Notes under the pieces: generated by a model | Databases searched by the model: none | Seen by the model: only the letters and a program-made list of their open reading frames with translations | Told to the model about the DNA's origin: nothing | NCBI GenBank assembly: GCA_007376135.1 | Contig: VMFR01000002.1 | Coordinates: 156,870 to 220,869 of the forward strand | Length of the DNA: 64,000 bases | Direction of reading: 5' to 3' | From: Parcubacteria group bacterium Gr01-1014_31 | Lineage (GTDB): Bacteria > Patescibacteriota > Patescibacteriia > Buchananbacterales > GWA2-38-13 | Part shown: one piece after another, positions 1-64,000 of the stretch | Numbering within the stretch: the first letter of the stretch is position 1 | Layout: each line of letters opens with the position of its first letter | Position numbers and translations under genes: made by a program

Positions 1-190
1 GAGGAAGGCAGGAGAATAACCCGCCGTAAGCCAACCCAGGAGGCGCGGCAGTTTATTCTTCAGCCGTAGGCAGTGTTCGCGCCATGATTTCGTTGCTTAC
101 CGCCGACGTGCTCGCGGGCTGGAGGCGGGTTTACTCTTTATCTCCGTGGCTTGAATTTTTGGCTCACTACTGCTATCGTGGAGGTGTTTT

Positions 191-1063
191 GTGACGAAGG
201 AAAATCCCGGACAACCCATCGTCGTGCTGGGCGCCGACCACAACGGCGTTGCCCTGAAAGCGGCGGTCAAGCGGCTGCTGACCGATGCTGGTTTTTCGTG
301 CGTGGATATCGGCCCGTACGACGAGGCCAAAGTGGACTACACCGATTTTGCCAGGACCGTCGGTCAGATCGTGCACAACGGCGATGCGCGGTGGGGCGTG
401 CTCATCTGCGGGACGGGCGTAGGGATGAGCATCGGCGCCAACCGTTTCAGCAACGTGCGCGCCGCGCTGGTCCACGATCTGGCAACCGCGGGCAAATCGC
501 GCGAGCACAACGACGCCAACGTCCTGTGTCTGGGCGCCTGGGTGCAGCCCGAGGAAGTGAATCTGGAGATCGCACGTCGCTGGTTTGCGGAAAAGTTCGG
601 CGAATTCCGCCACGTGCCGCGAGTGGAGAAAACGAAACAGGCCGACCGCGCCAAGGTGGTCTTTGCGCCCGGCATTTTCGATGCGGTCCACGCCGGCCAC
701 GTCAAGCTGCTGAAATTCGCCAAATCGCTGGGCGGGAAATTGGTGGTCGGCATCAACTCCGACCGCGCCACCAGTGAGTTGAAGGGTGAAGGGTATCCGG
801 TCAACTCTGAGCAGGACCGCAAGGCGGTGTTGGAATCGTTGGACGTGGTGGATGAGGTCATTGTGTTCGACGACGTCAAGATTCGGGGGGTCATCGACCA
901 GGTGCGTCCCGATATCGTGGTCAAGGGCGGCGAGTTCACCGCCGACCAAGTGCGCGAGCGCGACCATATCCCGCCGGAGATCGAGATCAAGATCTACCCG
1001 CTGGTGCCCGGCTATTCCACGCACGGATTTTTCGAAAAGATCAGCGGGCGGCCCAAGACCTAA
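191..1063 (+). CDS. Fusion protein: N-terminal RpiB/LacA-family sugar-phosphate isomerase plus C-terminal HldE-domain-II-like (cytidylyltransferase-fold) nucleotidyltransferase
   Basis: N-terminal ~150 aa carry RpiB motifs (VLGADHNG, ICGTGVGMSIGANR). C-terminal ~140 aa carry a nucleotidyltransferase HxGH motif (GIFDAVHAGHVKLL) and VGINSDRATSELKGEGYPVNSEQDR, resembling the heptose-1-P adenylyltransferase half of HldE. GTG start at 191. Confidence 0.75.
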   Translation: MTKENPGQPIVVLGADHNGVALKAAVKRLLTDAGFSCVDIGPYDEAKVDYTDFARTVGQIVHNGDARWGVLICGTGVGMSIGANRFSNVRAALVHDLATAGKSREHNDANVLCLGAWVQPEEVNLEIARRWFAEKFGEFRHVPRVEKTKQADRAKVVFAPGIFDAVHAGHVKLLKFAKSLGGKLVVGINSDRATSELKGEGYPVNSEQDRKAVLESLDVVDEVIVFDDVKIRGVIDQVRPDIVVKGGEFTADQVRERDHIPPEIEIKIYPLVPGYSTHGFFEKISGRPKT

Positions 1064-1068
1064 ACGCT

Positions 1069-2046
1069 ATGGCAAGGGTGCATTCCCACACGTTGCCGGA
1101 ATTACTTGCCCGTCGGCGCGTCCTCGTGGTTGGGGACGCGATTTTGGATGTCGCCTATCATGGCCGCGCGCTGGGTCCGTCGGTGGAAAATCCCGCGGTC
1201 ACCACCTACGCGAACGAACGCATTGCCTACTCCTACGGCGGCGCCAGCCTGGTGGCGCGCAATCTGCTGGCGCTGGGCGCGGCGGCGGACTACGTGACCG
1301 TGCTGGGCGATGATGCGAATTTGGAGAAGTGCCGCGCGTTCTCCTACCCGCGGCTGCGTTTCAACACCAAGGTGATTGAATCGGGCCGGGTGAATACCGT
1401 GAAAGAACGGTTCTGGGCCGGCAGCACGCTGGTGTTCAAATGGGATTTCCGCGATGACCGCGACATCGGCGCAGGAGCGCAGCGCAAAATGCTTTCCGCG
1501 GTACGCCAACGGCTGCGCGGCGCAGTGGCGCTGGTCATCGCCGACAACCGCCACGGCGTGCTGGCCGGCGCGGTCATTCCACAGTTGCTCGCCGCGGCCA
1601 AGCGCGCCAAGGTCCCGGTGTACGTGGATTCGCAGGTGACCGCGTCGCGGCCAAGCAACCATCAAAGCTACCGGGGCGCGGACGTCATCTGCCTCAACCT
1701 GAAAGAAGCCCAGGCGGTGTCTCCGGCGTTCCAGCCAGAGCGCGCCGAGCAGGATTTGTGGGAGATCGCCGAGAACTTGGGAGCCACCACGGTCGTCGTC
1801 AAACTCGGCGAACAGGGTTCCGTTGCTCTGGCGAACGGGGAATTCATCAGAACTCCCGCCTTCCGCGTTTCCGCCATGGATGCGGTTGGCGCCGGGGATG
1901 CGTTCATCGCGGCACTGGCAGCAGCGCACGGCACTTCTTGGGTAACAGCGCTGGCGTTCGCCAACCGCTGGGCCGCGCTGTCCACGACCGTGCGCGGGCC
2001 AAATCCCCCAACATTGGAAGCATTTCGTCAATCGCTTGCCGATTGA
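1069..2046 (+). CDS. PfkB-family carbohydrate kinase (HldE domain I-like, sugar-7-phosphate kinase)
   Basis: PfkB signature DAVGAGDAF near C-terminus and an N-terminal GD...LD..Y motif. Starts 5 bp after the upstream stop. Confidence 0.75.
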   Translation: MARVHSHTLPELLARRRVLVVGDAILDVAYHGRALGPSVENPAVTTYANERIAYSYGGASLVARNLLALGAAADYVTVLGDDANLEKCRAFSYPRLRFNTKVIESGRVNTVKERFWAGSTLVFKWDFRDDRDIGAGAQRKMLSAVRQRLRGAVALVIADNRHGVLAGAVIPQLLAAAKRAKVPVYVDSQVTASRPSNHQSYRGADVICLNLKEAQAVSPAFQPERAEQDLWEIAENLGATTVVVKLGEQGSVALANGEFIRTPAFRVSAMDAVGAGDAFIAALAAAHGTSWVTALAFANRWAALSTTVRGPNPPTLEAFRQSLAD

Positions 2047-2090
2047 TCCGGTTCCCTAATTCCGTATTCCAAATTCCTCATTCCCCGTTT

Positions 2091-2861
2091 ATGTACGGTT
2101 ACGACGCCAGTAAACTGGAACAGTTCATCACCGCGCCGCGGGAGCAGCCGGCCGATTTCGGCGTACAGCGCGACATCGTCGCCACGCCCCACTACTCGAT
2201 GCGGCAGTTTGCTCTCAAGGCCGGCGGCGTTCTGCCGCCCCGCCAGCATGAGCGGCCAGTGACCTTGTACGTGGAAACGGGCGTAGTCTCGGTGATTTCC
2301 GGCACCGGCGAGGTTTCCGTACCGGCCGGGAAGCTGATTGAAATCCCCGCAGGAAATACCTACGCTGTGGAAGCTAAGGCACCGTCGGTGGTCTATAGTT
2401 TTGCCTATCCAAATCATTCCGGCGAACGTATACTGAAAGAGCGCGGCGGGAAGTCCGCACCGCTGACGACCCAGGAACCGGCTGACCGGCGGGAAAAGTA
2501 TTGGGGCGATATCTGCACCATCGCCAGCGAGGAGGTCGCCGGCAAGCGCCTGTTCCTGAAAGCCGGCAGCCATGGTTCGATGGAGTTCCACGTCCGCAAG
2601 CACGAAAGCTACTACGTGCATTCGGGGGAACTGGCGCTGCTGCTGCGCGCCGGCCGGGCCGAGAACCGCCTCTTCCGCGTTCCTGCGGGCAAAGCCGTGG
2701 CGATGCCGCCGGGCCTGATGCACCAGCGCGGAGCGATCCTGGATACCGTGTTGCTCGAGATTTCCACCCGCGACGAGGACAGCGATTCGTTCCTGGTGGA
2801 AGATGGCGCCGTTTCGCCGATGAAAGGATTCAATGAACTTATCAAAGAACTTAGTATCTAG
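2091..2861 (+). CDS. Bicupin-domain protein (putative sugar-phosphate isomerase/epimerase)
   Basis: Two cupin-like beta-barrel segments (GVVSVISGTGEV..., FHVRKHESYYVHSGELALL). Start chosen at MYGYD (2091) inside the longer ORF 1758..2861. Confidence 0.55.
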   Translation: MYGYDASKLEQFITAPREQPADFGVQRDIVATPHYSMRQFALKAGGVLPPRQHERPVTLYVETGVVSVISGTGEVSVPAGKLIEIPAGNTYAVEAKAPSVVYSFAYPNHSGERILKERGGKSAPLTTQEPADRREKYWGDICTIASEEVAGKRLFLKAGSHGSMEFHVRKHESYYVHSGELALLLRAGRAENRLFRVPAGKAVAMPPGLMHQRGAILDTVLLEISTRDEDSDSFLVEDGAVSPMKGFNELIKELSI

Positions 2862-2884
2862 CACTTAGTATTTAGTACAGGCCT

Positions 2885-3547
2885 ATGCAAGCTTTCCTTG
2901 ATTCCGCCAATTTGGAGGAGGTGAAGATCGCCCTCAGCAAGGGCTGGCTGCGCGGCATTACCACCAACCCGACCATCATGGCCCGCGAGCCAAAGACCAA
3001 CTACGCCGGGCATATCCAAAAGATCGCCGACCTGTGCCAGGAAGCCAATCAACCCGTGTCGTTGAGCATAGAAGTGTTCGCGCGCGATGCGGCCGGCATG
3101 CTGCAGCAGGCGCGCGAGTTCGTCAAAGAGGTCCGCTACCCGAGCCTCGCCATCAAGATCCCCGTCGCGCCGGAAACCATGGGGGTCATCGCCGCCCTGG
3201 CGGGCGAGGGCGTGCGCGTCAACGTAACGTGCGGGGTGACGTCCGGCCAGGGGGCGTTGGCCGCCGCTGCGGGCGCGACGTTCTACTCCTTGTTCTTCCA
3301 CCGCATCAAGGATCTCGGCACGGACGCGGCGCAGACCGTGCGGGACACCAAAACTTTGATCGCCGGGAGCGGCACGCAGATCATTTGCGGCAGCATCCGC
3401 AACGTCGACGATATCCTGGAGTGTTCACTGGCCGGGAGCGACATCGTGACGGCTCCGCTAAAGCTGTGGGAGGAAATGGCGCATCACGCCAAGTCGGTGG
3501 AGTGGAACGAGAAGTTTTTGCAGGATTTCGCGGCCTGGATCAAGTAA
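2885..3547 (+). CDS. Transaldolase / fructose-6-phosphate aldolase family (TalC/FSA-type, ~220 aa)
   Basis: DSANLEE...GITTNPT N-terminal motif and the typical ~220-aa length of FSA/TalC. Confidence 0.8.
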   Translation: MQAFLDSANLEEVKIALSKGWLRGITTNPTIMAREPKTNYAGHIQKIADLCQEANQPVSLSIEVFARDAAGMLQQAREFVKEVRYPSLAIKIPVAPETMGVIAALAGEGVRVNVTCGVTSGQGALAAAAGATFYSLFFHRIKDLGTDAAQTVRDTKTLIAGSGTQIICGSIRNVDDILECSLAGSDIVTAPLKLWEEMAHHAKSVEWNEKFLQDFAAWIK

Positions 3548-3553
3548 CCTCCC

Positions 3554-4228
3554 ATGCTGGAAGCTATCAAAGACCGGGTCTGGCGGGCCTGCCAACGGCT
3601 GGTGGTCGTCAACCTGGTCATCCAAACCGAAGGGAACGTGTCCGAGCGCACGCCGGATGGGCGGTTTTTCGTCATCAAACCCTCGGGCGTGCCATACGCC
3701 GAGCTGCAGCCCGACCATTTCGTGGTGGTGGACCTGGAGGGCCGCGTTCGGGAAGGCAAGCTCAAGCCATCCACCGACACCCCGACGCATCTTGAGATCT
3801 ACCGCCGCCGGCCGGACATCGGCGCCATCTGCCACACCCATTCACCGTACGCGTCCGCCTGGGCGCAGATGGGCACGCCGCTCCCCTGCTTTGGGACGAC
3901 GCATGCGGACGCGTTCGGCGGCGCCGTGCCCGTCACGCGATTGCTGACGCCCGCTGAAGTGGTCGAGGGTTACGAGCGCGCCATCGGACGCGTGATTTCC
4001 GAGGTTTTGCCGCCGACCGCGCGTGCGGTGCTGGTCGCCGGCCATGGGCCCTTCGCGTTCGGCGAGAATGGGCTGGAGGCGGTGCGCTACGCCGAGATCC
4101 TGGAGAAGGTTGCGATGATGGCGACGGTCAATCCTCCCGCCCGGCCGCTGCCCGCCCACATTCTGCGCAAGCACTACGACCGCAAGCACGGCGCGGGCCG
4201 CTACTACGGACAGGAGGTTGAACGGTAA
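3554..4228 (+). CDS. Class II aldolase/adducin-family protein (L-ribulose-5-P 4-epimerase / L-fuculose-P aldolase-like)
   Basis: GNVSER, IKPSG and HTHSPYA motifs typical of the AraD/FucA fold. Confidence 0.75.
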   Translation: MLEAIKDRVWRACQRLVVVNLVIQTEGNVSERTPDGRFFVIKPSGVPYAELQPDHFVVVDLEGRVREGKLKPSTDTPTHLEIYRRRPDIGAICHTHSPYASAWAQMGTPLPCFGTTHADAFGGAVPVTRLLTPAEVVEGYERAIGRVISEVLPPTARAVLVAGHGPFAFGENGLEAVRYAEILEKVAMMATVNPPARPLPAHILRKHYDRKHGAGRYYGQEVER

Positions 4229-4271
4229 ATACATAAGGTGCCATGCGAGCGCACGGCACCCCGGTCGCCGC

Positions 4272-4961
4272 CTAACGGGCGGCTATTTTTTTTACTATCA
4301 TCATTGGTTCCCGTGGCGCGCCGGACGGTATCACCAAGTCGGCGGCGGAAAAATTTTGCCCTTCGGTCAGCACGCTGGGCAGGGCGACGACCCGCAGGCC
4401 GGCGGCATGCGCTGCCGTGACGCCGTGCTCGGTATCCTCGAACGCCAGGCACTCGGCCGCGGGAATACCCAGTTGCCGGACAGCCTCTAGGTAGAGGTCG
4501 GGCGCGGGTTTACGCTTCAGCCCGGGATAATTTTGGAACGCGACGACAAATTGGAAAAAACCTGTCAGTCCTGCCGCGGCGAGATTTTCATCCGTGTCCT
4601 GCTGGATGGAGTTGGTCGCCGCAATACGCGGCATCTTCGGATAGGCGCGGGCAAAATTCCGTGCCAGCGCGACGTTCTCCGCCAGGACCGAAATGCCGCT
4701 TGACCGCAGCTGGCGGTAGATTTCGCGCCGCCGCAGGTTGAGCGCTGCATGGTCGCCGCTCATTTGTTTGCGGGTGCAGATGTCGGCCATGTTCTCGGTG
4801 CTCCCGCGCCCAATGAAGGGCAAGTATTCTTCCAGGGCCAGCGTCGCGCCGTGCTCGGCCAGTAGTTTCTGCCAGGCGGAAAAATGCAGTTGTTCGGTGT
4901 CGACCAGCACCCCGTCGATGTCGAATACCAGCGCTTGGACTGTACCGCTTGCCTTGGTCAT
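4272..4961 (-). CDS. HAD-IA family hydrolase (beta-phosphoglucomutase-like phosphatase)
   Basis: FDIDGVLVDTE motif I, a downstream K and a DD motif. Start set at MTKASG. Confidence 0.75.
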   Translation of the reverse strand: MTKASGTVQALVFDIDGVLVDTEQLHFSAWQKLLAEHGATLALEEYLPFIGRGSTENMADICTRKQMSGDHAALNLRRREIYRQLRSSGISVLAENVALARNFARAYPKMPRIAATNSIQQDTDENLAAAGLTGFFQFVVAFQNYPGLKRKPAPDLYLEAVRQLGIPAAECLAFEDTEHGVTAAHAAGLRVVALPSVLTEGQNFSAADLVIPSGAPREPMMIVKKIAAR

Positions 4962-5128
4962 ACTCGCCCCGTTGAACAAATTTAATAGCTACTCTGGTAG
5001 CCGCCTTCTCGTTGCGATACTATGAATACTGTGTTATCGTTCCATTCTTGTTGTCCCGGCGCACGTATTTTGTACAACGGGGTTATGATGGTAGAGTACG
5101 GTACTTATTCCTTGGATGCAACCGCACT

Positions 5129-5632
5129 ATGGTAGCAGAAAAACGGCAGACCATCGACCAACTGGCGAAGGTCGTTGCCGACCTCAAACGCGCGGGCAAG
5201 ACCGTCGTGACGACCAACGGCGTATATGACGTGCTGCATGTGGGTCACGTCCGGCTACTGGAGCAGGCAAAAAATCTGGGCGACGCGCTGGTGGTGCTGC
5301 TAAACTCCGACCGCTCCACGCGCGAGCTGAAGGGCGAAAAGCGCCCCATTGTTCCCGAGGACGAACGGGCGGAAATGGTGGCCGCGCTCGGGTGTGTGGA
5401 TTACGTCGCGATTTTTGACGACCTGCGGCCGGACGCGGCGCTGGGAAAACTCGCGCCGCAGGTGCACGTGAAAGGCGGCGACTACACGCCCGCCCAGATC
5501 CAGCCGGGCGAACGCGCGACCATTGAAGGCGGCGGCGGCAAGGTCGTCGTACTCCCGTTGACCCCCGGCCGGTCGGTGAGCGACCTGGTGGAAAAGATCC
5601 TGGCCACGGCGCCCCGAAAAGTAAAAAGTTAA
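5129..5632 (+). CDS. HldE-domain-II-like nucleotidyltransferase (heptose-1-phosphate adenylyltransferase-like), second paralog
   Basis: NGVYDVLHVGHVRLL HxGH motif, LNSDRSTRELKGEKRPIVPEDER and VHVKGGDYTP. ATG at 5129 inside ORF 5012..5632. Confidence 0.75.
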   Translation: MVAEKRQTIDQLAKVVADLKRAGKTVVTTNGVYDVLHVGHVRLLEQAKNLGDALVVLLNSDRSTRELKGEKRPIVPEDERAEMVAALGCVDYVAIFDDLRPDAALGKLAPQVHVKGGDYTPAQIQPGERATIEGGGGKVVVLPLTPGRSVSDLVEKILATAPRKVKS

Positions 5633-5695
5633 AATGCAAAAGGCAAAAAGTTCAAGTCAAAAGTAATAATTTTTTGATTTTTTGACCTTTGTCCC

Positions 5696-6820
5696 TTGAA
5701 TTCTTCTCTCATGTTCCATTTGCAACGCGCGTGGCTGCTGCTGCAGACTTTGGCGGCGTCATTCCGTCACCGACCTCCCGCGGCCGCAAAAAATATCCTG
5801 GTGCTGACCACAGGCAAGCTGGGCGACCTGGTGTGCCTGACGTCCGTGTTTGGCGCGGTTGGCCGCCAGCTGCGCACCACGGTCGATGTCGTTGCCAATC
5901 GCTTCGGCCCGGAGCTGTTCACCGGCAACCCCTCCATCGGTACCGTCTGGGTGCTCAATACGACATCACCATCGGCGCTGGCGGCGCGGCAGTACAGCCA
6001 TGCCGTCATGCTCAACCCGAATCCCGAGCTGGTTGCTCTGGCCGTGCGTGCGGGTATCCCCCATCGCATCGGCATCAGCACCCCGCGGGAGAATTTTTGG
6101 ACCAGGATCTTTGAACGGTTTCTGCGGGAGCGGTACGTCTATGGGTACGACCAACAGCAGGTACCCGAGTTCAGCCAGCGGCTGTTTGCCACCTTGGGCG
6201 TCCAGCCGGAACCGGAGCGGCGCGAATTGTTCCCGTCCGACGCCGACCGGCGCAACGCAGCGTCATTCTGGCAGCAGCACGCGCTTGACGGGCAGACGGT
6301 CGTGGCCATATGCCTGGGCGCCGGTAAGGCCTATAAACTATGGCCGGTCGAACGTTTCGCGGAAGTCGCCGACCATCTGATCGAGCACTATCGCGCAAAA
6401 ATATTGCTGGTTGGGAGCGGCGGGGATAAGGAACGGTCGGCGGCAATGGCGGCAGCAGTCATTCATCGCGAAGCGGTGGTGGATGCGACCGGGCAGTTCA
6501 AGTTGCTGGAGCTCGCCGCGGTCGTGCAGCCGTGCAAGCTGTTCATTGCCGCGGATACCGGTCCACTGCACGTCGCCGACACCATGAAGGTACCGGTGGT
6601 GGATATCGCCGGGCCCGCCGACTGCGTCACGCAGCATCCTATCTACCGGTACAAGATCCTGCACCCGCAGGGGAAAGAGCAGTACGGCGAGATGGCCGTC
6701 GCCTTCCATTCCGGTTCCGAGCATGAAGAGCGCTACGCTAAAATGGCGGGTGCGGTTACCGTGCAACAGGTGACCGACGCGATTGGCCAGCTTATCGGCG
6801 ATGGAGAACGTCGTAAGTAA
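5696..6820 (+). CDS. Glycosyltransferase family 9 (ADP-heptose:acceptor heptosyltransferase-like)
   Basis: GT9 motifs: N-terminal KLGDLV and C-terminal ADTGPLHVA. Alternative start at 5711. Confidence 0.75.
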   Translation: MNSSLMFHLQRAWLLLQTLAASFRHRPPAAAKNILVLTTGKLGDLVCLTSVFGAVGRQLRTTVDVVANRFGPELFTGNPSIGTVWVLNTTSPSALAARQYSHAVMLNPNPELVALAVRAGIPHRIGISTPRENFWTRIFERFLRERYVYGYDQQQVPEFSQRLFATLGVQPEPERRELFPSDADRRNAASFWQQHALDGQTVVAICLGAGKAYKLWPVERFAEVADHLIEHYRAKILLVGSGGDKERSAAMAAAVIHREAVVDATGQFKLLELAAVVQPCKLFIAADTGPLHVADTMKVPVVDIAGPADCVTQHPIYRYKILHPQGKEQYGEMAVAFHSGSEHEERYAKMAGAVTVQQVTDAIGQLIGDGERRK

Positions 6821-6874
6821 TGCGGCGGCCGTTCGAGTACTTACTTCTTAGCACTTAGTACTTACCACACCGAA

Positions 6875-7654
6875 ATGCGCTTCGACATCATCACCATTTT
6901 TCCGAATCTCTTTGCTTCCTATCTGGAGGAAACTATCATTGCGCGCGCCATCCGCAAAAAATCGCTGCGCGTGAATCTGGTGGACCTGCGCCGTTTTGCG
7001 AAAGCTGGCGACGCCCACCGCAGCGTGGACGGCCGTCCGTACGGCGGCGGACCGGGAATGATACTCATGGTGGAACCCATCGCTAAAGCCCTTCGGGCTT
7101 TACGAATCAAGAATCAAGAATCAAGAATCAAGGGATCGGATTGGCCCACCGCCTCTCCCCTTGTGGGAGAGGCCCGCCGCGGGGTGAGGGGGCGATCGAA
7201 GGCCCGCGTTGTGATGCTCTCTCCTGATGGCAAGCCATTCACCCAGCGGGAGGCCGAACGGTTGAGCAAGTACGACCGTCTTGTTCTCCTCTGCGGACGT
7301 TACGAGGGGTTTGATGCGCGCACGGTTAAACTTGTGGATGAGAAGCTTTCCATCGGCCCGTACGTGCTCGCCGGCGGTGAATTGCCCGCGATGGTGGTGC
7401 TGGAAGCCGTGGCGCGGCATGTGCCGGGCGTGGTCGGGCACCCCGAGGCGCTGAAGGAGGAAACTTTTTCCCAGGGTATGGACTACGTCGAGTATCCGCA
7501 GTACACGCGCCCGGAAAAATTTGTTCCGGCGGGTCTTCGACTCCGAGGCTCAGACTCGAGGAGCAAGCGTGGGGCGGCATGGCGCGTGCCAAAAATTCTG
7601 CTCTCCGGCGACCACAAAAAGATTGCCGCCTGGCGGCAGGCAAGGACCAAGTAA
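6875..7654 (+). CDS. trmD: tRNA (guanine37-N1)-methyltransferase TrmD, with two in-frame low-complexity insertions
   Basis: MRFDIITIFP..., YGGGPGM and LLCGRYEGFD motifs. An insertion of roughly 20-35 aa between PIAKAL and MLSPDGKPF is encoded by the tandem repeat (gaatcaa)x4 plus a palindrome. Confidence 0.9.
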   Translation: MRFDIITIFPNLFASYLEETIIARAIRKKSLRVNLVDLRRFAKAGDAHRSVDGRPYGGGPGMILMVEPIAKALRALRIKNQESRIKGSDWPTASPLVGEARRGVRGRSKARVVMLSPDGKPFTQREAERLSKYDRLVLLCGRYEGFDARTVKLVDEKLSIGPYVLAGGELPAMVVLEAVARHVPGVVGHPEALKEETFSQGMDYVEYPQYTRPEKFVPAGLRLRGSDSRSKRGAAWRVPKILLSGDHKKIAAWRQARTK

Positions 7655-7792
7655 TGGTTGTCAATATCGCCCCGGGAAGCCCGGGGGCGTTCTTATTGAC
7701 GCGGCACGGCGGCCCTGCTAAGGTAGGGCCGTTTGTCGTTTCTTCGTGTTCCTTGAATTTCACAACAACCTCTTTGAAGGGAGGATATCCGC

Positions 7793-9196
7793 ATGAGCGA
7801 TGCACCGTGCATCGGGATCGTCGGCGCCTTCGGCGGCGACGAGGGCAAGGGCAAAGTGGTGGATGTGCTGGCGCAGAACGCCGGCTGCGTCGTGCGTTGC
7901 GAGGGCGGCGCCAACGCCGGCCATACCATTCGGCTGGAGGACCTGTTGTTCATCGGGCATCTGTTGCCGAGCGGCGCTGCGGCCGGCACGCTGTGCGCGA
8001 TCGCCCGCGGCGTGCGCGTGGACCCGATGCAGCTGCTGCAGGAAGTCGGCAGTTATACCGCGCCGGGTGCTGGCGGGAAGTGCCGAACGCTCGCGCTCCT
8101 CGTGGACGAAGGGGCGGCGTTGTCGCTGCCGTGGCACGTCAAGCTCGAAGAGTACTTCGAGCGCGTCAAGGAAAAGCGCGTGCGCGGAACTGGCAGCACA
8201 CGACGCGGCATGGGGCCCATCGCCGCCACCGCGGCGTTGCGGCTCAACCCGCGGGTCGGCCTCCTGACGCGGCCCGAGGAACTGCGACAGTGGTTGGACG
8301 ACTTCTTCGAGGCGTTCCATCCTCTGCTGGCTGAAGCCGGCAACACCGTCACGCCTGCGGCGCTCGCCGAGCTGCTGGCGGGTCATGGGGCGCAGCTTGC
8401 CCCCTACGTCGGCGACGTGCGCGCGCGTGTCGAACAGGTCTGGCGCGGCGGCGACCCCGTCGTGCTGGAAGGCGCCCAGGGTATGATCCTGGACCCGTAC
8501 TGGGGCACGTACCCCTACACCACGCAGGGCATGTGCACCTTCGCCGGCCTGCTGCAGGGCTGCGGGCTGCCGGTCTCCGCGCTGACCGACCGCATCGGCG
8601 TTTGCAAGGCGATCGCCACCCGCGTGGGCAACGGGCCTTTCCCGTCCGAGCTGGGCGACCCGGCAAAGCTCGCTGCCGAGCCCAAGGTCGTGGACGCCGA
8701 CCTGGATGCGTTCGCCCGCGAGATGCTCACCAAGATCAACGCCGGCCATGCCTCCGACCAGGAGCTGGGCTTCTACCTGCGCGTGCGCGCCGACGAGTAC
8801 GGCGCCACGACCGGCCGCCACCGCCGCACCGGGTGGCTGGATGGCGCATGGCTGGAGTACTTCGCAGCCGTCAACGATCCCACCGCGCTGGCGTTGACCA
8901 AGCTCGACTGTCTGGGCGGTCTGCGCGAGGTCAAGATCGTGGTCGCCTACGAGCTGGACGGCCGCCATCTGCCGCCGGGCACCGTGCCGGCGCTGGCGTC
9001 GGACTACGCGCGCGTGCGCCCCGTCTACCAGACGCTGCCAGGCTGGAGCGAAGACATCAGCGACGTCACCCGGTTTGACGCCCTGCCCGCCGAGGCCCGC
9101 GCCTACGTCGAACTGGTGGAGGAGATCGCCAACTGTCCGATAGGGTGGATCGGTACCGGACCCCTTCGCCGACAGCTCATCATCCGGCCGCACTGA
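7793..9196 (+). CDS. purA: Adenylosuccinate synthetase
   Basis: GDEGKGKVVD P-loop, GPxYxxKxxR-like segments and TKLD. Confidence 0.9.
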   Translation: MSDAPCIGIVGAFGGDEGKGKVVDVLAQNAGCVVRCEGGANAGHTIRLEDLLFIGHLLPSGAAAGTLCAIARGVRVDPMQLLQEVGSYTAPGAGGKCRTLALLVDEGAALSLPWHVKLEEYFERVKEKRVRGTGSTRRGMGPIAATAALRLNPRVGLLTRPEELRQWLDDFFEAFHPLLAEAGNTVTPAALAELLAGHGAQLAPYVGDVRARVEQVWRGGDPVVLEGAQGMILDPYWGTYPYTTQGMCTFAGLLQGCGLPVSALTDRIGVCKAIATRVGNGPFPSELGDPAKLAAEPKVVDADLDAFAREMLTKINAGHASDQELGFYLRVRADEYGATTGRHRRTGWLDGAWLEYFAAVNDPTALALTKLDCLGGLREVKIVVAYELDGRHLPPGTVPALASDYARVRPVYQTLPGWSEDISDVTRFDALPAEARAYVELVEEIANCPIGWIGTGPLRRQLIIRPH

Positions 9197-9228
9197 ATTT
9201 CGCGGTCTCCCGTCCATTCCCGTTCCCC

Positions 9229-9258
9229 AGACCCCCGAGCACTCGCTTGGGGGCTTTT
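9229..9258 (+). terminator. Rho-independent terminator after purA
   Basis: cccccgagcactcgcttgggggc stem followed by a T-run. Confidence 0.55.
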
Positions 9259-9300
9259 TTTGGCTAATTTTCATGGGTCCGCCGCGGATGGTGCCATACT

Positions 9301-9330
9301 TGACAAGTGGGTCATCCGACGGTATCATTA
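9301..9330 (+). promoter_or_regulatory. Candidate sigma70-type promoter for the 16S rRNA
   Basis: ttgaca, 17-bp spacer, tatcat, about 370 bp upstream of the 16S 5' end. Confidence 0.35.
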
Positions 9331-9700
9331 GGGAGCGTTTAAAATCGCTAACGTTCACAACCGGCGCCTAACTGTTTCCACAGCTCCCGACCGCGACGGA
9401 TTGCGGTGCAGGAAAAACAGTGGCATCTGATAGCGGAGACCGTGGCGTAACTGCCAAACCCTCCGCCGCCCTATCAGGTTCCTCTGTTTTTTCTTCACCC
9501 AAAATGGTGAAGGAAAACGGACGTTGACAACTGAAACGTGGTAGGAACAACCACTGTTGTCCCGCTTCGGCGGGGCAACAGCCTACAGTCAATTCCTTTT
9601 TTGTCGGCTCCCATCGGGGGCCGGCAGAGGCTGGTTTCTGAAGCTATCTTTCAGCCTGCTTCGCCACTCGGCGAAGCTATCAATAAAAGAGCTTTCACTT

Positions 9701-11190
<1,490 letters not shown>

Positions 11191-11315
11191 AAGGAGTACG
11201 GTGTTTCTTCCAACTTCACGGTGGAAGCAACAATTCGGTCGGTTTCTGTTCTTCGGAACGGAAATCAGGAATTGACTCGGTATTCCTACCACGTTTCAGT
11301 CGTCAATCTGAAAAA

Positions 11316-11345
11316 CCCCGCCAGGTGGCGGGGTTTTTGTTATAT
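11316..11345 (+). terminator. Rho-independent terminator after the 16S
   Basis: aaaaccccgccaggtggcggggtttttgtt. Confidence 0.55.
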
Positions 11346-12263
11346 GTTTTTGGCGTCTTTTAGAATGTCTTTTTGGTACCTTTCTAAGAAAGGTACCCCC
11401 AAAGTCGCGCCCCGTGTTCGGAAAGTAGAAAAAATCAGGCTCGCTCGTCGTAAAATCGCTATGCGCAAGATTTGCCGCGCCCCGGGGACGGACAGGCGCC
11501 AGACGTTTTTTGGCAGCAGCATCCAGGACGCCGCGCTGATACGATAGCCGGAAGCCTTGCGGGTCAACCCTGACGTTTCTAGTCGCCGGGCAATTTCCGC
11601 GCGGGTGTAGTACTTCAGCACGTTGGGCGGACGCCTGCCGCTGAGCGCATTGAGCGCGCGCGTGGGCCAGAACGCCGGGCAGTACCGGTTGGGGAACGAT
11701 GCGTCAAAGATGAACGCACCGCCCGGTTTCAGCACGCGGGCAATTTCGTGCAGTGTCCGCTGGACAAACTGCTTGCCCATATGGAGAAAGACCGCGGAGG
11801 ACAGGCACAGGTCAACGCTGTCGTTCGGCAGGGGCAGCGCGTCTGCCGAACCGCAGATGAGGGAATACTGGGCGCTGGGGAAGATGGCGAAGGCCGCGCG
11901 GTAGCGCAAAAAATGCCGCAGCATAGTTTCGGCGATATCCACCCCGAAGTAGCGGTCGCAGGTCAGCTTCTTTTCGCGGGAAAGGTAGAGCGGGATGCGC
12001 CCGTAGCCGCAGCCGATCTCCAGCACGGTGCCGATGTGCTGGTCGGACGGAAAGCGCTGCCACACCTCCCCTATTTTTCCCGCCAGCGTGGCAAAGTCCT
12101 CTCGGCCGTCGCCGGTTGTGGCGATAGCCGACCGCACGTGGTCGAAAGCTGCTTCCTGTTCCCACTGCTGCCGGTAGGCGGACACGGGCGCGCCGTCGCG
12201 GGGGAAGTAGATGCCGTCGCGAGTAGTCCAATCGTTGAGCAAAGCGTTGGCCATGTTGCTCAT
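11340..12263 (-). CDS. Class I SAM-dependent methyltransferase
   Basis: Motif I LEIGCGYGR and motif post-I VDIAE. Start set at MSNMANALL (cat at 12261-12263); the longer ORF to 12926 is upstream read-through. Confidence 0.7.
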   Translation of the reverse strand: MSNMANALLNDWTTRDGIYFPRDGAPVSAYRQQWEQEAAFDHVRSAIATTGDGREDFATLAGKIGEVWQRFPSDQHIGTVLEIGCGYGRIPLYLSREKKLTCDRYFGVDIAETMLRHFLRYRAAFAIFPSAQYSLICGSADALPLPNDSVDLCLSSAVFLHMGKQFVQRTLHEIARVLKPGGAFIFDASFPNRYCPAFWPTRALNALSGRRPPNVLKYYTRAEIARRLETSGLTRKASGYRISAASWMLLPKNVWRLSVPGARQILRIAILRRASLIFSTFRTRGATLGVPFLERYQKDILKDAKNI

Positions 12264-12341
12264 TGTAGCCCGAATTACGAGTGGCAGTAAGGCCGCTCTT
12301 TTAAAGGGAAAGGAATAACGGTACAGTATGGACGTTCGTCT

Positions 12342-13733
12342 ATGGTCACCTCTGCCAGCGATATTCCGAAAAATTCGGCGCTTTCTGCCGATCTGTGCAT
12401 CATCGGTTCCGGTCCGGCGGGGTTGTCGCTGGCGCTGGAGTACAGGGGCCGGGGCGAGAAGGTCTGCGTCCTGGAAGGCGGCGAGCGGGAGCCGAATGCC
12501 GACGCGCAAGCGCTGAACGATTTGGAAGTGGACGCCCAGCCGGTTTCCCTCAAATCGCGGCTGCGCGTACTGGGCGGCACGGGCAAAGCGTGGCGCGGGC
12601 TGTGGAAACCGCATGATGCAATAGATTTTTCGGCGCGGCCGTGGGTGCCCCAGAGCGGGTGGCCGTTTTCGCGGGAAACCGTGGCGCCGTACTACGCGCG
12701 CGCGGCAAAATTGTTCCATGCGCCGGCGGCGGCCGACTTTCCCGCCGGCGGCCTCCTGGATTCTCCGCGGCTGGCCACAGCTCCGCTGTTCCGGCTGCAG
12801 GACGCGGATTTGGACCTGGCGGCCAAGTACGGGCCGGAGCTGGAACAGTCGAAGAATATCACGGTGTACGTGGGGGCAAACGTCGTGCGGCTGCAAACTG
12901 ATGGCAACGGTGTGCACGCCGCGCACGTTGAAGTCAGGACTTTAGGCGGCAACGCGTTTACCGTTGCGGCAAAACAATTCGTTCTCGCTTGCGGCGGGAT
13001 TGAAAATGCGCGGCTGTTGCTCCACTCCCATGTCGGCAACGGAAACGTCGGCGCATATTACCAGGATCACCCGAAGGGCGTTTGCGGCGTACTGACGGCC
13101 AGCAAACCGGTCCGCTGGCCGGCCTACTGGGGGAAAAATTCCGGTGTGTGGTGGATGAAGGCCGGGCTGCGGCTGCCGGATTCCGTGCAGCAGCGCGAGC
13201 AGGTACTCAACAGCTTCATTACGCTGGAGCCGGAATTCGGCAAACTCGGCAAATTCGGGAAAAAGTACCTCGGACATACGCCGGCGGTCCGAATCATCCG
13301 CGTTCGCAATTATCTGGAGCAAGCGCCCGTTTCCGGCAATCGCGTGACGCTGAGCGGCAAGGTTGACCAATTTGGCAACCCGATTGCAAAGATCACCTGG
13401 TCGCTGTCGGAGTTGGATAAAAGAACAATGGTTGTTTTTCACCGCATCCTTAAAGAAGAGTTTGCCGCCCGCGGTATCGGCAAGTTCCGCAGTCCCCTGC
13501 TTGATGGCGGCAAGGATTTTCCGGTCTTCACGGACGCATCGCACCACATGGGTACAACCCGCATGGGGACCGACCCGCACACTGCCGTCGTGGATGCGGA
13601 CTGCAAACTCCACGGCGTGGACAACGTCTTTATCGCCGGCAGCTCGGTCTTCCCGACCAGCGGCTACGCCAACCCGAATGCGACGATTGTTGCGTTGGCC
13701 ATCCGGTTGGCAGACTATCTAATTAGAACGTAA
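12342..13733 (+). CDS. GMC-family FAD-dependent oxidoreductase
   Basis: N-terminal Rossmann motif DLCIIGSGPAG and C-terminal GMC signature (H...GTTRMG...VVD...HGV.N.FIAGSSVFP). Confidence 0.8.
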   Translation: MVTSASDIPKNSALSADLCIIGSGPAGLSLALEYRGRGEKVCVLEGGEREPNADAQALNDLEVDAQPVSLKSRLRVLGGTGKAWRGLWKPHDAIDFSARPWVPQSGWPFSRETVAPYYARAAKLFHAPAAADFPAGGLLDSPRLATAPLFRLQDADLDLAAKYGPELEQSKNITVYVGANVVRLQTDGNGVHAAHVEVRTLGGNAFTVAAKQFVLACGGIENARLLLHSHVGNGNVGAYYQDHPKGVCGVLTASKPVRWPAYWGKNSGVWWMKAGLRLPDSVQQREQVLNSFITLEPEFGKLGKFGKKYLGHTPAVRIIRVRNYLEQAPVSGNRVTLSGKVDQFGNPIAKITWSLSELDKRTMVVFHRILKEEFAARGIGKFRSPLLDGGKDFPVFTDASHHMGTTRMGTDPHTAVVDADCKLHGVDNVFIAGSSVFPTSGYANPNATIVALAIRLADYLIRT

Positions 13734-13868
13734 TAATTTTATTTTATGTGGGATTTTATTCGGAGCATGAAATATTATATTTTAGGTCTCTGATGGTTCG
13801 ATTGAAATTGAAGATTTTGGAAGAATTGATAGTAACTCTGTTCAGATGGTTGAGAAAATAAAGGATTT

Positions 13869-14456
13869 ATGATTTCCTATTCGATTCCAAAATCTCCTAG
13901 TGATAATTTATTCAATAAAAAGGATGGGAAGAAGACTCCCATTGTATCAATATTATCTTTATTGGTTTCTTTTGGAACCCTAGTTTTTGTTTTTTATAAC
14001 TATTTTTTTCTTGAGCGTGCACAAATAGGTTTAAAAGATTATAAAGTAATTAGAATGGATGATGAGGGGAAAACCAGGTACCAGATAACTTATAAATTAT
14101 CAAATTATGGGAAAGTATCGGCCAGCGATGTGTCATTTAAAATATACGCAATGACTATTAATGATGATAGCTTTAAAAAAATGATATGGTCAGATAGTAT
14201 AGTCAGCATCGTTGTCCCCGGGGCAGATTTCCCTTTTGGTGTAGATACCTTGGACTTCAGCCCAGATAACCTTGGGAAGAGCATGGCGCTGATTTTTGAT
14301 TTTGAATTCAATGATACGATGTTTTCCAGAAGAAAATCGCAGTTGTGGTTTAGGTATCAGGCAGGAACTGTGGGGGACAACGTGTTATTTTATTTACTTG
14401 AGAGTGAACGAGATAAAATTATGGAAAAATATAAAGAATTAAAGACCACACAGTAG
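13869..14456 (+). CDS. Hypothetical membrane-anchored protein encoded in a low-GC island
   Basis: AT-rich codon usage in an otherwise 65% GC window, with an N-terminal TM helix. No recognizable domain. Confidence 0.5.
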   Translation: MISYSIPKSPSDNLFNKKDGKKTPIVSILSLLVSFGTLVFVFYNYFFLERAQIGLKDYKVIRMDDEGKTRYQITYKLSNYGKVSASDVSFKIYAMTINDDSFKKMIWSDSIVSIVVPGADFPFGVDTLDFSPDNLGKSMALIFDFEFNDTMFSRRKSQLWFRYQAGTVGDNVLFYLLESERDKIMEKYKELKTTQ

Positions 14457-14547
14457 TAAATCATTGAAATAGTTCCAGCCGTTTGACTCCCCCAACTGTC
14501 CAGTAGTACGTTGCAACCGTGAGGGGTTAATACCTAATTTTCGTCTT

Positions 14548-15261
14548 ATGCGTCCCACAACAAAACGGCGAGCCGTGGTTATCTCGCTAGTAGCAGGGCT
14601 ATCAGTTGGTACTTTCGCCCTCGCGTCGCACCTCTCCGTTGAAGCGGAGAAGTTTTTTCAAAAAACCTGTACCCGATTAGATATAAAGGGTATTAACGCC
14701 TTTGTTTGCGATTTGCGCGAGAGACTCGACGCGCTCACCGTCCGCGTCGACAACATTCCCGCCGGCCCGCAAGGCGAACCGGGTCCCGCCGGATCACCAG
14801 GGCCGCAGGGACCCGCGGGTGCTGGACTTGTTGTGAAAGATGTCAACGACGTCGTTATTGGTCCTCTCGTCCAAATTGAAAATAATCAACTTCTCATTTG
14901 GAAACCGAGTATCCAAAGAGTGATTGAGCTTAACCCGGTTCTTGAAGAAACAACGGTCTTACATTCATTTGGTGTTGTACTTAGTTACGAGTCTAATGAT
15001 TGTACGGGAAACCCGGTGTGGGGCGAGGGGGCGATTCTCCGCGCCGACTATGATGTAGCGAATCCTCCAAGCCAGGAAGGGTGGACCAAAATGCATGCTA
15101 CCGATATCGTTGTGCAGGTTATTGTTAATAGTGAATGGAATAATGTGAGTCGAACCTGCACCGCAGTCCCTGGAAAAATTCTTGGAACAGCTGGGTTGAT
15201 GGTTGAAGGACCATTCGGTGGGGTGCCATATACCGGTCCACTTAAAATTGTTGAGGAATAA
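14548..15261 (+). CDS. Collagen-like triple-helix repeat protein (signal-anchored, Gly-X-Y run, C-terminal globular domain)
   Basis: GPQGEPGPAGSPGPQGPAGAG G-X-Y repeats and an N-terminal hydrophobic segment. Low GC. Confidence 0.6.
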   Translation: MRPTTKRRAVVISLVAGLSVGTFALASHLSVEAEKFFQKTCTRLDIKGINAFVCDLRERLDALTVRVDNIPAGPQGEPGPAGSPGPQGPAGAGLVVKDVNDVVIGPLVQIENNQLLIWKPSIQRVIELNPVLEETTVLHSFGVVLSYESNDCTGNPVWGEGAILRADYDVANPPSQEGWTKMHATDIVVQVIVNSEWNNVSRTCTAVPGKILGTAGLMVEGPFGGVPYTGPLKIVEE

Positions 15262-15278
15262 GGTAAAATAGTACATTA

Positions 15279-15312
15279 TCAACCCCCGCCCTCGCCGGCG
15301 GGGGGTTTTGTT
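15279..15312 (+). terminator. Rho-independent terminator
   Basis: aacccccgccctcgccggcgggggttttgtttt. Confidence 0.55.
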
Positions 15313-15356
15313 TTATTGCGAGTGCTAAATTCTTTTTTGTACGGTAAAATCAGGCC

Positions 15357-17126
15357 ATGCGTATTAGCTGGTTTTCCAGTCAACAATCGCGAAACACCCT
15401 GCTGGTAATTTTGGCTGTTGCCGCAGTATTGCGGTTCTGGAACCTCGGCGGGCCGGATATGGTGACCGACGAGGTGTACTACGCGCTGCGGGGTATTGGA
15501 TATTTGGATTACATCGGTTCCGACCTGCAGTCCACCCCCTTGTACTGGTTCAATCCCCTGCCGGCGTGGACGATGCTGTCTATGCACGACCACCCGCCGC
15601 TGGTGTTTTTGGTCGCCAATCTCTTTTTCAATCTCTTTGGCGTGTCGGTGCTGGTGGCGCGGCTGCCGTTTGCGCTGGCCGGCCTTGGGTCGGTGTTGTT
15701 GGTCTATCTCATTGGCCGTAAGATGTTTTCCGAACGGGCGGGGCTTGTCGCCGCTGCCGTGATGGCCGTGTCTAGCCACGCGGTGTTTGCTTCGCGCACC
15801 GCGCTGATGGAACCGATGGCCATCGTGCTTATCCTGCTGACGTGGTTCGTTTTTTTACTGGCACTGGAAAATCCAAAGTGGTTTCCGTGGTGGGGCGCTG
15901 TTTTGGGTTTGAGTTTTCTTGCCAAGTACACGGCGTTCCCGGTGTTAGCGGTTTGTGTTGCCTACCTGGCGTTGTTTCGGCGCGACATTTTTAGATTGCG
16001 GAAATTTCACGTCGGACTGTTTGCAGTCCTCGCGGTTTTCTCTCCCGTCATCATCTACAACGTGATGCTGTACCGCACCACGGGACATTTTGATTTGCAG
16101 TTTGCGGCCCTCTTGAAACAACAGGTGCCGGAGTGGCAGCTATTGGCAGAAAAGATACCGACCAGTTACTGGGATAATTTCATCGGCATCTTCCGCGGGC
16201 TGGTGGACGCGTACTCGCCCCTGGCATTGGGGTTGGCGGCGATCGGTCTTGCCTATTCGTTTTTGTCATTCCGGCCCCGGAGCCGGAATCCAGTAACCCC
16301 ACCGGTTTCTTTGAGCGAAAAAATCGGCTTTCTGGATTCCCGCCTTCGCGGGAATGACGAAAGTGCCAACCACATTTTGTTATTACTATTTTTGGTCGCC
16401 TACACGCTGCTCTTGGTTCTTATCAAGCCCCTGCCGCGGTTCCTCTCCTACTACCTACTGGTGTTCCCGCTGGCAAGTGGTGCGGCGCTCACCGCAGCAT
16501 GGCAAGCTAAGCGCGGGCTGGAGCAGTATGCGCTGCTTGGGCTTGTGGCGTTGGCCGCAATCTACGAACTGGGCTTTTCCGTGAATACCAATCTGGTGCC
16601 GTTTTCCTATGGCGCACCCAATCTCGCTTGGTCGCTGGTGCGGCCCTACACCTCGGACTTTGGCATTAACGCCCTGGACCGCTGGATAGATAAGGAATTG
16701 GCAGGGAAAACTTCCGCGGGCGTACCGCAGACGGGTACTGTGCCGCTGGACGCGGCTATCCAGCGTAATGCCGAGCGGTACGGCCGCGGCAAGCAGCAAG
16801 CCAAAGTACTGCTGGTCTATGATACTCACTTGCACGAGACTATTACGTTGTGGGTATTTGACCGCCGTTTCATCTACCAGGGATTTCCGGCGTACTATGC
16901 AGACGAATTTTCCGACACGGTTGAAAAGGAAGGCGCCGAAAAATTCAAGGGCTATACCATTTATTATGTTACGGGCACCGAGTACAGCCTGTGGCGGCAG
17001 CGCGGTACGGTCAGCGCGGCGGCGATGAAACTGGAAAAGAAACTCGTCGGCCAAGGGTTCTCCCCCACTCCCATCACCAACAGCGTCGGCCTGCCGGTGT
17101 TCAAGGCGTATCGGTTCGGGTTGTAG
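15357..17126 (+). CDS. GT39/GT83-superfamily polytopic glycosyltransferase (ArnT/PMT-like, undecaprenyl- or dolichyl-phosphate-sugar dependent)
   Basis: About 12 TM segments and an N-terminal DE/YY...G motif (VTDEVYYALRG). Overall topology is typical of the ArnT/PMT_2 family. Confidence 0.65.
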   Translation: MRISWFSSQQSRNTLLVILAVAAVLRFWNLGGPDMVTDEVYYALRGIGYLDYIGSDLQSTPLYWFNPLPAWTMLSMHDHPPLVFLVANLFFNLFGVSVLVARLPFALAGLGSVLLVYLIGRKMFSERAGLVAAAVMAVSSHAVFASRTALMEPMAIVLILLTWFVFLLALENPKWFPWWGAVLGLSFLAKYTAFPVLAVCVAYLALFRRDIFRLRKFHVGLFAVLAVFSPVIIYNVMLYRTTGHFDLQFAALLKQQVPEWQLLAEKIPTSYWDNFIGIFRGLVDAYSPLALGLAAIGLAYSFLSFRPRSRNPVTPPVSLSEKIGFLDSRLRGNDESANHILLLLFLVAYTLLLVLIKPLPRFLSYYLLVFPLASGAALTAAWQAKRGLEQYALLGLVALAAIYELGFSVNTNLVPFSYGAPNLAWSLVRPYTSDFGINALDRWIDKELAGKTSAGVPQTGTVPLDAAIQRNAERYGRGKQQAKVLLVYDTHLHETITLWVFDRRFIYQGFPAYYADEFSDTVEKEGAEKFKGYTIYYVTGTEYSLWRQRGTVSAAAMKLEKKLVGQGFSPTPITNSVGLPVFKAYRFGL

Positions 17127-17149
17127 CACTGCGCAAACATTAAACGATA

Positions 17150-17180
17150 AACCCCCGCCCAATGGCGGGGGTTTGGGTTA
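17150..17180. terminator. Bidirectional terminator between convergent genes
   Basis: aaacccccgcccaatggcgggggtttggg. Confidence 0.5.
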
Positions 17181-17200
17181 CAAGCTCTAAGTTACAGGTT

Positions 17201-18091
17201 TCAAGGAGTGAAATCCTTCCGCGTTTTGTCCAGTCGCGCGCGGTTGGTGTTGGCCAGGAGATACATTTTGCCGTCGCCGGTTTTCAGGTAGGCCTCGTCG
17301 TCGTTTGGCGCTTTGCCCAAGCTGAGCTCCATCTGCCGGTCGTTCAGCGTCAGGCCGATGATGATATTGAGCGGCGTGAACGCGGTGTCATCGGGCAGGA
17401 ATTCCACCGCGTTGAGGTTGGCAATGTTGGACGCGAGGAGACTTGCTTGCTGCTGGTTGGCGGGCTTCCCATCCAGGAGCCACGCGCCGTCCTTGCGGGC
17501 GAGCGTGAATTGCTCGCGCCCGCGGCGGTATTTCATCTCTTGGATGTCCTGCTCCGGTACGCGTACGATCGCCTTGTCGCGCCAGTCGGTGCGGGTGAAC
17601 ACGTCATTGGGGATGGGTTCCACCACGAAGACCGCGTCACTGTCGGCGTCCATCAAGAGGCTGGTCCCATCCTGGTCGTCTCCGCGAGATATCCACCAGG
17701 CCCGGATGATCTTTCCGCCGCCCGACAGCGTCAGCTCAATGCGCTGCTTAGGGTCCAGCTTCAATGCCGCCAGATCCTTGGCATTGCCGGCGACCGACCG
17801 TACTTGCACCTGGGAAAGGTCGTCCAGCATCCGGTCGATGATGGCGGCGTCCGCGGGGAAATTGTTTGATGACGCGACGTACCACTCACCGCCGGTTTTT
17901 TTCAAGCGCACGCTGTAGTCCTTCTGCTTCATCTCAATACCGTCCACCGCCGACGGGTCGGAAATTGCGACCTGGGTTTTGCGCTGTTCCAAGGCCTGCA
18001 GGCGGCGGTACTCGCGGAAGCGTTGTCCGACGATGCCGGCGACGATCAGGAGTAAGACCGCCACGAGGATATAGGTGGAGCGGAAGCGCAT
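17201..18091 (-). CDS. DUF4340-like protein (accessory component of GldG-type ABC systems)
   Basis: N-terminal TM anchor and ~300-aa domain organisation. Sits immediately downstream of the GldG-like gene, the synteny typical of DUF4340. Confidence 0.6.
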   Translation of the reverse strand: MRFRSTYILVAVLLLIVAGIVGQRFREYRRLQALEQRKTQVAISDPSAVDGIEMKQKDYSVRLKKTGGEWYVASSNNFPADAAIIDRMLDDLSQVQVRSVAGNAKDLAALKLDPKQRIELTLSGGGKIIRAWWISRGDDQDGTSLLMDADSDAVFVVEPIPNDVFTRTDWRDKAIVRVPEQDIQEMKYRRGREQFTLARKDGAWLLDGKPANQQQASLLASNIANLNAVEFLPDDTAFTPLNIIIGLTLNDRQMELSLGKAPNDDEAYLKTGDGKMYLLANTNRARLDKTRKDFTP

Positions 18092-18130
18092 AGGCGAGCT
18101 GGTAGCTGGTAGGAGTTAGCTGGTAGTAGT

Positions 18131-19735
18131 TTATCCGGTTTGGGTGTAGCGCGCGATGGCTTTGGCGGTGGCGCGGCGGCGGATGAGCATCGCCAGCAGT
18201 CCGCCGCCGGCGACCAGCGCGCTGCCGCCAAAGATGTTGCCGTAGCGGATCCCGGCGGCTTGCTGCTCGGTGACCGCTTTGAGCGGCCGCCGTACGGAAC
18301 TGCGCGAGCGGATCTCAATCAGCGACGCGTCCTGCAGCATGGCGTCCAGCCCGTTGCCGAGCAGCACCATGTTTTCCGGCGCCTGCTGCAGCATGTTGAC
18401 GGTCAAAAACCGGCTGTTGCCCACCACCAGCACCGCGCCGTTCTCGGTGGAGCCGGCAACATCGTCAGTTTTTACGGTGACCCCGTCGGGTACGGGTTTG
18501 CCTGCGAACGCCGACGCCAATTTGCCTTGGATGAGCGCGGCAACCACTTTTGCCCCCGGTCCCCCTGGCGGGATCTGCTGTACCGCATCGGGGGTGAGGA
18601 ACAGCGGCCCGTTGCCGGTGGCAAAGGCCCCGCCCTGCGGGCTGGTCTGCCCCAACACGATGACGCGCTCGTCGTTCGGCATGACCGTCAGGGAGCTGGG
18701 CCAGGGGAAGGTGATGCTGCTGATCTTGCCGGTGATGGGGTGGTTTCCGTTCAGGCCCTGCCATGCCCCGCGCGCCTGTACGATCTTGGGCCAGACCGGG
18801 TAGGCTGCCAGCACCCGGCGGCCGCCGGCGTCGAAGGCCAGAATTTCCGGCGATTGGGGGTCCGCAACGACATCCGCATTGATAGTGACCCCCCACGCCG
18901 TCAGCAGCGCGTTGAGATTGGTTTGGTTGGGTTCAGCGAGCATCGCTTGCTGCTCGTCCACGGACACGCCGTCGGCAAAGACCAGCAGCTTGCCGCCCTT
19001 CATGACGAATTGGTCGAGCGCGAACAGTTCGGCGGAGGTGAAGACGGTCGTTGGTCCGACCATCAGCAGGCCGTCCACGTTGCCCGGGCTCAGCGCGCCG
19101 TTGGCGAACTGTACGTCGGTCACCTGGTACTCGCGGGTAAGCGCCTGCCGCACCGCCGGGTCGAGCGTTTCGCCGTGGCCGGTCGCGATGCCCAGAGCCG
19201 GCAGTTTTTCGCGCGTCAGGCGGCGGATGGCCAGCGTCAGGTCGTACTCCAGGTTCGTGGTGGCATTGATGACCGGCAGCACTTCATTTTTTTCTAGGTA
19301 GCCGACCACCAGCCCGGCGTAGCCGGAGCTGATCTCCAGTTTTTTAGTACCAAACGAGTTGAACTGCACCTCCGGCACGCCCAGCCGCTCGGCCTCGTCT
19401 TTGGTCGCCTGGTCGTCCTTAGGGTCGAACGTTTCCACCAGGAGTTTGCCGCGCCCGAATCGCTGGTATTCGGAGACCAGGTCGTGGACGTCCTGCCGGA
19501 TGCCGATGAGTTCTTCCGGCAGCTCGCGCGAAAAAAATATTTTTACGGTCACCGGCTGCGTGAGTTCTGAAAGCACCCGCCGCGACGCCTCCCCCAGCGT
19601 GTACTGCTTATTGGCCGTCAGGTCCCACCGCAGGGTGATGGGTGTAAGTAGTACATTCGCCGCCACGAGGATGACGGGTACCAGCAGCACCCGCGCGAGT
19701 GAATGGAAATGGTAGAGGGTTTTTTTCGTGGCCAT
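18131..19735 (-). CDS. GldG-like ABC-transporter-associated protein (ABC-type uncharacterized transport system auxiliary component)
   Basis: N- and C-terminal TM anchors around a large periplasmic domain. Sits between the ABC-2 permease and DUF4340, as in gldAFG clusters. Confidence 0.65.
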   Translation of the reverse strand: MATKKTLYHFHSLARVLLVPVILVAANVLLTPITLRWDLTANKQYTLGEASRRVLSELTQPVTVKIFFSRELPEELIGIRQDVHDLVSEYQRFGRGKLLVETFDPKDDQATKDEAERLGVPEVQFNSFGTKKLEISSGYAGLVVGYLEKNEVLPVINATTNLEYDLTLAIRRLTREKLPALGIATGHGETLDPAVRQALTREYQVTDVQFANGALSPGNVDGLLMVGPTTVFTSAELFALDQFVMKGGKLLVFADGVSVDEQQAMLAEPNQTNLNALLTAWGVTINADVVADPQSPEILAFDAGGRRVLAAYPVWPKIVQARGAWQGLNGNHPITGKISSITFPWPSSLTVMPNDERVIVLGQTSPQGGAFATGNGPLFLTPDAVQQIPPGGPGAKVVAALIQGKLASAFAGKPVPDGVTVKTDDVAGSTENGAVLVVGNSRFLTVNMLQQAPENMVLLGNGLDAMLQDASLIEIRSRSSVRRPLKAVTEQQAAGIRYGNIFGGSALVAGGGLLAMLIRRRATAKAIARYTQTG

Positions 19736-19739
19736 AGTG

Positions 19740-20453
19740 TTACCGCCAATGCCGCCGAACCAACGTGTAGACGTTCAGGTAGAGGAACAGCCCGATGAGC
19801 GACAGGAAGTAGACGATATCGCGCAGGTCCAGCACCCCTTTGGCGATGCTTTGGAAGTGGGTGTAGGTGGAAATGCGGTAGAGGAGGTCGGACAGCGGCC
19901 CGGCGGATGCCAGCGTGATGGAGATGCCCGACACGAGCAGCGCGAACGATGCGGCGATGGTCGCGAGGAACGCGACGATCTGGTTGCTCGTCAGGCCCGA
20001 GATCCACTGCCCCATCGCCAGGTACGCGCAGCCAAACAGCCACGCGCCCAGGTACCCGCCGATGACCGGCCCCCAGTCCAGGTCGCCCAACCGCGCAACG
20101 GTGAGCGGCAGCGTCAGGGAGAACGCCAGCGCTGCAGCTAGGAAGGTCGCGTTGGCCGCGAATTTCGCGACCACCACCTGCCACTCCGGTATCGGCAGGG
20201 TCAGCAGCAGTTCCGCGGTGCCCTGGCGCTTTTCCTCCGCCCAGGTGCGCATGGAAACGGCCGGCACCAGCAGCAGCAGATACCACGGCAGCAGGTCAAA
20301 GTAGGTGCGCAAGCTGGCCTGGTTGAAGAGGAAAAAACTTTGGAAAAAGAGCCAGTTGCTGGTGACCAGAAAAACGACCGTGAAGACGTAGGCCGTCAGC
20401 GAAAAAAATTGGCCGCGCAGCTCTTTGATGTAGACGGAAACGGCGGGAGACAT
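19740..20453 (-). CDS. ABC-2 type transporter permease (GldF-like)
   Basis: Six predicted TM helices; ABC-2 family size and position. Confidence 0.7.
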   Translation of the reverse strand: MSPAVSVYIKELRGQFFSLTAYVFTVVFLVTSNWLFFQSFFLFNQASLRTYFDLLPWYLLLLVPAVSMRTWAEEKRQGTAELLLTLPIPEWQVVVAKFAANATFLAAALAFSLTLPLTVARLGDLDWGPVIGGYLGAWLFGCAYLAMGQWISGLTSNQIVAFLATIAASFALLVSGISITLASAGPLSDLLYRISTYTHFQSIAKGVLDLRDIVYFLSLIGLFLYLNVYTLVRRHWR

Positions 20454-20484
20454 ACCGGGTGAAGCAGGAATTAGGAAGAAAGAA

Positions 20485-21477
20485 TTAGGAATGTGGTATC
20501 ACCGGAACCGTCACCGAGGTTGCCGTTGTTGCCGTTACTGACTGCGGCTGCTCGGTCGTCAGGCGGTGGAACACGTCTTCTAGGCTGACGGCGGAAACCT
20601 TTAGTTCCAGGAGCGGCCAATGATGCTGGACGCAGAGGTCAAAGAGGTCGCGCCGCACGTCGCGGGTTTTTTCCGCTTCCAGGGTAAGGGCGGTTTCCCC
20701 GGCGGCCGGGGCGACCCGCAGTTCCAGGCTCGCTACCCCCGGCAGCTGCCGCAGGGCCGCGCCGACCGCGTCCTCGGGGCCGGCGATGACTGCCTCCACG
20801 CGCTGGCGGCCGGCGGCCTGGGTGGTCAATTCGGCCGTGGTCCCCTGCCCGACGATCTGCCCGCGGTTGATGATGAGCACGCGCGTGCAGCTGGCTTGCA
20901 CCTCCTGGAGGATGTGGGTGGACAGGATAACGGTCCTGGTTTTGCCGATGTCGCGGATGAGGTGGCGGATCTCCACGATCTGGTTGGGGTCCAGTCCCGA
21001 GGTCGGCTCGTCCAGCACGATGAGTTCGGGATTGCCCAGCAGCGCGGCCGCCAAGCCGACGCGCTGGCGCAAACCTTTTGACAGCGTACCGATGCCCTGG
21101 CCAACGCGTTCGCGCAGCCCGCAGCCCGCAACCACTTTGCGGATCTCTTGGTCGGGTTGTGCCACCTGTTTGGCGACGGCGGCGAAGCGCAGGTATTCAA
21201 AGACCCGCAGCTCGGGGTACAGCGGATTGTTCTCCGGCAGGTAGCCGATCTTTTTCCGCACGTCCACCGATTGGTCGAGCAGGTCGCGTCCGTCCACGAG
21301 CACCTGGCCGCTGGTTGGGGACAGAAATCCGGTGATAACGCGCATGGTCGTGGTTTTCCCGGCGCCGTTGGGTCCTAGGAACCCCAAAATTTCGCCTTTT
21401 GCGACGCGGAAATTCAGACCGTTCAGCACCGCGGTTGAGCCGAAATTCTTGCGTAGGTTTTTGACCTCAATATCCAC
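20485..21477 (-). CDS. ABC transporter ATP-binding protein (GldA-like)
   Basis: Walker A GPNGAGKTT, signature LSKGLRQRV and Walker B LIVLDEPTSGLD. Confidence 0.9.
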   Translation of the reverse strand: MDIEVKNLRKNFGSTAVLNGLNFRVAKGEILGFLGPNGAGKTTTMRVITGFLSPTSGQVLVDGRDLLDQSVDVRKKIGYLPENNPLYPELRVFEYLRFAAVAKQVAQPDQEIRKVVAGCGLRERVGQGIGTLSKGLRQRVGLAAALLGNPELIVLDEPTSGLDPNQIVEIRHLIRDIGKTRTVILSTHILQEVQASCTRVLIINRGQIVGQGTTAELTTQAAGRQRVEAVIAGPEDAVGAALRQLPGVASLELRVAPAAGETALTLEAEKTRDVRRDLFDLCVQHHWPLLELKVSAVSLEDVFHRLTTEQPQSVTATTATSVTVPVIPHS

Positions 21478-21593
21478 AACGGAAGTGTAAAGCGTAAAGT
21501 GGAAAATGCAAAATTATGGAGTCCCGCCAGAGGCGGGACAAAAGATCTTTTCCTAAGTTTTTCGTTTTACGTTTTGCATTTTACGTTTTAACC

Positions 21594-22859
21594 TTAGCGG
21601 CTGCCGAGGGTAACGGTCAATGTTTGTTCCTTACCTTGGCGCAGGATTGTTACTTTCACCGCGTCGCCGACCTTGTGTTTGGCGATGAGCCCGGAGAGTG
21701 TTGCCGACGGTTCCTCAATTTTTACGCCATCTACTTCCAGGATGATATCGTTCTCTTTGATGCCGGCGACGTCCGCCGGGGAGCCAGGGACCACGGCCAG
21801 GTCCTCGGCCGCCTCCCCCCGCAGCACCAGCGCGCCATAGTCCACGGGCAGCTGGCTTTTTTCCTTCACCGCCGCGGTGATGGGCAGATAGCGCACCCCC
21901 AGGAACGGCCGCTGGATCTTGCCCGTGGTTTTGACCTGGTCGTACACTTCGCGCACAGCGTTGGCGGGCAGCGCGAAGCCGATGCTCTGGGCGTCGGCCA
22001 TGGCGACGTTGACGCCGATGACCTGGCCGGCGATGTTGAGCAGCGGTCCGCCGGAGTTGCCGGGATTGATGGCCGCATCCGACTGGATGATGTCGTCGAG
22101 CTGTTCGCTGCGCGTGCCGCCGCCTCCGGCGCGGATGGAGCGTTTCAGGCCGGAGACGACCCCCTTGCTGACGGTGTTATCGAATTCGCCCAGTGCGTAG
22201 CCGATGGCAATAGCGGTTTGCCCGACCTGCAGCTGGTCGGAGTCGCCGAACGTCAGATATGGCAGACCGGTCTTTTCGATCTTCAGGATGGCGATGTCGT
22301 TGGCCGTATCTTTGGCCAGTACCTTGGCGATGACCTTTTCTCCGCGGTGGGCATCGTCATTGAGGATGACGGTGTACTCGGCGTCCTCATCCTCCACGAC
22401 GTGGCGGTTGGTCACGAGGTACCCGTCGGCGGACACCAAGAATCCGGTCCCGGCCCCGACCCGTTCGCGGCGGGTGCCGCGCTGGCAATAGCCGGGGATG
22501 CGGAAATCCACGCCGAAATCTTGCAGGAATTCGTCTTGAAACGGGCGCCGGTAGCAGAGCTCGATATTGGGAACGTCAGCCGCCGCGACGATGCTGACCA
22601 CCGCGGGACTGGCGCGCTTGACCACGTCAATGACCTGCGATTCCTCACTGACGACCTGGATGGCCTGGCCGCTCCCGGCCGGCACGATGCCGGCGGCCGG
22701 TGCGCGCCAGAGATTGCGCAAGGTTTGCCAGGTGCTGGCGAACGCTCCATCGGCCGGTTTGGCTTGGCTGGCGACGCGCAGGCCGAGGCTGAACCCCAGG
22801 AAAAGGAACAGCGCGACGACCAGGAGGCGCAGGGAATTTTTTGTGGCTGAGGCGACCAT
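21594..22859 (-). CDS. htrA: HtrA/DegP-family serine protease with PDZ domain
   Basis: Catalytic motifs (TNRHVV, DIAILK, GNSGGPL) and a C-terminal PDZ segment. Confidence 0.9.
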   Translation of the reverse strand: MVASATKNSLRLLVVALFLFLGFSLGLRVASQAKPADGAFASTWQTLRNLWRAPAAGIVPAGSGQAIQVVSEESQVIDVVKRASPAVVSIVAAADVPNIELCYRRPFQDEFLQDFGVDFRIPGYCQRGTRRERVGAGTGFLVSADGYLVTNRHVVEDEDAEYTVILNDDAHRGEKVIAKVLAKDTANDIAILKIEKTGLPYLTFGDSDQLQVGQTAIAIGYALGEFDNTVSKGVVSGLKRSIRAGGGGTRSEQLDDIIQSDAAINPGNSGGPLLNIAGQVIGVNVAMADAQSIGFALPANAVREVYDQVKTTGKIQRPFLGVRYLPITAAVKEKSQLPVDYGALVLRGEAAEDLAVVPGSPADVAGIKENDIILEVDGVKIEEPSATLSGLIAKHKVGDAVKVTILRQGKEQTLTVTLGSR

Positions 22860-22872
22860 ACCGATAAAAAGG

Positions 22873-23292
22873 TTAGCGGTTCGTTCGTAAAACGTAGGGC
22901 GCCGCGTCCCACAGCTCCAGCGTCTGGCCTTCGGCCATGTCCACGCGGTAGACCCGCACGCCGTTGGGTTGCTGGTGGGAGTAGCGTAAGCGGCCGCTGT
23001 TCGTGAGCTGCTGCAGCGACGCGGGGTTCACTACGGTCGCGCGAGATGCCGTCGGCGCGGGACCCTCACGGCTTACCCCAAGGGCAGCGAAAAAACCGAC
23101 CGCCAGCGCGCCGCTGGCCAGCGGCAGCAGTCGGCGCAACGTTCGCAGCCATGCGGTCGCGCGCGGTTGCGTGTAGTAGGGTGAATTCAATAGCGCGCGG
23201 CGCAGTTGCTGGGTGAACGCGGGGTCAGGGCTGTGCGGCGGAACTGTTTGCCGCAGCCGGCGTTCGAGCGATCGCTGGTCGGGAAGTTCCAT
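22873..23292 (-). CDS. Putative membrane-anchored anti-sigma factor
   Basis: Single TM helix (LLPLASGALAVGFFAALGV) immediately downstream of an ECF sigma factor. It overlaps the 3' end of the sigma gene by about 68 bp, so its start is uncertain. Confidence 0.4.
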   Translation of the reverse strand: MELPDQRSLERRLRQTVPPHSPDPAFTQQLRRALLNSPYYTQPRATAWLRTLRRLLPLASGALAVGFFAALGVSREGPAPTASRATVVNPASLQQLTNSGRLRYSHQQPNGVRVYRVDMAEGQTLELWDAAPYVLRTNR

Positions 23293-23818
23293 AGGGGTTG
23301 TCCTCAAGCAGGGTTTTGAGTTTGTGCAAGGCGCGGTGGAGGTGGGATTTAACGGTGTTGACCGGCAGGCTCACGGTGGCGGCGATCTCCCGCAGCGAGA
23401 GGTCTTGAAAATAGCGGAGGGTGATGATGTGCTGCTGGATGAGCGAGAGCTGCCGCAGCGCACCCTGCACGGCGGGGTAGTCGGCGGAGAGCGGCAAGGC
23501 GGGAACTTTCAGGTCGGGCAGCTGTTCGGCCAACTCCAGCGCGACAGAATGTTCATGGCGGTAGTGGCTTCCCAGCTGCGCAATGGCGATACGGTACAGC
23601 CACGCCGAGAACGGTTTGCCCGTCCACCGGTAGCGCCACAATCCTTTGAGCGCCGCCAGGAATGTTTCGGCGGTCAGGTCCTGCGCCAGGGGCACGCTGC
23701 CGGTGCGCGACAGCAGGTAGCGGTAGATACGGTCAACGTAGCGGTCGTACAGGACGCCGAAAGCCTCGGGGTCGCGTTTGGCCTTCGCGACCAGTGTTGC
23801 TTCTTCATTTGGGTGCAT
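23225..23818 (-). CDS. RNA polymerase ECF-type sigma-70 factor
   Basis: Region 2 (YDRYVDRIYRYLL) and region 4 HTH (LSLREIAATVSLPVNTVKSHLHRA). Start at MHPNEE. Confidence 0.8.
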   Translation of the reverse strand: MHPNEEATLVAKAKRDPEAFGVLYDRYVDRIYRYLLSRTGSVPLAQDLTAETFLAALKGLWRYRWTGKPFSAWLYRIAIAQLGSHYRHEHSVALELAEQLPDLKVPALPLSADYPAVQGALRQLSLIQQHIITLRYFQDLSLREIAATVSLPVNTVKSHLHRALHKLKTLLEDNPYGTSRPAIARTPAAANSSAAQP

Positions 23819-24055
23819 GCTCCTATCCATACATAGCAATTGTACGGAGGGGAGTTGCAGCTGGTCAATGCGGCGGTGACGTTGACAGTCTGCGGATTTT
23901 ATGGAATGATGAGTGAACATTTTTCCCGCTTGAAGTTGTTCCGCTGACCCTGCTATAGTGCAGGCGTTCCCGTTTTTCCGGCAGTGGCTGTGGTGGTGTG
24001 TCCTCTTCGAATGACGGGACGATTCCCTCTTTGTTATTTTTTTGCATCCTTTGGT

Positions 24056-24113
24056 GGGCGCGTAGCTCAGTTGGTTATCCCGCCCCACGGCGGGACAGGG
24101 AGCGCGTCACTGA
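24056..24113 (+). pseudogene. 5' portion (tRNA positions 1-35) of an interrupted second tRNA-Ile copy, with a 20-22-nt GC hairpin inserted in the D-loop
   Basis: gggcgcgtagctcagttggtta + [tcccgccccacggcgggacagg] + gagcgcgtcactga. With the insert removed it is identical to positions 1-35 of the intact tRNA-Ile 70 bp downstream. Confidence 0.7.
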
Positions 24114-24182
24114 CCCGCCTGCCGGAGTACGGAGTCTTTAATAATGTAATATCTATTCCCCATTCCATCGTTTGTTGCTGTT

Positions 24183-24259
24183 GGGCGCGTAGCTCAGTTG
24201 GTTAGAGCGCGTCACTGATAATGACGAGGTCCCTGGTTCGACTCCAGGCGCGCCCACCA
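24183..24259 (+). tRNA. tRNA-Ile (anticodon GAT), CCA encoded
   Basis: Cloverleaf gggcgcg/cgcgccc acceptor, anticodon loop cTGATaa, T-loop ttcgact, discriminator A + CCA. Confidence 0.85.
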
Positions 24260-24296
24260 GCAGCACGTGATGGGGTGACTCCGTACGGCGGGCAGG

Positions 24297-24359
24297 TAAT
24301 GACGAGGTCCCTGGTTTTTACCCCGTCGAATGGCGGGGCGACTCCAGGCGCGCCCACCA
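24297..24359 (+). pseudogene. 3' portion (positions 36-76) of the interrupted tRNA-Ile copy, with a 22-nt GC hairpin inserted in the T-loop
   Basis: taatgacgaggtccctggtt + [tttaccccgtcgaatggcgggg] + cgactccaggcgcgcccacca. Identical to the intact gene once the insert is removed. Confidence 0.7.
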
Positions 24360-24401
24360 AAGGATGCAAGTTTTCGAGTTCGTCCTTGTCCTACAATTAT
24401 T

Positions 24402-24476
24402 GCCGAGGTAGCTCAGTGGTAGAGCGCAGGCCTGAAGAGCCTGGCGTCGTCAGTTCGATTCTGACCCTCGGCACCA
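24402..24476 (+). tRNA. tRNA-Phe (anticodon GAA), CCA encoded
   Basis: gccgagg/cctcggc acceptor, anticodon loop cTGAAga, T-loop ttcgatt. Confidence 0.85.
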
Positions 24477-24480
24477 CCAG

Positions 24481-24515
24481 AGTCCGACCCCTTGCCGGGG
24501 TCGGCTTTGTTTTAT
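24481..24515 (+). terminator. Rho-independent terminator after the tRNA pair
   Basis: agtccgaccccttgccggggtcggctttgtttta. Confidence 0.55.
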
Positions 24516-24646
24516 GGGAGTGGTTTTTGTATCGGGTTGACAGTTATGTAAAAATATGGTAGAAATAACAGAATGTTCCTTGACCCTTTTCCATCAACCA
24601 TGCGGCCCGCAACGGCCGTAATCCCTCTGTCTAAAAGGAGGACACC

Positions 24647-25792
24647 ATGCAAGGGATCAGTCTCGCCTACCTGATGGCGTGCGTGCGGGCGTTGTGGGGC
24701 GCCAATTCCAATCTCCTCAATACGGCGGTACGGCGTACCGTGACGACCGTGTCCTACGGTAAGGAAGACACACTGGCGTTGGACGCCATCGCCGAGGAGG
24801 AGATCGCCGAATCGCTCACGCGGTTCGACCACAGCGCGACGCTGGTGACCGAGGAGGCGGGTAAACTCGCGTCCGGCGACGGCAACCACCAGCACGGGGC
24901 GCAATTCTTCAGCGATCCGGTGGATGGCAGCAAGCAGCTGCAACAGTTCCTGATGCGGTCGAAGTTCGACCCGCAGGCGCGCGTGGCCGATCTCATCTAT
25001 GCCTCGTCGGCGGTCGCCGACTGGGAGAAGATGCATGGCGCGCCGGCCAGCGTGACCGGCGCCTGTAGCGCCATTACGATGGTGCGCGACGGTGTACCGG
25101 TCTTTTCGGCCATTCTCAACTTCATCAGCCAGGAGCTGGTTGTGGCGTGCCGCGACGGTATCGTGCGGATCTCGCTGCCGCACATCAAGGACGGCTTGCC
25201 CGAGCCGTTGACTCCCGCGTGGCTGTTTGGCAACGGTACGCCGCTGTCGTTCGACTGGGCGCCAGCCCAGGAGAAGGATTGGAGCCGGCCGTTCGTCACC
25301 TACCTGCCGAACGACGAGACGTATCGCAGTAACTTCCAGGGCTGCCGCATCTTCGGCGATGACGAGAAGCGGGTCGCTTCGCTGGTCGGCAAGTCCACCA
25401 CCGGTCCCGCGCGGCCGCTCTATCTGTCGGATCTGCATCGCCAGCCCCGCGTCAAGTTCGTCGCCGCCAACGGCGAAAAGATCGGGGAGTGGATCCACTG
25501 GCTGCCGTTCATCCGTTTCGCCAAGCGCGGGGACGAGCCGCTGCTGCGGCTGTACGAAGTGGTGCCCGAGCGCCCGGTGGTCAAGGGTGGCATCCTGATG
25601 AGTCCGCCGCCGGAGTATAGTATCTTCCAGCAGGTCGCTCACGGCGTGTTCCTCATCAACTGCCGCCGCCTCCGCGCGTTCCCTAACCCCTCGCTCTTCC
25701 GCTCCACACTCGTACTGCTGCCGTCGGACAACGTCCACATCCGCAGCATCATGAAGTCCAACCGCCACCGGCGCATCCAGCTCCCCTCCTAG
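24647..25792 (+). CDS. Inositol-monophosphatase/FBPase-superfamily-like protein with a long C-terminal extension
   Basis: DPVDGS metal-binding motif and an upstream EE...TEE segment. The C-terminal ~150 aa have no recognizable motif. Confidence 0.5.
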   Translation: MQGISLAYLMACVRALWGANSNLLNTAVRRTVTTVSYGKEDTLALDAIAEEEIAESLTRFDHSATLVTEEAGKLASGDGNHQHGAQFFSDPVDGSKQLQQFLMRSKFDPQARVADLIYASSAVADWEKMHGAPASVTGACSAITMVRDGVPVFSAILNFISQELVVACRDGIVRISLPHIKDGLPEPLTPAWLFGNGTPLSFDWAPAQEKDWSRPFVTYLPNDETYRSNFQGCRIFGDDEKRVASLVGKSTTGPARPLYLSDLHRQPRVKFVAANGEKIGEWIHWLPFIRFAKRGDEPLLRLYEVVPERPVVKGGILMSPPPEYSIFQQVAHGVFLINCRRLRAFPNPSLFRSTLVLLPSDNVHIRSIMKSNRHRRIQLPS

Positions 25793-25913
25793 GCGCGTCC
25801 GGTGTACCCTCGCCCGCTGCTTTTCCCAAGGCAGCGGGTTTTTTTGCTGCCGCCATCCGGCCGGTGGTATACTAAGGAAGGAACCGAAAACTTATACACT
25901 TTATCTATAACGT

Positions 25914-26591
25914 ATGGTGGAGGGGTTTTTCCGTGCGTTCCAGATCACTGCCCAGGCTGTGTGGGCGGACCTGGTTGCCAACTCTCCGCAGATCCTGGGG
26001 GCGTTGGCGGTCTTATTCTTCGGCACGTTGCTGGCGGCGACGCTGGGGTTGATCGCGTCGCGGTTCGTACGCGCGTTGCGCGTGGATCAGCTTGCCAGCC
26101 AGTTCAAGGTGAACGCCGTGATGGGCAAAGCCGGCATCAAGGATTTTTCCGTCAGCCGGCTGGTCGGATGGGTGGTCAAGTGGTTCTTCGTCGTGGTGGT
26201 GTTCCTGACCGCCGCGGATCTGCTGGGTTGGACGCAGCTGACCGAATTTTTGACGAACGTCGCCATGTACTTGCCCAAGGTACTGGTCGCCGTGCTCATC
26301 CTGTTGGCCGGCACGGTGTTGGCGAACTTCATCAGCCAGGTCGTGCGCCAAGGCGTGACGGCATCTAAGCTGGGCAACGCCGGCGTGCTGTCGGCGTTCA
26401 CCAAGTGGCTGATCATCGTGTTCACGGTGATGGCGGCGCTGGTGCAACTGGAGATCGCCAAAGAGCTGACGCAGATCCTGTTCACCGGGCTGGTGGGGAT
26501 GATCTCGCTGGCTGGAGGTCTCGCGTTCGGCCTGGGCGGCAGGGATGCTGCGAAAGATTTTCTGGACAAATTGCGTCGCGATACGCACTAG
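25914..26591 (+). CDS. Hypothetical polytopic membrane protein (conserved TM-helix repeat type)
   Basis: Four or five hydrophobic helices; no catalytic motif. Confidence 0.5.
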   Translation: MVEGFFRAFQITAQAVWADLVANSPQILGALAVLFFGTLLAATLGLIASRFVRALRVDQLASQFKVNAVMGKAGIKDFSVSRLVGWVVKWFFVVVVFLTAADLLGWTQLTEFLTNVAMYLPKVLVAVLILLAGTVLANFISQVVRQGVTASKLGNAGVLSAFTKWLIIVFTVMAALVQLEIAKELTQILFTGLVGMISLAGGLAFGLGGRDAAKDFLDKLRRDTH

Positions 26592-26708
26592 TTCGGACGT
26601 CCCTACTGCGATGAACACCGCGCCCCGCGAATGCGGGGCGCGGTTCGTTGCGGCACGATTGACGTACGCGATTATTGTGCGCTAGGGTGCAGACAGTCAT
26701 GCGACCGG

Positions 26709-26781
26709 CGGGGATTAGCGCAGTTGGTAGCGCGCTTGGTTTGGGACCAAGAGGTCGCGGGTTCGAATCCCGCATCCCCGA
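26709..26781 (+). tRNA. tRNA-Pro (anticodon TGG), CCA not encoded
   Basis: Acceptor cggggat/atccccg, D-stem gcgc, anticodon arm cttgg-tTTGGga-ccaag, T-arm gcggg-ttcgaat-cccgc. Confidence 0.75.
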
Positions 26782-26798
26782 TTTCAAATTTTTCGTTT

Positions 26799-26875
26799 CG
26801 TGGGTTTCCCGCCACCGTAATGTAATTTATTACGAGGGCGGGACCTCCCGCCAACGGCGGGATGGCAAATCCCAC
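26799..26875 (+). repeat. Copy A of a ~80-bp hairpin repeat (gggtttcccgcc / AT-rich core / ggcgggacc / cccgccaacggcggg)
   Basis: Homologous block-for-block to 36296-36360. Shares the cccgccNNNNggcggg hairpin and the taatgtaat core with the tRNA-Ile locus (24078-24160). Confidence 0.65.
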
Positions 26876-26949
26876 CAGCCCGATTTTTTCTCCCGCATGT
26901 CCCGAGTGGTTTTTCACCGAGCTTCTCCGTTGGCTACTGAAGTGTTGCT

Positions 26950-28956
26950 ATGATTGCAGCGCTTTTCTTTTTTTTACTGCAGCTGGGTGCAGGCTGGGCC
27001 TGTCTGCCGCTGTTGGACCCGACGCGGCGCTGGTCGCTGCCGGTGCGGGCGGTCGCCGGTAGCGTCGTCGGGCTGGTAGTTTCCGGGTATGCGGTTTTGT
27101 TGGCCGCCCTGCTGACGCGTTCATTGTCTTTCGGGATCCTCGCCTTCTCCATTTTGGCCGCCGTGGCGGTCATTTGGCGCTGGCGCTGTGATCCTCCGGT
27201 GAAGGAAAAAGTTTTCGGGGCGTTCGCAGGGATCTCGCGCGCGCCGGCCGCATGGGCGGTGGCCGGTATTGCGGGGCTGGTGAGCCTGCTGGGATTGCAG
27301 GTGTTGCTGCCGGATAAGGTGTTCGTGCGGGCGATCTTCGTCGGCTGGGGGGATGCGGCATACCACTTGAGCATCATCCAGCGGTTCGCCGTGGCGCAGC
27401 CGTTCACGCTGGAGCATCCCGTGTTTTCCGGGCACACCCTCACCTACCCGTTCTTGGTGGATTTTTTGTCGGCGTTGTACCGGCGGCTGGGGGCATCGGC
27501 GCTGTTCTCCTACCACCTGCCCGTCGTTGCCCTGGCGGTCGCCGGGGTCGCGTTGCTTTTCTCCTGGTATCGCACGCTGCGGATCCGCCATGGTCTGGCC
27601 GTGGTGCTCCTGGCGGTGGCGTTGTTCGGTGCGGGTCTGGGGTGGCTGTGGTTGGGTCGCGATTTTTCCGCAGCATGGCAAACCGGAGGCACCGTTGGGA
27701 TTTCGGAAACATTGCGTGATCTGCCGCATGAGTACACCCACCTGGACCGGCGTACCAGCGGACTGCGCGCAGGCACGGAGAGCGACGCGAATATCGTGTG
27801 GATGGTGCCGGTCCTGTCATTCCTTACCCATCAGCGCGGGTTTGCCCTGGGCCTGGCTCTCGGGATGGTTGTGCTCTACGCGCTGGCGATGCGCGCGACG
27901 GCACCCTGGGTAGTTGGAGTGCTGGCGGGTTTGCTGCCTCTGGCGCACGGGCACACTTTTTTCGCGCTCGGGCTGGTCGGCGCGGCGTGGTTTTTGGTCG
28001 GCTGGCCGAACCGGCGATTCTGGCTGCGCGCGGCGCTGCCGGCGGCTATCATCGCGCTGCCGGCGCTCTTGTATCTGCGCGCCGGTCTATCCGGCAGCGG
28101 CGGCGGAACCGCGATGCGCTGGTGGTTGGGGTGGATGACCTGTACCCATGAGCGGCATTGGCTGCTGTGCGACCAGCCTGTCCCGGCGGGCGCCGACACT
28201 TCGGTGCTGTGGTTTTGGCTGAAGAATTTCGGCGGAGTTCTGGTCGCTTGGGCGGCCGTGCTGCTTGTTGCCGTTTCGCGTTGGCGGAAACGGGAGCGAA
28301 CAAGTCTATCGGCAGTCCCATTACTGCTGCCCTCCGTGCTGCTGTTCGCGGTTCCCAACCTGGCGAGGCTGCAGCCCTGGGAGTTTGATAATAATAAGGT
28401 GCTGTTCTGGTGGTGGCTGTTTGCCATCGGCGCCATCGGCCAGTACCTCATGCTGCTGCCGCGGCCGTCCTTTCGGCGGTGGACGGCAGTCGCCCTGGCG
28501 GCGGTCGCGCTGCCGGCGGGGGTTACCGACGTTGCGTCGCGCCTGGGGCATTGGTCCACGTATCACTCCGGGTACGTGCAAGCGGCTGACCGCACGGCCG
28601 CCGACTGGATCATAGAACATTCCGTTCCTAATGCGGTCATTGCCGCCGCGCCCAGCGCCCACAGTTTTGTGCCGTTGCTGACGGGCCGGCCGTTGGCGCT
28701 TGGGTATGAAGGCTGGCTCTGGAGCCAGGGGGTCAACCTTGCGCCGCGCGTGGCGGCGATCTCCGCGCTCGCACGCGGAGAGATCGCCCCGGCCTGTCGC
28801 GAAGGTGTGCAGTTCGTCGTCGCGGATGCCGATTTCTTTCAACGGTTCGGGGGCGACAGCGCGGCGCTGGCGGGGGTAACGGAACTGCGCTGGCAGCAGG
28901 AAACGCCGCGCGGACCACGCCGCATCTACGCGCTCCCCTGTACTCCGCAGCCTTGA
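26950..28956 (+). CDS. Large polytopic integral membrane protein (668 aa, function unknown; possibly a glycosyl/arabinosyl-transferase-like membrane enzyme)
   Basis: More than 12 predicted TM helices plus a C-terminal soluble domain. No recognizable motif. Confidence 0.5.
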   Translation: MIAALFFFLLQLGAGWACLPLLDPTRRWSLPVRAVAGSVVGLVVSGYAVLLAALLTRSLSFGILAFSILAAVAVIWRWRCDPPVKEKVFGAFAGISRAPAAWAVAGIAGLVSLLGLQVLLPDKVFVRAIFVGWGDAAYHLSIIQRFAVAQPFTLEHPVFSGHTLTYPFLVDFLSALYRRLGASALFSYHLPVVALAVAGVALLFSWYRTLRIRHGLAVVLLAVALFGAGLGWLWLGRDFSAAWQTGGTVGISETLRDLPHEYTHLDRRTSGLRAGTESDANIVWMVPVLSFLTHQRGFALGLALGMVVLYALAMRATAPWVVGVLAGLLPLAHGHTFFALGLVGAAWFLVGWPNRRFWLRAALPAAIIALPALLYLRAGLSGSGGGTAMRWWLGWMTCTHERHWLLCDQPVPAGADTSVLWFWLKNFGGVLVAWAAVLLVAVSRWRKRERTSLSAVPLLLPSVLLFAVPNLARLQPWEFDNNKVLFWWWLFAIGAIGQYLMLLPRPSFRRWTAVALAAVALPAGVTDVASRLGHWSTYHSGYVQAADRTAADWIIEHSVPNAVIAAAPSAHSFVPLLTGRPLALGYEGWLWSQGVNLAPRVAAISALARGEIAPACREGVQFVVADADFFQRFGGDSAALAGVTELRWQQETPRGPRRIYALPCTPQP

Positions 28957-29025
28957 TATCCGGGGTCGTTCAGGAATGGTATACTAGGGGAAAGGTCGGA
29001 GGGTCTCAATTTTGTCCCTATCTAT

Positions 29026-29235
29026 ATGGAAAATCAACCAATGCACAGCAATTCATGTTCCTGCCCGCACCACAAGGTGGTGCCGTTGGCGGTAGCCTTG
29101 ATCGGGGCGCTGTTCTTCCTGCAGAACATTGGCGTGCTGGGGAGCGGCATCGTGAACGTGTTGTGGCCGCTGGCGCTGCTCGCCGCCGGTCTGACCAAGG
29201 CGTTCGGGAGCAGTTGCAAGTGCTGCGTGAAGTAG
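29026..29235 (+). CDS. Small membrane protein (69 aa) with C-terminal Cys cluster
   Basis: Two TM-like segments; followed by a terminator hairpin (ggccgccccggtggggcgg). Confidence 0.4.
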   Translation: MENQPMHSNSCSCPHHKVVPLAVALIGALFFLQNIGVLGSGIVNVLWPLALLAAGLTKAFGSSCKCCVK

Positions 29236-29334
29236 CTTACAGGGAAGGCCGCCCCGGTGGGGCGGTTTTCTGTTACCTCTTGTTCCGCGGTTCGTTCAAT
29301 GGTAGGGTTAGGGGTGCTCTAACTCTTTATTTCC

Positions 29335-30333
29335 GTGCCTATGCCCGAGACTACCGTGCGCAAGCCCAACGCTTTTGACGCGTTCGTCCACCTGGTGGCG
29401 TACGTCGCCCTGGTGTGGTCGGCCGTCTCCGTGGGCGGCATCATTTTTCAATTCATCAATCGGTTCGTGCCGGCGCTGGAACCAGGCGCGTACGTCTACG
29501 CGACCGACGCGGTCAGCACCGGCGCGTTGCGGTTCCACATTGCCACGCTGCTCTTGACCGGTCCGTTGTTGCTTTCCATGACCGCCTACCTGCACCGCCT
29601 GTTCAAGCAGGGTGCGCTGGTCACCGACAGCGGCGTGCGGCGCTGGCTGACGTACCTGCTCCTGTTCGCCGCGGCGGTCAACATCGTCGGCAGCGTCATC
29701 GCCTTGGTGTACCAATTCCTCGGCGGCAACTACACGGTGAATTTCCTGCTCAAAGCGGCAACCATCCTCGTGATCGCGGGCGGCATTTTCGGCTTCTACT
29801 TTTGGGAGCTGAAGCGGGGTACCTACCAGACCCGCCATCCCGGTGCCCTCCCGCTGGTGGCCGGCTTGGGCGTACTGTTCGTGGGACTGCTGATTGGCGG
29901 GTTTTTGCTCATCGGTTCTCCGCGCTTGGCGCGGATGCGCGAGTACGACCGGATGCGCGTGGACCGCGCGGTGCAGTTGAACTACCAGTTGGGCGATGAA
30001 TACCGTCGCACCGGTGCACTCCCCGCGACACTTTCCAATTTTGACCCGGCGTTCACCGAGGATCCGGAGCATGGCGCGCCGTTCGTCTACCGCAAGGCAG
30101 CCGACGACCGGTATGAGCTCTGTGTGACGTTCGCGGTATCCGCCCCCGAGCCGGTGGTACCGAAGGGCGTGCCGCCGTCGCGCGTACCCAAGCCCTATGG
30201 GGGCAGCGGCGGCGTCGAGCAGGCGTGGTACGAGCACGGCGAGGGCGAAGTCTGTAATACCTTTACGGTCAAGCGCCAAACTGCTGACGACCAATTCATC
30301 GAGACCCAGGTGGAAAAACCAGCTTCTCGCTAG
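29335..30333 (+). CDS. DUF5671-like membrane protein
   Basis: Four N-terminal TM helices then a soluble C-terminal domain, the arrangement typical of DUF5671 proteins. Confidence 0.5.
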   Translation: MPMPETTVRKPNAFDAFVHLVAYVALVWSAVSVGGIIFQFINRFVPALEPGAYVYATDAVSTGALRFHIATLLLTGPLLLSMTAYLHRLFKQGALVTDSGVRRWLTYLLLFAAAVNIVGSVIALVYQFLGGNYTVNFLLKAATILVIAGGIFGFYFWELKRGTYQTRHPGALPLVAGLGVLFVGLLIGGFLLIGSPRLARMREYDRMRVDRAVQLNYQLGDEYRRTGALPATLSNFDPAFTEDPEHGAPFVYRKAADDRYELCVTFAVSAPEPVVPKGVPPSRVPKPYGGSGGVEQAWYEHGEGEVCNTFTVKRQTADDQFIETQVEKPASR

Positions 30334-30712
30334 TTTGAAAGCCCAGCAACGAATATACCCCCGATAGCCTCGGGGGTATATTTATACTCCATCCACTTCT
30401 CCTTTCCACCTTTCGTTCCCGCTCTTTTCTCGCGGCCTGGATATTTCCGGGCCGTTTTTTTGCCCGTTCATATGCCATAGGATATCCACCCTTGATTATT
30501 TGACTGGCGGTTCTATGCTTTGGTTCATCAAATCCACTTCTCGGGGATGTTCAGGATGCCGCAGGGATGTTCTGCCGCACGAGAGTGGCCTTTTCTTTTA
30601 CCTGTGAATTTCGGCTGCGGCGCGCGTGCGTCGCTGGTTGAAAATTTGCAGCACCCGTTCTTTCCGATTCTTTTTTGGACCCCCAGGCTGGTTTCCCAGT
30701 CCGGGGATGACA

Positions 30713-30745
30713 ACGATAAAACCCCGCGGCCGCGGGGTTTTATCG
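30713..30745. terminator. Bidirectional terminator hairpin
   Basis: aaaaccccgcggccgcggggttttatcgttg. Confidence 0.55.
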
Positions 30746-30765
30746 TTGTGCTCGGGACGGGTTTG

Positions 30766-30936
30766 CTACAGGCAGGTGCATTTTGCTTGCGGCTGGTTGC
30801 AGCCCGTGCATTTGGGCTGGCAATGATTGGCGCCGCAACGGTGCGTTGGCTGGGGCTCGGCAAATTCCTCGCCGCACGCATCGCATTTGAAGCCGTCGGC
30901 ACTGCCGTCGCATTTGGCGCAGACGAGGTTGTGCAT
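30766..30936 (-). CDS. Cys-rich small protein (56 aa, 10 Cys, 3 His); metallothionein-like or zinc-ribbon protein
   Basis: MHNLVCAKCDGSADGFKCDACGEEF...HRCGANHCQPKCTGCNQPQAKCTCL. Upstream tataatgagaaaact precedes the ATG. Confidence 0.5.
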   Translation of the reverse strand: MHNLVCAKCDGSADGFKCDACGEEFAEPQPTHRCGANHCQPKCTGCNQPQAKCTCL

Positions 30937-31086
30937 AGTTTTCTCATTATACGGATTTGCCCCCGTCGCGGGCAAGCGCCCCTTGCCGCGGACGGTTTCG
31001 GGGTGTACCATAGGCGCTACCATCCACGTGCGAAGACTCGTGCTTTCTCCCGCCTACTAATTTTATAGGTATCTCCTCGTGCGAGA

Positions 31087-31157
31087 GCGGGTATTGTATA
31101 ATGGCATTACCTCAGCTTTCCAAGCTGATGACGCGGGTTCGATTCCCGCTACCCGCT
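31087..31157 (+). tRNA. tRNA-Gly (anticodon TCC), CCA not encoded
   Basis: Acceptor gcgggta/tacccgc, anticodon arm tcagc-ttTCCaa-gctga, T-arm gcggg-ttcgatt-cccgc. The D-stem has one U-U mismatch, so the parse is moderately confident. Confidence 0.7.
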
Positions 31158-31202
31158 CTCGCACGAGGAAAGGAAGGTAGGCGGGATCCCGCCCGCGGCG
31201 AG

Positions 31203-31313
31203 ACAAGCTGATGACGCGGGTTCGTCCTATACCAGAGCAAAGCACAGTATAGGACGCCCTGTACCGTGTTCCGCAAAGCGGAACTCTGGTACTGGGGCGA
31301 TTCCCGCTACCCG
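31203..31313 (+). pseudogene. Second copy of the tRNA-Gly 3' half (positions 36-72), interrupted by a 75-nt structured insert in the T-loop (between 55 and 56)
   Basis: caagctgatgacgcgggtt + [cgtcctata...ctgggg] + cgattcccgctacccgc. Identical to the intact gene outside the insert; the insert has nested inverted repeats (ccagag...ctctgg, tcctatac...gtatagga, gttccgc...gcggaac). Confidence 0.65.
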
Positions 31314-31414
31314 CCTACATGAATACCGGCGCTGACGCGCCGGTTTTTGGTGAATAAAAAAAGCCCCGGCGGTTGTAGCAACCGCGCGGGGCCAACGGTG
31401 CGGAGCCAACGAGG

Positions 31415-32380
31415 CTACTCGCCTTCGATGCCCGCCATCCGGAAGAGGATGGCGCGAAGTCTAATGATACCGACGGTTTGTCCGCCCTCGGTGACCTCGC
31501 CCACGTGCGGTTCGCGCCGTAGCAGGTGGAACGCTTCGCTGATAACCATATCCAGCGGCACGTCCACCATACCGTGGATGAGCCCGGCTTTGGCCAGGTC
31601 GATGGTGGCGTCGGGAGCGTCGCTTTTTCCCAGATGGTTGATGAGGTCGCGCCGTCGCACGATGCCCAGCACCGTCTTGGGGTCACCCTCCGCGATGACG
31701 ACGATGTGGCTATGGCGGATGGCCGCCTCCACCAACTGCTGGCGGGTTGGCCGCTGGGTGATGGCGGTACATTTGTCCAGCGGTATGTAGAGCTCCCGGA
31801 CCTTGCGGTTGCCGACGCGGATCAGCGTCTGGATGAGTCCGGCCTCCTCCGGGTCCAGGGTCCCGTGCTCTCGGGCCGCTTGGGCGGTGGCGATGACGTC
31901 TTCTTCGCGGTAGATGCGGCGTTCCGTGCCGCCCGTCAGGCGGTTGGTCAGCCGCAGCGCCCACGTGATGGGGAAGCACAGCCACAGCAATAGCCGGATG
32001 GGCACGGCGGACAGCAGCGCCGACCGCATGGCGTACTTGTACCCGATGTTCTTGGAGACGATCTCCCCGAAGAAGAACAGCGCCACTGCGTAGATGGCCA
32101 GGATCGCATTGATGCCGCCGTCCATGTCAATGGAGAGCCGGCCCAGCACCAGCGGCGTGAAGTACGTCAGCAGGTGGATGGCAAACAGGATGAAACCGAC
32201 CACGATCATTCGTTCGTCGTTCAACTGGCGGATGGCTTTGGTCGCGGACGTTCGTCCGCCGGATTTGCCCTCATGGGCGACCACATCGTGGTCGTAGACG
32301 GTCAGCCAGACCACTTCGAGCAGGGAGAACACGAAAATGAGGACGAACGAAATGACCATAACGAGTGTAATGAGCCACAC
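31415..32380 (-). CDS. CNNM/HlyC-CorC-family membrane protein (DUF21 transmembrane domain plus tandem CBS domains)
   Basis: N-terminal 4-TM DUF21-like region, then a CBS pair (IVVIAEGDPKTVLGIVRRRDL, ...). GTG start at 32378-32380 preceded by aaggagg. Confidence 0.75.
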   Translation of the reverse strand: MWLITLVMVISFVLIFVFSLLEVVWLTVYDHDVVAHEGKSGGRTSATKAIRQLNDERMIVVGFILFAIHLLTYFTPLVLGRLSIDMDGGINAILAIYAVALFFFGEIVSKNIGYKYAMRSALLSAVPIRLLLWLCFPITWALRLTNRLTGGTERRIYREEDVIATAQAAREHGTLDPEEAGLIQTLIRVGNRKVRELYIPLDKCTAITQRPTRQQLVEAAIRHSHIVVIAEGDPKTVLGIVRRRDLINHLGKSDAPDATIDLAKAGLIHGMVDVPLDMVISEAFHLLRREPHVGEVTEGGQTVGIIRLRAILFRMAGIEGE

Positions 32381-32577
32381 GGGAAACCTCCTTTGTAGTG
32401 TTCCATCGGGTTGGCGCGAAATTTGCGATTGTTCAAGGACATTCAAGCGCGGTGCTTGAGGGAGGATGCTACCAAAAAAATCATAGAATGTCAATATGAA
32501 CCAGTCGTTCGTCTTGGCGTGAACCTGAAAATTATGGCATAATATACTTATCAACATCACCACGTTTATTTAATTGT

Positions 32578-35295
32578 ATGGAGGGAATGCCCCAGCCGAC
32601 GCCGATGCCGCCCGTTCCGCCACGACCGGTCCAGCGAATACCGACCGCTCCGCCCGTACCGCAGTCCTCACCCGCCCCAAGACGTTCGCATCGGGGTTTG
32701 GTGGTTATCGTGTTGGTGTTGTTGTTTTTGGTCGCGGCGGGCGCCGTGGCTGCGCTCGGGTATTTTGGGGGGTGGTTTGGCCCCAAAAAGACTTCTCAGC
32801 TCTCGGATGACGAGATCCTTTCACGGGCGCTGCAGATGCTGCCAGAGATCAAGTCCGGCTCGGTTCGGTTTGACATCGGGTTCAAGTCCGAACCGCGCGA
32901 TGAGGGGGCAAAACCCATTACCGATGAGATTCCAGGCCTGGAAGAGCGGCGCAAGGCGAGAAATCGTGATGGCGAACGGCTGCAAGATATCCAGCGGTTG
33001 ATGTCCTCGCTGCGCGTTCGTAGCCGAAGTTCGACGAGTCCTTCCGCGAGCACCGGGGTGCAACCCAGCTACCCGCAGACTTTGGATGAGTTCGTGCTTG
33101 ACCCGGAAACGCGTACCGATCCCAGCGGCGGCAGCTATCGCTACAGCAGCAGCGGCAGCGATTTCTCGCTCGCTTTCCGCCTGGAAACTTCATCGGCGGT
33201 GGCCTCCTGGAACAAGCAACTGGATGGTACGCGCACCTACGGCAGTACCACCGCCGCCCCGCCGCGGGCCGTTGTAAATCAGGACATCACCCTGACGGCG
33301 GCGCATGAGACCCCATACGTGTATCTGGGCAGCGACGGTCTGGACCCGCTGGCGATGTTCGATAGCGACAGCCTGGATATGTACCAGTGGCTGCCCAGCG
33401 ATCTGGATACTTCATTCAACATTTGGAGCGATTTCCAGGCGCCGTCGGCCGACGGCAAACCGAGCAACGCATCCGCCGGGCTCGGCGCGAAGGTCGCGAT
33501 GGGCGCGTTCACCTTCGCTGGCAGCGGGGAGGTCCGCAAGGTTGGTGAAGTAATGTACGGCCGCGTCAACGAGTTTCCGGCACTTGGATTTTTCGACCTC
33601 AATGCCATCAAAGGCAAGTGGGTCGCGATGACCGAGGAAGATCTCATCGGCAGCGGCTTGGCCGTCAATTTCGCCGAGGTCAAAGAGGAGGTTTCTAAAG
33701 AGAACGCGACGGCCGTCAAGCAGTACCAGCTGGCGATCGCCTTGGCGCGCGAGCAGGGCGTGCTGAGCATTGAGCAGGTCCTGCCGATGACCGAAGAGAA
33801 CGGCGTTCGCTACCACCACTACCGGTTGAAGTTCGATCGCACGAAGTTCGTCGGTTATTACCAGGCGCTGGCGGAGCGTTCCAAGGCCGAGTTCGGCAAC
33901 GACGCGGTCGTGAAATTCAGCCAGGAGGTCGTGGATTATCTGCAGAACGAGGACTTCGCGCTCGCCTACGATGCTCTGGCGAAGAACACCGCTGCGGAAG
34001 TCTGGGTGCAGGAAAAGACCTATCTGCCGCGACAACTCGCATTCAGCGTCCGTCTGGTGCCGCCGGATGCGGCCATCAAACACGCCGGCAAACAGTTCAA
34101 GCTCAAAACGTCGGTGACGCTGGACAAGGTCAACCAGCCGGTGTCGGTGGAAGCGCCGTCCCCCACCATCAGCGTGGATGAGGCCACGGGGCTAGTTACT
34201 GGGCAGTCGCCGGCGCAGATCGTGCTCCAGCGCCAGATTCGCAACGTGGAGGCCATTCGCACGGCGTTACGGAAGTACCGCCAGCATGCCGGTGCCTATC
34301 CCGAGACGCTTACCGACTTGAAGCGTAAGCCGAGCGAGGTCCCACGCGCGACTCCGACTCCTAAGCCGGCTCGCGGCTCGCTGCAGGAAACCGTGAATAT
34401 TGGACTCCAGTACGGTACGGTCGTGGGGTTTGGCGGAACAGAAGATTGGGAGGAGCCGAGCACCAAGAACGACGCACCCTTCCTCAAGGTTATCCCGAAT
34501 GATGTCTACACCAAGCAGCCGTATCCGTACCAGCGCGATGGCGAGGGATACACGGTCAAATACCAGGTCCAGCTGGTCAAGGATGAAAACTCGGAGCGCA
34601 GTCCGTGGTCGTCGTATGCGCAGTACGTGGAAGGAGAGAATACCGCCGACCAGAGTTCTCTCTCGCGGGAGCAGGAAACGACCGAGGACAGCGATCATGA
34701 CGGTTTGAGCGACCGGCAGGAGCGGGATGTCTATGGCACAAGCCCGTATGATGACGACACCGACAACGACGGCTTCAAGGACGGCGTGGAGGTGCGCGGT
34801 GGCTATAACCCCAAGGGTGACGGTCGGCTGCAGACAGGGCAAACCCAGCCGGAAACCTCGTTGTCGGGAGGTACGACATCGGTGACCATGCGTGACCGCC
34901 AGCGCGTGTCCGACATGAAGCAGCTGCAAACGGCGTTGGAGATCTACTTCAACGACAAAGGCGCCTACCCGCCGGAATCCGGCGACGGTGAGATCGGCAA
35001 CCCGACCAACGGGTTCGGTTGTCTTGGTGATCTTGGTTGGGAGCAGGATAATATGTGTGCGTCACCGATTTACATGGGGTTGACGCCCCATGATCCGAGT
35101 ACCACCGTCGCTAACCCGGGGAATGACAATCCTTGCAAAACGGAAGGTGTGTTGCCGTGCAACTATTCCTACAACCAGTTGTCGGGAAACACTTACGAGA
35201 TTCATTTTCGACTGGAGGCAAACACCGGCGGCCTGAGCAGCGGATTGAACTGCGCTTCCGAGGCAGGCACAAGTAGTAAAGGATGCGTCCATTAG
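32578..35295 (+). CDS. Large signal-anchored surface protein with two internal type-IV-pilin-like head domains and Asp-rich Ca-binding (thrombospondin-type-3-like) repeats
   Basis: Pro-rich N-terminus then a TM helix. Two pilin-like segments (IVLQRQIRNVEAIRTALRKYRQHAGAYP and MRDRQRVSDMKQLQTALEIYFNDKGAYP) and DSDHDGLSDRQERD...DDDTDNDGFKDGVE repeats. Confidence 0.6.
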   Translation: MEGMPQPTPMPPVPPRPVQRIPTAPPVPQSSPAPRRSHRGLVVIVLVLLFLVAAGAVAALGYFGGWFGPKKTSQLSDDEILSRALQMLPEIKSGSVRFDIGFKSEPRDEGAKPITDEIPGLEERRKARNRDGERLQDIQRLMSSLRVRSRSSTSPSASTGVQPSYPQTLDEFVLDPETRTDPSGGSYRYSSSGSDFSLAFRLETSSAVASWNKQLDGTRTYGSTTAAPPRAVVNQDITLTAAHETPYVYLGSDGLDPLAMFDSDSLDMYQWLPSDLDTSFNIWSDFQAPSADGKPSNASAGLGAKVAMGAFTFAGSGEVRKVGEVMYGRVNEFPALGFFDLNAIKGKWVAMTEEDLIGSGLAVNFAEVKEEVSKENATAVKQYQLAIALAREQGVLSIEQVLPMTEENGVRYHHYRLKFDRTKFVGYYQALAERSKAEFGNDAVVKFSQEVVDYLQNEDFALAYDALAKNTAAEVWVQEKTYLPRQLAFSVRLVPPDAAIKHAGKQFKLKTSVTLDKVNQPVSVEAPSPTISVDEATGLVTGQSPAQIVLQRQIRNVEAIRTALRKYRQHAGAYPETLTDLKRKPSEVPRATPTPKPARGSLQETVNIGLQYGTVVGFGGTEDWEEPSTKNDAPFLKVIPNDVYTKQPYPYQRDGEGYTVKYQVQLVKDENSERSPWSSYAQYVEGENTADQSSLSREQETTEDSDHDGLSDRQERDVYGTSPYDDDTDNDGFKDGVEVRGGYNPKGDGRLQTGQTQPETSLSGGTTSVTMRDRQRVSDMKQLQTALEIYFNDKGAYPPESGDGEIGNPTNGFGCLGDLGWEQDNMCASPIYMGLTPHDPSTTVANPGNDNPCKTEGVLPCNYSYNQLSGNTYEIHFRLEANTGGLSSGLNCASEAGTSSKGCVH

Positions 35296-35423
35296 GTTTT
35301 TCAAAAATCGTCCCGGAAACGGGGCGATTTTTTTATTGCGGAATCAGGGGGTAAACTATTGACAATTTAGGTCAATTATGCTAGGATACACACTTCCCCA
35401 ATTAGGGGATTTTTTATTAGACT

Positions 35424-35897
35424 ATGGCCAAAAATTCAGTCTTCCGTCGCTCCTTTGGCGTAGCCGTTCTCGTCTCCACCCTCTCGCTGCTTTTGGCTAC
35501 CTATCCGGGCGTTGCCGCCGCTCCTCAGGGGGTCGACGACTATCCGGACGCCGTACAGCGTCAGGCGGAAATGGCCGCGTCCGCGCCGAAGGTCGTGCGC
35601 ACGATGAAGGTTATGGTGACGGCCTACAACAGTCTGCCCGAGCAGACCGACAGCACGCCGTGCATCACCGCCAGCGGTTACAACCTGTGCAGGGCCAATG
35701 AAGAGAACGTGGTTGCCGCCAATTTCCTGCGGTTCGGCACCAAGGTGCGCCTGCCTGAGTATTCCGGGGAACGGGTCTACACCGTGCAGGACCGCATGCA
35801 CCCGCGGTTTAACCGCCGGATGGACCTGTGGATGCGCGAACGTTCCGCCGCCAGGAAATTCGGTCTGCGGACGCTGACGGTGGAAGTGCTAGAGTAA
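35424..35897 (+). CDS. 3D-domain protein (MltA/YocH/SpsK-like peptidoglycan-binding/lytic domain) with signal peptide
   Basis: MKVMVTAYNSLPEQTDSTPCITASG is the 3D-domain signature; N-terminal signal peptide. Confidence 0.65.
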   Translation: MAKNSVFRRSFGVAVLVSTLSLLLATYPGVAAAPQGVDDYPDAVQRQAEMAASAPKVVRTMKVMVTAYNSLPEQTDSTPCITASGYNLCRANEENVVAANFLRFGTKVRLPEYSGERVYTVQDRMHPRFNRRMDLWMRERSAARKFGLRTLTVEVLE

Positions 35898-36108
35898 TCT
35901 CCATTAGTGCCAGAAAATGCCGCGGTCTTCCGCGGCATTTTTGGTCCCCGTGGCTTGAAAAGCGGTATTTACGGTGGTACGCTGGGGCGTACCAAGTGTT
36001 TGGGCGCGTTTTGCCCCGCAAGGGAAGACCGCCAGTCGAGGAGCTGTCCATTCAACCTTTTACATCATGTCTTTGTCGCGGTGGTGGGCAACATTTTGAC
36101 CCCATTGA

Positions 36109-36136
36109 GGCCAGGTAGCCAAGTGGTAAGGCAACG
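36109..36136 (+). pseudogene. Isolated copy of tRNA-Cys positions 1-29 (5' fragment)
   Basis: ggccaggtagccaagtggtaaggcaacg is identical to the first 28 nt of the intact tRNA-Cys 54 bp downstream. Confidence 0.65.
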
Positions 36137-36189
36137 CGGCGTCACGCGTTAAAAATTTCTTTTCGTAGAGTCGCTTTTGGCGGCAGGGA

Positions 36190-36261
36190 GGCCAGGTAGC
36201 CAAGTGGTAAGGCAACGGTCTGCAAAACCGTTATTCACGGGTTCGATTCCCGTCCTGGCCT
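36190..36261 (+). tRNA. tRNA-Cys (anticodon GCA), CCA not encoded
   Basis: Acceptor ggccagg/cctggcc, anticodon arm acggt-cTGCAaa-accgt, T-arm acggg-ttcgatt-cccgt. Confidence 0.8.
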
Positions 36262-36295
36262 CCTTGCCGCCAACTTCGTTGTTGCGTATTGATGG

Positions 36296-36360
36296 ACGGG
36301 TTTCCCGCCTCCGAAATATTTTTTTAAGAAAGGAAGGCGGGACCCCGCCAACGGCGGTGG
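36296..36360 (+). repeat. Copy B of the ~80-bp hairpin repeat (gggtttcccgcc / AT core / ggcgggacc / ccgccaacggcgg)
   Basis: Block-for-block homology with 26799-26875. Abuts the tRNA-Cys 3' fragment. Confidence 0.65.
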
Positions 36361-36379
36361 CGATTCCCGTCCTGGCCTC
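36361..36379 (+). pseudogene. Isolated copy of the tRNA-Cys 3' end (T-loop position 56 to acceptor end)
   Basis: cgattcccgtcctggcctc is identical to the 3' 19 nt of the intact tRNA-Cys and starts exactly at T-loop position 56. Confidence 0.65.
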
Positions 36380-36507
36380 GGTGCGGTCAATCGCGGTCGC
36401 GGTTCGTGTAGGGGTTGGTCGGTCCTCAGTCTTGGAGGGCCGATTTTTATGTCAGGCTTGCGAAAAATGCCGTTTTCTGATATTCTCAAGCAGTCTTTAC
36501 GACCCCT

Positions 36508-38484
36508 ATGAACGTCACGGAACTGTCGCGTCGTTTGCGGATGGATACCCGAGACCTGCTCGTGCTGCTGCCGCAGCTCGGTTTTGATATTGGCCGCCGC
36601 GCGATCAAGGTGGACGACCGGGTGGCGCAAAAGATCATCGAGCAGTGGCCGGTGTTGATGAAAAAATTGCGGGCGCAGACCGAGGACAGCGCCGCCGCGG
36701 CTGCCGCCGGCCCGGATGCGGCGGTTGCCAAACGGCAAGTGCCCGTTCCCGCGACGCTGTCGGTGCGCGAGTTCGCCCAGCGCGCCGGTTTGCCGGTGAC
36801 CAAGGTGCTGGCCGTGCTGATGCGCAACGGGGTGCTGGCATCCATCAATGAGCGAATCGACGCGGAAACCGCGACCATCGTTGGCGCCGACCTCGGCGTG
36901 GAGGTGACTGCGGAAGCGGCGACGGCGGGTGAGTCCGCGGCAGCGCAGACCGTTGCCAAACCGACGCAGGGCGCACCGCGAGCGCCGGTCATCGTAGTAC
37001 TCGGTCACGTGGACCACGGAAAAACCAAGCTGCTCGACGCCATTCGCCGCACTGACGTCGCATCGGGCGAGGCGGGCGGCATTACCCAGCATATCGGCGC
37101 GTACCAGGTAACCCGCAAGGACCGCCGCCTGACCTTTATCGATACCCCCGGCCACGAGGCCTTTGCAACCATGCGGTCGCGCGGCGCGCAGGTCGCCGAC
37201 ATTGCCATCCTGGTGGTGGGCGCCGACGACGGTGTCCAGCCGCAAACCAAGGAATCGATCAAGATCATCCATTCCGCCGGGCTCCCGCTGGTGGTCGCCA
37301 TCAACAAGGTCGACAAGCCCGATGCCAACGTGGAACGCATCAAACAGGAGCTGGCGGCACTGGAGTTGCTGCCGGAGGATTGGGGCGGCTCGACCATCTG
37401 TGTTCCCATCTCCGCCAAAGTCGGCACCGGCATTGATGCACTATTGGATACTTTGCTCTTGGTGGCGGATATGGAAAAAGAGAAGATCGTTGCCGACCCG
37501 GCGCTGCCGGCCATCGGTACGGTGATCGAATCGCACGTCGATAAGGGCGAGGGGCCGGTGGCGACCATGCTGGTGCAGACCGGCACGTTGCGCCGCGGGG
37601 ACCTGCTGCAGATCGGCGGCACCTACTATGGCAAGGTGCGGGCGCTCAAGGACTACCGCGGACGGCCGTTGGAGGAGGCCCCGCCGTCAACGCCCGTGCG
37701 ACTGCTGGGGTTAAAAGCGGTGCCGTCGGTCGGGGACGTCGCTTCCGTCACGACGACCGTGGACCGCAAGAGCAAGGCCGACACCCACGCGCTGCGGGGC
37801 CGCGCGACCAATGTCTACACCCCATCCCTGTCTTCGACTCCCGACAGTGCCGCCCCGGCGCTCACCTTCAACGTCGTGCTGAAAGCCGATGTGCTGGGTT
37901 CCCTGGAGGCGCTGATGGGCTCGCTCGACCAGTTTCAGAATCCGGAGGTCGGCGTGAAGGTGGTCGGCCGCGGTTTAGGGAACATCACCGAAGGCGACCT
38001 GCAGACGGCGGAAGCCGGCCATGCGGCGGTGCTCGGGTTCAACGTCAATCCGACCCCGGCCGCGGCGACGCTGGCGCATGACCGCGGTATCGAGGTGAAG
38101 ACGTATAAGATCATCTATGATCTGCTGGGTGAGATCCGCAAGCGCTTGGAAGCGATGCTCAAACCGGAGATCATCCGCACGGAGTTGGGTACCCTGAAAG
38201 TGCTGGCGGTGTTCCGCCAGGATAAGAGCGGCCAGATCATCGGCGGCGCGGTGACGGCCGGTCGCATCGGCTTGGGTGCGCAGGCATCCGTTGCCCGGGA
38301 CGGCGTGGTGCTGGCCAACGGCAAGATCTCCCAACTCCAGCAGAATAAAGTGGCGGTCCAGGAGGTTGCCCAGGGCCGGGAGTGTGGTATTCGATTCGAA
38401 GGCAAGGCGGTCGCGCAGGTCGGCGACACCGTACAGGTGTATCGCGAAGAGGTGCGCGAACGGAAGCTTGCCTTGGCCGCATAA
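36508..38484 (+). CDS. infB: Translation initiation factor IF-2
   Basis: G-domain motifs (GHVDHGKT, DTPGHEAF, NKVD) and a C-terminal beta-barrel. Confidence 0.9.
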   Translation: MNVTELSRRLRMDTRDLLVLLPQLGFDIGRRAIKVDDRVAQKIIEQWPVLMKKLRAQTEDSAAAAAAGPDAAVAKRQVPVPATLSVREFAQRAGLPVTKVLAVLMRNGVLASINERIDAETATIVGADLGVEVTAEAATAGESAAAQTVAKPTQGAPRAPVIVVLGHVDHGKTKLLDAIRRTDVASGEAGGITQHIGAYQVTRKDRRLTFIDTPGHEAFATMRSRGAQVADIAILVVGADDGVQPQTKESIKIIHSAGLPLVVAINKVDKPDANVERIKQELAALELLPEDWGGSTICVPISAKVGTGIDALLDTLLLVADMEKEKIVADPALPAIGTVIESHVDKGEGPVATMLVQTGTLRRGDLLQIGGTYYGKVRALKDYRGRPLEEAPPSTPVRLLGLKAVPSVGDVASVTTTVDRKSKADTHALRGRATNVYTPSLSSTPDSAAPALTFNVVLKADVLGSLEALMGSLDQFQNPEVGVKVVGRGLGNITEGDLQTAEAGHAAVLGFNVNPTPAAATLAHDRGIEVKTYKIIYDLLGEIRKRLEAMLKPEIIRTELGTLKVLAVFRQDKSGQIIGGAVTAGRIGLGAQASVARDGVVLANGKISQLQQNKVAVQEVAQGRECGIRFEGKAVAQVGDTVQVYREEVRERKLALAA

Positions 38485-38492
38485 CTGCCCCT

Positions 38493-38849
38493 GTGTCGTC
38501 CCATCGGGTCGCCCAAATCAGTGAACAGCTGCGGCGCGAACTCGGGCCGATTTTGGCGCAGGCCATTGAACTGCCCCCCGGGGTGCTCGTGACCGTCACG
38601 GCGGTGGATGTCGCCGCGGACCTGCAGAATGCCACCGTCTGGGTGAGTGTGCTGCCCGGCGGCGACCACGACCACGTGGTTCGCGTATTACAGCGGCAGG
38701 CTCGCGTGCTGCACGCCGCGTTGTTTTCCGCCGTCCGCTTCCGGCCCGTGCCGGCGCTGCACTTCCGTTATGATATTACTGAGGCCAAGGCGGCCGATGT
38801 CGAGGCGCTCCTGGATCGCCTGGAGCAAGATCCCGCTGAGCACCCTTGA
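38493..38849 (+). CDS. rbfA: Ribosome-binding factor A
   Basis: RVAQISEQLRRELGPIL...ATVWVSVL...RFRPVPALHFRYD is an RbfA-like KH fold. GTG start 9 bp after the infB stop; infB-rbfA synteny. Confidence 0.75.
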   Translation: MSSHRVAQISEQLRRELGPILAQAIELPPGVLVTVTAVDVAADLQNATVWVSVLPGGDHDHVVRVLQRQARVLHAALFSAVRFRPVPALHFRYDITEAKAADVEALLDRLEQDPAEHP

Positions 38850-38885
38850 CGAACGCGGCCCGGCAGGCTAGACTGCCGGGCTATG

Positions 38886-38989
38886 CTCCGTAGGACAACG
38901 GACAAAAACAGTTCGCAGGTTTTTCCTGGCGCGGTTTCCTCCGGGCATGATTTTGGTGCCCGTTCGGGTTAAACCGTTGTCCTCCGGGG
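38886..38989. repeat. Intergenic element R1: 14-16-bp terminal inverted repeat (ccgtaggacaacgg ... ccgttgtcctccgggg) enclosing a ~72-bp core; abuts the nrnA start codon
   Basis: Same TIR as 40748-40851 and 48858-48971, with unrelated internal sequence. Confidence 0.65.
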
Positions 38990-38990
38990 T

Positions 38991-39953
38991 ATGCAATTTG
39001 AATTTTCCCCGCAGCAGCTAGACGCGCAGTTCGCGCGCGTCCGAACGGCGGTTCTGGTCGGCCACATTCAGCCGGACGCCGATTGCCTGGGTTCGCTGAC
39101 CGCGTTTGCACCCTATCTAGAGAGCCGCGGTTGCGCCGTTACTCTCTACTGCGCCACCCCGGCGCCCGCCCGCCTCCAGTTTCTGCCTGGGGTAAGCCGG
39201 TTGCGGACCACGGCGCCTGGACCCTACGACGCGGTGGTGGTGCTGGACTGCGGCGACCTGAAACACGCCTGCGTGACCCCCGCGCAGCTGGCGCATTGGT
39301 CCCCGCGGCTGGTGGTCAATATCGACCACCACCAGACCAACACGCGGTACGGCGACATCAACCTGGTGCAGCCGACCGCTGCCTCTGCGACTGAGATCCT
39401 CTACCACTATTTCCGCGCTTTGGATTTTTTGGTCACGCCGCAGGTTGCCACCTCGCTCCTGGCGGGCATCGTCGGCGATACCGGCGGTTTTTACCACTCC
39501 AATACCTCACCTGCCGTGCTGAACGCCGCGGCCGAGTTGGTCGCCGCCGGTGCGTCGTTGCCGGCGCTGTTCTCCATCGCCTTTGGCGACAAGACCGTGC
39601 CGGCGCTGCAGCGCTGGGGTCCGGTGCTGTCGCGGATCACCATACACCCGCGCTACCAGGTGGCGCTGGCGGTCATCACCCGTGCCGATCTTTCCGGCTT
39701 GCCGGATGAGGCGGCGGCCGCCTCGGGGATGGCGAATTTTCTCAATACGCTGGATGGCGTGCGGGCGGTGGTCGTGCTGGTGGAACAGGCGGACGGCACC
39801 ATCCGCGGCAGCCTTCGCGCACGTGATCCCTTGCTGGACGTGGCGAAGTTCGCTACGCTGTGTGGTGGCGGCGGCCATAAACTTGCGGCAGGGTTTGCCA
39901 TCAAGGGGAGGCTGCAGGAAACGCCGCAGGGGTGGAAAGTTGTGGCCGGATAA
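38991..39953 (+). CDS. nrnA: DHH/DHHA1-family phosphoesterase (NrnA-like oligoribonuclease / pAp phosphatase)
   Basis: DHH motifs (HIQPDADCLGS, VNIDHHQTN) and DHHA1 GGGH. Confidence 0.8.
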   Translation: MQFEFSPQQLDAQFARVRTAVLVGHIQPDADCLGSLTAFAPYLESRGCAVTLYCATPAPARLQFLPGVSRLRTTAPGPYDAVVVLDCGDLKHACVTPAQLAHWSPRLVVNIDHHQTNTRYGDINLVQPTAASATEILYHYFRALDFLVTPQVATSLLAGIVGDTGGFYHSNTSPAVLNAAAELVAAGASLPALFSIAFGDKTVPALQRWGPVLSRITIHPRYQVALAVITRADLSGLPDEAAAASGMANFLNTLDGVRAVVVLVEQADGTIRGSLRARDPLLDVAKFATLCGGGGHKLAAGFAIKGRLQETPQGWKVVAG

Positions 39954-39954
39954 A

Positions 39955-40107
39955 TCGTAAATTTTAAATTACAAATTTTCAATTTTCATTGAATTATTAA
40001 TGACTTAATTTTTAAACATCGTGTCGACGCTCGGATCTAATCATTGGAAATTGAAAATTGTACCATTGATTGTAAATTAGAAATTGTGAATTAATAATTT
40101 TAGCCTT
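39955..40107 (+). promoter_or_regulatory. AT-rich (>75% AT) intergenic region upstream of clpP with reiterated gaaattg/aaattg motifs; probable promoter/operator region
   Basis: Sharp compositional drop and repeated aaatt(g/t) units immediately 5' of clpP. Confidence 0.4.
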
Positions 40108-40683
40108 ATGCACCTGATCCCTACCGTCATCGAGAAGTCGACGTTCGGCGAGCGCGCGTATGATATCTATTCGCGCCTGCTCAAGGAGCGCATTATTTTC
40201 CTGGGTGACGTGATCACCGACCCGCTGGCCAACACCATCATCGCGCAGTTGCTGTTCCTCGAGTCGGAGGATTCGAAAAAGGAGATCAAAATCTACATTA
40301 ATAGCCCGGGTGGTTCGGTGTCGGCCGGCTTGGCGATCTACGATACAATGCAGTACGTCAAACCGGATGTGATGACCATTTGCGTCGGTACGGCGGCATC
40401 TATGGGAGCGGTGCTCCTGGCGTCCGGCACGAAGGGCAAGCGGATCGTGCTGCCCAACTCCGAGGTCATGCTGCACCAGGTGATGGGCGGCGCTGAGGGC
40501 CAGGCCATTGATGTCAAGATCCGCGCCGAGCATATCCTGAAGATCAAGGACCGGCTCAATCTGATCCTGGCCAAGCACACGGGACAGCCGCTGAAGAAGA
40601 TCGAAAAGGACACCGACCGCGACTATTACCTGACTCCCCAGGAAGCTATCGCCTACGGCTTGGTGGACAGGATCATCCAGTAA
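40108..40683 (+). CDS. clpP: ATP-dependent Clp protease proteolytic subunit
   Basis: Catalytic triad context ([13 protein letters not shown]) and full-length ClpP similarity. Confidence 0.9.
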
Positions 40684-40747
40684 GCGCTCCCCGCCCGGTA
40701 TATCCGCCACTTCCCGCCGCCTCCCCTTTCGGAGACGGCGTTGGCTT

Positions 40748-40851
40748 GCCCCGTAGGACAATGGAATCTTGAGAACGGTTGGGAGGCTTACGTTCTCATG
40801 CATTTCCATGAACAGGCTATCAAAACGGCATCAACCGTTGTCCTACGGGGC
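40748..40851. repeat. Intergenic element R2: TIR gccccgtaggacaatgg ... ccgttgtcctacggggc enclosing a ~70-bp core
   Basis: See R1; located between clpP and rny. Confidence 0.65.
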
Positions 40852-41113
40852 TTGTCAAGGGAATCATTTTGTGGTACGTTAGGGCCACGTATTGCAATTA
40901 ACTACGACGTTTGAGGGTGACCCGTGAGCGTTCTGATTTTCTCCATGTTGCATAGCCTGCTTGAACACTCTGGAATCGCCGACAGTGCCGTTTGGCCTGC
41001 CGCCGGTTTCACGTTCACCGCGGCGTTCTTGCCCAGGTAAATCAGGCCCAAACCGCCGCGCCTGCGGGCGCGGACTTCGCTCCGGCCGTCCCCCTCGCCG
41101 TTGGACGGACACT

Positions 41114-42640
41114 ATGAAAAACTTTTTATGGGCGATCGCCCTGACTGCAGGGTTCGCTTTTGGCATTGCGCTCGGGTACTACCTGCGCAAGCTGTGGGCC
41201 ATCCGCCGACGCGACATCATCGAGTCGCGTATCGAGAGCCTCATCAATGAGGCCAAGGCCAAAGAGAAAGAGATCCTGCTGGAGGCCAATGACAAGGCGC
41301 TCAAGCTGATCGAGGAGGCCAAGATCGAAGAGCGTAAGCGTCAGGCCGATCTGCGCGCGGCCCAGCAGCGCTTGGAAAAGCGCGAGGGGCTCTTCGACCA
41401 GAAGATCCTAGAGATCGAATCGAAGAAACAGGAGATCGTCGAGAAGGTTGCAAAGATCGAGCAGGTCAAGGCGGAGATCGCCAAGATCAAGGAAGAGCAA
41501 CTCGCCCGTTTGGAGCAGATCTCCCAGCTCAATCAGGAGGAAGCGAAGCGGCTGCTGTTCGAAAATATCGAGCGCCGCAGCAAGGATGACCTGGCCGCGC
41601 GTATCCGCAAGCTGAATGAGCAGTCAGCCGAGGAGATCGACCGCCAGGCCAAGAAACTCTTGAGTATGGCCATCCAGCGCTGCGCCAGCTCGCACGCCGC
41701 CGAGATCACCACCTCCACGGTCGATCTGCCGTCCGATGAAATGAAGGGCCGCATTATCGGCCGCGAGGGCCGCAACATTAAGGCCATTGAACTGATGACG
41801 GGTGTCGAGATCATCGTGGATGACACGCCGCAGGCCATCACCTTGTCGGGATTTTCGGCCATCCGCCGGCAGGTCGCCAAGCTCGCGCTCATCAAGCTCA
41901 TCGCCGATGGCCGCATCCACCCCGGCCGCATCGAGGAAGCCATTGAGCAGGCGAAAAAGGAACTCGCCACGGATCTGAAGAAGGCCGGCGAGGACGCTCT
42001 CTATGAGGTGGGCATTACCGGTATTCACCCCAAACTGGTCTCCATTTTGGGCCGCTTGAAGTACCGCACCAGCTACGGCCAGAATATCCTGCACCACTCC
42101 GTGGAGGTGGCATACCTGGCCGGGTTGATCGCCGAGGAGCTGGGCGCTGACGTGGCGTTGGCCAAGAAGGGCGGCCTGTTCCACGATATCGGCAAGGCCG
42201 TGGACCACGAGGTCCAGGGCAGCCACCCGGAGATCGGTTACAATATTCTCAAGAAGTTCAACGTCGGCGAGGACGTGGCGCAGATCGCCAAGACCCACCA
42301 CGACGACATGCCGCCCCTGTTGGAGTGTGTGATTGTCAAGGTGGCCGACGCCATTTCGGGCGCCCGGCCCGGCGCCCGCAAGGACACGTATGAGAAGTAT
42401 GTGCAGCGGCTGGAAGAGCTGGAGCAATTGGCATCCAGTTTCCCGGGTGTGGAGAAGACCTACGCCATCCAGGCCGGACGCGAGGTGCGCGTCTTCGTGG
42501 TGCCGCAGGAAGTGGATGACCTGGGCGCGTACAAGCTGGCCTCGGAGATCGCGCGCCGCATCGAGCAGGAGCTGAAGTACCCGGGTGAGATTCGCGTCAA
42601 CGTCATCCGCGAGACCCGCGTCATTGAGTACGCGAGGTAA
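41114..42640 (+). CDS. rny: Ribonuclease Y
   Basis: N-terminal TM helix, coiled coil, KH domain (GRIIGREGRNI) and HD domain (HSVEVAYLAGLIA...HDIGK). Confidence 0.9.
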   Translation: MKNFLWAIALTAGFAFGIALGYYLRKLWAIRRRDIIESRIESLINEAKAKEKEILLEANDKALKLIEEAKIEERKRQADLRAAQQRLEKREGLFDQKILEIESKKQEIVEKVAKIEQVKAEIAKIKEEQLARLEQISQLNQEEAKRLLFENIERRSKDDLAARIRKLNEQSAEEIDRQAKKLLSMAIQRCASSHAAEITTSTVDLPSDEMKGRIIGREGRNIKAIELMTGVEIIVDDTPQAITLSGFSAIRRQVAKLALIKLIADGRIHPGRIEEAIEQAKKELATDLKKAGEDALYEVGITGIHPKLVSILGRLKYRTSYGQNILHHSVEVAYLAGLIAEELGADVALAKKGGLFHDIGKAVDHEVQGSHPEIGYNILKKFNVGEDVAQIAKTHHDDMPPLLECVIVKVADAISGARPGARKDTYEKYVQRLEELEQLASSFPGVEKTYAIQAGREVRVFVVPQEVDDLGAYKLASEIARRIEQELKYPGEIRVNVIRETRVIEYAR

Positions 42641-42723
42641 TCTTGTAATGCAAATTTTGTACCTTGGAACTCGAGTAGCGGACCGATCCAATCTTGAGAT
42701 ACCCGTTATAAGCTACCGGCTCC

Positions 42724-43518
42724 ATGATGAATATCCTTTTCTTCGGTGACGTTGTCGGCAAGGTCGGCCGCAAGGGGCTGGCTGCGGCGCTGCCGGGGTT
42801 GCGCCGGGAAACGAACGCCGATTTGGTGATCGTCAACGGCGAGAATTCTTCGCACGGCAACGGCATCACCGCCTCGACCTATGCGGAGTTGCGCGCGGCC
42901 GGTGCCGATGTGGTGACGCTGGGCGACCACGCGTTCGACCGCGAGGAAGCTCGGACGCTGCTGGGCAGCGACGACCGGCTCGTGCGGCCGGCCAACTATC
43001 CCCCGCAGTTGCCGGGTGTGGGCGCCCGTCTGGTGCCGGTGGGCAGCCGTGAGGTGTTGGTCATCAATTTGTTGGGACGCGTCTTCATGAAGATGCATTA
43101 CGACTGTCCGTTCCGCGCGTTTGACGCCTTGTATGCGCAGTATGCCGCCCGTCGGCCAGCTGCCGTCATCGTTGATTTTCACGCCGAGGCAACCTCGGAA
43201 AAGCAGGCGTTCGCTTGGCACGTGGATGGTCGCGCCTCGGCGGTGCTGGGCACCCATACGCATGTGCCGACCGCCGACTTGCGCACGCTGCCCGCCGGTA
43301 CGGCGCTGGTCTGCGACGTCGGCATGGTCGGCCCCCGCGATTCGGTCATTGGCGTCACGCCGGCGCGGTCGCTCAAGTCATTTTTGCAGCAAACCCCAAG
43401 CCTGTTCGAACCCGCCGAAGACGGGCCGTGCCTGGTGAACGGCGTTCTGCTCCGCGTCGACCCCGCGACCGGCCGTGTCCAGGCGTTACAGCGCCTGGAC
43501 CGTGAGGTTCCCGTGTAG
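42724..43518 (+). CDS. ymdB: YmdB-like metallophosphoesterase (TIGR00282 family)
   Basis: ILFFGDVVGK...VIVNGENSSHGNGI...GDHAFD motifs; conserved rny-ymdB synteny. Confidence 0.8.
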   Translation: MMNILFFGDVVGKVGRKGLAAALPGLRRETNADLVIVNGENSSHGNGITASTYAELRAAGADVVTLGDHAFDREEARTLLGSDDRLVRPANYPPQLPGVGARLVPVGSREVLVINLLGRVFMKMHYDCPFRAFDALYAQYAARRPAAVIVDFHAEATSEKQAFAWHVDGRASAVLGTHTHVPTADLRTLPAGTALVCDVGMVGPRDSVIGVTPARSLKSFLQQTPSLFEPAEDGPCLVNGVLLRVDPATGRVQALQRLDREVPV

Positions 43519-43626
43519 CGAAACCGTGGCTGACTTGCGCAAAATTCGGGGGTTGGGTATACTTACCTGGGTACGGGTAGCGTAGGCTACCATTGGAAGA
43601 ATAATTTTTTTGAAAGGAGGTGGCGA

Positions 43627-43911
43627 ATGAACAAAGCAGAACTCATCGACGTGATCGCGCAGAAAGTCAGCATCACCAAGCGCCAGGCGGAGGAGGCTAT
43701 CGATTGTGTGACCTCGACGATCACCGATACGATCAAGGGCGGCGGCGAAGTGACGATCACCGGTTTCGGCGCGTTTTCCGCCAAGCAGCGCGCTGGCCGG
43801 ACCGGCGTGAACCCGCGCAACCCCACCGAAAAGATCGAGATTCCTGCCGTGACGGTGCCGAAATTCAAGGCCGGCAAGGCTCTCAAGGACGCACTCAAGG
43901 GTAAGACCTAA
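43627..43911 (+). CDS. hup: HU-family DNA-binding protein
   Basis: MNKAELIDVIA...GFGAFSAKQRAGRTGVNPRNP signature. Confidence 0.85.
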   Translation: MNKAELIDVIAQKVSITKRQAEEAIDCVTSTITDTIKGGGEVTITGFGAFSAKQRAGRTGVNPRNPTEKIEIPAVTVPKFKAGKALKDALKGKT

Positions 43912-43940
43912 CCGGCACTTCCCTGTACAGTTCCAAACTC

Positions 43941-43965
43941 CCCTCGCGCATGCGCGAGGGGAGTT
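43941..43965 (+). terminator. Terminator after hup
   Basis: ccctcgcgcatgcgcgagggg palindrome followed by T-rich sequence. Confidence 0.5.
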
Positions 43966-43982
43966 TTGGTATGGCGAAAAAT

Positions 43983-44022
43983 AAAAACGTTCACCTGGCG
44001 GTGAACATCTTTCTGGTGCGCC
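43983..44022 (-). repeat. Distal copy of a 40-bp direct repeat (minus-strand terminator hairpin plus the last 9 nt of the tRNA-Lys 3' end), followed by a degenerate tRNA-like sequence with hairpin inserts
   Basis: aaaaacgttcacctggcggtgaacatctttctggtgcgcc is identical to 44188-44227. Confidence 0.6.
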
Positions 44023-44187
44023 TAGAGAGGATCGAAGTCGGTCCGATGCCCATCGGACCTCCCCATAGGGGCTTCCGCCCCTCTGGTGCTCGCTGCGCTC
44101 GCGGTCACCCCCGGCAATGCGGGGGAGTTTTTCCTCCCCCGCCACCCCCACGTTCGATTCCCTGGCGGATAAACATTGTTAATAAAG

Positions 44188-44227
44188 AAAAACGTTCACC
44201 TGGCGGTGAACATCTTTCTGGTGCGCC
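44188..44227 (-). repeat. Proximal copy of the 40-bp repeat: functional terminator (gttcaccgccaggtgaac + T-run on minus strand) plus the tRNA-Lys 3' end
   Basis: Identical to 43983-44022. Confidence 0.6.
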
Positions 44228-44294
44228 CAGAGGGAATCGAACCCCCAACCGTTGGCTTAAGAGGCCACTGCTCTGCCAATTGAGCTATGGGCGC
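44219..44294 (-). tRNA. tRNA-Lys (anticodon CTT), CCA encoded
   Basis: Reverse complement: gcgccca...anticodon loop cTCTTaa...ggttcgattccc...tgggcgc a cca. Confidence 0.8.
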
Positions 44295-44314
44295 GTACTT
44301 GGGTTTTCCAACAT

Positions 44315-44386
44315 TGCTCCCGGAGGGATTCGAACCCCCAACAACAGGTCCGAAGCCTGCTGTGATATCCATTTCACCACGGGAGC
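44315..44386 (-). tRNA. tRNA-Arg (anticodon TCG), CCA not encoded
   Basis: Reverse complement: gctcccg tg gtga...tcac a gcagg cTTCGGa cctgt ... ggggg ttcgaat ccctc cgggagc a. Confidence 0.75.
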
Positions 44387-44533
44387 GAAAGGCGGGAGCG
44401 ACCAGCGCGGACGGTACTTACATTCCCGGATAGTAGCGGAAAAATGCCGGTTCGTCAATCCTGAAGGTATGAAAACCCCGCGATCTTGTGGACCGCGGGG
44501 CGTGGAATGTGGGTGGAACCGAAGGAACGGAAA

Positions 44534-45835
44534 CTACGGAGCGTCGCCGCCGGGGGTGGCGGACGGGACGATCGCCGGTGCGTCGGCGACGCGCAGGGTC
44601 TCGCGCCATTCCAGCGGCACGAGTGCGCGCCGGACCTCCCGGTGGATGTCGGGGAGCGGAATGCGGGTGGCCGGCACTCCGCGCGCGGTCGTGGACCCGT
44701 TGAAGATCCAGCCGGCCTGCGGGGTGAGGTGCCACTCGGGACGGTCGGCGACCGTGGTGCTGGTCAGCCGCTGGGTGTCGTCGGGCGGCTTGGCGCCGGC
44801 GCGACGGTACTCCTCCATGCGCAGCCGACGCGCGATGGCGCAGGTGGCCCACCAGCAGTCGCTCCGCTTACGGTCGCGGAGCAGCACTTCGGCGAACTGC
44901 CGCAGCACGGGCGGCATGTCCTGGCTGCTGGCGACCCCCTGGAGTCGTTCGGGGTGGAGCGCCGAAACCATCCGGGAGATGGACTCGACGACCTGGTGGG
45001 AGGGGTGGTTGCGGCCGACCTGGCGTCCCAGCGACCCGATGACGGTGCCGGGCACCTTGAGATGCTGCGAGACGTAGATCTGGGTGTTACCGCAGTTGGG
45101 CGCGGCCGGGGTCCCTTGCTGGACGAAGAGGTCGCACTTGCCGTAGAAGCGGGCCATGCGGTGGAACAGCGGGTCGTCGCCGACGATGCTGCCCACCCGC
45201 AGCACCGTGCCATCGGGGAACTGCAGCGTTCGCACGCTCGCTCGTTGCGCCCAGGCCTGGCGCGAAGGTCCGAGGAATCGCACCTGTTCCTCGTACTTGG
45301 CCGAGATGGCCTTGAACGCCCAGTAGATGACCTCCCGTGGGTCGTCCGGGTAGCGGTCGTGCAGGATGCGCACGAGGTGCGCCAGATCGAACGGCTGCGC
45401 TCCGCCGCGGGAATCCTGGCGCGACACGTAGGTCAGGATCTTCCCCAGGGCGGGGTCTTCGGCGATGCCGAGCGAATTCGCGACCAGCTGCGCCGAGCAC
45501 GTGATGACGTCGGGGTCCTGCAGGCGCAGGCGGTGGTCATCGAGCTTGGCCAGCGCGATGCCGAGCACCAAGGTGCCGTCCGCTTCATGCTGGGCGACCG
45601 GCCGGCCGTCGGGCGTGCTCTGACCGGATCCCCAGAACTCAAGCTTGGCACAGTGAATGCCGGGGTACCTCCCCTTGCCGAAGTTGCGGAGCAGCCACAG
45701 TGCCAGGATCTCCTCCAGGTGCGGCCGCGGGTGCACCGCGATTCGCTTGATGGTCAGCTGACCTTGGGAGGATGCGGCAATCGCTGCCGCGATCTCGGCC
45801 TTCAGGTCGGGAAACTGGGTCGTTTCGTTGTTCAC
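44534..45835 (-). CDS. Hypothetical protein (433 aa), no recognizable domain
   Basis: Protein-like composition on the minus strand; the overlapping plus-strand ORF 44486..46006 is R/G/D-rich antisense noise. Followed by a terminator at 46017-46045. Confidence 0.5.
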   Translation of the reverse strand: MNNETTQFPDLKAEIAAAIAASSQGQLTIKRIAVHPRPHLEEILALWLLRNFGKGRYPGIHCAKLEFWGSGQSTPDGRPVAQHEADGTLVLGIALAKLDDHRLRLQDPDVITCSAQLVANSLGIAEDPALGKILTYVSRQDSRGGAQPFDLAHLVRILHDRYPDDPREVIYWAFKAISAKYEEQVRFLGPSRQAWAQRASVRTLQFPDGTVLRVGSIVGDDPLFHRMARFYGKCDLFVQQGTPAAPNCGNTQIYVSQHLKVPGTVIGSLGRQVGRNHPSHQVVESISRMVSALHPERLQGVASSQDMPPVLRQFAEVLLRDRKRSDCWWATCAIARRLRMEEYRRAGAKPPDDTQRLTSTTVADRPEWHLTPQAGWIFNGSTTARGVPATRIPLPDIHREVRRALVPLEWRETLRVADAPAIVPSATPGGDAP

Positions 45836-46062
45836 GACACTCTCCTATGTTTGCGGGTTATCCTCCACCCGTCAGGGTTCCAGGAATTACCTGGCGTTTC
45901 AAAGACCATCTCCACGGAAAACGATCCCGCGGAGTACCTTGGCGGAACGATTCCGTCAGGGAAAATGCTTTATACCATAGATTTGTTGAATTGTCAATAT
46001 AATTAGACCATCATTAAAAAACGCGGCGTAAGCCGCGTTTTTCCCTCCAGCCAGGGGAGAAG

Positions 46063-47103
46063 CTAGTCCAGCAGTTCGGGGTTGAGCATGTGAAATTGCG
46101 CCGTCTCTTTCGTGATCTCTTCATTGCGGAACAGGTTGATGAGGTCCTGGTCCATGGTGATCATCCCTTCCTCCGCGCTGGTCTGCAGCACCGTCTTGAT
46201 CTGCGCGATCTTGTTCTCGCGCACGAGGTTGGCGACCGCCGGGGTGTTGATCAGGATCTCGCGGGTGGCGACGCGGCCGCCGGTTTTCCTGGGGATGAGA
46301 CGCTGGGAAATGATGGCGCGCAGCGTGATGGACAGCTGCAGGCGGATCTGGGGCTGCTGGTGCGGGGGGAAGATGTCGATAATGCGGTCCATCGTCTGGG
46401 CGGCATTGTGGGTGTGGAGTGTCGCCAGTACCAGGTGGCCGGTCTCCGCCAGGGTGATGGTGGTGGCGATCGTCTCCAGGTCGCGCATTTCGCCGACCAT
46501 GATGACGTTGGGGTCCTGGCGCAGGACGTGGATGAGTGCGTTGTTAAAGCTGAGCATGTCGGTGTTCAGCTGGCGCTGCTTGATGATGGATTTGATGGGT
46601 TCGAAAACGAACTCAATGGGGTCTTCCAGCGTGATGATGTGCGAGGAGCGTTCGTTGTTGATGTGGTTGATCATCGCCGCCAAGGTCGTCGACTTGCCGC
46701 AGCCGGTGGGGCCGGTCACCAGCAGCAGCCCTTGTTGCAGGTTGAGCAGGTCGTAAACGATCTGCGGCACGTTGATGTCCTTGAGGGTCGGGATCTCCTT
46801 GCTGATGACGCGCGCGACCATCCCCAGGTTATCCTTTTCCCAGTGGCAGTTGACACGGAAGCGTCCGATACTCTTCAGGTCGTAGGAGAGGTCCAACTCG
46901 CGCTCCGTTTCCAGCAGGCCGTACTGTTTGTCGGTCAACATCGGTTTGATGAGCGCGCGGATGTCATTGCCCGTCAGCTTCGCCTTGCCGGGGATCTGGT
47001 GCAATACCCCGTCAATGCGGATGATCGGCGGCATCGCGGTCACCAGATGAAGGTCGGAGGCCTTGCGCTCGACGGCGATCTTGAATAACTCATCGATGCT
47101 CAT
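46063..47103 (-). CDS. pilT: Type IV pilus retraction ATPase PilT
   Basis: Walker A GPTGCGKSTT, Asp box and His box (VGEMRD, ATLHT) of PilT/PilU ATPases. Confidence 0.9.
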   Translation of the reverse strand: MSIDELFKIAVERKASDLHLVTAMPPIIRIDGVLHQIPGKAKLTGNDIRALIKPMLTDKQYGLLETERELDLSYDLKSIGRFRVNCHWEKDNLGMVARVISKEIPTLKDINVPQIVYDLLNLQQGLLLVTGPTGCGKSTTLAAMINHINNERSSHIITLEDPIEFVFEPIKSIIKQRQLNTDMLSFNNALIHVLRQDPNVIMVGEMRDLETIATTITLAETGHLVLATLHTHNAAQTMDRIIDIFPPHQQPQIRLQLSITLRAIISQRLIPRKTGGRVATREILINTPAVANLVRENKIAQIKTVLQTSAEEGMITMDQDLINLFRNEEITKETAQFHMLNPELLD

Positions 47104-47175
47104 ATAGCAGATTCGGACGTTACGACGTTACCGGATGATTATACCATACCGCTCAGCCTTCGGAAATGTTCGATA

Positions 47176-47210
47176 CCAGAAAAAAAACGCCCCGCCGCAG
47201 GCGGGGCACA
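47176..47210 (-). terminator. Terminator after rnc (minus strand)
   Basis: Reverse complement ctattgtgccccgcctgcggcggggcgttttttt. Confidence 0.55.
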
Positions 47211-47241
47211 ATAGTATCTCATTTTGTACTGGCTCCTTTCT

Positions 47242-47940
47242 TCACGACCAGCTCTTCGTTTTTAATCCGCGTTCCGCCGCCCGCTCCTGGGCTTCGCGTT
47301 TGCTGGAACCTTCTCCTTCCGCGACCAGCTCTTCGCCCAGGTAGAGACCGACGGTGAAGTGTTTTGCGTGGTCCGGTCCGCGTTCCGACAGCACCTGGTA
47401 CGTGGGGGTGATCCCCAGCTGCTCCTGGGCGGATTCCTGAAAGCGGCTCTTGGGGTCGTGGTAGAGCTGCTCTTCGAAAATGCGCGGTAGTTCCGGCAGC
47501 AGGCAGCGCTCGAGGAACCCTTTGGTGGCGTCGTACCCGCCGTCCAGGTAGATGGCGCCGACTACCGCCTCAAAGGCGTTGGCCAGGATATACTGGCGCG
47601 CTTTGCCCTGGGCGTCGGCCGCTTCGCCGCGGCTCAAGTACAGGTAGGGCTCCAGCTCCAGGTCGCGCGCGACCTTGGCCAGCATTTTGGCGTTCACCAG
47701 CGCCGCGCGCCAGTTGGTCAGTTCGCCCTCCGAATTGGGGTAGCGTTGATAGAGATTTTCGGTCACCACGAGCTCGATGACGGCGTCGCCTAAAAATTCC
47801 AGCCGTTCATTCTGGCCGAGCGGGAAACCCGGGTTCTCATTCAGGTAGGACCGGTGGACCATCGCCTGCTTGAGCAGGTCGAGGGTGTGGAAAGTGACGC
47901 CGAGGCGTTGCTGCAGCGGCCCAAAGTCGGTCAGCGGCAT
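47242..47940 (-). CDS. rnc: Ribonuclease III
   Basis: ERLEFLGDAV catalytic signature and a C-terminal dsRBD. Confidence 0.9.
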   Translation of the reverse strand: MPLTDFGPLQQRLGVTFHTLDLLKQAMVHRSYLNENPGFPLGQNERLEFLGDAVIELVVTENLYQRYPNSEGELTNWRAALVNAKMLAKVARDLELEPYLYLSRGEAADAQGKARQYILANAFEAVVGAIYLDGGYDATKGFLERCLLPELPRIFEEQLYHDPKSRFQESAQEQLGITPTYQVLSERGPDHAKHFTVGLYLGEELVAEGEGSSKREAQERAAERGLKTKSWS

Positions 47941-48017
47941 GGGGCGGAATCGTTATTCCGCCTGATCACCTGTGGCGGTAACCGGAGTTGCCGCAAGAGG
48001 TAAGCAGGCCGGGTAAG

Positions 48018-48512
48018 TTAAGCGGCAGGAGGCGGCGGCGGTGCCGTGGGTGCTCCTTCGGCCGACGGTTTGGCGTTGACGATCTTGGGGGCGCCGGCAG
48101 CCTCCATTTCCTTGTAGATGGTGCCAAGGACCCCGTTGACGAATTTTCCGGAGCTTTCGCCCCCGAACGTTTTCGCCAACTCGATCGCTTCATTGATGGC
48201 GACCTTGGCCGGGATCTCGACGTCGTGCTGCAGTTCGTAGATGCCGATGCGCAGGACGTTGCGGTCGACGTTGGTGATCTGCTCCAGCGGCCACTCGGGC
48301 GCGTGGTCGACGATCTCCTTGTCGATGGCGCTCCGGTTGGCGGCTACGCCGGCAACGAGCCGTCCCGCAAAACCACCATCATCAAAATCCGGCGCGAACT
48401 CGAGAAAGTTGCGCGTCAGCATGTCGGACAGCTGGTCGTCCGGCTTCCCGTTGAAGTCCCACTGGAACAGCGTCTGCAGGGCGATCGTGCGGGCGAGGTG
48501 GCGGTTGGACAT
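48018..48512 (-). CDS. nusB: Transcription antitermination factor NusB (with Pro/Ala-rich C-terminal tail)
   Basis: [14 protein letters not shown]...ILRIGIYEL NusB fold motifs. Confidence 0.85.
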
Positions 48513-48542
48513 AGACGGGAAAGGGCGACTCGGTGATAGTGG

Positions 48543-48776
48543 TTAGCCTTTGGCCGGTGCGGCCTCGGTCGACTGGCCTTTTCGCGGTTTGGCGGCTTTC
48601 ACTTTTGCCGCGATGACCTGGCGGCCGCGGTAGCTGCCGCAGAAGCGGCACGCCTGGTGCGGCACCGTGGGTTTTCCGCAGTTGCTGCAGCGGGTGAGCA
48701 CCAGCGCGGGGATCGCGCGATGCGCCCAGCCGCGACGTTTTTTTGAACGGGAACGGCGTTTGCCTGGAATGGGCAT
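48543..48776 (-). CDS. rpmF: 50S ribosomal protein L32 (extended C-terminus)
   Basis: Basic N-terminus plus a CxxCG...CxxCG zinc ribbon (CSNCGKP...CRFCGSY). Confidence 0.75.
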   Translation of the reverse strand: MPIPGKRRSRSKKRRGWAHRAIPALVLTRCSNCGKPTVPHQACRFCGSYRGRQVIAAKVKAAKPRKGQSTEAAPAKG

Positions 48777-48857
48777 GGGAAATTCTCCTTAATCATCCGT
48801 CGCCCCGCGAGATCAGGGGAGCAGATTACCGTAGTATAGACAGATTTTGTTGGATTT

Positions 48858-48971
48858 GGCAAGCCCCGTAGGACAACGGTCGATGCCATTATGGATGGGC
48901 CTCTGGTAGTGCCGGGCGGACCGCGGAGGTTCCCTGTCTCCGGAAGTCCGTTGTCCTACGGGGCAAGCCCC
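48858..48971. repeat. Intergenic element R3: TIR ggcaagccccgtaggacaacgg ... ccgttgtcctacggggcaagcccc enclosing a ~68-bp core; lies between gyrA and rpmF
   Basis: See R1 and R2. Confidence 0.65.
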
Positions 48972-48990
48972 GTCCTTCCGGTGGCGTGCC

Positions 48991-51468
48991 TTACAGCAGC
49001 GTGACCGAAGCCACCCGGTCGTCCTCTTCCTTGAAGCGCATCAGCCGCACGCCTTGGGTGGCGCGGCCCAGCACCGAGACCGAATTGAGCGGCAGCCGGA
49101 TGACCTGTCCCTTGATGGACACGATGATGAGGTCGGCTTCGACGGACTGGCTGTTGACCACGATGGCGGACACGATGGGGCCGGTTTTCGGGGTGATCTT
49201 GGCCGTCTTGATGCCGGAGCCGCCGCGCCCCTGCGTTTTGTAGGCCTTGAGCGTGGAGCGCTTGCCAAAGCCGTGCGCCATGACCGTCAGGAGTTGGCCG
49301 ACATTGACCAGCGCCGGGTCGATGACGTCCATACCGACGACGGTGTCGTTCCCCTTGAGTCGCAGGCCGCGTACGCCGCTCGCCGGCCGGCCCATCGGGC
49401 GCAGCTGCCGTTCGGGGAAGCGGATGCTTTGCCCTTGGGCTGTCACCAACAGGATGCTGTCCTGCCCGCTGGAGGGTTTGACCCAGTCCAAAATGTCGTC
49501 CTTGTGCAGGCGGATGGCGATCAGCCCGGAGCGGCGGACATTGACGAAGTCGTCGAGCGACACTTTCTTGATCTGCCCCCTGGTCGTGACCATGACCAGG
49601 AATTTCGCTTCGTCCTTTTCCGGCATGGGCAGGGCGGCCGAGATGCGTTCGTTGGGCCCCAATTGTAGGAAATTGACGATGGCGGTTCCCCGCGATTGCC
49701 GTGAGGCTTTGGGAATTTCGTAGGCCAAGAGCTGGAAAACGCGGCCGCTGGAGGTGAAGAAGAGGATGTTGGTGTGGGTTGTCGTCGAGAAGAAATGGGC
49801 GACAAAGTCCTCGTCCTTCGTGGCCAGGCCGATGACCCCCTTGCCGCCGCGTTCCTGCGTGCGGAAGGAGTCTGGCGGCAGCGCCTTGATGTAGCCGTTG
49901 CGGGAAAGCGCGATGATGACGTCCTCATCGGGGATGAGATCTTCCTGGGTGAATTCTTTGACCCCGTGCGCGACCACCTGGGTGCGGCGTGCGTCGCCGT
50001 ATTTTTCTTTCAACGCTTTGAGCTCGTCCTTGATGATGCCGGTGATGCGCGCCGCCGATTTCAGGATCGCTTGCAGCTCCTTAATGAGGGCCAGTTTGGC
50101 TTTCAATTCCTGTTCGATCTGCAGGCGTTCGAGGTTGGCCAGTTGCTGCAACCGCATCTCCAGGATGGCAACCGCCTGCCGCTCCGAGAGCTTGAAGCGT
50201 TTGATGAGGTTGATCCGGGCTTCGTCCTTGTCCTGGGATTTCTTGATGGTGGCGATGATCTCGTCGATCTTGGCCAAGGCCAGCTTCAAACCCTCCAAGA
50301 TGTGGGCGCGCTCCTCGGCACGCGCCAGGTCGTAGGCGGTGCGCCGCTTGATGACCTCGCGACGGTGCTTAAGATATTCTTCCAGGATGGCCTTGAGCGT
50401 GAGCACCCTCGGTTGGATGCCGTCCACCAGCGCCAGCAGGTTGACGTGGTAGGTTTCCTGGAGCTGGGTGTGCTGGTAGAGCTGGTTGAGCACCTTGCGC
50501 GGGTAGGCGTCCTTTTTGAGCTCGATGACGACGCGCAGGCCGCCACGTTCGGACGACTCATCGCGCAAGTCGCGGATGCCCTCCATTTTTTTGTCCTTGA
50601 CCAGTTCGGCGATCTTTTCCAGCAGCATCGCTTTGTTGACCATGTAGGGGATCTCCGTCACCACGATGTGGTGGCCGTTCCCTTGTTCGATGATCTCGGC
50701 CTTGGCGCGGGTGACGATCGCCCCCTTGCCGGTCGCGTATGCTTGTTTGATCTCGCGTTTATCAAAGATGGTCCCACCCGTCGGGAAGTCCGGCCCCTGC
50801 ACGTACTGCATCAAGCCGTCGACGGTCGCGTCCGCGTGGTCGGCCAGGTGGATGGTGGCATCCACGACCTCGCTCAGGTTATGCGGGGGAATGTTGGTCG
50901 CCATGCCGACGGCAATGCCGGTGGAGCCGTTGAGGATGAGGTTGGGCAGCCTTCCGGGCAGCACGGTCGGCTCCTGGTGGGTGCCGTCGTAGTTGGCCAC
51001 GAAGCTGACGGTTTCCTTGTCGATATCGACCAGCAGCTCTTCGGCGATGCCGGCCATTTTGGCCTCGGTGTACCGCATGGCCGCGGCCGAGTCGCCATCC
51101 ATCGAGCCGAAGTTACCCTGTCCCGCCACCAGCGGGTAGCGCAGCGAGAAATCCTGCGCCATGCGGACGAGTGAATCATAGACGGCGATATCGCCGTGGG
51201 GGTGGTATTTGCCGAGACATTCACCGACAATGGTCGCTGATTTGCGGAATTTGGACCCCGGACGCAGACCCAGCGTCCACATCGCGTAAAGCACGCGCCG
51301 GTGCACGGGTTTCAGGCCGTCGCGCACATCCGGCAGCGCGCGCGCGATGATGACGGACATCGCGTAGTCGAGATACGATTCCTGCATCTCCAGCTCGATC
51401 GGGCGCGCCTGGACCGAGATCCGTTCAGGCGCGGCGGGCGGCGGGGTGGTTTTTTTCGTTGGGGCCAT
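48991..51468 (-). CDS. gyrA: DNA gyrase subunit A
   Basis: [24 protein letters not shown], active-site Tyr region and C-terminal beta-pinwheel repeats. Confidence 0.95.
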
Positions 51469-51471
51469 AGG

Positions 51472-52152
51472 TTACGGGGTGGTGGTGGAAGTTCGGAAAA
51501 ATTCGATGGTCGCGGTTTTGGCGACGGTGCGGTTTTCGCAATTTAGGGCGTTGGCGCAGGGATCGATGAGGAGAAAGGCGGTGGTCGTCGCGACGGTCTG
51601 TGGCCGACAATCGCCGCCGACGGGCAGCGTGGTGGTCGCGTCACGCGCGTACCAGTGCAGCCGGACGGGTTCGGGCGGGGTCAGGCAGCGGTCGGTGCAG
51701 TCGCGGCAGGGGGCCGTCTGGCTGACCGTCAAGACGGCCGCCGGCGTGTCCGTGCGGCTGTCGGCCGCCAGGGTCGCCCGCCATCCGGGCGGCAGTACGT
51801 CGTGGAGACCTGTCAGGTTGATGCCCAGGCGTGCCGCGAGCCGTCCCTCCAGCTGGATGCGGATCTTTTCCGCGGTTTGTGCGTCAACGGTGAGGGGGCT
51901 GGACGTTGCCACGGCGCCGTTCTCCCACAGGCTCGTGACCTTTTCCCGCAGCTGTTCCCAGCGCTGCTGGGTCGAGACGACGAATTTCTGCCAATCGTTG
52001 CGCAGGTCGGGAGCGGGCAGGGACGGAACGGTGTCGGATAATGGTGAAAAGATCTTGAGGGCGAAGAACGCGACTCCCATGAGTATCAGCGTCCCGAGTA
52101 CCAGCCACGTGCGCGGGTGCCCGCGGCGCGGCGTTCGCAACGGCTGCTGCAT
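51472..52152 (-). CDS. Hypothetical membrane-anchored protein
   Basis: Single N-terminal TM helix; no motif. Confidence 0.45.
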   Translation of the reverse strand: MQQPLRTPRRGHPRTWLVLGTLILMGVAFFALKIFSPLSDTVPSLPAPDLRNDWQKFVVSTQQRWEQLREKVTSLWENGAVATSSPLTVDAQTAEKIRIQLEGRLAARLGINLTGLHDVLPPGWRATLAADSRTDTPAAVLTVSQTAPCRDCTDRCLTPPEPVRLHWYARDATTTLPVGGDCRPQTVATTTAFLLIDPCANALNCENRTVAKTATIEFFRTSTTTP

Positions 52153-52174
52153 AGGCTGGATTTCACTACGGGGC

Positions 52175-52795
52175 CTACGCCTTGTCCAGCACGATGACCT
52201 TCATTTCTTCCGCTGGCAGATCCTTGCGCGTCAGTTTCAGTTTCGGCAGCGTATCCTTGGGACAGATGCCGATCTCCTGGCAAAATTTATCCAGCGGGTC
52301 GGCTTTCATCGTCAGTCCGGGGATCTTGAATCCGCACGGAATGACGATGCGCGGCTCCAGGAGCGTGACCAATTCCGCGGCTTGCTTGCCGGAAAGGACG
52401 CCGCCGCCGCCTACCGGCACCAGGAGAATATCGGCTCCCGCGAGCTGCGCCACCGCGTCGCTGTCCGGAAGTTCGCCGAGCGTGCCGACGGTGACGACGT
52501 TGAGGCCGTCAATGATGATCCGGTAGCTGGTCAGGGCGCCGCCGCGTTTGGCCGCCACCCCCTCCACCAGGATGCCGCCGGCTTCGTACTCGCCGGGTCC
52601 GGCAACCAGCCGCGGTGCACCCGGACCGTCGGGCAGGTCGAGGTGTTTGGCGGCCGTCGGGTCGGTGACCGCGACGAGATTTGCGTTCAGTCGCGGGCCG
52701 CGCAGGCCGCTGCCGCTAAACAGCGGGTCGGTAATGATGGAAGCGCCGTCGCTCTGCAGGCGGAAGCAGCTGAGGCCGTGCCAGGTGAGTTGCAT
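52175..52795 (-). CDS. MBL-fold metal-dependent hydrolase (UPF0173-like)
   Basis: About 200 aa with MQLTWHGLSCFRL...ITDP and the spacing of the beta-lactamase-fold family. Confidence 0.65.
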   Translation of the reverse strand: MQLTWHGLSCFRLQSDGASIITDPLFSGSGLRGPRLNANLVAVTDPTAAKHLDLPDGPGAPRLVAGPGEYEAGGILVEGVAAKRGGALTSYRIIIDGLNVVTVGTLGELPDSDAVAQLAGADILLVPVGGGGVLSGKQAAELVTLLEPRIVIPCGFKIPGLTMKADPLDKFCQEIGICPKDTLPKLKLTRKDLPAEEMKVIVLDKA

Positions 52796-52801
52796 AAACG
52801 T

Positions 52802-53701
52802 TTACTCAAGGTCAAATGAGAGATCGGGCAGGTCGGGTTTCGTCTCCGGCGAGGGGTGGTGCCCTTTGCGGGCAATGCTGGTTTTGGGGTCGTTGGGAGT
52901 TTCGCGGCGTGCCAGCGTCGAAGCTGTGGTGGGGTGCGTTTCCAGTTCCTCCACCCCTTGTTCGCGGTCGGCGCGTCCGATGCTGGAGGAGCGTTCCTGG
53001 GTATGGCCGGTGCGCAGCGCGCTTTCGGAAACGGGACGCCCGATCGAGCGGCGGATGCCTTCCGGGAGGTCTTCGCGGGCGGCGGCGTTGTAGCGCTTCT
53101 GTTCCTGGTCGGACAGCTCCTGGGCAATGCCTTCCTGCACGTACACCTGGGTGCGTTTGTGCGACTGCATGATGTCCTCGCCGACGTGGGCGTGGGTCAA
53201 TTTCCCGGCCTCGCGCAGCTTGGTGAGCACCAGCCCCATCTGGCGACGGTTGAGGTTGGGTTCGGCACCCGGGCGGGCCGTCGCGCTGCCGAACGGCATG
53301 CCTAGCTCCCGCAGCGCCGATCTGACGTGCTCGGGGTGGCCAGTGGCTTTGCCGTAGTACTCGACGAACTTGCGCGCCGACAGCGTGCCCGGCAGTTTGG
53401 TGATCGAGAGCGGGACGTCCGAGCCGACGTTTTCGGACACCTCGCGGTCGGACATCACCTTCTCGTAGAGCTGCTTCGTGGTGCGCTTGGATTTTATAAT
53501 ATTCTCCTCTTTCAGCTGGTCGATGGAGCGCTGAAATTGGCGTTTGGTCGCCGTCTGCCAGGAAAACCGGCCCATGCCGCCCTGCTTGAGCGCGTCGCTC
53601 ACTTTCTTGGGGACGTAGGAGGTTTTATACGTCTCTTTGCTCAGCCGTTTGATGGTCGATTTGAACTCCGACGGGCTGATGCGGTCGCGCGAGGCGGGCA
53701 T
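52802..53701 (-). CDS. Hypothetical basic protein (299 aa)
   Basis: K/R-rich, no recognizable domain. Confidence 0.45.
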   Translation of the reverse strand: MPASRDRISPSEFKSTIKRLSKETYKTSYVPKKVSDALKQGGMGRFSWQTATKRQFQRSIDQLKEENIIKSKRTTKQLYEKVMSDREVSENVGSDVPLSITKLPGTLSARKFVEYYGKATGHPEHVRSALRELGMPFGSATARPGAEPNLNRRQMGLVLTKLREAGKLTHAHVGEDIMQSHKRTQVYVQEGIAQELSDQEQKRYNAAAREDLPEGIRRSIGRPVSESALRTGHTQERSSSIGRADREQGVEELETHPTTASTLARRETPNDPKTSIARKGHHPSPETKPDLPDLSFDLE

Positions 53702-54037
53702 AGGTACGCGGGGCTGAGGAGGAACAAAAAGGGGGCAATTTCCCTTCTCTATGGTACCTGATTTTTCGCTGGGTGTCCAGTTGAAATGGCAAGGCGCGAG
53801 GCTTGCAAAAAATTTTGTTTCCGGTTATACTGGGGCCTGTTCTGAAGCCCGGAACAGCCGCGGGATCACCCTGCGGTCCGGCCTGCGGGAAGCCGCAATT
53901 TCACGCGGTTCCACGCTGCCGGTACGGGGCCTTTTTATTCTCCATCTGCTGCGGTCGGGACGCGCGCACGTACCGCCACCCGGCAGAGCTGTCTCTCCAA
54001 CGGCGGACGGCTAAGGGAACCGAATGCGCGAAATTCT

Positions 54038-55237
54038 ATGGAAGAAGTAGTACAGAAACCCGCCGTCGAGTCGGCGGAAACCAGCGAACTCAAGCAGTTG
54101 TTGGCGAGCGATGCGGTCAAGATCCCAAAACCCGGGGAGCTCATCAAGGGCAAGGTGATCGCGGTCAGCAAGGCCGAAGTCCGACTGGACATTGACGGCC
54201 TGACCACCGGCGTGGTGCGCGGCCGGGAGTTTTTCGACGAATCCGACCAGTACCGCGACCTCAAAGTCGGCGACGAGGTGGAGGCGACGGTCATCGAGCT
54301 GGAGAACGAGAACGGCGAGATGGAGCTGTCGTTCCGCTTCGCCGGCCATCAGCGCGCCTGGGACCAGCTGACGGTCATGCAGCGCGAAAGCACCCCGATC
54401 GAGGTCGTGGTGACCGAGGCGAATAAAGGCGGACTGATGACGCGGGTGGGCAGCGTGTTGGGGTTCCTCCCGGTGTCGCAGTTGTCCCCCGAGCATTACC
54501 CGCGCGTGCCCGGCGGCGATAAAGCCAAGATCCTGGAACGTCTGCGGCTGCTGGCCGGCACGAAGCTGCTGGTGAAGGTCATTGACGTCAACGAGACCGA
54601 GGGCAAACTCATCGTTTCCGAGAAGGCCGCGTGGGAGGAAAAGCAGAAAGACGTGCTGGCGCGTTACCGCGTCGGCGACACGGTGACCGGCAAGGTAACC
54701 GCGGTGACCGATTTCGGCGTTTTCCTGGAATTCGGCGAGCACCTGGAAGGGCTGGTTCACATTTCCGAGCTGGCGTGGCAGCGCATCGATAAGCCGGCCG
54801 ATCTCTTCCAGCTCGGGCAGGAGATGTCCGCCAAGATCATCAACATCCAGGGGTCCAAGATCTTCCTCTCGGCCAAGCAGTTGGTGGATGACCCGTGGAA
54901 ATCCATCACCGACCGCTACCAGGTCGGCCAGGTGGTCAAGGGCAAGGTCCTCAAGATCAACCCGTTCGGTCTGTTCGTCGAGCTGGACGAAAAGATCCAT
55001 GGGCTGGCCCACGTTTCCGAGCTGTCGGACGCGCCGTTGGCCGACATTACCAAGGCTGCGACGATCGGCGACGAGCTGGAGTTCAAGATCATTTCCATCG
55101 AACCCAAGAACCATCGGCTGGGGTTGAGCCGGCGCAAGCTGCACGAGCCGATGTCCGCTCCCGAGGCCGCCAAAACCGAAGCGTCCGCACCGGCCCCGAC
55201 GGAAGGTTCCGCGCCGGTTCAGGAACCTGGCGCGTAA
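54038..55237 (+). CDS. rpsA: 30S ribosomal protein S1 (four S1 domains)
   Basis: Repeated G.V..V..FG.F.......GL.H.SE blocks. Confidence 0.85.
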   Translation: MEEVVQKPAVESAETSELKQLLASDAVKIPKPGELIKGKVIAVSKAEVRLDIDGLTTGVVRGREFFDESDQYRDLKVGDEVEATVIELENENGEMELSFRFAGHQRAWDQLTVMQRESTPIEVVVTEANKGGLMTRVGSVLGFLPVSQLSPEHYPRVPGGDKAKILERLRLLAGTKLLVKVIDVNETEGKLIVSEKAAWEEKQKDVLARYRVGDTVTGKVTAVTDFGVFLEFGEHLEGLVHISELAWQRIDKPADLFQLGQEMSAKIINIQGSKIFLSAKQLVDDPWKSITDRYQVGQVVKGKVLKINPFGLFVELDEKIHGLAHVSELSDAPLADITKAATIGDELEFKIISIEPKNHRLGLSRRKLHEPMSAPEAAKTEASAPAPTEGSAPVQEPGA

Positions 55238-55259
55238 CGCGCGTTCCCGTTCCGTAAAT

Positions 55260-55295
55260 AAAAACCCCCGGCCTAAGCGGCCGGGGGTTTCGGTT
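55260..55295. terminator. Bidirectional terminator
   Basis: aaacccccggcctaagcggccgggggtttcgg. Confidence 0.55.
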
Positions 55296-55304
55296 GTCCG
55301 CTGT

Positions 55305-55895
55305 TCAAATGCCGTGAGTGATGAGCGAGGCGATAGCCAGCAGGATGGCGGAAAGCAGCGCCAGGTGCGCGGATGTGACCAGCCACGCCGGCCCGCCCGC
55401 CATGGTTTCGATCAGGAGGAGGATGATGGCGACCACCTGGCAGTTCATCTTCATCTTCCCCCAGAGGTTGGCCTTGATGTTGTAGCCTTGCCGTTTCCAG
55501 TGCCAGCCGGCGATGATGAACGACAGGTCGATGAGGACGATCAATGATACGGTGGTCGGGAACTGCGGCAGCGCCAAGATGATGAAGAGCGACCCCATCA
55601 GGAGCTTGTCGGCCAGCGGGTCGAAGGTCTGGCCCCAGCGGGTGATCTGGTGGCGGACCCGCGCCAGACTCCCGTCGAGCGCGTCGGTGAGCGCCGCCAG
55701 CAGGAACAGCGCCGTGCCGGCGCGATACTGTTGGGTCAGCATCAACCAGATGACCGGCGGGGTCAGTACGAACCGCACCACCGTCAGGTGGTTGGGCTTG
55801 ACCCAGCGCGGGATCAGCGGTAGGATGGTCGCCCGTAGCAGGTAATCCTGCGGCTGCAGGGTGGGCGCCAAATGCAGCAGCTCGGCCAGTTTCAT
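55305..55895 (-). CDS. pgsA: CDP-alcohol phosphatidyltransferase (PgsA-like)
   Basis: D...DALDG.LAR...G...D...D motif (DALDGSLARV ... FDPLADKLL). Confidence 0.8.
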   Translation of the reverse strand: MKLAELLHLAPTLQPQDYLLRATILPLIPRWVKPNHLTVVRFVLTPPVIWLMLTQQYRAGTALFLLAALTDALDGSLARVRHQITRWGQTFDPLADKLLMGSLFIILALPQFPTTVSLIVLIDLSFIIAGWHWKRQGYNIKANLWGKMKMNCQVVAIILLLIETMAGGPAWLVTSAHLALLSAILLAIASLITHGI

Positions 55896-55999
55896 ACTCC
55901 TCCTCGCGATTCCCTATCACCGTACACCAAGGCCGCAGACTTGGCTAATCATCGATTGAATGGTATGGTGGATGGTACTATTCCTTAGAATTCCCCCGT

Positions 56000-57853
56000 A
56001 TGCGTGGCTTGATGAAAAATTTTCTTATCTTCTTGGCGGTCTTCCTGGTCATCACCGGGCTGTTCTCCATGTACGCCGCGCCGGCCGACAGTCCGCGCCG
56101 GACCGACGTCAGCACGCTGGTGGCCCAGCTCAACGACGGGCAGGTCAAAGCAGTGACGGTGCGCGGTTCCGACCTGGAAGTGGTGCTTAAGGACGGTACC
56201 CGGGAGACCGTGCGCAAGGAGATCACCGAATCGTTCAGCGAGGTGCTACGCAACTACCAGGTGGCGCCGGAAAAATTGGCGGGCGTCACGGTGGATGTAC
56301 GCGACCAAGAGGGGGCCGGGTTCTGGCTGGCGACGCTGCTGCCGTTCCTGGTGCCGTTCCTGCTCATCGCGACGTTCCTCTACTTTATGATGCGGCAGGT
56401 GCAGGGCGCAAATTCGCGGGCGATGATGTTTGGGCAGAGCCGCGCGCGCCAGATCGCACCGCAGAGCATGCGCGACCGCGCCACGTTCAAGGACGTGGCT
56501 GGCGTGCGAGAGGCCAAGGAGGAGCTGCAGGAGGTGGTGGAATTCCTGCGGCAGCCCAAAAAATTCCAAAGCCTGGGCGCGCGTATTCCGAAAGGCGTGC
56601 TGCTGATCGGGCCGCCGGGGACTGGCAAGACCTTGCTGGCGCGGGCGGTCGCTGGCGAGGCCAATGTCCCCTTCTTCAACATCTCCGGTTCCGAATTCGT
56701 GGAAATGTTCGTCGGCGTCGGGGCTTCGCGCGTGCGCGACTTGTTCCGCAAGGCCAAGCGCGCTGTTCCCTGCATTGTGTTCATCGATGAGCTGGATGCC
56801 GTCGGCCGGCAGCGCGGGGCGGGACTCGGCGGTTCCAACGACGAACGCGAGCAGACCCTCAACCAGATCCTGGTGGAGATGGACGGCTTTGACGCCACCA
56901 CTAATATCATCATCCTGGCGGCGACCAACCGGCCGGACGTGCTGGATGCGGCGCTGCTGCGCCCCGGCCGTTTTGACCGGCGCGTCACCCTGGATATGCC
57001 CGACATCAACGACCGCGAAGAGATCATGAAGGTCCATGCCAAGAACAAGCCGATGGCCAAGAGCGTGAAACTGCGCGATGTGGCCGTGCGCACGCCGGGA
57101 TTCACCGGTGCGGACCTCGCTAATCTCCTGAACGAAGCGGCCATCCTCGCGGCGCGTCGCAATAAGAAGGTCATCGATCAGGCGGAGATCCTGGAGGGTA
57201 TCGAACGCGTGCTCCTGGGGCCGGAACGCCGGTCGCACTTGATGGACGAGCATGAGAAAAAGATCACCGCGTACCACGAAGCGGGCCACGGACTGGTCGC
57301 CCACGAGATGCCGAAAGCCGACCCGGTGCGCAAGATATCCATCGTTTCGCGCGGCCGCGCGGCCGGGTACACGCTGAAGCTGCCCGAAAAGGATAAGTAC
57401 ATGAAGTCACGCGCGGAATACACGGCGGAACTGGCGGTCTTGCTGGCCGGTTTTGAAGCGGAGGCGGCCGTGTTTGGCGAGGTGACCACTGGCGCATCCA
57501 ACGATCTGCGCGAGGCCACCCGGATGGCGCGGCGCCTGATCATGGAATTTGGGATGAGCGACAAAATGGGGCCGCGCACGTTCGGCGAGCGCGAGGAGAT
57601 GATCTTTTTGGGCCGCGAGATCCATGAGCAGCGCGACTTCAGTGAGAAGGTAGCCGAGATGATCGACAGCGAGATTTCCCGCTTCATCGCCGAGGCGCGG
57701 AAATCCGCCCACGACATCATTACCCGCAAGCGCGACAAGCTGGAGGATATCGTGCGGGTGTTGCTGGTCAAAGAAACCATCGAACGCGAAGAGTTCGAGG
57801 CGCTGTTCAAAACGCCCGTACCGCCGGCTCCTCCCAAGCCGTCTGCCGCCTAG
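56000..57853 (+). CDS. ftsH: ATP-dependent zinc metalloprotease FtsH
   Basis: Two N-terminal TM helices, AAA Walker A/B ([16 protein letters not shown]), SRH, and HEAGH zinc motif. Confidence 0.95.
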
Positions 57854-57895
57854 TCAGCCGCATCCACCGCCCCGCCGGCAAGGTGGGGCGTTTTT

Positions 57896-58873
57896 TTGCC
57901 CTTGGGAAGCGGCCAAAACTCGTGGTACAATGCAAGAACTATGCAAGGAATTGCCTATCTTCCCCGCGCGTTGCGTCTGATGTGGCGCGAGCGGCGGCTG
58001 TGGCCGGCGGCGTTGGTCGTGACCTGGTCGGGCAGTTTGGCCGAGGTTGAATTATTGCGCCAGAGCGTGAACTTCGGCGAGCCGGGGTTGCCGACGCGGT
58101 TGGTGCAGGCGGTGTTGGGCTCCGGCCTGTTGAGCGGACGCGGGATGCAGGGTTTTCTGGATGAGCTGCGGAGCGATCCTCTCGCGGTCGGCAAAGTCGC
58201 GTTGGTGTGGGGGGTTGTGCTTTCAGTGCTCGCGGTGTTGACGTGGATCTCCATCGTCGGCCAGGGCGCCCTGGTCCACGGCGCCGCGTTCGCGGCGGCC
58301 AACCGTCCAATACCGCTGGCGACCGGGTGGGTGGAAGGGCGGCGGAGGTTTTGGACGGTGCTCGGGTTGAACGTGGTGGCGAAAGCCGTGGTGGCGGGGG
58401 CGGTGGTGGCGCTCATCCCGATTTCCTCCGGGCCGTTGGCGGTGTTTGCCGGCGCGTTCGTTATCGCGGCGGTGCTGGTGTTCGCGGTACTGGCGTGGTT
58501 GAAGCTCGCGGTTGCCGCGGCCGTGCTGGAACATCGGTCGCTGCGGCGCGCCGCACAGCGCGGATTTCATATCTTGATCGCCGAATGGCACGACGCCATT
58601 GCACTGGTGGCGTCCCTGGGGGTGCTGACGTTCGCGCTCTTCACGCTGCTGATGATCGTCGTCGTGCTGGCGCTGATGCCGTTCCTGCTGGTGCTGGGCG
58701 CGGCGCAATTACTGCAGTTCACGGCCGGCGCGCGGGTCTACGTCATTCTCTCGTGGCTGGTCATGGCGGCGATCGCCGCGTTCGGTTTGCTGCTGATCGG
58801 GGGCGTGCACTGGGTGTGCTGGACCACGCTCTACGCCAAGGCGGCCGCCGGCCGGCGCGAATCCGGCCGTTAG
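57896..58873 (+). CDS. Hypothetical polytopic membrane protein (Gly/Ala/Val-rich)
   Basis: Six or more hydrophobic helices. Alternative start at 57941. Confidence 0.45.
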   Translation: MPLGSGQNSWYNARTMQGIAYLPRALRLMWRERRLWPAALVVTWSGSLAEVELLRQSVNFGEPGLPTRLVQAVLGSGLLSGRGMQGFLDELRSDPLAVGKVALVWGVVLSVLAVLTWISIVGQGALVHGAAFAAANRPIPLATGWVEGRRRFWTVLGLNVVAKAVVAGAVVALIPISSGPLAVFAGAFVIAAVLVFAVLAWLKLAVAAAVLEHRSLRRAAQRGFHILIAEWHDAIALVASLGVLTFALFTLLMIVVVLALMPFLLVLGAAQLLQFTAGARVYVILSWLVMAAIAAFGLLLIGGVHWVCWTTLYAKAAAGRRESGR

Positions 58874-58889
58874 TCCAACATCCACTGCC

Positions 58890-60620
58890 ATGCCCGATCT
58901 CTCCCGCCCCGCTGACGTCATGGCGCGCCGCAAGCTGCCGGCGATAGCGACTGCTGCCGTGAGCGAACAGTTCACGGAAAAGATGGAGGAGATTGGCATC
59001 CGCGAGCGGGAACGCGAGGCGCAGGGAAAAGCGGGGCTGATGGGCGTGCCCTACATCAATCTGGTCGGGTTCGCCATTTCCCCGGACGCCCTGCAGCTGC
59101 TGCCCGAAGAAGAGGCCAAGGTGATCGGCGCCATTCCGTTCCTCTACCATGAGGGCGATATCCGTTTGGCGGCGTTGGATCCGACGGAGCAGGACGTGTA
59201 CCGGCTGGCGGAGCGGTTGACCAAAGATCATCACGCTCGCGTGGGCGTGTACCTTGTTTCCCAGCACAGCCTGGATACCGCCTGCAAACTCTACGCCGCG
59301 CTGCCGAAATTCCGTTCCATCGTCTCGGGCGTGGAGATCACCGAGGAGGAGTTCAAGAAGTACCAGTCGGAGATCAAAAGTTTTCGCGACCTGAACAAAA
59401 AGATCGAGGAGGTGTCGCTGACCGACCTGGTGACGCTCATTATCTCCGCTGCCATCGCGTCGCGGGTGTCCGACATCCACATCGAGGCCGAAGAGCGCGC
59501 CATCAAGGTGCGCTTTCGCGTAGATGGCATCCTGCACGATGTGGCGTCCATCGACCCGAAGAACTGGACCCGTATCATTGCCCGCATCAAACTGCTGTCC
59601 CACCTCAAGATCAACGTCACCGGCAAGCCCCAGGACGGGCGCTTCACCATTTTTTTGACCAAAGAGAAGATCGATGTCCGCGTGTCGGCGCTGCCGACCA
59701 CCTACGGCGAAAGCGTGGTGATGCGTTTGCTGCAGAGTTCGGCCGTCGCCCTGACGTTTGAGAGCCTCGGGCTGCGCGGCCGCGCCTTTGAAGACCTGCT
59801 GCAGGAGATCGACAAGCCCAATGGCATGATCATCACTACCGGGCCGACGGGATCAGGGAAAACGACGACCTTGTACGCCGTGCTAACCAGGCTCAACACG
59901 CCGGACACCAAGATCATCACCATTGAGGACCCGGTCGAATACCGGCTTTCGGGCATTACCCAGAGCCAGGTGGATGCCGGCCGCGGCTACACGTTTGCCT
60001 CCGGCCTGCGCTCCATCCTGCGTCAGGACCCCGACATCGTCATGGTTGGCGAAATTCGCGATCTGGAGACGGCCGATATCGCCATCAACGCGGCGCTGAC
60101 CGGCCACCTGGTGTTCTCCACTCTCCACACCAATGATGCCTCCGGCACCGTGCCGCGGTTTTTGGCGATGAACGTCAAGCCGTTCCTGCTGGCGCCCGCG
60201 CTCAATGCGATGGTCGGCCAGCGCCTGGTGCGGCAATTGTGCGACCACTGCAAGAAGCCCGAAAAGACCGACCCGAAACTGCACGAGCGCGTGGCCGCTA
60301 TCCTGCAAAAAATTCCTGAAACCTCGGGGGTGAAGGTGGACACGGGTAAAATGAGTTTTTACAAAGCGCCGGGCTGCGACGAGTGCCAGGGGCTGGGGTA
60401 CCATGGCCGCATTGGTATTTTTGAGATCATGCGCATGAACAAGGAGATCGAGGATCTCATCCTATCCGGCCACGTGTCCGAGTACGACATGCTGCGGGTC
60501 GCCGTCAAGCACGGGATGCTGACGATGCTACAGGACGGACTCTTGAAAGCGGTGGATGGGATGACCAGTTTGGACGAGGTCTTCCGCGTTGCCAAGGACA
60601 CGAGCGCGAGTTACGAATAG
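58890..60620 (+). CDS. pilB: Type II secretion / type IV pilus assembly ATPase (GspE/PilB family)
   Basis: Walker A GPTGSGKTTTLYA, Asp/His boxes and a CxxC...CxxC tetracysteine motif. Confidence 0.85.
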   Translation: MPDLSRPADVMARRKLPAIATAAVSEQFTEKMEEIGIREREREAQGKAGLMGVPYINLVGFAISPDALQLLPEEEAKVIGAIPFLYHEGDIRLAALDPTEQDVYRLAERLTKDHHARVGVYLVSQHSLDTACKLYAALPKFRSIVSGVEITEEEFKKYQSEIKSFRDLNKKIEEVSLTDLVTLIISAAIASRVSDIHIEAEERAIKVRFRVDGILHDVASIDPKNWTRIIARIKLLSHLKINVTGKPQDGRFTIFLTKEKIDVRVSALPTTYGESVVMRLLQSSAVALTFESLGLRGRAFEDLLQEIDKPNGMIITTGPTGSGKTTTLYAVLTRLNTPDTKIITIEDPVEYRLSGITQSQVDAGRGYTFASGLRSILRQDPDIVMVGEIRDLETADIAINAALTGHLVFSTLHTNDASGTVPRFLAMNVKPFLLAPALNAMVGQRLVRQLCDHCKKPEKTDPKLHERVAAILQKIPETSGVKVDTGKMSFYKAPGCDECQGLGYHGRIGIFEIMRMNKEIEDLILSGHVSEYDMLRVAVKHGMLTMLQDGLLKAVDGMTSLDEVFRVAKDTSASYE

Positions 60621-60841
60621 CAGAAAGTCATCACCGCCGTCGGCGGGATCCCGCGGCGGGAAAAGTCAAAAGTAAGGAAACGCGCCGCGGGCGCGTTTTT
60701 TTATAAAAAAGCCCCGGACACAGAGATCGCGTCCGGGGCTCCAAGGAGGACCATGCAGGTCCAATGGAAAGGGCGGGCCACCACAGGAGGAATAGAAAGG
60801 GATGGCAACTGATGATAATACTAGCGTCAGGACCGGCGCTG

Positions 60842-61294
60842 TCAACGCCGATGCAGCGTGAGGTGGCGGACGTTCAGGGTTTTGCCGAGCCGTAAGGTAA
60901 GGTCGTAGCGCCGGGCCGGAAGCAGGGGTTTGACCCGCTCGGCCCATTCTATCGCCACCACGGTGTCGGGCTTCCCAAAAAATTCATTGAGGCCGATATC
61001 TGTCAATTCCGACGGATGCTGCACGCGGTAGGCGTCCACATGGACAAACCGGCGGATTTTTTTCCCGCGATCTTTTATGCGATAGACGCGCATGAGGAGG
61101 AACGTCGGGCTGCTGATGTGGTGCCGCACGCCCAAGCCCTCGGCAAGCCCGCGCACCAGTACGGTCTTCCCCGCCCCCAGTTCGCCGTTGATGGCGAACA
61201 CCTCGCCCCCGTGTAGGCGTTTGGCGAGCAATTTGCCTAGGGTGTGTGTTTCCCGTGCCGAGGCAGTGGCAATAGTGGCAGATGCGCGAGGCAT
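60842..61294 (-). CDS. tsaE: tRNA threonylcarbamoyladenosine biosynthesis protein TsaE
   Basis: P-loop GELGAGKT and the ~150-aa YjeE fold. Confidence 0.8.
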   Translation of the reverse strand: MPRASATIATASARETHTLGKLLAKRLHGGEVFAINGELGAGKTVLVRGLAEGLGVRHHISSPTFLLMRVYRIKDRGKKIRRFVHVDAYRVQHPSELTDIGLNEFFGKPDTVVAIEWAERVKPLLPARRYDLTLRLGKTLNVRHLTLHRR

Positions 61295-61327
61295 AATTTA
61301 AATTCCTCCCCTTGGGGCAAGAGGGGG

Positions 61328-62371
61328 TTATTGGGTAATCGGTAAGTTGGCGTTCACTTTGATTTTCCGCCAATCTTTCGGTTTTCCGAAGTACCCGGCT
61401 GTGGCGATCATGGCGGCGTTGTCGGTGCAGTAAGAAAAGTCCGGCACGCGGAAATCAAGTTTATGGTCGCTGACCGCGTTCCCGAGTCGTTCGCGCAAGC
61501 GACGGTTGGCCGCGACGCCGCCGGCGAGCACGACAGTTTTGGCGCGGTACTTCGCGGCGGCCACGATGGTTTTTGGCACCAGCGAGTCAACGATTGCCGC
61601 CTGGATGGACGCGCACAGGTCGCGTTTCTCCTGCAAAGAGATGCGGCGATTTTTCACATGGTAAAGGACCGCCGTCTTGAGGCCCGAGAAACTGAAATTT
61701 AGGTCGCCGCTCCGAAGCATGGGCCGCGGGAATGCCACGGCCAGGGGGTCTCCCTGCTCGGCGAGCTTGGCCACCTGCGGGCCACCCGGGTACGGGAGGT
61801 CGAGGATCTTTGCGGTCTTATCGAACGCCTCGCCGGCAGCGTCGTCCAGGGTTTGCCCCAAGAGCTTGAAGCTGCGCGCATTTTTCATCAGCACCAGTTC
61901 GGTGTGCCCGCCGGAAACCACCAAGGCAACCATGGGAAATTTTATCTTTCCTAACTTTTGCCTTTTGCCTTTTGCCTTTTGAATTTCCGTTGGTAGCCAC
62001 GCCGCATACACGTGCGCCCGCAGGTGGTTGACGGGGACCAGCGGCGTTTTCCAAGCGAGGGCAAACGCCTTGGCCGTCTGCACGCCGACCAGGAGCGACG
62101 TGATGAGCCCGGGTCCGGCCGTCACGGCGATGCGGTCCAGCGCGTTCGGTTTGACCAAGGCTTGCCGCAGCGCGCGGTCCACGACGGGGATGATTTTGCC
62201 GACGTGGTTCCTGGCCGCGATTTCCGGCACTACGCCGCCGTAGCGGGCGTGGATTGTGGCTTGCGACGCGACCACGCTGGAGCGGACGGAAAAACCAGCA
62301 GCGGTCTTCTCAACCACCGCTGCCGCCGTTTCATCGCAGCTGGATTCAATGCCGAGGATGAGCATGGGCAA
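61328..62371 (-). CDS. tsaD: tRNA N6-adenosine threonylcarbamoyltransferase TsaD, with a short in-frame Lys-rich insertion
   Basis: MLILGIESSCDETAAAV, SGGHTEL and GxxxDN motifs. The insertion KAKGKRQKLGKIK is encoded by the tandem repeat (aaaaggc)x3. Confidence 0.9.
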   Translation of the reverse strand: MPMLILGIESSCDETAAAVVEKTAAGFSVRSSVVASQATIHARYGGVVPEIAARNHVGKIIPVVDRALRQALVKPNALDRIAVTAGPGLITSLLVGVQTAKAFALAWKTPLVPVNHLRAHVYAAWLPTEIQKAKGKRQKLGKIKFPMVALVVSGGHTELVLMKNARSFKLLGQTLDDAAGEAFDKTAKILDLPYPGGPQVAKLAEQGDPLAVAFPRPMLRSGDLNFSFSGLKTAVLYHVKNRRISLQEKRDLCASIQAAIVDSLVPKTIVAAAKYRAKTVVLAGGVAANRRLRERLGNAVSDHKLDFRVPDFSYCTDNAAMIATAGYFGKPKDWRKIKVNANLPITQ

Positions 62372-62587
62372 TGAAGTTTAAAACAAACCTACCCTTGTTA
62401 CCCATCCTCGCAGGGGGAGGTGGTACGATGAGCGCTTGACTTATAGACCAAAATGTACTATACATCTTGAACTTGGCAAATGCAATCGTGGTGGTTACGT
62501 TTTATAAGCCTAGCCCGAAAAAAATTCCTAGAGCAGTTCATCTTTAGGAATTTTGGTCCTTCACAATTCGTAAGGAGCGTGAGGTCA

Positions 62588-64000
62588 ATGCCCGATGTTG
62601 CCGTTCGTATGCCCGATTCCAAGTGGGGTTTTACCCCACCGGCCTCCCCGGAAGAGGCCGAGGAGAGACGCGAGAAAGCGATCCGCATCCGCAAGGATAT
62701 TGAGGATAAATTGGAGGTGGTCAAGCGACACTCTGGCAACCAGCTGAAGCTCAGCAAGGCGACCAAGGAGAAGTGCGAGGAGCTCAATGCGGAGCGCATG
62801 GGCATTCGAGAAGCACTCACAAAAACGAGGTCACTTGGGTCCTACCTGTCGCTCTGGATCGAACGCATCAAGCGTGGGCAAGACTGGGAAGTCGGGGTGC
62901 CGCCAGATGTCGATCGCCTACTGCCGGCGAGCAGCCGGTGGCAGAAACCGCGGTCATTGGCGGAGGCCGAAGATCGGCTCTTTGTCCTCCATGAGGACGT
63001 CGGCATCATTGATCTCGATCTCGGTGACCGGTACCGTCGAGATCCCGCTACCGGTGAGACACTCGATGAGCACGTCTATGCGCTCTGGGCCTACCACGCA
63101 CGCCACGCCAAAACGGCGAAGGCCAGCGAAGTGCGTTACCTCAATCAGTGGCGGTATTGGTGCGATGGGCTGCGCTCCGGTGAGTACATCCGTTACTTAG
63201 CGGCGGTGACGACGGAAGAGGATCAACTGCTTCCGGCGTACCGAAACATACACCGGCCCCAGACATATCGGGAAGCCCAGGCAGCCCACCGGGAAGCGGA
63301 GGATGCCTGCGCCACCATCACCCTGCAACTCTCCTGTCCGGATCGGACCGATCCGGACACCGGCGAACGCTTGGCCGAGGATCGCTACTTCCTGTGGCGC
63401 GTAAAAGCGGCTGGAGCGCTGGCGCAGCGCCAGGCCGAGCGGGTGTTTTTGGGTGAGTGGATGGACCGTTTCTGCTGCCTGCGGGACGGCGGGTTCTGGT
63501 TGGAACCGTTTGCACCGGAACCGCAGGATTTCGCGTGGTACCCGGCCGAACGGCGGTGGTCATTTCCCGCAGGTCTCTTGGATGCTCTCAACCGTCTCCT
63601 CGAACTGCGCATCGCTCAGGCGATGATTCAAGTTGAACTTTCCGGAGGCTCGCGGTTTGACCCGGAGACCGGTGAGCTGCTCCCATTCCACGATTTCAAG
63701 GCTTGGGAGGAGAAAGCGAAAGTGGCCTTGGCGGGGAAAGACTGCGAGAACATCTTCCTGCAACGGTGGGTGGAGGTAGCCAAGGCTGGCCTCGCGCACC
63801 GGACCGCCGGCATCCCGATGGGCGATACGGCAGCAGTCATGGCGAAGATCACCCCCTTCGTTTCCGCCGAACTCATGCGGCAGACCGAAGAAGCATTTAC
63901 CGCCATCGATCGCACCTGGCAGGGATCCGGCATCCAGCCGGAGTCGCCCTTCGCCGCTGCTCAGGAACTCTACCGGCTCTCCCACTCCCAGAAGTCCGCC
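62588..64000 (+). CDS. Hypothetical repeat protein, 5' partial view (continues beyond window end); contains reiterated R.DP.TGE.L...(Y/F).LW modules
   Basis: Open frame from the ATG at 62588 to the window end (absent from the ORF track because no stop is reached). Three copies of a ~35-aa module: DRYRRDPATGETLDEHVYALW, DRTDPDTGERLAEDRYFLW and SRFDPETGELLPFHDFKAW. Confidence 0.5.
   Translation, partial: MPDVAVRMPDSKWGFTPPASPEEAEERREKAIRIRKDIEDKLEVVKRHSGNQLKLSKATKEKCEELNAERMGIREALTKTRSLGSYLSLWIERIKRGQDWEVGVPPDVDRLLPASSRWQKPRSLAEAEDRLFVLHEDVGIIDLDLGDRYRRDPATGETLDEHVYALWAYHARHAKTAKASEVRYLNQWRYWCDGLRSGEYIRYLAAVTTEEDQLLPAYRNIHRPQTYREAQAAHREAEDACATITLQLSCPDRTDPDTGERLAEDRYFLWRVKAAGALAQRQAERVFLGEWMDRFCCLRDGGFWLEPFAPEPQDFAWYPAERRWSFPAGLLDALNRLLELRIAQAMIQVELSGGSRFDPETGELLPFHDFKAWEEKAKVALAGKDCENIFLQRWVEVAKAGLAHRTAGIPMGDTAAVMAKITPFVSAELMRQTEEAFTAIDRTWQGSGIQPESPFAAAQELYRLSHSQKSA

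Follow-up and report, generated by a model that had tools for sequence, protein, structure and literature searches.

Three live tRNA genes of the Patescibacteria MAG Gr01-1014_31, those for tRNA-Ile, tRNA-Gly and tRNA-Cys, are each nested inside a split, disabled copy of themselves within the 64-kb stretch of DNA analysed here, which we call the window as a whole. The window also carries four copies of a short double-hairpin element (DHE). We found no earlier description of nested tRNA genes in the literature.

Nested tRNA genes and tRNA shells of the window

At the Ile locus, the intact tRNA-Ile(GAT) (24183..24259, + strand), called as an intact gene and a working one, is surrounded by four exact, ordered pieces of tRNA-Ile on the same strand: E1 (24056..24077; nt 1-22, identical to the inner gene), E2 (24100..24113; nt 23-36 in ARAGORN numbering, to anticodon position 35), E3 (24297..24316; nt 37-56) and E4 (24339..24359; nt 57-77, CCA included). 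Together they match the inner gene at 77 of 77 positions. The pieces are separated by I1, a D-loop hairpin at position 22/23 (24078..24099, +; TCCCGCC-CCAC-GGCGGGA-CAGG), by the nest-forming I2, which has 183 nt, lies at anticodon position 35/36 (24114..24296, +) and encloses the intact gene, and by I3, a T-loop hairpin at 55/56 (24317..24338, +; ccccgtcgaatggcgggg). I2 has the arms CCCGCCTGCC (24114-24123) and GGCGGGCAGG (24287-24296), which in inverted form also bracket a tRNA-Thr nest of another genome (L126), together with an AT-rich stretch containing taatgtaat and a long imperfect leader-trailer stem. A D-loop insert ending in GGCGGGGCAGG lies at the position of I1 in L148, and the hairpin family of I3 recurs in L083 (17367-17384) and in the T-loop of L100. 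A perfect 21-bp stem, whose 5' arm (24042..24062, +) pairs with 24349-24369, lengthens the outer acceptor stem by 14 bp, and the entire nest folds very stably (z -10). Consensus promoters are found only upstream of the outer gene, namely the promoter-like site TTGAAG-18-TATAGT (23930..23959, +) and a second one at 23882-23910 (strand as for the Ile locus), and a terminator follows tRNA-Phe; the former site likely drives the entire Ile-Phe nest operon. A preliminary description of this DNA had correctly placed an intact tRNA-Ile between hairpin arms, but was incomplete in that it missed the four outer pieces.

The Gly locus (all + strand) opens with the decayed 5' half of an outer tRNA-Gly (30983..31047), which includes a weak promoter-like stretch, ends in gctttc (position 35) and can hardly be aligned between the window and L086, although the genomes are otherwise 86-87% identical. 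The insert at 35/36 of this gene is a tRNA-loaded DHE (31048..31203), that is, a DHE with an entire tRNA inside its first hairpin, H1: the H1 arms (31048-31054 and 31180-31186) enclose a 13-bp leader-trailer stem (31074-31086 with 31157-31169) and the intact gene call for tRNA-Gly(TCC) (31087..31158), and a decayed second hairpin, H2, follows (31187-31203). With its tRNA unit removed, the insert aligns end to end with empty DHEs (42 of 58-61 positions identical, a result equalled by none of 2000 shuffles). The outer gene resumes with nt 36-56 (E3, 31204..31224), identical to the inner gene and differing at 5 of 21 positions in L086, is interrupted in its T-loop by a 73-nt double-hairpin insert of a non-DHE family (31225..31297; 72 of 73 positions identical in L086; z -5.8), and closes with the 3' part of the T-loop, the T-stem and the acceptor 3' strand (31298..31314). 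The Gly nest and the element of the Pro locus were found again in related strains.

The outer tRNA-Cys (+ strand) begins with a 5' part (36109..36149) whose nt 1-28 (36109-36136) are identical to the inner gene. The anticodon arm that comes next, acgcg-gcgtca-cgcgt, is a different one: two of its pairs show compensatory changes, and its loop has 6 nt and lacks an anticodon. The intact tRNA-Cys(GCA) (36190..36263) lies within the variable-loop region of this outer copy, on a 13-bp leader-trailer stem (36177-36189 with 36261-36273). The T-stem 5' strand with T54-T55 (36296..36302) and the 3' end from C56 to the discriminator (36361..36378) flank DHE copy B. The orthologous Cys 3' fragment of L083 has an uninterrupted T-loop, and thus represents the empty site of copy B; an independent Logan assembly has the Cys nest in identical form. 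The repeats and nests of the window are neither chance nor artefact.

At the Pro locus, an intact call for tRNA-Pro(TGG) (26709..26781, +) is followed by a dead, diverged tRNA 3' fragment, of which the T-stem 5' strand with T54-T55 (26800..26806, +) precedes DHE copy A and the remainder (26866..26883, +; the T-loop from C56, T-stem 3' strand, acceptor 3' strand cagcccg and discriminator) follows it. The shell downstream of tRNA-Lys (43980..44185, - strand) comprises, in this order, a T-arm fragment in antisense, hairpins rich in GC, the diverged 3' fragment of a tRNA, whose T-loop holds a hairpin, and a second terminator copy, a layout that is the same in L083. Judged from their sequences, several of these outer tRNAs are plainly dead: the Cys copy is without an anticodon, the 5' half of Gly has decayed and those of Pro and Lys are mere fragments. 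An Rfam search gave no partial tRNA match at any shell.

The double-hairpin element and its insertion sites

In the window, the DHE proper is 58-59 nt long and consists of TCCCGCC, an AT-rich core and GGCGGGA, followed by CCCGCC-AAC-GGCGG; across the family its size is about 54-59 nt, and that of the mini forms about 33 nt. The consensus is TCCCGCCAC, about 22 AT-rich nt, GAAGGCGGGA, T, CCCGCCAACGGCGG and TGA. The hairpins H1 and H2 make up both ends of the element, the terminal inverted repeats (TCCCGCC / GGCGGGA) measure 7 bp, and the ends are similar in either orientation. Copy A (26807..26865, +; 59 nt; DNA fold z -5.7) lies at T-loop position 55/56 of the dead Pro-locus fragment and copy B (36303..36360, +; 58 nt) at the same position of the outer tRNA-Cys. 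A mini-DHE, TCCCGC-c-GCGGGA-TCCCGCCGACGGCGG-TGA (60631..60661, - strand; 38.8 bits), is intergenic, follows a T2SSE gene and has no tRNA association. This mini copy had escaped the preliminary description, as had the Gly nest (31087-31158) and the 5' outer half of Cys (36109-36136).

Copies A and B are homologous, with 48 of 66 aligned columns identical and a score reached by none of 2000 shuffles; the earlier observation that they share ordered blocks is confirmed. The two end blocks of that comparison are halves of a tRNA T-arm and do not belong to the element: gggttt is the T-stem 5' strand plus T54-T55, and (c/g)attccc is the sequence from C56 onward. The repeat, described as about 80 bp long, actually measures about 58 nt (26807-26865 and 36303-36360). 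The pattern CCCGCC-N3-33-GGCGGG occurs 9 times in the window, against 1.3 expected. A covariance model (R1, from alignment A3), built on 34 metagenome copies and three copies from the window and L085, scores copy A at 60.4 bits and copy B at 59.9 bits (E about 1e-13), values that arise partly by construction because window copies are in the model.

A metagenome scan with a pattern made of the H1 3' arm and H2 gave 80 matches in 79 contigs. The 5' arm TCCCGCC, which was not part of the search, lies within 60 nt in 61 of the 80, while about 7% are estimated by chance; the conservation of the H1 3' arm and of H2 is partly ascertainment, because the pattern fixed them. The refutation proposed at the outset, that there would be no additional copies or none associated with tRNA or cargo, therefore fails, as the scan gave 61 further copies with the unsearched arm. 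Unique copies on low-GC contigs number 50-52, and at least 8 of about 52 are inside tRNA-like sequence; most copies are intergenic, in the loops of other hairpins, or in frame within protein genes. The family is thus tied to tRNA insofar as it has members at tRNA loop positions, but it is not specific to tRNA. Across 84 other loci totalling 1.4 Mb (GTDB species representatives and close relatives of the window), DHE matches are confined to the window's close relatives and L047, and one DHE contig encodes a GyrA with 65% identity to that of the window. By this distribution, the DHE is restricted to one Patescibacteria lineage. On the DHE contigs, 23 of the 39 intact tRNAs have shells, i.e. fragments of their own within 450 nt.

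The sites occupied in tRNA sequence, by DHEs and by the other inserts, are loop positions. T-loop inserts lie at 55/56 (window Cys and Pro, Ile in L122 and L135, and L118 in antisense) or at 56/57 (L141, L099, L147); D-loop inserts are found in I1 of the window, L100 and L037; and anticodon-loop inserts lie at 35/36 (window Ile and Gly, Ser in L147, Thr in L126) or at 34/35 (L046). Elsewhere, a DHE sits in the loop of a larger hairpin (L087, L103, L139) or within another DHE (L148). The left flank has T at -3 in 38 of 50 copies and at -2 in 34 of 50, giving the motif R-T-T-Y-N, from which the Ile 35/36 site, after CTGA, departs. Seven T-loop cases show seamless insertion, as do the sites in D-loops and anticodon loops, and the healed loops are exact, with no base duplicated, in Ile, Cys and Pro of the window and in L122, L141 and L147. 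Many copies outside tRNAs are flanked by a 5-nt direct repeat, often ATTCG or ATTTC, which could be a target duplication and would then contradict seamless insertion. The suggestion that the element inserts into tRNA loops is borne out, since members lie at tRNA loop positions, but the tRNAs that carry it are dead shells, and we saw no DHE in a working tRNA gene.

Five copies lie deep in long open reading frames, free of stops, and excising 54, 36 or 63 nt (a multiple of 3) preserves the frame. One of them (L116) divides a Pfam TIM domain (triosephosphate isomerase) into two stretches, and others are in UvrC and MreC. The idea of a hairpin family whose AT-rich core can hold a tRNA gene also stands, with the Gly insert of the window, the tRNA-Phe nest of L135, bracketed by TCCCGCC...GGCGGGA arms, and the tRNA-Thr nest of L126 as cases. 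Hairpin-element arms are absent from some nests (window Cys, L046, L147).

The 64-kb window encodes no HUH (Y1) transposase, RAYT, integrase, reverse transcriptase or HNH gene, and no transposase of any type was found in the window or adjacent to any DHE copy. The sole Y1-like reading frame (L152) falls below both cut-offs, with 22.6 bits against 23 in Pfam and 19.7 bits against 80 in NCBIfam; a DHE copy is 1.5 kb away, without flanking it, and the frame has no homologue in the 1.9 Mb of sequence searched. As no transposase was found, the transposition mechanism rests on analogy, and the suggested HUH/RAYT link has no local support. We infer that the DHE may transpose at the DNA level through single-stranded hairpin intermediates with an enzyme supplied in trans, for which a 'peel and paste' of the Y1/HUH type would be the best mechanistic fit, although no such gene was found.

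Origin of the nests

We hold it probable, with some reserve, that two linked things are at work, a mobile DHE and the nesting of tRNA genes by repeated replacement. The DHE would be a non-autonomous mobile palindromic DNA element of one Patescibacteria lineage, inserting at the DNA level without duplicating its target and preferring the single-stranded loops of hairpin-forming DNA, directly 3' of R-T-T-Y-N. In tRNA, fitting sites would be the D-loop (after GGTTA), the anticodon loop (after YTNN) and the T-loop (after GGTT(C)). Insertion into a working tRNA gene would presumably be lethal, and the element would therefore persist only in disabled tRNAs, other hairpin loops, DHE cores, untranslated regions and, in frame, tolerant parts of proteins. 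Disabled tRNA copies would be available because the tRNA genes of this lineage are repeatedly replaced. The unit of replacement may be a complete tRNA gene on a leader-trailer stem of 12-21 bp, often with hairpin-element arms, entering a loop of the gene already present for that tRNA. From then on, the old promoter would drive the inner gene, which normal tRNA processing would excise, while the split outer halves would become a decaying shell that gathers more hairpins. Inner and outer alleles differ by compensatory stem changes in Cys, Pro and Lys of the window, in Met of L046 and in Thr of L126, which argues for the insertion of a foreign or long-separated allele; some inner tRNA genes may be of horizontal origin. 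The sequences themselves establish the family and its limits, the seamless junctions, the bias towards loops and motif, the in-frame protein copies, the decaying outer halves and the copies with cargo, whereas the transposition route, replacement in place of splicing and the horizontal origin are inferred.

One might instead suppose duplication in situ without any cargo element, which we regard as possible but doubtful. The long leader-trailer inverted repeats would form cruciforms or hairpins at which replication stalls or the DNA breaks, template-switch repair would fill the broken loop with a copy of the gene's own promoter, leader, tRNA and trailer, and the hairpin repeats would be unrelated, REP-like colonists of dead DNA. 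The cargo tRNA is in every case the same as the disrupted tRNA, across nine different tRNAs, a rule that is hard to square with cargo elements moving freely, except where insertions pass through strong selection. In the tRNA-Phe nest of L148, the flanks of the inner unit are copies of the outer gene's own surroundings, X of at least 46 nt of its upstream region and Y of 12 nt of its downstream region; this copying and the full identity of the Ile pieces of the window fit duplication in situ better than import. Also in its favour, the inner and outer flanks of the window Cys genes are position-anchored homologues (10 of 15 and 8 of 12 positions identical), a Cys locus in L003 shows tandem 206-bp duplications of the disrupted unit, and leader-trailer stems occur only in nested tRNAs. 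The compensatory differences named above speak against it, since both copies have perfect cloverleaf arms and a dead outer copy cannot track a live inner one. Moreover, the inserts of Gly (window and L086), Ile, L135 Phe and L126 Thr are bounded exactly by arms foreign to the outer flanks, and X and Y give no significant Smith-Waterman alignment with the flanks of Ile and Cys in the window.

It is improbable, in our judgement, that the inserts are true RNA introns of functional outer tRNAs, removed by a bacterial pathway of excision and ligation that yields two tRNAs per transcript, for instance through cleavage at the base of each hairpin and RtcB-type joining. Every insert is seamless and at a loop position, like those of archaeal tRNAs with several introns, a perfect tRNA results when the outer exons are rejoined in window Ile, L046 Met or L126 Thr, position 35/36 is also favoured by group I introns in Patescibacteria (PMC13011429), and the Ile nest has its very stable fold. 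Yet an intact copy of the same isoacceptor always lies within or beside the shell, several outer genes are dead (Cys and Gly, and the fragments of Pro and Lys), and the DHE copies of protein genes are in frame and stop-free, which would be needless if they were removed from RNA. The window has no group I or ribozyme match even at E<=10, the junctions show no visible bulge-helix-bulge geometry, the 5' exon ends in A (Ile) or C (Gly) and not in the U required by group I introns, and the L046 nest is missing from its nearest relatives, whose gene is uninterrupted. Replacement is more probable than splicing. For the clean nests (window Ile, L046 Met and L126 Thr), one may still imagine that the outer tRNA works and that the tRNA on its stem is a bacterial tRNA intron, freed by RNase P and RNase Z, or by RNase III at the stem, with the outer halves religated; the outer exons of L046 and L126 are fully intact, as those of a spliced intron would also be. 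We think this hardly probable, but if true, one transcription unit would give two tRNAs through a splicing route that is not known from bacteria.

That the fragments are scars of the integrase-mediated integration and loss of larger elements, of the attL/attR type, with the hairpins as leftovers, seems very improbable. The crossover sublocations of tRNA-targeting integrases do include the anticodon loop and the T-loop, and the classical signature, a 3' fragment behind an intact tRNA, is seen in Pro and Lys of the window, in Cys, Arg and Lys of L083 and in L169. An archaeal mobile element that leaves a tRNA 5' fragment offers a precedent (PMC3293823). Against such scars stand the lack of an integrase in the window, intervals of merely 50-180 nt, Ile and Gly halves that are exactly complementary with junctions devoid of a repeated core sequence, the D-loop inserts, which would be left unexplained, and the presence of DHEs within protein genes and other hairpins.

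Relation to known systems

The DHE shares several properties with the Rickettsia palindromic elements (RPE), which are likewise short, palindromic, multicopy and without a linked transposase, and which also lie in frame in protein genes as well as in RNA genes and intergenic DNA. Like them, the DHE has in-frame protein copies (TIM domain, UvrC, MreC) and, in tRNA shells, copies in RNA genes. The hosts, however, belong to unrelated phyla, and the DHE is smaller (33-59 nt) and double-hairpin; unlike RPE, it strongly prefers loops of the tRNA type, and some copies carry an entire tRNA gene. With REP/REPIN-RAYT systems and the IS200/IS605-derived PATEs it has in common GC-rich repeated hairpins, two per mobile unit, and, in the tRNA loops, seamless insertion beside a short motif, as a single-strand 'peel and paste' mechanism predicts; many copies outside tRNAs, however, have the flanking 5-nt direct repeat. 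We know of no REPIN or PATE with an entire tRNA gene as cargo. In contrast to REPINs and PATEs, many DHE copies are intragenic, no RAYT or TnpA gene is present in the window or flanked by copies, and the sequence examined contains no full-length element. REP elements have a GTAG or CGTC tag (PMC3733652), which is missing in the DHE, whose ends are TCCCGCC and GGCGG-TGA and whose flanks are R-T-T-Y-N. A DDE-type MITE was rejected, as terminal inverted repeats are present but the healed tRNA loops have no target-site duplication of fixed length. Among organelles, GC clusters, double-hairpin elements and repetitive hairpin-forming elements are found in the mitochondria of yeast, Allomyces and sponges (PMC4478555, PMC2800124); these too are small and GC-rich in AT-rich genomes, lie between and within genes, including RNA genes, and are taken to be mobile from presence/absence patterns, with no known enzyme (PMC4478555, PMC2800124). 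They differ from the DHE in being organellar, in having no nested whole tRNA genes and in having no reported specificity for tRNA loops.

The nests themselves recall the multi-intron, split and permuted tRNAs of archaea (Thermoproteales, Caldiarchaeum; PMC3293823, PMC4090602), with inserts in D-, anticodon- and T-loops, up to three per gene (PMC3293823, PMC4090602), homologous inserts at different tRNAs ('intron transposition'), and a mobile element that leaves tRNA fragments by the replaced gene. In archaea, a splicing endonuclease removes these inserts, which are bulge-helix-bulge introns of functional genes, whereas in the bacterial nests the outer gene decays and the intact copy is inside. 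We rejected an archaeal-type intron: by inspection and folding, each insert is a plain hairpin directly adjoining the 5' exon, with no 3-nt/4-bp/3-nt arrangement, and the interrupted gene is not functional (outer Cys, Gly), an intact copy being always present. No splicing endonuclease gene lies in the 64-kb window. The group I introns in tRNAs of Patescibacteria, which lie at 35/36 and have U as last 5'-exon base (PMC13011429), share with the nests the phylum and that site (window Ile and Gly, L126 Thr, L147 Ser), but the nest inserts hold a tRNA gene. Here again the candidate was rejected: the window has no RF00028 match even at E<=10, the inserts, which measure 83-106 nt when the tRNA is discounted, are too short, and the 5' exons end in A, C or G and not in U (A35 in Ile, C35 in Gly).

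Genomic islands that integrate into tRNA genes resemble the nests in that the disrupting element restores the essential tRNA and leaves a displaced fragment. An island of this kind spans several kb, codes for an integrase, substitutes the 3' part alone and creates a direct repeat, whereas the nest unit has 110-180 nt, comprises an entire gene, encodes no integrase and leaves two complementary halves. Duplication of an att site was rejected, as the Ile and Gly halves are complementary and not repeated, the window has no integrase and the intervals span 50-180 nt.

The tRNA nests are best read as tRNA gene replacements, and the DHE as a selfish palindromic element acting at the DNA level, the intron reading being rejected. 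The DHE is common in one group of ultra-small groundwater bacteria, and in them live tRNA genes are nested within the split remnants of older tRNA genes.

Structure of the double-hairpin element and of the tRNA nests

The hairpin repeats at the tRNA-Pro locus (copy A) and the tRNA-Cys locus (copy B) are homologous, as the preliminary description had proposed: they agree in 48 of 66 aligned columns, and none of 2000 shuffles scored as high. The outermost blocks that they share, previously taken as the ends of the repeat, are tRNA T-arm sequence, 'gggtt' being the 5' strand of the T-stem with T54-T55, and 'c(g/a)a(t/a)tccc' the remaining T-loop with the 3' strand of the T-stem. The double-hairpin element (DHE) proper is 58-59 nt long (copy A, 26807-26865; copy B, 36303-36360), and not ~80 bp as first estimated. 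Its first hairpin, H1, consists of TCCCGCC, ~25 AT-rich nt and GGCGGGA; the second, H2, starts 1-3 nt after H1 and consists of CCCGCC-AAC-GGCGG plus 2-4 nt. The consensus reads TCCCGCCAC, ~22 AT-rich nt, GAAGGCGGGA, T, CCCGCCAACGGCGG, TGA. Folded as single-stranded DNA, copies A and B each form two hairpins (z-scores -5.7 and -3.0). Counts of GC-rich hairpins were discarded as evidence, such hairpins being ubiquitous at the 62% GC of the source genome. Solo CCCGCC-N3-6-GGCGGG hairpins also occur away from tRNAs (21521-21539, 11317-11332, 15283-15304, 17154-17169 and 47189-47207), some followed by T-runs in a terminator-like manner; an AGA-loop variant (21521) is found as well in L003, L036 and many DHE contigs.

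The window carries a bacterial 16S rRNA gene (9695-11188, with no 23S gene downstream within the window), seven tRNA genes and housekeeping genes; its IF-2 matches exactly a protein listed by NCBI under Parcubacteria group bacterium Gr01-1014_31, and is only ~53% identical to that of the nearest GTDB species representatives, which include Buchananbacteria and Falkowbacteria. The intact tRNA-Ile gene already noticed between hairpin arms is indeed there, and is flanked by four exact, ordered pieces of itself (nt 1-22, 23-36, 37-56 and 57-77). It forms a nest, that is, an intact inner gene inside a split outer copy of the same tRNA, with three inserts in the outer copy. Two are hairpins, one in the D-loop (24078-24099) and one in the T-loop (24317-24338); the third, of 183 nt, lies at anticodon position 35/36 (24114-24296) and houses the intact tRNA, borne by a long stem. 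The arms of the 183-nt insert, CCCGCCTGCC and GGCGGGCAGG, are related to the DHE arms, the outer acceptor stem is lengthened by a perfect 14-bp leader-trailer stem, and the whole nest region folds with a z-score of -10. Consensus promoters lie only upstream of the outer gene, and a terminator follows tRNA-Phe. Further upstream, 24002-24026 is 80% similar to the T-loop hairpin with the 3' part of the T-loop (24321-24345), and may derive from an even earlier shell, as we call the disabled outer remains. A sigma-70 family gene (regions 2 and 4; 23225-24088, minus strand) diverges from the Ile-Phe tRNA operon; its listed start, which overlaps the outer tRNA-Ile, is probably too far upstream.

The intact tRNA-Gly stands on a perfect 13-bp leader-trailer stem within an insert that splits an outer copy at 35/36; the 3' half of this copy is still identical to the inner gene, and the T-loop there holds a different, 73-nt double hairpin. 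The inner tRNA-Cys lies within the variable-loop region of its outer copy, which has DHE copy B in its T-loop; nt 1-28 and 49-73 of this outer copy are unchanged, and its anticodon arm differs by two compensatory pair changes and a 6-nt loop with no anticodon. Similarity between outer and inner flanks at Cys is visible only in a position-anchored comparison; local alignment of the outer flanks with the flanks of the inner unit was not significant at Ile or Cys. The tRNA-Pro and tRNA-Lys genes are each followed by a diverged 3' fragment, one of which holds copy A. Downstream of tRNA-Lys a fold-back-like shell (43980-44185, minus strand; equal layout in L083 at 17240-17560 and L169 at 2262-2510) comprises a terminator, an antisense T-arm fragment, GC-rich hairpins, the diverged sense 3' fragment, in which a stem with a GGAA tetraloop replaces the anticodon arm, and the terminator a second time. 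The Cys nest is identical base for base in an independent Logan assembly, and an assembly artefact is ruled out as the source of the nests, since they recur in independent assemblies and strains.

The earlier proposal that the AT-rich core can hold a tRNA as cargo is borne out at Gly, where the insert (31048-31203), stripped of its stem-tRNA-stem unit, can be aligned over its full length with empty DHE copies (42 of 58-61 positions identical; none of 2000 shuffles as good) and is a DHE around a whole tRNA. It has the H1 arms, an AT-rich 5' core, a purine-rich 'aaggaagg' 3' core and a decayed H2; in the orthologue of a relative (L086) H2 is intact. Elsewhere, a tRNA-Thr nest at 35/36 (L126) is bracketed by arms of the window's Ile type, inverted, and a tRNA-Phe nest (L135/L122) by TCCCGCC-tac ... 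GGCGGGA.

Distribution of the family and its insertion sites

Copies beyond the window, on which the preliminary description had made the family depend, do exist. A scan of JGI metagenomes with the pattern GGCGGGA-N1-3-CCCGCCAACGGCGG gave 80 matches in 79 contigs. The 5' arm TCCCGCC, outside the search pattern, was at the right distance in 61 of the 80, against an estimated ~7% expected by chance. Dropping duplicates and high-GC contigs left 50-52 unique copies; nearly all of their contigs have 35-57% GC, and many were sampled from groundwater. Within the window, a covariance model derived from this set recovered copies A and B together with a mini copy (60631-60661) and the Gly composite; in 1.4 Mb from 84 other loci it matched only in the window's close relatives and L047. 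As the matches are so restricted, and as GyrA on one DHE contig is 65% identical to the window's, the family belongs to this lineage.

At least 8 of the ~52 unique copies lie within tRNA-like sequence, each of them in a loop and none with a duplicated base: in the T-loop at 55/56 or 56/57 (L122/L135, L141, L099, L147 and, antisense, L118) or at 60/61 (L126, antisense), in the D-loop (L100, at a site identical to that of the D-loop insert of the window's tRNA-Ile) and in the anticodon loop at 35/36 (L147). This is a strong enrichment, because tRNA genes make up an estimated well under 1% of genomes of this kind. The expectation that copies sit in tRNA loops holds for these; others lie in the loops of larger hairpins (L087, L103, L139), in DHE cores and in protein genes. 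In L148 (8660-8780) one DHE is inside the AT-rich core of a second, the pair occupying the T-loop (56/57) of an outer tRNA-Pro. Five copies deep in ORFs of 260-507 codons are stop-free, and deleting a multiple of 3 (54, 36 or 63 nt) preserves the frame; one of them splits the Pfam TIM domain of triosephosphate isomerase, and others are in UvrC and MreC. These metagenomic loci in housekeeping proteins (L116, L107, L117, L095, L145) gain peptides such as GGIPPTAG in the sense reading and PPLAGSRL...RWRE in the antisense reading. The left flank of the element follows R-T-T-Y-N (T at -3 in 38 of 50 copies, at -2 in 34 of 50), a motif that all three tRNA loops supply. Many copies outside tRNAs have 5-nt flanking repeats, which may be target duplications. 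In the Ga0172379 contigs (L101, L119, L131, L133, L152) the copies stand among arrayed ATTCG / CTCGAAT motifs, which recur every ~10-11 nt and sometimes form inverted repeats around the DHE; these motifs might serve as binding sites or belong to a larger element.

Nests and shells in related genomes

L086, whose DNA is 86-87% identical to the window's, has the equivalent Gly nest with an identical inner gene and a compensatory g-c to a-t change in the leader-trailer stem. Its outer 3' piece differs at 5 of 21 positions and the outer 5' half is barely alignable, so the outer copy is decaying. Unusual conservation of the Gly T-loop insert was rejected, its excess being marginal against a local identity already at 90-95%. 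In a more distant relative (L083, IF-2 73% identical) an identical tRNA-Cys is followed by a 3' fragment with an uninterrupted T-loop, which is an empty site for copy B, and tRNA-Gly is not nested; a strain with 96-98% DNA identity (L085), whose contig stops short of the Ile locus, has copy A with a strongly altered core.

Of 39 intact tRNAs on contigs with a DHE, 23 are accompanied by pieces of their own sequence within 450 nt. L148 (59% GC) has its tRNA genes in the same order as the window (Ile-Phe-Pro-Gly), the first three being nested and Gly being followed by a 3' fragment; its inner genes are positioned differently from the window's, and nesting is therefore recurrent. In a low-GC relative (L135, 1150-1900), Ile and Phe nests directly follow the 3' end of the 16S gene. 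Nests or shells with other hairpin families also occur in labelled Patescibacteria genomes (L003, L046, L037, L033), L003 (Buchananbacteria) having a Lys nest and tandem disrupted Cys units. Two nests are clean: tRNA-Met(CAT) of L046, split at 34/35 (1374-1560, minus strand), and tRNA-Thr(TGT) of L126, split at 35/36 (about 1040-1240, minus strand). Each insert is ~110 nt and contains a diverged allele of the disrupted tRNA, and the outer exons rejoin to perfect cloverleaves. The nearest relatives of L046 (TsaD <=70% identical) have an uninterrupted tRNA, or a tRNA and a 3' fragment; the uninterrupted gene is upstream of tsaD. This pattern fits a young dead shell in L046 as well as it fits an intron. 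A second hairpin family, the perfect palindrome CCTGCCTGCCGGCAGGCAGG, is present in two different Patescibacteria genomes (L003 19384-19425 and 19262-19281; L033 about 3281-3299), in the D-arm of tRNA-Lys, tRNA-Arg and tRNA-Leu fragments at the boundary between AG and CT.

Mobile element, intron or gene replacement

In its behaviour the DHE is a selfish palindromic element at the DNA level, resembling the Rickettsia palindromic elements, REP/REPIN elements, and mitochondrial GC clusters and double-hairpin elements. That it is no intron follows from its in-frame position in proteins, from the decay of the tRNA copies that host it and from the constant presence of an intact isoacceptor copy. Patescibacteria tRNAs are known to carry group I introns at 35/36 (PMC13011429), a position that several nest inserts share; the inserts have no RF00028 match, the wrong 5'-exon end and too short a length, and at the shells Rfam models, run over the entire window at E<=10, detected neither a group I intron nor a ribozyme nor a partial tRNA. 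ARAGORN in intron mode mostly joined neighbouring tRNAs artefactually, save for partial overlaps with known nests, among them the L046 nest, mis-assigned as tRNA-Ile; rerun after deletion of each DHE, it recovered no tRNA, since the shells have several defects. For the clean outer genes, splicing is improbable. The nests are best read as gene replacements, in which a tRNA unit on its leader-trailer stem, often within hairpin-element arms, would enter a loop of the resident gene and be expressed from the old promoter, the old halves being left to decay and to gather further hairpins. The nearest conceptual precedent is an archaeal mobile element that leaves a tRNA 5' fragment (PMC3293823). As to where the inner units come from, import of a diverged allele is supported in some cases, namely L046, L126 and the window's Cys, Pro and Lys, where inner gene and shell differ by compensatory stem changes with both versions well formed; local copying is supported in others, the inner flanks of tRNA-Phe in L148 repeating the outer gene's own flanks, and the outer Ile pieces in the window being 100% identical to the inner gene.

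Insertion beside a short motif into single-stranded loops, seamless at the tRNA sites, makes Y1/HUH 'peel and paste' the best-fitting mechanism, which we infer only, as no such enzyme was found. The linked HUH transposase/RAYT or integrase that had been suggested is not encoded in the window, nor is any other transposase, a reverse transcriptase or a homing endonuclease: Pfam on ~40 window ORFs and a Y1-motif regex found no mobilising enzyme. A distant Y1/RAYT-like ORF 1.5 kb from a DHE (L152, 137-886) was rejected as a candidate: its scores, 22.6 bits with Pfam Y1_Tnp and 19.7 bits with NCBIfam REP_Tyr_transpos, fall short of the respective cut-offs of 23 and 80, and it has no homologue in the other 1.9 Mb of sequence compared.

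The phenomenon first glimpsed at three loci is thus real, and more extensive than it had seemed. Full-text literature searches brought up no account of nested tRNA genes or the DHE in Patescibacteria. The family is new among small palindromic mobile elements, as a member or a variant, and tRNA-in-tRNA nests and tRNA-carrying copies are to our knowledge undescribed. They mislead programs that look for tRNAs, introns or ORFs: long spurious ORFs cross the nests (window 36177-36587 and 24221-24562; L046 287-1636), and several database TsaD proteins have an N-terminus 30-60 residues too long, probably for this reason.

Archaeal tRNAs carry non-canonical introns at D-, anticodon- and T-loop positions. 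Here bacterial tRNA genes are invaded at these shared loop positions by small mobile hairpins which, being traceable from site to site, offer a concrete and testable model for the origin of disrupted tRNA genes, a question of long standing. For the genome biology of Patescibacteria, shells stand at more than half of the tRNA loci sampled in this lineage, and the cargo copies suggest that a repeat encoding no protein can transport an essential gene in full and substitute it for the resident one, a gene replacement by selfish cassette.

Follow-up and report, generated by a model that had tools for sequence, protein, structure and literature searches.

An intact tRNA-Gly gene nested within a broken copy in a patescibacterial genome, a plausible relic of a nuclease-linked cassette

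The phage GIY-YIG nuclease SegB lies among tRNA genes, cuts them at RAWTSGAAC and drives preferential inheritance and segmental duplication of the adjacent tRNA genes (PMC13096335). This motif corresponds, in our reading, to the T-loop sequence GTTCSAWTY in reverse complement. SegB comprises about 220 aa and has a DNA-binding domain. Like SegB and the free-standing GIY-YIG homing endonucleases of T4-like phages, the nuclease gene linked to the loci described below is found among tRNA genes. SegB is a phage protein, whereas the ORFs discussed here are chromosomal, belong to the UPF0213/SLX1-like branch, are known from sequence and encode about 85 aa, consisting of the catalytic domain only. Moreover, SegB sits between genes, whereas the ORF here sits inside a tRNA gene that is rescued by a duplicated copy, and the hairpin modules present here have no counterpart described for SegB.

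In fractured genes, a free-standing endonuclease gene lies inside a host gene that is rescued by split inteins (PMC2677866). As in our loci, an essential gene is interrupted by a nuclease gene while its function is preserved by a compensating device, but there a protein-coding gene is rescued through protein trans-splicing, whereas here a complete second copy of an RNA gene, carried in or newly created, takes over. Group I introns at 35/36 of tRNA-Asn and tRNA-Asp in Patescibacteria (PMC13011429) occur in the same phylum, in the same class of target gene and at the same unusual site. They differ in that here no group I match was obtained, the base before the insert is not U, and the interrupted copies are incomplete and backed up by an intact gene. 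Integrative elements that target tRNA genes also produce an intact tRNA followed by direct repeats of its 3' part and use anticodon-loop and T-loop sublocations, a preference reportedly described by Williams in 2002; here, in contrast, there is no integrase, 5' fragments occur too, the loop is split by foreign hairpins and the ‘elements’ measure tens of bases. Archaeal split and multi-intron tRNA genes (Nanoarchaeum, Thermoproteales, Caldiarchaeum) resemble our loci in having several non-canonical interruptions and complementary sequences flanking the halves. Those genes are the only copy and are spliced by EndA at bulge-helix-bulge motifs, whereas the organism studied here is a bacterium (16S) whose interrupted copies show no visible motif of this kind and always have an intact gene beside them. 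No description of the nested and fragmented tRNA arrangement was found in the searchable literature.

The features of the Gly locus are listed in Table 1, with positions referring to the window, the whole 64,000-nucleotide stretch analysed. A sequence-only reading had recognised an intact tRNA-Gly(TCC) with flanking repeats, and both ARAGORN and Rfam confirm the gene. The 9-mer CCCGCCTAC stands at 31049-31057 as that reading had it, whereas its inverted copy GTAGGCGGG occupies 31177-31185 instead of 31178-31186. The downstream 9-mer had been given as 31309-31317 and the duplicated 3' half as 31203-31313; both exist, one base further on (31310-31318 and 31204-31314). The 9-mer does not count as a separate repeat, as five of its bases are the last ones of the acceptor 3' strand. 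The duplicate indeed starts at position 36 (C36 to G57 at 31204-31224; C56 to C72 at 31298-31314, equal to 31140-31156) and, as claimed, is identical to the intact gene outside its insert, in all 36 tRNA bases. The 75-nt length and the inverted repeats of that insert also hold, whereas its placement at 55/56 is ambiguous by 2 nt because ‘CG’ occurs at both ends, so the break fits 55/56, 56/57 or 57/58. When the break is placed at 57/58, the insert starts with TCC, as in the rest of the family.

Table 1. Features of the tRNA-Gly locus in window coordinates
Feature	Position	Strand	Remarks
Probable decayed 5' half of an older (outer) tRNA-Gly copy	31004..31048	+	stops at insert start
Left terminal arm of insert, TCCCGCCTAC	31048..31057	+	inverted repeat of 10 nt, 100% complementary; pairs with 31177-31186
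Leader arm of 20-bp stem extending the acceptor stem of intact tRNA-Gly	31074..31086	+	inverted repeat
Intact tRNA-Gly(TCC), inner, functional copy	31087..31157 (end 31157/8)	+	ARAGORN; Rfam RF00005, 64.6 bits
Trailer arm of 20-bp stem	31158..31169	+	inverted repeat
Right terminal arm, GTAGGCGGGA	31177..31186	+	partners: 31048-31057 or, alternatively, 31310-31318
Small cargo-less hairpin, TCCCGCCCGCGGCGAGA (TCCCGCC-CGC-GGCGAGA)	31187..31203	+	directly before position 36 of 3' half copy
3' half copy, part 1 (tRNA positions 36-57)	31204..31224	+	equals 31121-31141; 21 nt, 100% identical
75-nt double-hairpin T-loop insert	31225..31299	+	31223-31297 if break put at 55/56
3' half copy, part 2 (positions 58-72)	31300..31314	+	matches intact gene; discriminator position differs (C, not T)
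Second direct copy of CCCGCCTAC	31310..31318	+	last five acceptor 3'-strand bases plus CTAC; direct repeat
Intrinsic terminator of ancestral tRNA-Gly transcription unit	31325..31349	+	8-bp stem, then TTTTT

Three components of the locus were absent from the sequence-only reading. The first is a perfect 20-bp stem (31074-31093 with 31150-31169, 100% complementary) that prolongs the acceptor stem of the intact tRNA-Gly. The second is the small hairpin that precedes the 3' half copy, which is of the same motif class as a D-loop insert at the Ile locus (24078-24099) and is represented by TCCCGCCAGCGGCGGGA in strain L005. The third is the stretch upstream of 31049, which we tentatively assign to the decayed 5' half of the outer tRNA-Gly from its D-arm-like TGTACCATAGGCGCTACC (31004-31021) and the anticodon-loop-like CTTTC (31043-31047). 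The D-arm-like part is conserved between strains, and L005 reads GCCTCAGTTTTCT followed by CCCGCC at this site, the tRNA counterpart being ACCTCAGCTTTC followed by C. In the left terminal arm, TCCCGCC is conserved in L005, and in the census described below no triplet follows internal fragment ends more often than TCC. The right terminal arm pairs with the downstream 9-mer copy in the minimum-free-energy fold, and folding of the Gly region is far stronger than that of shuffled sequences (z = -9.4). GTAG precedes one hairpin (at 31177), as it does in REPs, which may be a coincidence. The T-loop insert consists of one hairpin formed by TCCTATAC and GTATAGGA (31225-31254), a second one formed by GTACC and GGTAC (about 31261-31292) and a tail that is a G-run. 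Its two-hairpin architecture is shared with the T-loop inserts of the Cys locus and a Pro-like fragment. The direct repeat at 31310-31318 marks the point where the flank common to all strains starts, and the terminator behind it is kept in strains L003, L005 and L006. The intact gene does not encode CCA and the Gly fragments lack it just as the gene does; an origin as a retrocopy of mature tRNA was therefore rejected.

The same kind of damage was found at tRNA-Ile, tRNA-Cys, tRNA-Lys and the Pro-like fragment. The Ile locus is the clean case. On its 5' side, positions 1-21, a 22-nt hairpin and positions 22-35 are followed by CCCGCC and then by the intact tRNA-Ile; on its 3' side, GGCGGGCAGG borders positions 36-55, a 22-nt hairpin and positions 56-76. 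Every outer piece matches the inner gene at 100% identity, and the fold of the locus is fully nested (z = -11.2). At the Cys locus, the intact gene stands between positions 1-28 and a downstream series of positions 49-55, a 58-nt double hairpin and positions 56-73. This complex is identical in an independent assembly, and the 99-100% identity within it, against about 89% in the flanks, may be due to function or to a recent tract of recombination. Leader/trailer stems of 12-13 bp were seen only in the three nested tRNAs (Ile, Gly, Cys) of the window and not in its Phe, Pro, Lys and Arg tRNAs. That such long stems are a general trait of tRNA precursors in the clade was rejected, as only 13/84 tRNAs have them. 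Relatives of the neighbouring CNNM protein (L007-L009) have no tRNA nearby.

Comparison of strains revealed two structurally different alleles of the Gly locus, with sharp boundaries and shared flanks, among strains that are 91-97% identical in these flanks. The variant strains contain a tRNA-Gly allele with 6 differences, a pair of 3' halves and a T-loop insert of 21 nt, CCCGCCTGCCGGACGGGCAGG, whose ends agree with those of the big Ile insert. In L005 the leader and trailer are formed by a different 13-nt pair that is equally complementary. An empty, uninvaded Gly allele was not recovered among the strains compared.

We then compiled a census of 123 exact tRNA fragments from about 95 loci. 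Their internal ends peak at position 35 and their internal starts at 36 and 56, with lesser peaks at 12, 21-22 and 26. TCC followed an internal end 20 times and GGA preceded an internal start 24 times, where about 1.5 would be expected. The proposal of the sequence-only reading that the recurrent breakpoints follow tRNA structure and not random decay is thus well supported. The competing view, in which part of tRNA-Gly was duplicated in tandem by chance and then hit by random insertions, could draw on the exact 75-nt insert, of which a second copy was not found within the 64-kb window. The sequence-only reading had named an insert found nowhere else as one sign of such decay, which is literally true of that sequence within the window, whereas the architecture belongs to a widespread family. 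The same breakpoints and insert architecture recur at four other tRNA loci of the window and at dozens of loci elsewhere, the fragments match the intact gene at 100% identity and the locus structure differs between close strains. Isolated decay is already contradicted by these observations, and we regard it as barely credible.

A pattern scan of 185,579 species genomes recovered the T-loop double hairpin at about 15 loci, mostly labelled Patescibacteria. It lies nearly always within a partial tRNA copy beside an intact tRNA, which in 12/15 occurrences is located 15-90 nt upstream. Such loci, where the intact tRNA is followed by a 44-76 fragment, resemble tandem partial duplication more than nesting, a point against the cassette interpretation given below. 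Among the loci linked to the nuclease gene treated below, L093, from a 41% G+C genome, repeats the tRNA-Ile layout of the window, with a very similar GC-rich hairpin in the D-loop at 21/22. The hairpin inserts fold equally well on both strands (sense better in 8/20; 16 versus 16 G-U pairs), so RNA-level selection on the hairpins was rejected.

These properties could also be those of autonomous small palindromic mobile elements (MITE- or REP-like) that some enzyme moves in trans into single-stranded hairpin loops of tRNA-gene DNA, where they survive only in redundant partial copies made by ordinary duplication; the GIY-YIG gene described below would then be a separate passenger of the same hotspots. 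The conserved TCC...GGA termini agree with this, as do the palindromic inserts without strand bias, the occurrence of the same GC-rich hairpin at 41% and 61% G+C, the greater likeness of hairpins at different tRNAs of one genome than of hairpins between genomes, and the cargo-less double hairpins placed exactly at 35/36 or 55/56 in many loci. We nevertheless consider it unlikely. No transposase, whether HUH/RAYT, IS200/IS605 or another kind, turned up in the window or came to notice next to the loci, and the sequences to the left of the inserts vary by site (GGTT, GGTTA, CTGA, TTTC). Moving palindromes also leave unaccounted for the matching partial copy at most affected tRNAs and the intact tRNA nested between complementary insert ends.

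An integrase or an IS200/IS605/RAYT transposase had been suggested by the sequence-only reading; Pfam searches of the window ORFs and precomputed Pfam assignments of the called genes gave no such gene in the window. Site-specific integration classically leaves an intact gene with direct repeats of its 3' part behind it, and arrays of attL/attR scars would arise if elements equipped with the 3' part of a tRNA underwent recombination in the anticodon loop or T-loop and were later deleted to a few dozen bases, leaving 3' fragments in tandem. The two serial 3' halves in L005 fit such a history, as does the inclusion of the downstream terminator in the repeat at the Lys locus and in L024. Prochlorococcus tycheposons, too, reportedly leave tandem partial tRNAs next to islands. 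However, there is no integrase in the window or the fetched flanks, and at Gly the repeat of positions 36-72 is present but split by 75 nt inside the T-loop, so it lacks the uninterrupted overlap of an att scar. The crossover of a tyrosine integrase cannot leave foreign hairpins in the 7-nt loop that would be its overlap, and elements carrying a 3' part do not make the 5' fragments that stand upstream of intact genes at Ile, Cys and many other loci. Fragments are, in addition, cut into pieces of 12-22 nt. Viral contigs, scanned twice, yielded chance matches in GC-rich coding DNA but none to the T-arm/hairpin pattern, and a phage origin was rejected. Altogether, integration scars appear quite improbable as the source of the locus.

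Splicing had been considered as well. If the inserts were removed from the RNA as introns of a new type spliced by proteins, the outer copies would be working tRNA genes, split or with several introns as in some Archaea, and an intron would enclose a further tRNA. The breaks do sit in loops, the group I introns mentioned above use the same 35/36 site, and the outer tRNA-Ile is perfect once its three inserts are removed. However, a complete product would be obtained from the outer Ile only, and that copy encloses an intact twin; essential tRNA parts are missing from the Gly, Cys, Pro-like and Lys copies, in Gly all of positions 1-35. Deletion of the T-loop insert restored a normal stand-alone tRNA in 0/15 cases, with a single anticodon-less call. 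Position 35 is A or C here, whereas a group I 5' splice site needs U, and the strand-symmetric hairpins show neither a folding advantage of the sense strand nor a G-U excess. Rfam returned no match of any insert to an intron, ribozyme or other family in 23950-36450, at the gathering threshold and at E up to 5. Archaeal-type splicing was rejected because inspection by eye detected no bulge-helix-bulge geometry at the junctions. Introns of any such kind are very improbable.

The evidence points to another agent, a small GIY-YIG nuclease gene found within the same architecture in relatives, as a better candidate than the integrase, transposase or splicing of the sequence-only reading. In several double-hairpin loci an ORF of roughly 85 aa of the UPF0213/SLX1-like type separates the 5' remnant from the intact tRNA. 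It was detected inside the complexes L014, L015, L017, L029 and L041 (PF01541, E 1e-11 to 1e-17), in L017 with an in-frame stop and in L015, from the sister species, in frameshifted form upstream of tRNA-Gln. The closest solved relatives are UPF0213 proteins, followed by SLX1 structure-specific nucleases, and the ORF is a bare catalytic domain without a DNA-binding domain. In a search with the protein only, a co-oriented tRNA was located within 150 nt in 64/80 metagenome loci; counted as distinct ORF clusters this was 59/72, covering 12 isotypes. At about one tRNA per 20 kb, chance would yield, as a rough figure, less than a few percent, and the observed linkage to the presumed target gene is far above this expectation. 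The tRNA starts at or just past the ORF end in 57/80 of these metagenome loci, and flanking fragments accompany 61/88 co-oriented tRNAs in the GIY-YIG loci. L101 and L102 have the order positions 1-35, ORF, intact tRNA-Ala, positions 36-76, which suggested that the ORF is cargo of the first hairpin; this was dropped as a general rule, as inverted repeats around the ORF exceed those of shuffled sequences in only 6/74 loci. In the 64-kb window itself, phmmer found no GIY-YIG ORF of at least 40 aa in any frame. Neither a gene nor a recognisable remnant was present in the window or about 7 kb beyond, and none was among the called genes between positions 26.5 and 71 kb. The connection of the Gly locus to the nuclease is therefore one of shared architecture, and the Gly, Ile and Cys loci can only be relics or non-autonomous copies.

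With slightly better than even confidence, we interpret the Gly locus as an ORF-less relic of a nuclease-driven selfish cassette that enters tRNA genes together with a spare tRNA. An older tRNA-Gly gene would have been broken in the anticodon loop, between positions 35 and 36, and the inserted DNA, with the complementary ends TCCCGCC...GGCGGGA, would have carried a complete replacement tRNA-Gly in a long leader/trailer stem, so that the cell kept a working gene. The displaced 3' half (36-72) would have stayed downstream and later gained a second, cargo-less double-hairpin module in its T-loop, while the displaced 5' half largely decayed. As to the spread of such cassettes, we infer that the nuclease would cut cassette-free tRNA genes at exposed loop positions and that the break would be repaired from a cassette-bearing copy, with the tRNA halves, plus neighbouring DNA in close relatives, as homology arms. 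In this way, homing would copy in the hairpin ends along with the nuclease gene and the spare tRNA. The hairpin modules could be element ends, footprints or repeat-breakers that prevent deletion of the cassette, or they may be an independent small mobile palindrome merely accumulating in dispensable tRNA copies; the cassette model gives no mechanism for them or for the escape of the inner tRNA from cutting. The 3' half copies follow strain-specific changes of the intact tRNA-Gly. This requires gene conversion or repeated regeneration in the cassette model and counts against it.

A bolder reading, which we find rather unlikely but worth stating, is that the UPF0213/SLX1-like GIY-YIG proteins together with the TCC...GGA hairpins form a previously unrecognised class of mobile elements that recognises DNA structure (hairpin or cruciform loops) and not sequence, colonises the D, anticodon and T loops across Patescibacteria and is made harmless by the spare tRNA inside its own hairpin. 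Such a class would be a third solution to the invasion of an essential gene, beside self-splicing introns and inteins, and would provide a function for a very large family of uncharacterised bacterial proteins.

If the cassette interpretation is true, an essential RNA gene is invaded without splicing because the invader brings the replacement gene, and the widespread, uncharacterised UPF0213 mini-nucleases, related to the eukaryotic structure-specific nuclease SLX1, would gain a testable role. It would also account for assemblies of these organisms breaking at tRNA genes, and tRNA finders would both miss and over-call genes in this phylum. With 5/7 tRNA genes in the window bearing its marks, an active selfish element would then be tolerated at most tRNA loci of Patescibacteria, which have some of the smallest known genomes.

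All elements that the sequence-only reading had described at the tRNA-Gly locus, i.e. an intact tRNA-Gly(TCC), repeated 9-mers and a partial 3' copy with an interrupted T-loop, were found, with three coordinates off by one. The copy had been claimed to be identical to the gene outside its insert, and 36/36 bases match when the insert is excluded. The insert boundary is ambiguous (55/56 to 57/58, tRNA positions) because CG occurs at both its ends. Three features had gone unmentioned: the 20-bp stem, the small hairpin at position 36 and the origin of the downstream 9-mer, which largely equals the end of the acceptor strand.

Features of the damaged tRNA loci (positions along the window)
Feature	Position	Details
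Intact tRNA-Gly(TCC)	31087-31157	
9-mer CCCGCCTAC	31049-31057 and 31310-31318	
GTAGGCGGG	31177-31185	
Copy of tRNA-Gly positions 36-72	31204-31314	75-nt T-loop interruption
Stem around intact tRNA-Gly	31074-31093 / 31150-31169	perfect, 20 bp; acceptor stem extended by 13 leader and trailer bases
Small hairpin TCCCGCCCGCGGCGAGA	31187-31203	directly against position 36 of the Gly copy
Intact inner tRNA-Ile	24183-24259	
Outer tRNA-Ile pieces		1-21, 22-35, 36-55, 56-76; all identical to inner gene
Ile D-loop insert at 21/22		22-nt hairpin TCCCGCCCCACGGCGGGACAGG
Ile anticodon-loop insert at 35/36		183 nt, CCCGCCTGCC...GGCGGGCAGG; inner gene inside
Ile T-loop insert at 55/56		22-nt hairpin
tRNA-Cys complex	36108-36383	5' fragment (1-28), intact gene in 20-bp stem, T-arm/acceptor fragment
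Pro-like T-arm/acceptor fragment	26800-26890	downstream of tRNA-Pro(TGG); T-stem GTGGG/CCCAC, acceptor CAGCCCG
tRNA-Lys repeat	43979-44057 and 44184-44241	minus strand; 58 nt, 93% identical

The cleanest case was tRNA-Ile (24056-24359), where an intact gene is nested in a second, broken tRNA-Ile and the region folds as a cloverleaf inside a cloverleaf (-187.6 kcal/mol, z = -11.2). A 21-bp leader/trailer stem of its own (ttgcatcctttggt.../...accaaaggatgcaa) encloses the outer tRNA-Ile. Just upstream (window 23968-24030), CGATTCCCTCT, equal to tRNA-Lys 56-66, comes after a 52-nt TCCCGT...ACGGGA hairpin, and this might be the relic of a fifth split T-loop. In the Cys complex, the 5' fragment ends in a new hairpin (AACGCG-GCGTCA-CGCGTT) and the downstream fragment carries a 58-nt double hairpin at 55/56. 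An independent assembly, made from a different sequencing run, shows the Cys locus unchanged base for base, which is thus not an assembly artefact. A 530-bp block (window 35855-36385) is 99-100% identical to a sister species (L038), with flanks at about 89%. It takes in the entire Cys complex, a terminator and about 200 nt of intergenic sequence that has no annotation, and represents either the tract of a recent recombination or an unknown RNA under strong constraint.

The Pro-like fragment, with a homologous 59-nt double hairpin inside, derives from a tRNA different from the neighbouring tRNA-Pro and might be what survives of an isoacceptor gene since lost. The Lys repeat spans T-loop, 3' end and terminator; the copy after tRNA-Lys has diverged, and a TCC...GGA hairpin, TCCGATgggcATCGGA, lies ahead of the distal copy. 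A split T-arm scan of the window returned exactly the Gly, Ile, Cys, Pro-like and Lys loci, and long leader/trailer stems were found only at Ile, Gly and Cys among the window tRNAs.

Four other contigs encode an identical neighbouring CNNM protein, their DNA being 91-97% identical to the window, and the three that extend into the Gly locus have a structure there unlike that of the window. The intact tRNA-Gly of these strains differs at six positions, and the leader/trailer pair (TTTTGCGGCCACA / GTGGCCGCAAAA in the strains, TCCTCGTGCGAGA / CTCGCACGAGGA in the window) is unrelated in sequence, each pair being complementary. After the intact gene the strains carry two 3' halves, each preceded by ...GGCGGGA or ...GGCGGGCAGG, the first without a T-loop insert and the second with a 21-nt insert, CCCGCCTGCCGGACGGGCAGG, at 56/57, both ends of which are those of the large tRNA-Ile insert. 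The variable-loop bases of the fragments are those of the same strain's intact gene. Upstream, the junction TTTCT/CCCGCC is conserved; in the strains, the sequence ahead of it, GCCTCAGTTTTC, matches the tRNA-Gly anticodon stem and loop (ACCTCAGCTTTC). This stretch may, tentatively, be what decay has left of the 5' half of an outer tRNA-Gly copy, in which case the Gly locus would follow the same nested plan as Ile. Short-read contigs of the population (L003, L004, L006, L066) repeatedly terminate in or near tRNA complexes, consistent with repeats breaking assemblies.

A census of 123 exact tRNA fragments from about 95 loci revealed preferred breakpoints. Internal ends peaked at positions 35 (12, plus 4 at 34), 21-22 (9), 12 (6) and 26 (6), internal starts at 36 (9; 18 over 35-37) and 56 (8). 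TCC came after an internal end in 20 cases and GGA before an internal start in 24, about 1.5 being expected. When the pattern GGTT-TCCCGCC...GGCGGG...GGC-RAWYCC was scanned in 185,579 species, each represented by a single genome, 39 loci were obtained. In about 15, the T-stem was paired correctly or nearly so (3 to 5 of 5 pairs; fully paired in 10/15) around two hairpins, TCCCGCC...GGCGGGA and CCCCGCC...GGCGG, then GG; the other loci were chance matches in GC-rich coding DNA. These occurrences came from MAGs mostly labelled Patescibacteria, including a sister species of the window organism. An intact tRNA ended 15-90 nt upstream of the double hairpin in 12/15, and the hairpin-bearing fragment was sometimes identical to that tRNA and sometimes from a diverged one. 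In-silico deletion of the hairpins restored a normal stand-alone tRNA in 0/15 (the only call, L013, lacked a normal anticodon); thus working genes do not tolerate the inserts, an argument against splicing. Folding of the inserts was equal on both strands, which fits DNA palindromes rather than a selected RNA structure. In the main rival explanation, the hairpins are a small palindrome that is mobile in its own right and builds up in tRNA copies that the cell can spare.

CCCGCC-loop-GGCGGG hairpins flanked by A- and T-runs also occur at window 11317, 15285, 17154 and 47191 and look like the standard, partly bidirectional terminators of this genome; their core is also that of the tRNA-loop inserts. 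A hairpin of the insert class, TCCCGCCAGAGGCGGGA (window 21522-21538), lies at codons 3-8 of an ORF without Pfam match (21516-22850).

When fragments were surveyed around every tRNA of the double-hairpin loci, three cases emerged, tRNA-Cys (L029), tRNA-Pro (L041) and tRNA-Thr (L017) of other genomes, in which a small ORF lies between a hairpin-studded 5' tRNA remnant and the intact tRNA. These ORFs encode GIY-YIG domains (PF01541, E 1e-11 to 1e-17), with UPF0213 proteins EF2693 and BH0048 as the nearest solved relatives, followed by SLX1 structure-specific endonucleases and then I-TevI. Further GIY-YIG ORFs were present in L014 and L015; one, frameshifted, lies directly upstream of tRNA-Gln in a sister species. 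Against selection bias, metagenome contigs were searched with an alignment of the GIY-YIG protein alone. Among the best 80 of 573 relatives, a tRNA was located within 150 nt of the ORF in 64, always co-oriented (59/72 clusters at 90% identity; 12 isotypes), and it started at or just past the ORF end in 57. Flanking fragments accompanied 61/88 co-oriented tRNAs at these loci, typically with a 5' piece shortly before the ORF, a 3' piece downstream, or both. Two loci (L101, L102) have the order [1-35]-ORF-[intact tRNA-Ala in leader/trailer stem]-[36-76], and three (L085, L118, L093) hold cargo-less double hairpins exactly at 35/36. In L093, from a genome of 41% G+C, the tRNA-Ile layout is like that of the window, with nearly the same GC-rich hairpin at 21/22.

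The best-supported reading is that a selfish cassette enters tRNA genes at loop positions, while the complete tRNA copy keeps the host viable. Readings as integrase scar, intron or random decay fit less well than either this cassette or a mobile palindrome. The full form of the cassette would encode the small GIY-YIG nuclease; such mini-nucleases may cut tRNA-gene DNA, and break repair (homing) would then spread the cassette. Action of a GIY-YIG nuclease on tRNA genes has been published for phage SegB, which cuts them at RAWTSGAAC and drives tRNA-gene segmental duplication (PMC13096335); by our reading, this site would be the reverse complement of the T-loop sequence. One idea is that the hairpins might shield the cassette from deletion by dividing the tRNA repeats into blocks of 12-28 nt (mostly ≤22 nt), below the length needed for efficient recombination; alternatively, they might be the element's ends or footprints. 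In L014 (556-590), a tRNA-Tyr fragment (positions 15-35) ends at 35/36 and directly joins a 22-bp stem with an intact tRNA-Thr(TGT), so a cassette can occupy the remnant of a different tRNA.

The window is contained in a 288-kb metagenome contig (ENA ERZ27284378, k139_644634). It holds a bacterial 16S rRNA gene, and DUF5671 together with many proteins without Pfam match represents typical Patescibacteria gene content; in the genome collection, the named relatives nearest to it carry the label 'Patescibacteria group bacterium'. At window 9695-11188 the 16S rRNA gene is isolated, with a terminator and then a methyltransferase ORF after it instead of tRNA or 23S genes, and the rRNA genes are therefore unlinked. 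TsaD (window 61328-62371, minus strand) is called as two genes (137 and 201 aa) on the ENA contig and as one 345-aa gene in a Logan assembly of another run, which may reflect a frameshift or a gene-calling difference.

No description of a nuclease-in-tRNA-gene arrangement was found in the literature searched, the coverage of which was incomplete. Free-standing homing-endonuclease genes, tRNA fragments beside tRNA genes and small palindromic repeats are known kinds; what appears new is the combination of a nuclease gene within a tRNA gene, nested spare-copy rescue, loop-specific breakpoints and conserved TCC...GGA hairpin modules. Since the window contains no GIY-YIG ORF, integrase or transposase, its Gly, Ile and Cys loci would be relics or non-autonomous copies.

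Follow-up and report, generated by a model that had tools for sequence, protein, structure and literature searches.

The 905-aa protein described here belongs, as sequence comparison indicates, to a widespread unnamed family of Patescibacteria, the core of which comprises a membrane anchor, a domain probably resembling the lipid carriers LolA and LprG, pilin heads devoid of the N-terminal helix and calcium-binding repeats. Its C-terminal head is, judging from identity and substitution pattern, a copy (paralog) of the head encoded by the organism's own pilA-type gene, and purifying selection has maintained it. The best joint reading of the product is a bitopic envelope protein, N-in/C-out, of an uncultured, ultrasmall Parcubacteria/Patescibacteria cell; it is an unusual candidate for attaching to hosts or capturing lipids. 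The features of the gene are listed in Table 1; the window is the whole analysed stretch of DNA, with a length of 64 kb.

Gene, family and domain organization

The 905-aa reading frame reported in the earlier note is present on the forward strand, and its product in the NCBI record, TSC76570.1 (“calcium-binding protein”, MAG Parcubacteria group bacterium Gr01-1014_31), has the same length, in agreement with the ATG start. The start codon is also supported by the orthologs, which align with TSC76570.1 from the N-terminus at 45–48% identity, since the residues upstream of the transmembrane (TM) helix are conserved. Promoter-like sites precede both this gene and the next one downstream, and the gene appears to be monocistronic.

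Table 1. Features of the gene and its product, with positions in the window
Feature	Residues	Positions	Strand	Basis
Promoter-like site TTGGCG-18-CATAAT, TG-extended, ~35 nt upstream of ATG		32514..32543	+	Consensus match only
Complete ORF, 905 aa and stop codon	1-905	32578..35295	+	Orthologs align from N-terminus
Pro-rich, low-confidence cytoplasmic tail with basic end RRSHRG	1-40	32578..32697	+	pLDDT <50
Single TM signal-anchor helix, N-in/C-out	41-63	32698..32766	+	Hydropathy; AF2 helix 41-63
N-terminal helix and first beta-strands of LolA/LprG-like domain	77-117	32806..32928	+	AF2 H77-90, E93-106, pLDDT 88-98
Pilin-head-like module 1, inserted in LolA-like domain	121-216	32938..33225	+	hhalign, jackhmmer, AF2
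Main body of LolA/LprG/LppX-like half beta-barrel with helical inserts	236-532	33283..34173	+	Foldseek; pLDDT mostly >90
Pilin-head-like module 2, T2SSG-like	545-690	34210..34647	+	Pfam T2SSG; AF2 H545-571, strands 651-690
Two bacterial TSP3 (DxDxDG) Ca2+-binding repeats	704-745	34687..34812	+	Pfam TSP3_bac
Flexible linker at the position of pilin alpha1-N	746-766	34813..34875	+	pLDDT <50 at 759-767; pilin alignment
Module 3, complete type IV pilin head	767-905	34876..35292	+	78-80% aa identity to pilins P0154, P0153
Promoter-like site of the next downstream gene		35359-35387		Consensus match

The family was revealed by an exhaustive HMMER search, the match list of which is dominated by giant TSP3 proteins; a word-indexed homolog search with a 4-sequence profile gave no further relatives. 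The family core consists, in this order, of a variable cytoplasmic tail, the TM anchor, a LolA/LprG/LppX-like half-barrel with a helix-less pilin-head insert, a T2SSG-like pilin-head module, two TSP3 repeats and a variable C-terminal domain, represented by a pilin head, DsbA (DsbA/thioredoxin), PDZ or a lectin. C-terminal pilin heads were detected by jackhmmer in about 12 of the 96 family members, and DsbA domains in four. The DsbA and PDZ variants suit a role in envelope maintenance as well as that of an adhesin. In the literature searched for LprG, LolA or domains resembling pilins in Patescibacteria, the family is not described. The structure was modelled by AF2 from an alignment of 96 sequences (pLDDT 82.5, pTM 0.70), while an alignment of 4 sequences gave a pLDDT of 40.

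The centre of the protein, about 350 aa, is probably a LolA/LprG-like, lipid-carrier-like domain with a putative ligand pocket. In a Foldseek search of the PDB with the modelled domain, the top seven matches all belonged to LprG, LppX, RseB and LmcA (E from 4.7e-4 to 0.2), including LprG 3mh9 (E 4.7e-4, probability 1.00), LppX 2byo (E 4.4e-3), RseB 2v43 (E 7e-2) and LmcA 7n3v; the first five matches had probabilities between 1.00 and 0.8, and target-normalised TM was only 0.34–0.40. Proteins of the LolA/LolB/LppX-LprG superfamily are recognized by a beta-barrel that does not close (a half-barrel), covered by a helical lid, and by a hydrophobic cavity that binds acyl chains, and LprG, LppX, RseB and LmcA are binders of hydrophobic ligands (lipid, lipoglycan or lipoprotein). 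The likeness to mycobacterial LprG/LppX and to LolA/LolB/RseB concerns the predicted fold; ligand binding is putative. Unlike these proteins, the domain has no match at the sequence level: Pfam, NCBIfam and a PDB sequence search gave nothing in residues 77–117 or 236–532, and DUF6612 gave a weak match (E 0.003) in one family member only. It is also larger, with helical inserts and the pilin-like insertion, and a TM helix takes the place of the lipobox, which is absent from the protein. In family members devoid of module 1, the segment equivalent to residues 77–117 joins the central domain directly. The LprG/LolA-like core had escaped the earlier note.

Modules 1 and 2 are, on the evidence of profiles and secondary structure, from which the fold was judged, homologous to pilin heads. 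Module 1 is predicted to begin with a helix of 31 residues, followed by a beta-hairpin and a second helix, with no alpha1-N. In hhalign comparisons it matched both module 2 (probability 97.5%, E 6.8e-12) and true pilins (probability 96.9%, E 1.8e-10), it was recovered by jackhmmer with module 3 as the seed, and its matches to GspG in the PDB were weak. Antibody light chains, also among its PDB profile matches (E 0.0015–0.8), were judged a chance likeness to the WYQQKPG...SGSGTDFTLTI pattern. Module 2 contains IRNVEAIRTALRKYRQHAGAYP (residues 554–575) and a disordered loop (598–623). Its residues 555–590 match Pfam T2SSG (PF08334) with 25.1 bits against a gathering cut-off of 21 (E 1.8e-5); the same domain was found in 24 of 60 members of the family, at E values down to 2.4e-13, and module 2 matched EpsG/GspG in the PDB at E 0.09–0.3. 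Against the NCBIfam GspG equivalog TIGR01710 the score was no more than 17.1, with a cut-off of 88.85; module 2 therefore represents the T2SSG domain type and not a GspG ortholog.

The region between modules 2 and 3 contains exactly two DxDxDG units, DSDHDG at residue 704 and DTDNDG at residue 727, which bears out the thrombospondin-3-like repeats of the earlier note. The match to Pfam TSP3_bac (PF18884) reached 29.4 bits against a cut-off of 25 (E 7e-7), TSP3_bac was found in 46 of 60 family members, and the region matched the Bap structure 7c7r in the PDB (E 4.6e-6). In these repeats the protein resembles bacterial TSP3 surface proteins, such as the Bap-type biofilm protein, and it is this TSP3 or Ca2+-binding feature that has given family members their names in public databases. 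In contrast to the giant TSP3 proteins, the protein has only two repeats, about 40 of its 905 aa, and shares nothing else with them.

C-terminal head and the organism's own pilin

Module 3 comprises alpha1-C, a beta-sheet and six conserved Cys, with RDRQRVSDMKQLQTALEIYFNDKGAYP at residues 772–798; in the AF2 model it has a helix at 767–794 and strands between 815 and 899. The pilins P0154 and P0153, with which it was compared, are canonical 171–172-aa proteins containing PF07963 and MKTRKG↓FTLIELL leaders. All six Cys, three pairs in the pilin, are common to module 3 and the P0154 and P0153 heads; with these and its identity to true heads, module 3 is a globular pilin head, a type in which alpha1-C packs on an antiparallel beta-sheet, often with disulfides. 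Its start coincides exactly with the end of alpha1-N in the aligned pilins.

At the nucleotide level, module 3 is 80.5% identical to the pilin gene at L004 10122-10494 of the same assembly and MAG, with dN/dS of 0.14 and dS of about 1. This pilin gene adjoins pilC on another contig of the Gr01-1014_31 MAG, where the real pilus cluster and pilins are located, in the order pilB, response regulator, pilT, pilC, pilin. The contig agrees with the window in tetranucleotide composition (r = 0.98), and its accession series and name prefix match those of the MAG (same ENA assembly). The earlier note had not recognized this paralogy between the C-terminal head and the pilin of the organism. An assembly chimera was rejected as the origin of module 3: the same 905-aa ORF is present in two independent assemblies, orthologs bear the head at the same position, and nucleotide identity to pilA is just 80%. 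For the heads of the orthologs P0003 (searched in genome contigs) and P0006 (in metagenome contigs), no twin pilin above about 43% was found by scans that see close relatives only; the close match of the head to the own pilin may not be general.

The earlier note had described two internal pilin-like heads. Both of its motifs do lie in pilin-like modules, at residues 554–575 and 772–798 instead of about 530 and 760, and a third module (residues ~121–216) had been overlooked. Its statement that the heads lack their own N-terminal helices is confirmed by the AF2 model and the pilin alignment: modules 1–3 all begin at alpha1-C, and none contains alpha1-N or a class III signal peptide. The structure prediction that it had proposed gives, at the level of secondary structure, a helix and strands in modules 2 and 3. 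In 61 of 64 metagenomic loci with the motif, a helix of the form G or A followed by FTLIELLVVIAIIG is located directly upstream; the premise that the motif normally follows hydrophobic alpha1 was thus right. Since nearly all heads of the module 3 type sit on canonical pilins in these loci, the architecture of the 905-aa protein is indeed unusual.

Membrane anchor and comparison with known pilin systems

Hydropathy and the AF2 model agree on a single TM helix, as the earlier note had supposed for a signal-anchored protein. The cytoplasmic tail, 40 aa long here, ranges between about 0 and 230 aa among family members, and the pattern conserved at their N-termini, basic residues before a hydrophobic stretch, includes neither Gly-1 nor Glu5. 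In class III signal peptides, a short basic leader terminates at Gly-1, where prepilin peptidase cleaves; F or M at +1 and Glu5 usually follow. RRG↓LVV was considered as a prepilin site because close orthologs all have R36, R39 and G40; as a family feature it was dropped after inspection of 96 N-termini. Only the four closest orthologs retain Gly-1, which most of the 96 family members lack, and Glu5 was found in none of them, nor is it present in RRSHRG↓LVVIV. The search for a prepilin peptidase site suggested in the earlier note accordingly ended in a protein without a class III signal peptide, with no Glu5, no family-wide Gly-1 and leaders of about 0–230 aa. Pfam and NCBIfam gave no N_methyl (PF07963) match in the protein, the G[FM]TLIE motif does not occur in the ORF or in the whole 64-kb window, and no canonical pilin gene was found in the window. 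A continuous alpha1 of about 50 residues, with hydrophobic alpha1-N passing straight into the amphipathic alpha1-C of a head, is also absent from the AF2 model, in which the TM helix is followed by coil (residues 64–76) and then by the LolA-like domain.

Given the absence of a class III signal peptide and of alpha1-N, prepilin peptidase should be unable to process the protein, and polymerisation into a pilus should not take place; the heads would therefore be presented by a protein tethered to the cell membrane.

Type IV pilins and GspG are resembled by module 3 in identity and Cys, by module 2 in the T2SSG score and by module 1 in profile homology; in contrast to them, the heads are internal or C-terminal in a signal-anchored protein of 905 aa, for which polymerisation is presumed impossible. 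A precedent for a head encoded apart from alpha1-N is provided by the Geobacter PilA-N/PilA-C split pilin (PDB 6vk9); the motif of module 3 gave a weak match to the C-terminal end of PilA-N (E 0.17). Geobacter PilA-C has no alpha1 at all and pairs non-covalently with PilA-N inside the filament, whereas the modules of the 905-aa protein retain alpha1-C and belong to the same polypeptide chain as the membrane anchor. In modular pilins, such as PilB and PilC of Streptococcus sanguinis, CofB and GspK, a pilin module is combined with unrelated functional modules, which is thought to diversify adhesion (Raynaud et al. 2021, PMC8179133). The 905-aa protein likewise unites pilin modules and unrelated functional modules in one polypeptide. 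However, a modular pilin carries its extra domain into the filament by a complete N-terminal pilin module (IPR012902/PF07963), which is absent from the 905-aa protein; here the logic is inverted, with helix-less heads grafted on a non-pilin membrane protein that would stay on the cell.

Gene neighbourhood and possible function

The neighbours of the gene are CNNM, a 157-aa gene and infB. This synteny with housekeeping genes is common to close orthologs only and differs in distant family members, the neighbours of which often include envelope and cell-wall genes (Ala racemase, S41 peptidase, sortase, WecG, M23). No pilus genes adjoin the family gene in five neighbourhoods, distant members included. 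The PilT gene (46063–47103, reverse strand) and the PilB gene (58890–60620, forward strand), to which the earlier note had pointed, are real and encode T2SSE ATPases, but housekeeping genes lie between, and position gives no functional link. On the whole, gene neighbourhoods are uninformative on function. Two further candidates in the window, a DUF5671 protein (29335–30333) ending in a pilin-like head and the downstream 157-aa protein as a 3D-domain protein, received no support from the module HMM or Pfam.

On the favoured reading, on which our confidence is evenly divided, the protein is a short-range adhesin or ligand-capture protein tethered to the cell body. The second proposal of the earlier note, a surface adhesin derived from pilin domains, agrees with the architecture as a candidate role. 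The protein would act at the cell body, with the heads on the membrane tether; the tethered PilA-like head would present a binding surface identical to that of the pilus shaft, the TSP3 repeats would stiffen the stalk with Ca2+, and the LprG-like pocket may bind a lipid or lipoglycan as its hydrophobic ligand, which would come from either the host or the envelope. Without their surface adhesins and pili, Patescibacteria cannot grow as epibionts (PMC10633639).

The LolA/LprG-like core fold, the DsbA/thioredoxin or PDZ domains of some relatives, typical of envelope maintenance, the envelope and cell-wall neighbours and the synteny with housekeeping genes would also agree with a housekeeping carrier that shuttles lipids or lipoproteins of the cell itself through the wall space, with the modules and TSP3 repeats as a mere stalk or spacer unrelated to pilus biology. 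We consider this rather unlikely: a head with 78% identity to the own pilin and dN/dS of 0.14 is unexpected for a mere spacer, C-terminal pilin heads recur in the family, and Patescibacteria are devoid of lipid synthesis, with no mechanism of lipid uptake identified for them (PMC11665869), so that a role in outward export is less obvious.

Three pilin-type heads, one of them nearly identical to that of the own pilin, in a genome with type IV pilus genes could instead point to an accessory of the pilus machinery, the tethered heads of which would dock on pilin subunits or the pilus base as a platform, chaperone, or retention or anchoring device; relatives bearing DsbA, found in four members, would oxidise the disulfides of pilin, with its three conserved Cys pairs. 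The lack of adjacent pilus genes in the five neighbourhoods and of alpha1-N, which dominates pilin–pilin contacts in type IV filaments, makes such a role unlikely, and we know of no type IV pilus component with this architecture.

The earlier note had proposed a pilus-tip adhesin. As such, or as a non-canonical minor pilin, the protein would be cleaved at RRG↓LVVIV by prepilin peptidase and incorporated at the tip, with the TM helix serving as alpha1-N; the invariant R36, R39 and G40 of the four closest orthologs are indeed followed by a hydrophobic helix, and some minor pilins, GspK and PilX2 of TM7x, lack Glu5 or have non-canonical signal peptides (PMC8179133, PMC11623550). The reading is not supported, because a class III signal peptide is absent, Gly-1 is not kept in the wider family, Glu5 is missing from all members, and the gene lies outside the pilus cluster, without pilus-gene neighbours and in a window without a canonical pilin gene. 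With, in addition, a leader of 40 aa, reaching about 230 aa in relatives, and coil and a LolA-like domain after the helix in place of a continuous alpha1 into the head, it is very improbable. That the head copy is a receptor decoy soaking up pilus-specific phages or other pilin-binding agents is hardly credible: the one point in its favour is that purifying selection keeps module 3 so similar to the own pilin, no context supports it, phage binding at the cell body would more likely aid infection than prevent it, and the conserved core (LolA-like domain, modules 1 and 2) would be left unexplained.

Patescibacteria constitute a large share of bacterial diversity and live attached to host cells. 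A more far-reaching proposal, which we hold to be distinctly improbable, is that this Patescibacteria-wide LprG-like lipid-binding family with domesticated helix-less pilin heads is the missing device for host holding and lipid harvesting. Pilus retraction would draw the host surface to the cell body, where the tethered pilin heads would rebind the same receptor, and the LprG-like pocket would extract host lipids or lipoglycans for a cell unable to make its own.

The family, widespread in Patescibacteria and without meaningful annotation, thus combines a probable lipid-carrier fold with pilin heads that should be unable to enter a pilus. The protein shows that pilin heads can serve as independent domains of proteins other than pilins, which inverts the “modular pilin” principle, and that selection can preserve a copy of the major pilin head apart from the filament. 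Should the function prove only structural, the annotation of hundreds of “calcium-binding” or “TSP3 repeat” proteins would still be usefully corrected. The family of the 905-aa protein provides a concrete, clonable candidate both for the way in which Patescibacteria hold their hosts at close range and for lipid uptake.

Architecture and family of the 905-aa protein

The ORF 32578..35295 (+) was verified to encode 905 aa, and its GC content by codon position matches that of the real genes of the window (61% GC). The sole annotation of the product, TSC76570.1, in the MAG "Parcubacteria group bacterium Gr01-1014_31" is "calcium-binding protein". A single hydrophobic helix (residues ~41–63) agrees with the signal anchor described in the earlier note, and the Asp-rich calcium-binding repeats described there were found as DxDxDG units at residues 704 and 727 (Pfam TSP3_bac, 29.4 bits, cut-off 25). 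The ENA gene call is 861 aa long, starting at residue 45 inside the transmembrane helix (window 32578–32710), and the NCBI call is 905 aa long; the membrane anchor may often be lost in automated annotation of the family.

A word-indexed homolog search returned four clusters only, with ~45% identity to the window protein. Among the best 150 representatives from an exhaustive HMMER search with the four-cluster profile, ~95 were proteins of 550–1030 aa matching profile positions ~5–744 in one stretch (E 1e-70 to 1e-130), and the rest were giant TSP3-repeat proteins matching the repeats only. Because of these long matches, and because the named relatives are Patescibacteria or Parcubacteria proteins called "hypothetical" or "thrombospondin type 3 repeat-containing", the protein is assigned by homology to a widespread, uncharacterised family, no description of which was found in literature searches.

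The 96-sequence alignment gave an AlphaFold2 model with mean pLDDT 82.5 and pTM 0.70, while that of four sequences gave an unusable model. The predicted likeness of the core (residues 77–117 and 236–532) to LprG and LolA is limited to fold. After the TSP3 repeats, the relatives P0027, P0013, P0103 and others end in DsbA/thioredoxin (4 of 60 members), PDZ (one) or Laminin_G_3 (one) domains, or in one or two tandem pilin heads; C-terminal heads were found in ~12 of 96 members. Since these domains differ between relatives, the core seems to be a platform for interchangeable C-terminal modules.

Structural elements of the window protein predicted by AlphaFold2
Region	Elements	Residues
Transmembrane segment	Helix	41–63
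After transmembrane helix	Helix	77–90
After transmembrane helix	Strands	93–106
Module 1	31-residue helix	121–151
Module 1	Beta-hairpin	188–201
Module 1	Helix	205–216
Core	Large beta-rich domain with helical inserts	236–532
Module 2	27-residue helix	545–571
Module 2	Disordered loop	598–623
Module 2	Strands	651–690
Between modules 2 and 3	TSP3 region, then low-confidence linker	
Module 3	28-residue helix	767–794
Module 3	Strands	to 899

Pilin-head modules and the pilin of the same cell

Internal pilin-type heads without their own N-terminal helices, as previously described, are supported by pilin homology and a T2SSG match; their number is three, not two, and the two motifs quoted in the earlier note occupy residues 554–575 and 772–798 rather than ~530 and ~760. 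Module 3 (767–905) as sole query returned only small pilins of 169–231 aa with PF07963, at ≤80% identity. These pilins read MKTRKG|FTLIELLVVIAIIGLLSTLAVVALNSARQKARDSKRVSDMKQLQTALEIYFNDKGAYPPE... in the alignment, which the window protein enters at RDRQRVSDMKQL; where they have the leader and N-terminal hydrophobic helix, it carries a linker rich in Gly, Thr and Ser, and all six Cys of the related pilins are kept. A jackhmmer search seeded with module 3 recovered module 2 in nearly all family members and module 1 in most, with matches at residues 126–208, 550–697 and 765–905 of the window protein. In hhalign comparisons, module 1 matched module 2 (probability 97.5%, E 6.8e-12) and true pilins (96.9%, E 1.8e-10), and module 2 matched true pilins over the helix (81%). 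Pfam T2SSG was detected at residues 555–590 (25.1 bits, cut-off 21); of 60 family members, 24 matched it, the best at E 2.4e-13. GspG and EpsG represent the only recurrent PDB family matching both modules 1 and 2, weakly (E 0.09–0.5). By these comparisons, the heads are homologous to pilins and belong to the pilin/T2SSG fold family. Module 1 is an insertion in the LolA-like domain, because relatives such as P0072 and P0139 lack it and their N-terminal strands run straight into the core. In 61 of 64 metagenomic loci with this head type, FTLIELLVVIAIIG lies immediately 5' of the head, and only two of the 64 heads lie within large ORFs; helix-less heads of this type are uncommon, and the architecture is indeed unusual, as had been claimed.

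Residues R36, R39 and G40 are invariant in the four closest orthologs. Across the 96 family members, the residue preceding the hydrophobic stretch is variable, no member has Glu5 and N-terminal tails reach ~230 aa. The modelled transmembrane helix does not run on into any head, and no canonical prepilin motif was found in any frame of the window. Pilin processing and assembly features are missing, and identity as a pilin was rejected. The protein inverts the "modular pilin" design (PMC8179133) and differs from the Geobacter split pilin.

Module 3 is 78% identical to the canonical pilin P0154 (TSC76101.1), encoded on contig k139_478842 of ENA assembly ERZ27284378, which also holds the window's contig. 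From the GC content of k139_478842 (61.2%), its tetranucleotide correlation with the window (0.98), a sole DNA similarity in the head region (80.5% over 379 nt) and the accession series (TSC76101 versus TSC76570–76592, locus tags up to _725), we infer that it belongs to the same MAG. The pilus cluster there is complete, in the order PilM...PilB–response regulator–PilT–PilC–pilin–pilin, and includes a 576-aa PilB and a 359-aa PilT-like ATPase of its own. Between module 3 and the P0154 head, dS is ~1.0 and dN/dS 0.14, values showing that the copy is not recent and evolves under purifying selection. In orthologs P0002, P0003 and P0006, the head shares only 33–39% identity with that of the window protein, versus 45–48% for the remainder of the proteins, so the C-terminal head was replaced or separately acquired in this lineage. 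In scans by sequence pattern, which detect close relatives only, the heads of P0003 and P0006 had no own-pilin twin above ~43% identity.

Gene neighbourhood

The neighbourhood, kept in close orthologs, comprises a divergent CNNM/CBS gene, a gene for a conserved secreted protein of 157 aa and, beyond it, infB-rbfA-DHH-clpP-rny-ymdB-hup. Distant family members have unrelated neighbourhoods, and pilus genes were never present in those examined. Promoter-like sites (consensus matches only) precede both the window protein gene and the next gene, which suggests monocistronic transcription. The 157-aa protein directly downstream (35424–35897, +) has an N-terminal signal-like segment and is 66–73% identical and syntenic in two close ortholog loci, L001 and L002; it has no Pfam match and is absent beside distant family members. 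Between its gene and infB lies tRNA-Cys (36190–36263), parts of which are duplicated on both flanks (36094–36390): the 5' part 36175–36217 recurs at 36094–36136 (88% identity) and the 3' end 36244–36273 at 36361–36390 (87%). The repeats may be scars left by integration, or fragments of tRNA. A DUF5671 membrane protein (29335–30333, +) is kept upstream in L001; the pilin head suspected by eye in its C-terminal third (...GALPATL...FVYRKAADDRYELCVTF) was unsupported by the pilin-module HMM and Pfam. GC content dips to 48.5% at 14001–16000, against ~61% elsewhere, adjoining a PMT_2-type glycosyltransferase gene (15357–17126), and this segment may be foreign DNA.

The nearby PilT (46063–47103, −) and 576-aa PilB (58890–60620, +) of the earlier note are real T2SSE ATPases, but orphans amid housekeeping genes; blastn detected no similarity between this PilB and that of the complete cluster. 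A 325-aa ORF (57896–58873, +), which ends 17 nt before PilB begins, has no Pfam match even at E ≤ 1 and may encode an unrecognised pilus-associated component.

Possible function

Domain order, head homology, purifying selection on module 3 and a C-terminal domain variable across the family characterize the protein, and the preferred reading is a putative short-range adhesin or ligand-capture protein. Less likely is a housekeeping envelope carrier in which the pilin-like modules would be spacers, and slightly less likely still an accessory of the pilus machinery. The pilus-tip adhesin first proposed is unlikely: Glu5 and a conserved residue before the helix are missing, the transmembrane helix is not continuous with a head and pilus neighbours are absent.

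As an adhesin or ligand-capture protein, it would have an N-in/C-out topology by the positive-inside rule and display pilin heads on a tether at the cell body, with TSP3 repeats stiffened by Ca2+ and an LprG-like core containing a pocket for a hydrophobic ligand. It would have a binding surface in common with the pilus and might also acquire lipid from the host. Patescibacteria have an attached lifestyle with essential adhesins and pili (PMC10633639), and lack lipid synthesis and any known lipid-uptake system (PMC11665869); the adhesin or ligand-capture reading fits this biology. The component domains are already known; their architecture here is new, in a family unannotated yet widespread. 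The function of the protein is deduced, and a tethered head copied from the cell's own pilin, together with the LprG-like core, provides testable predictions.
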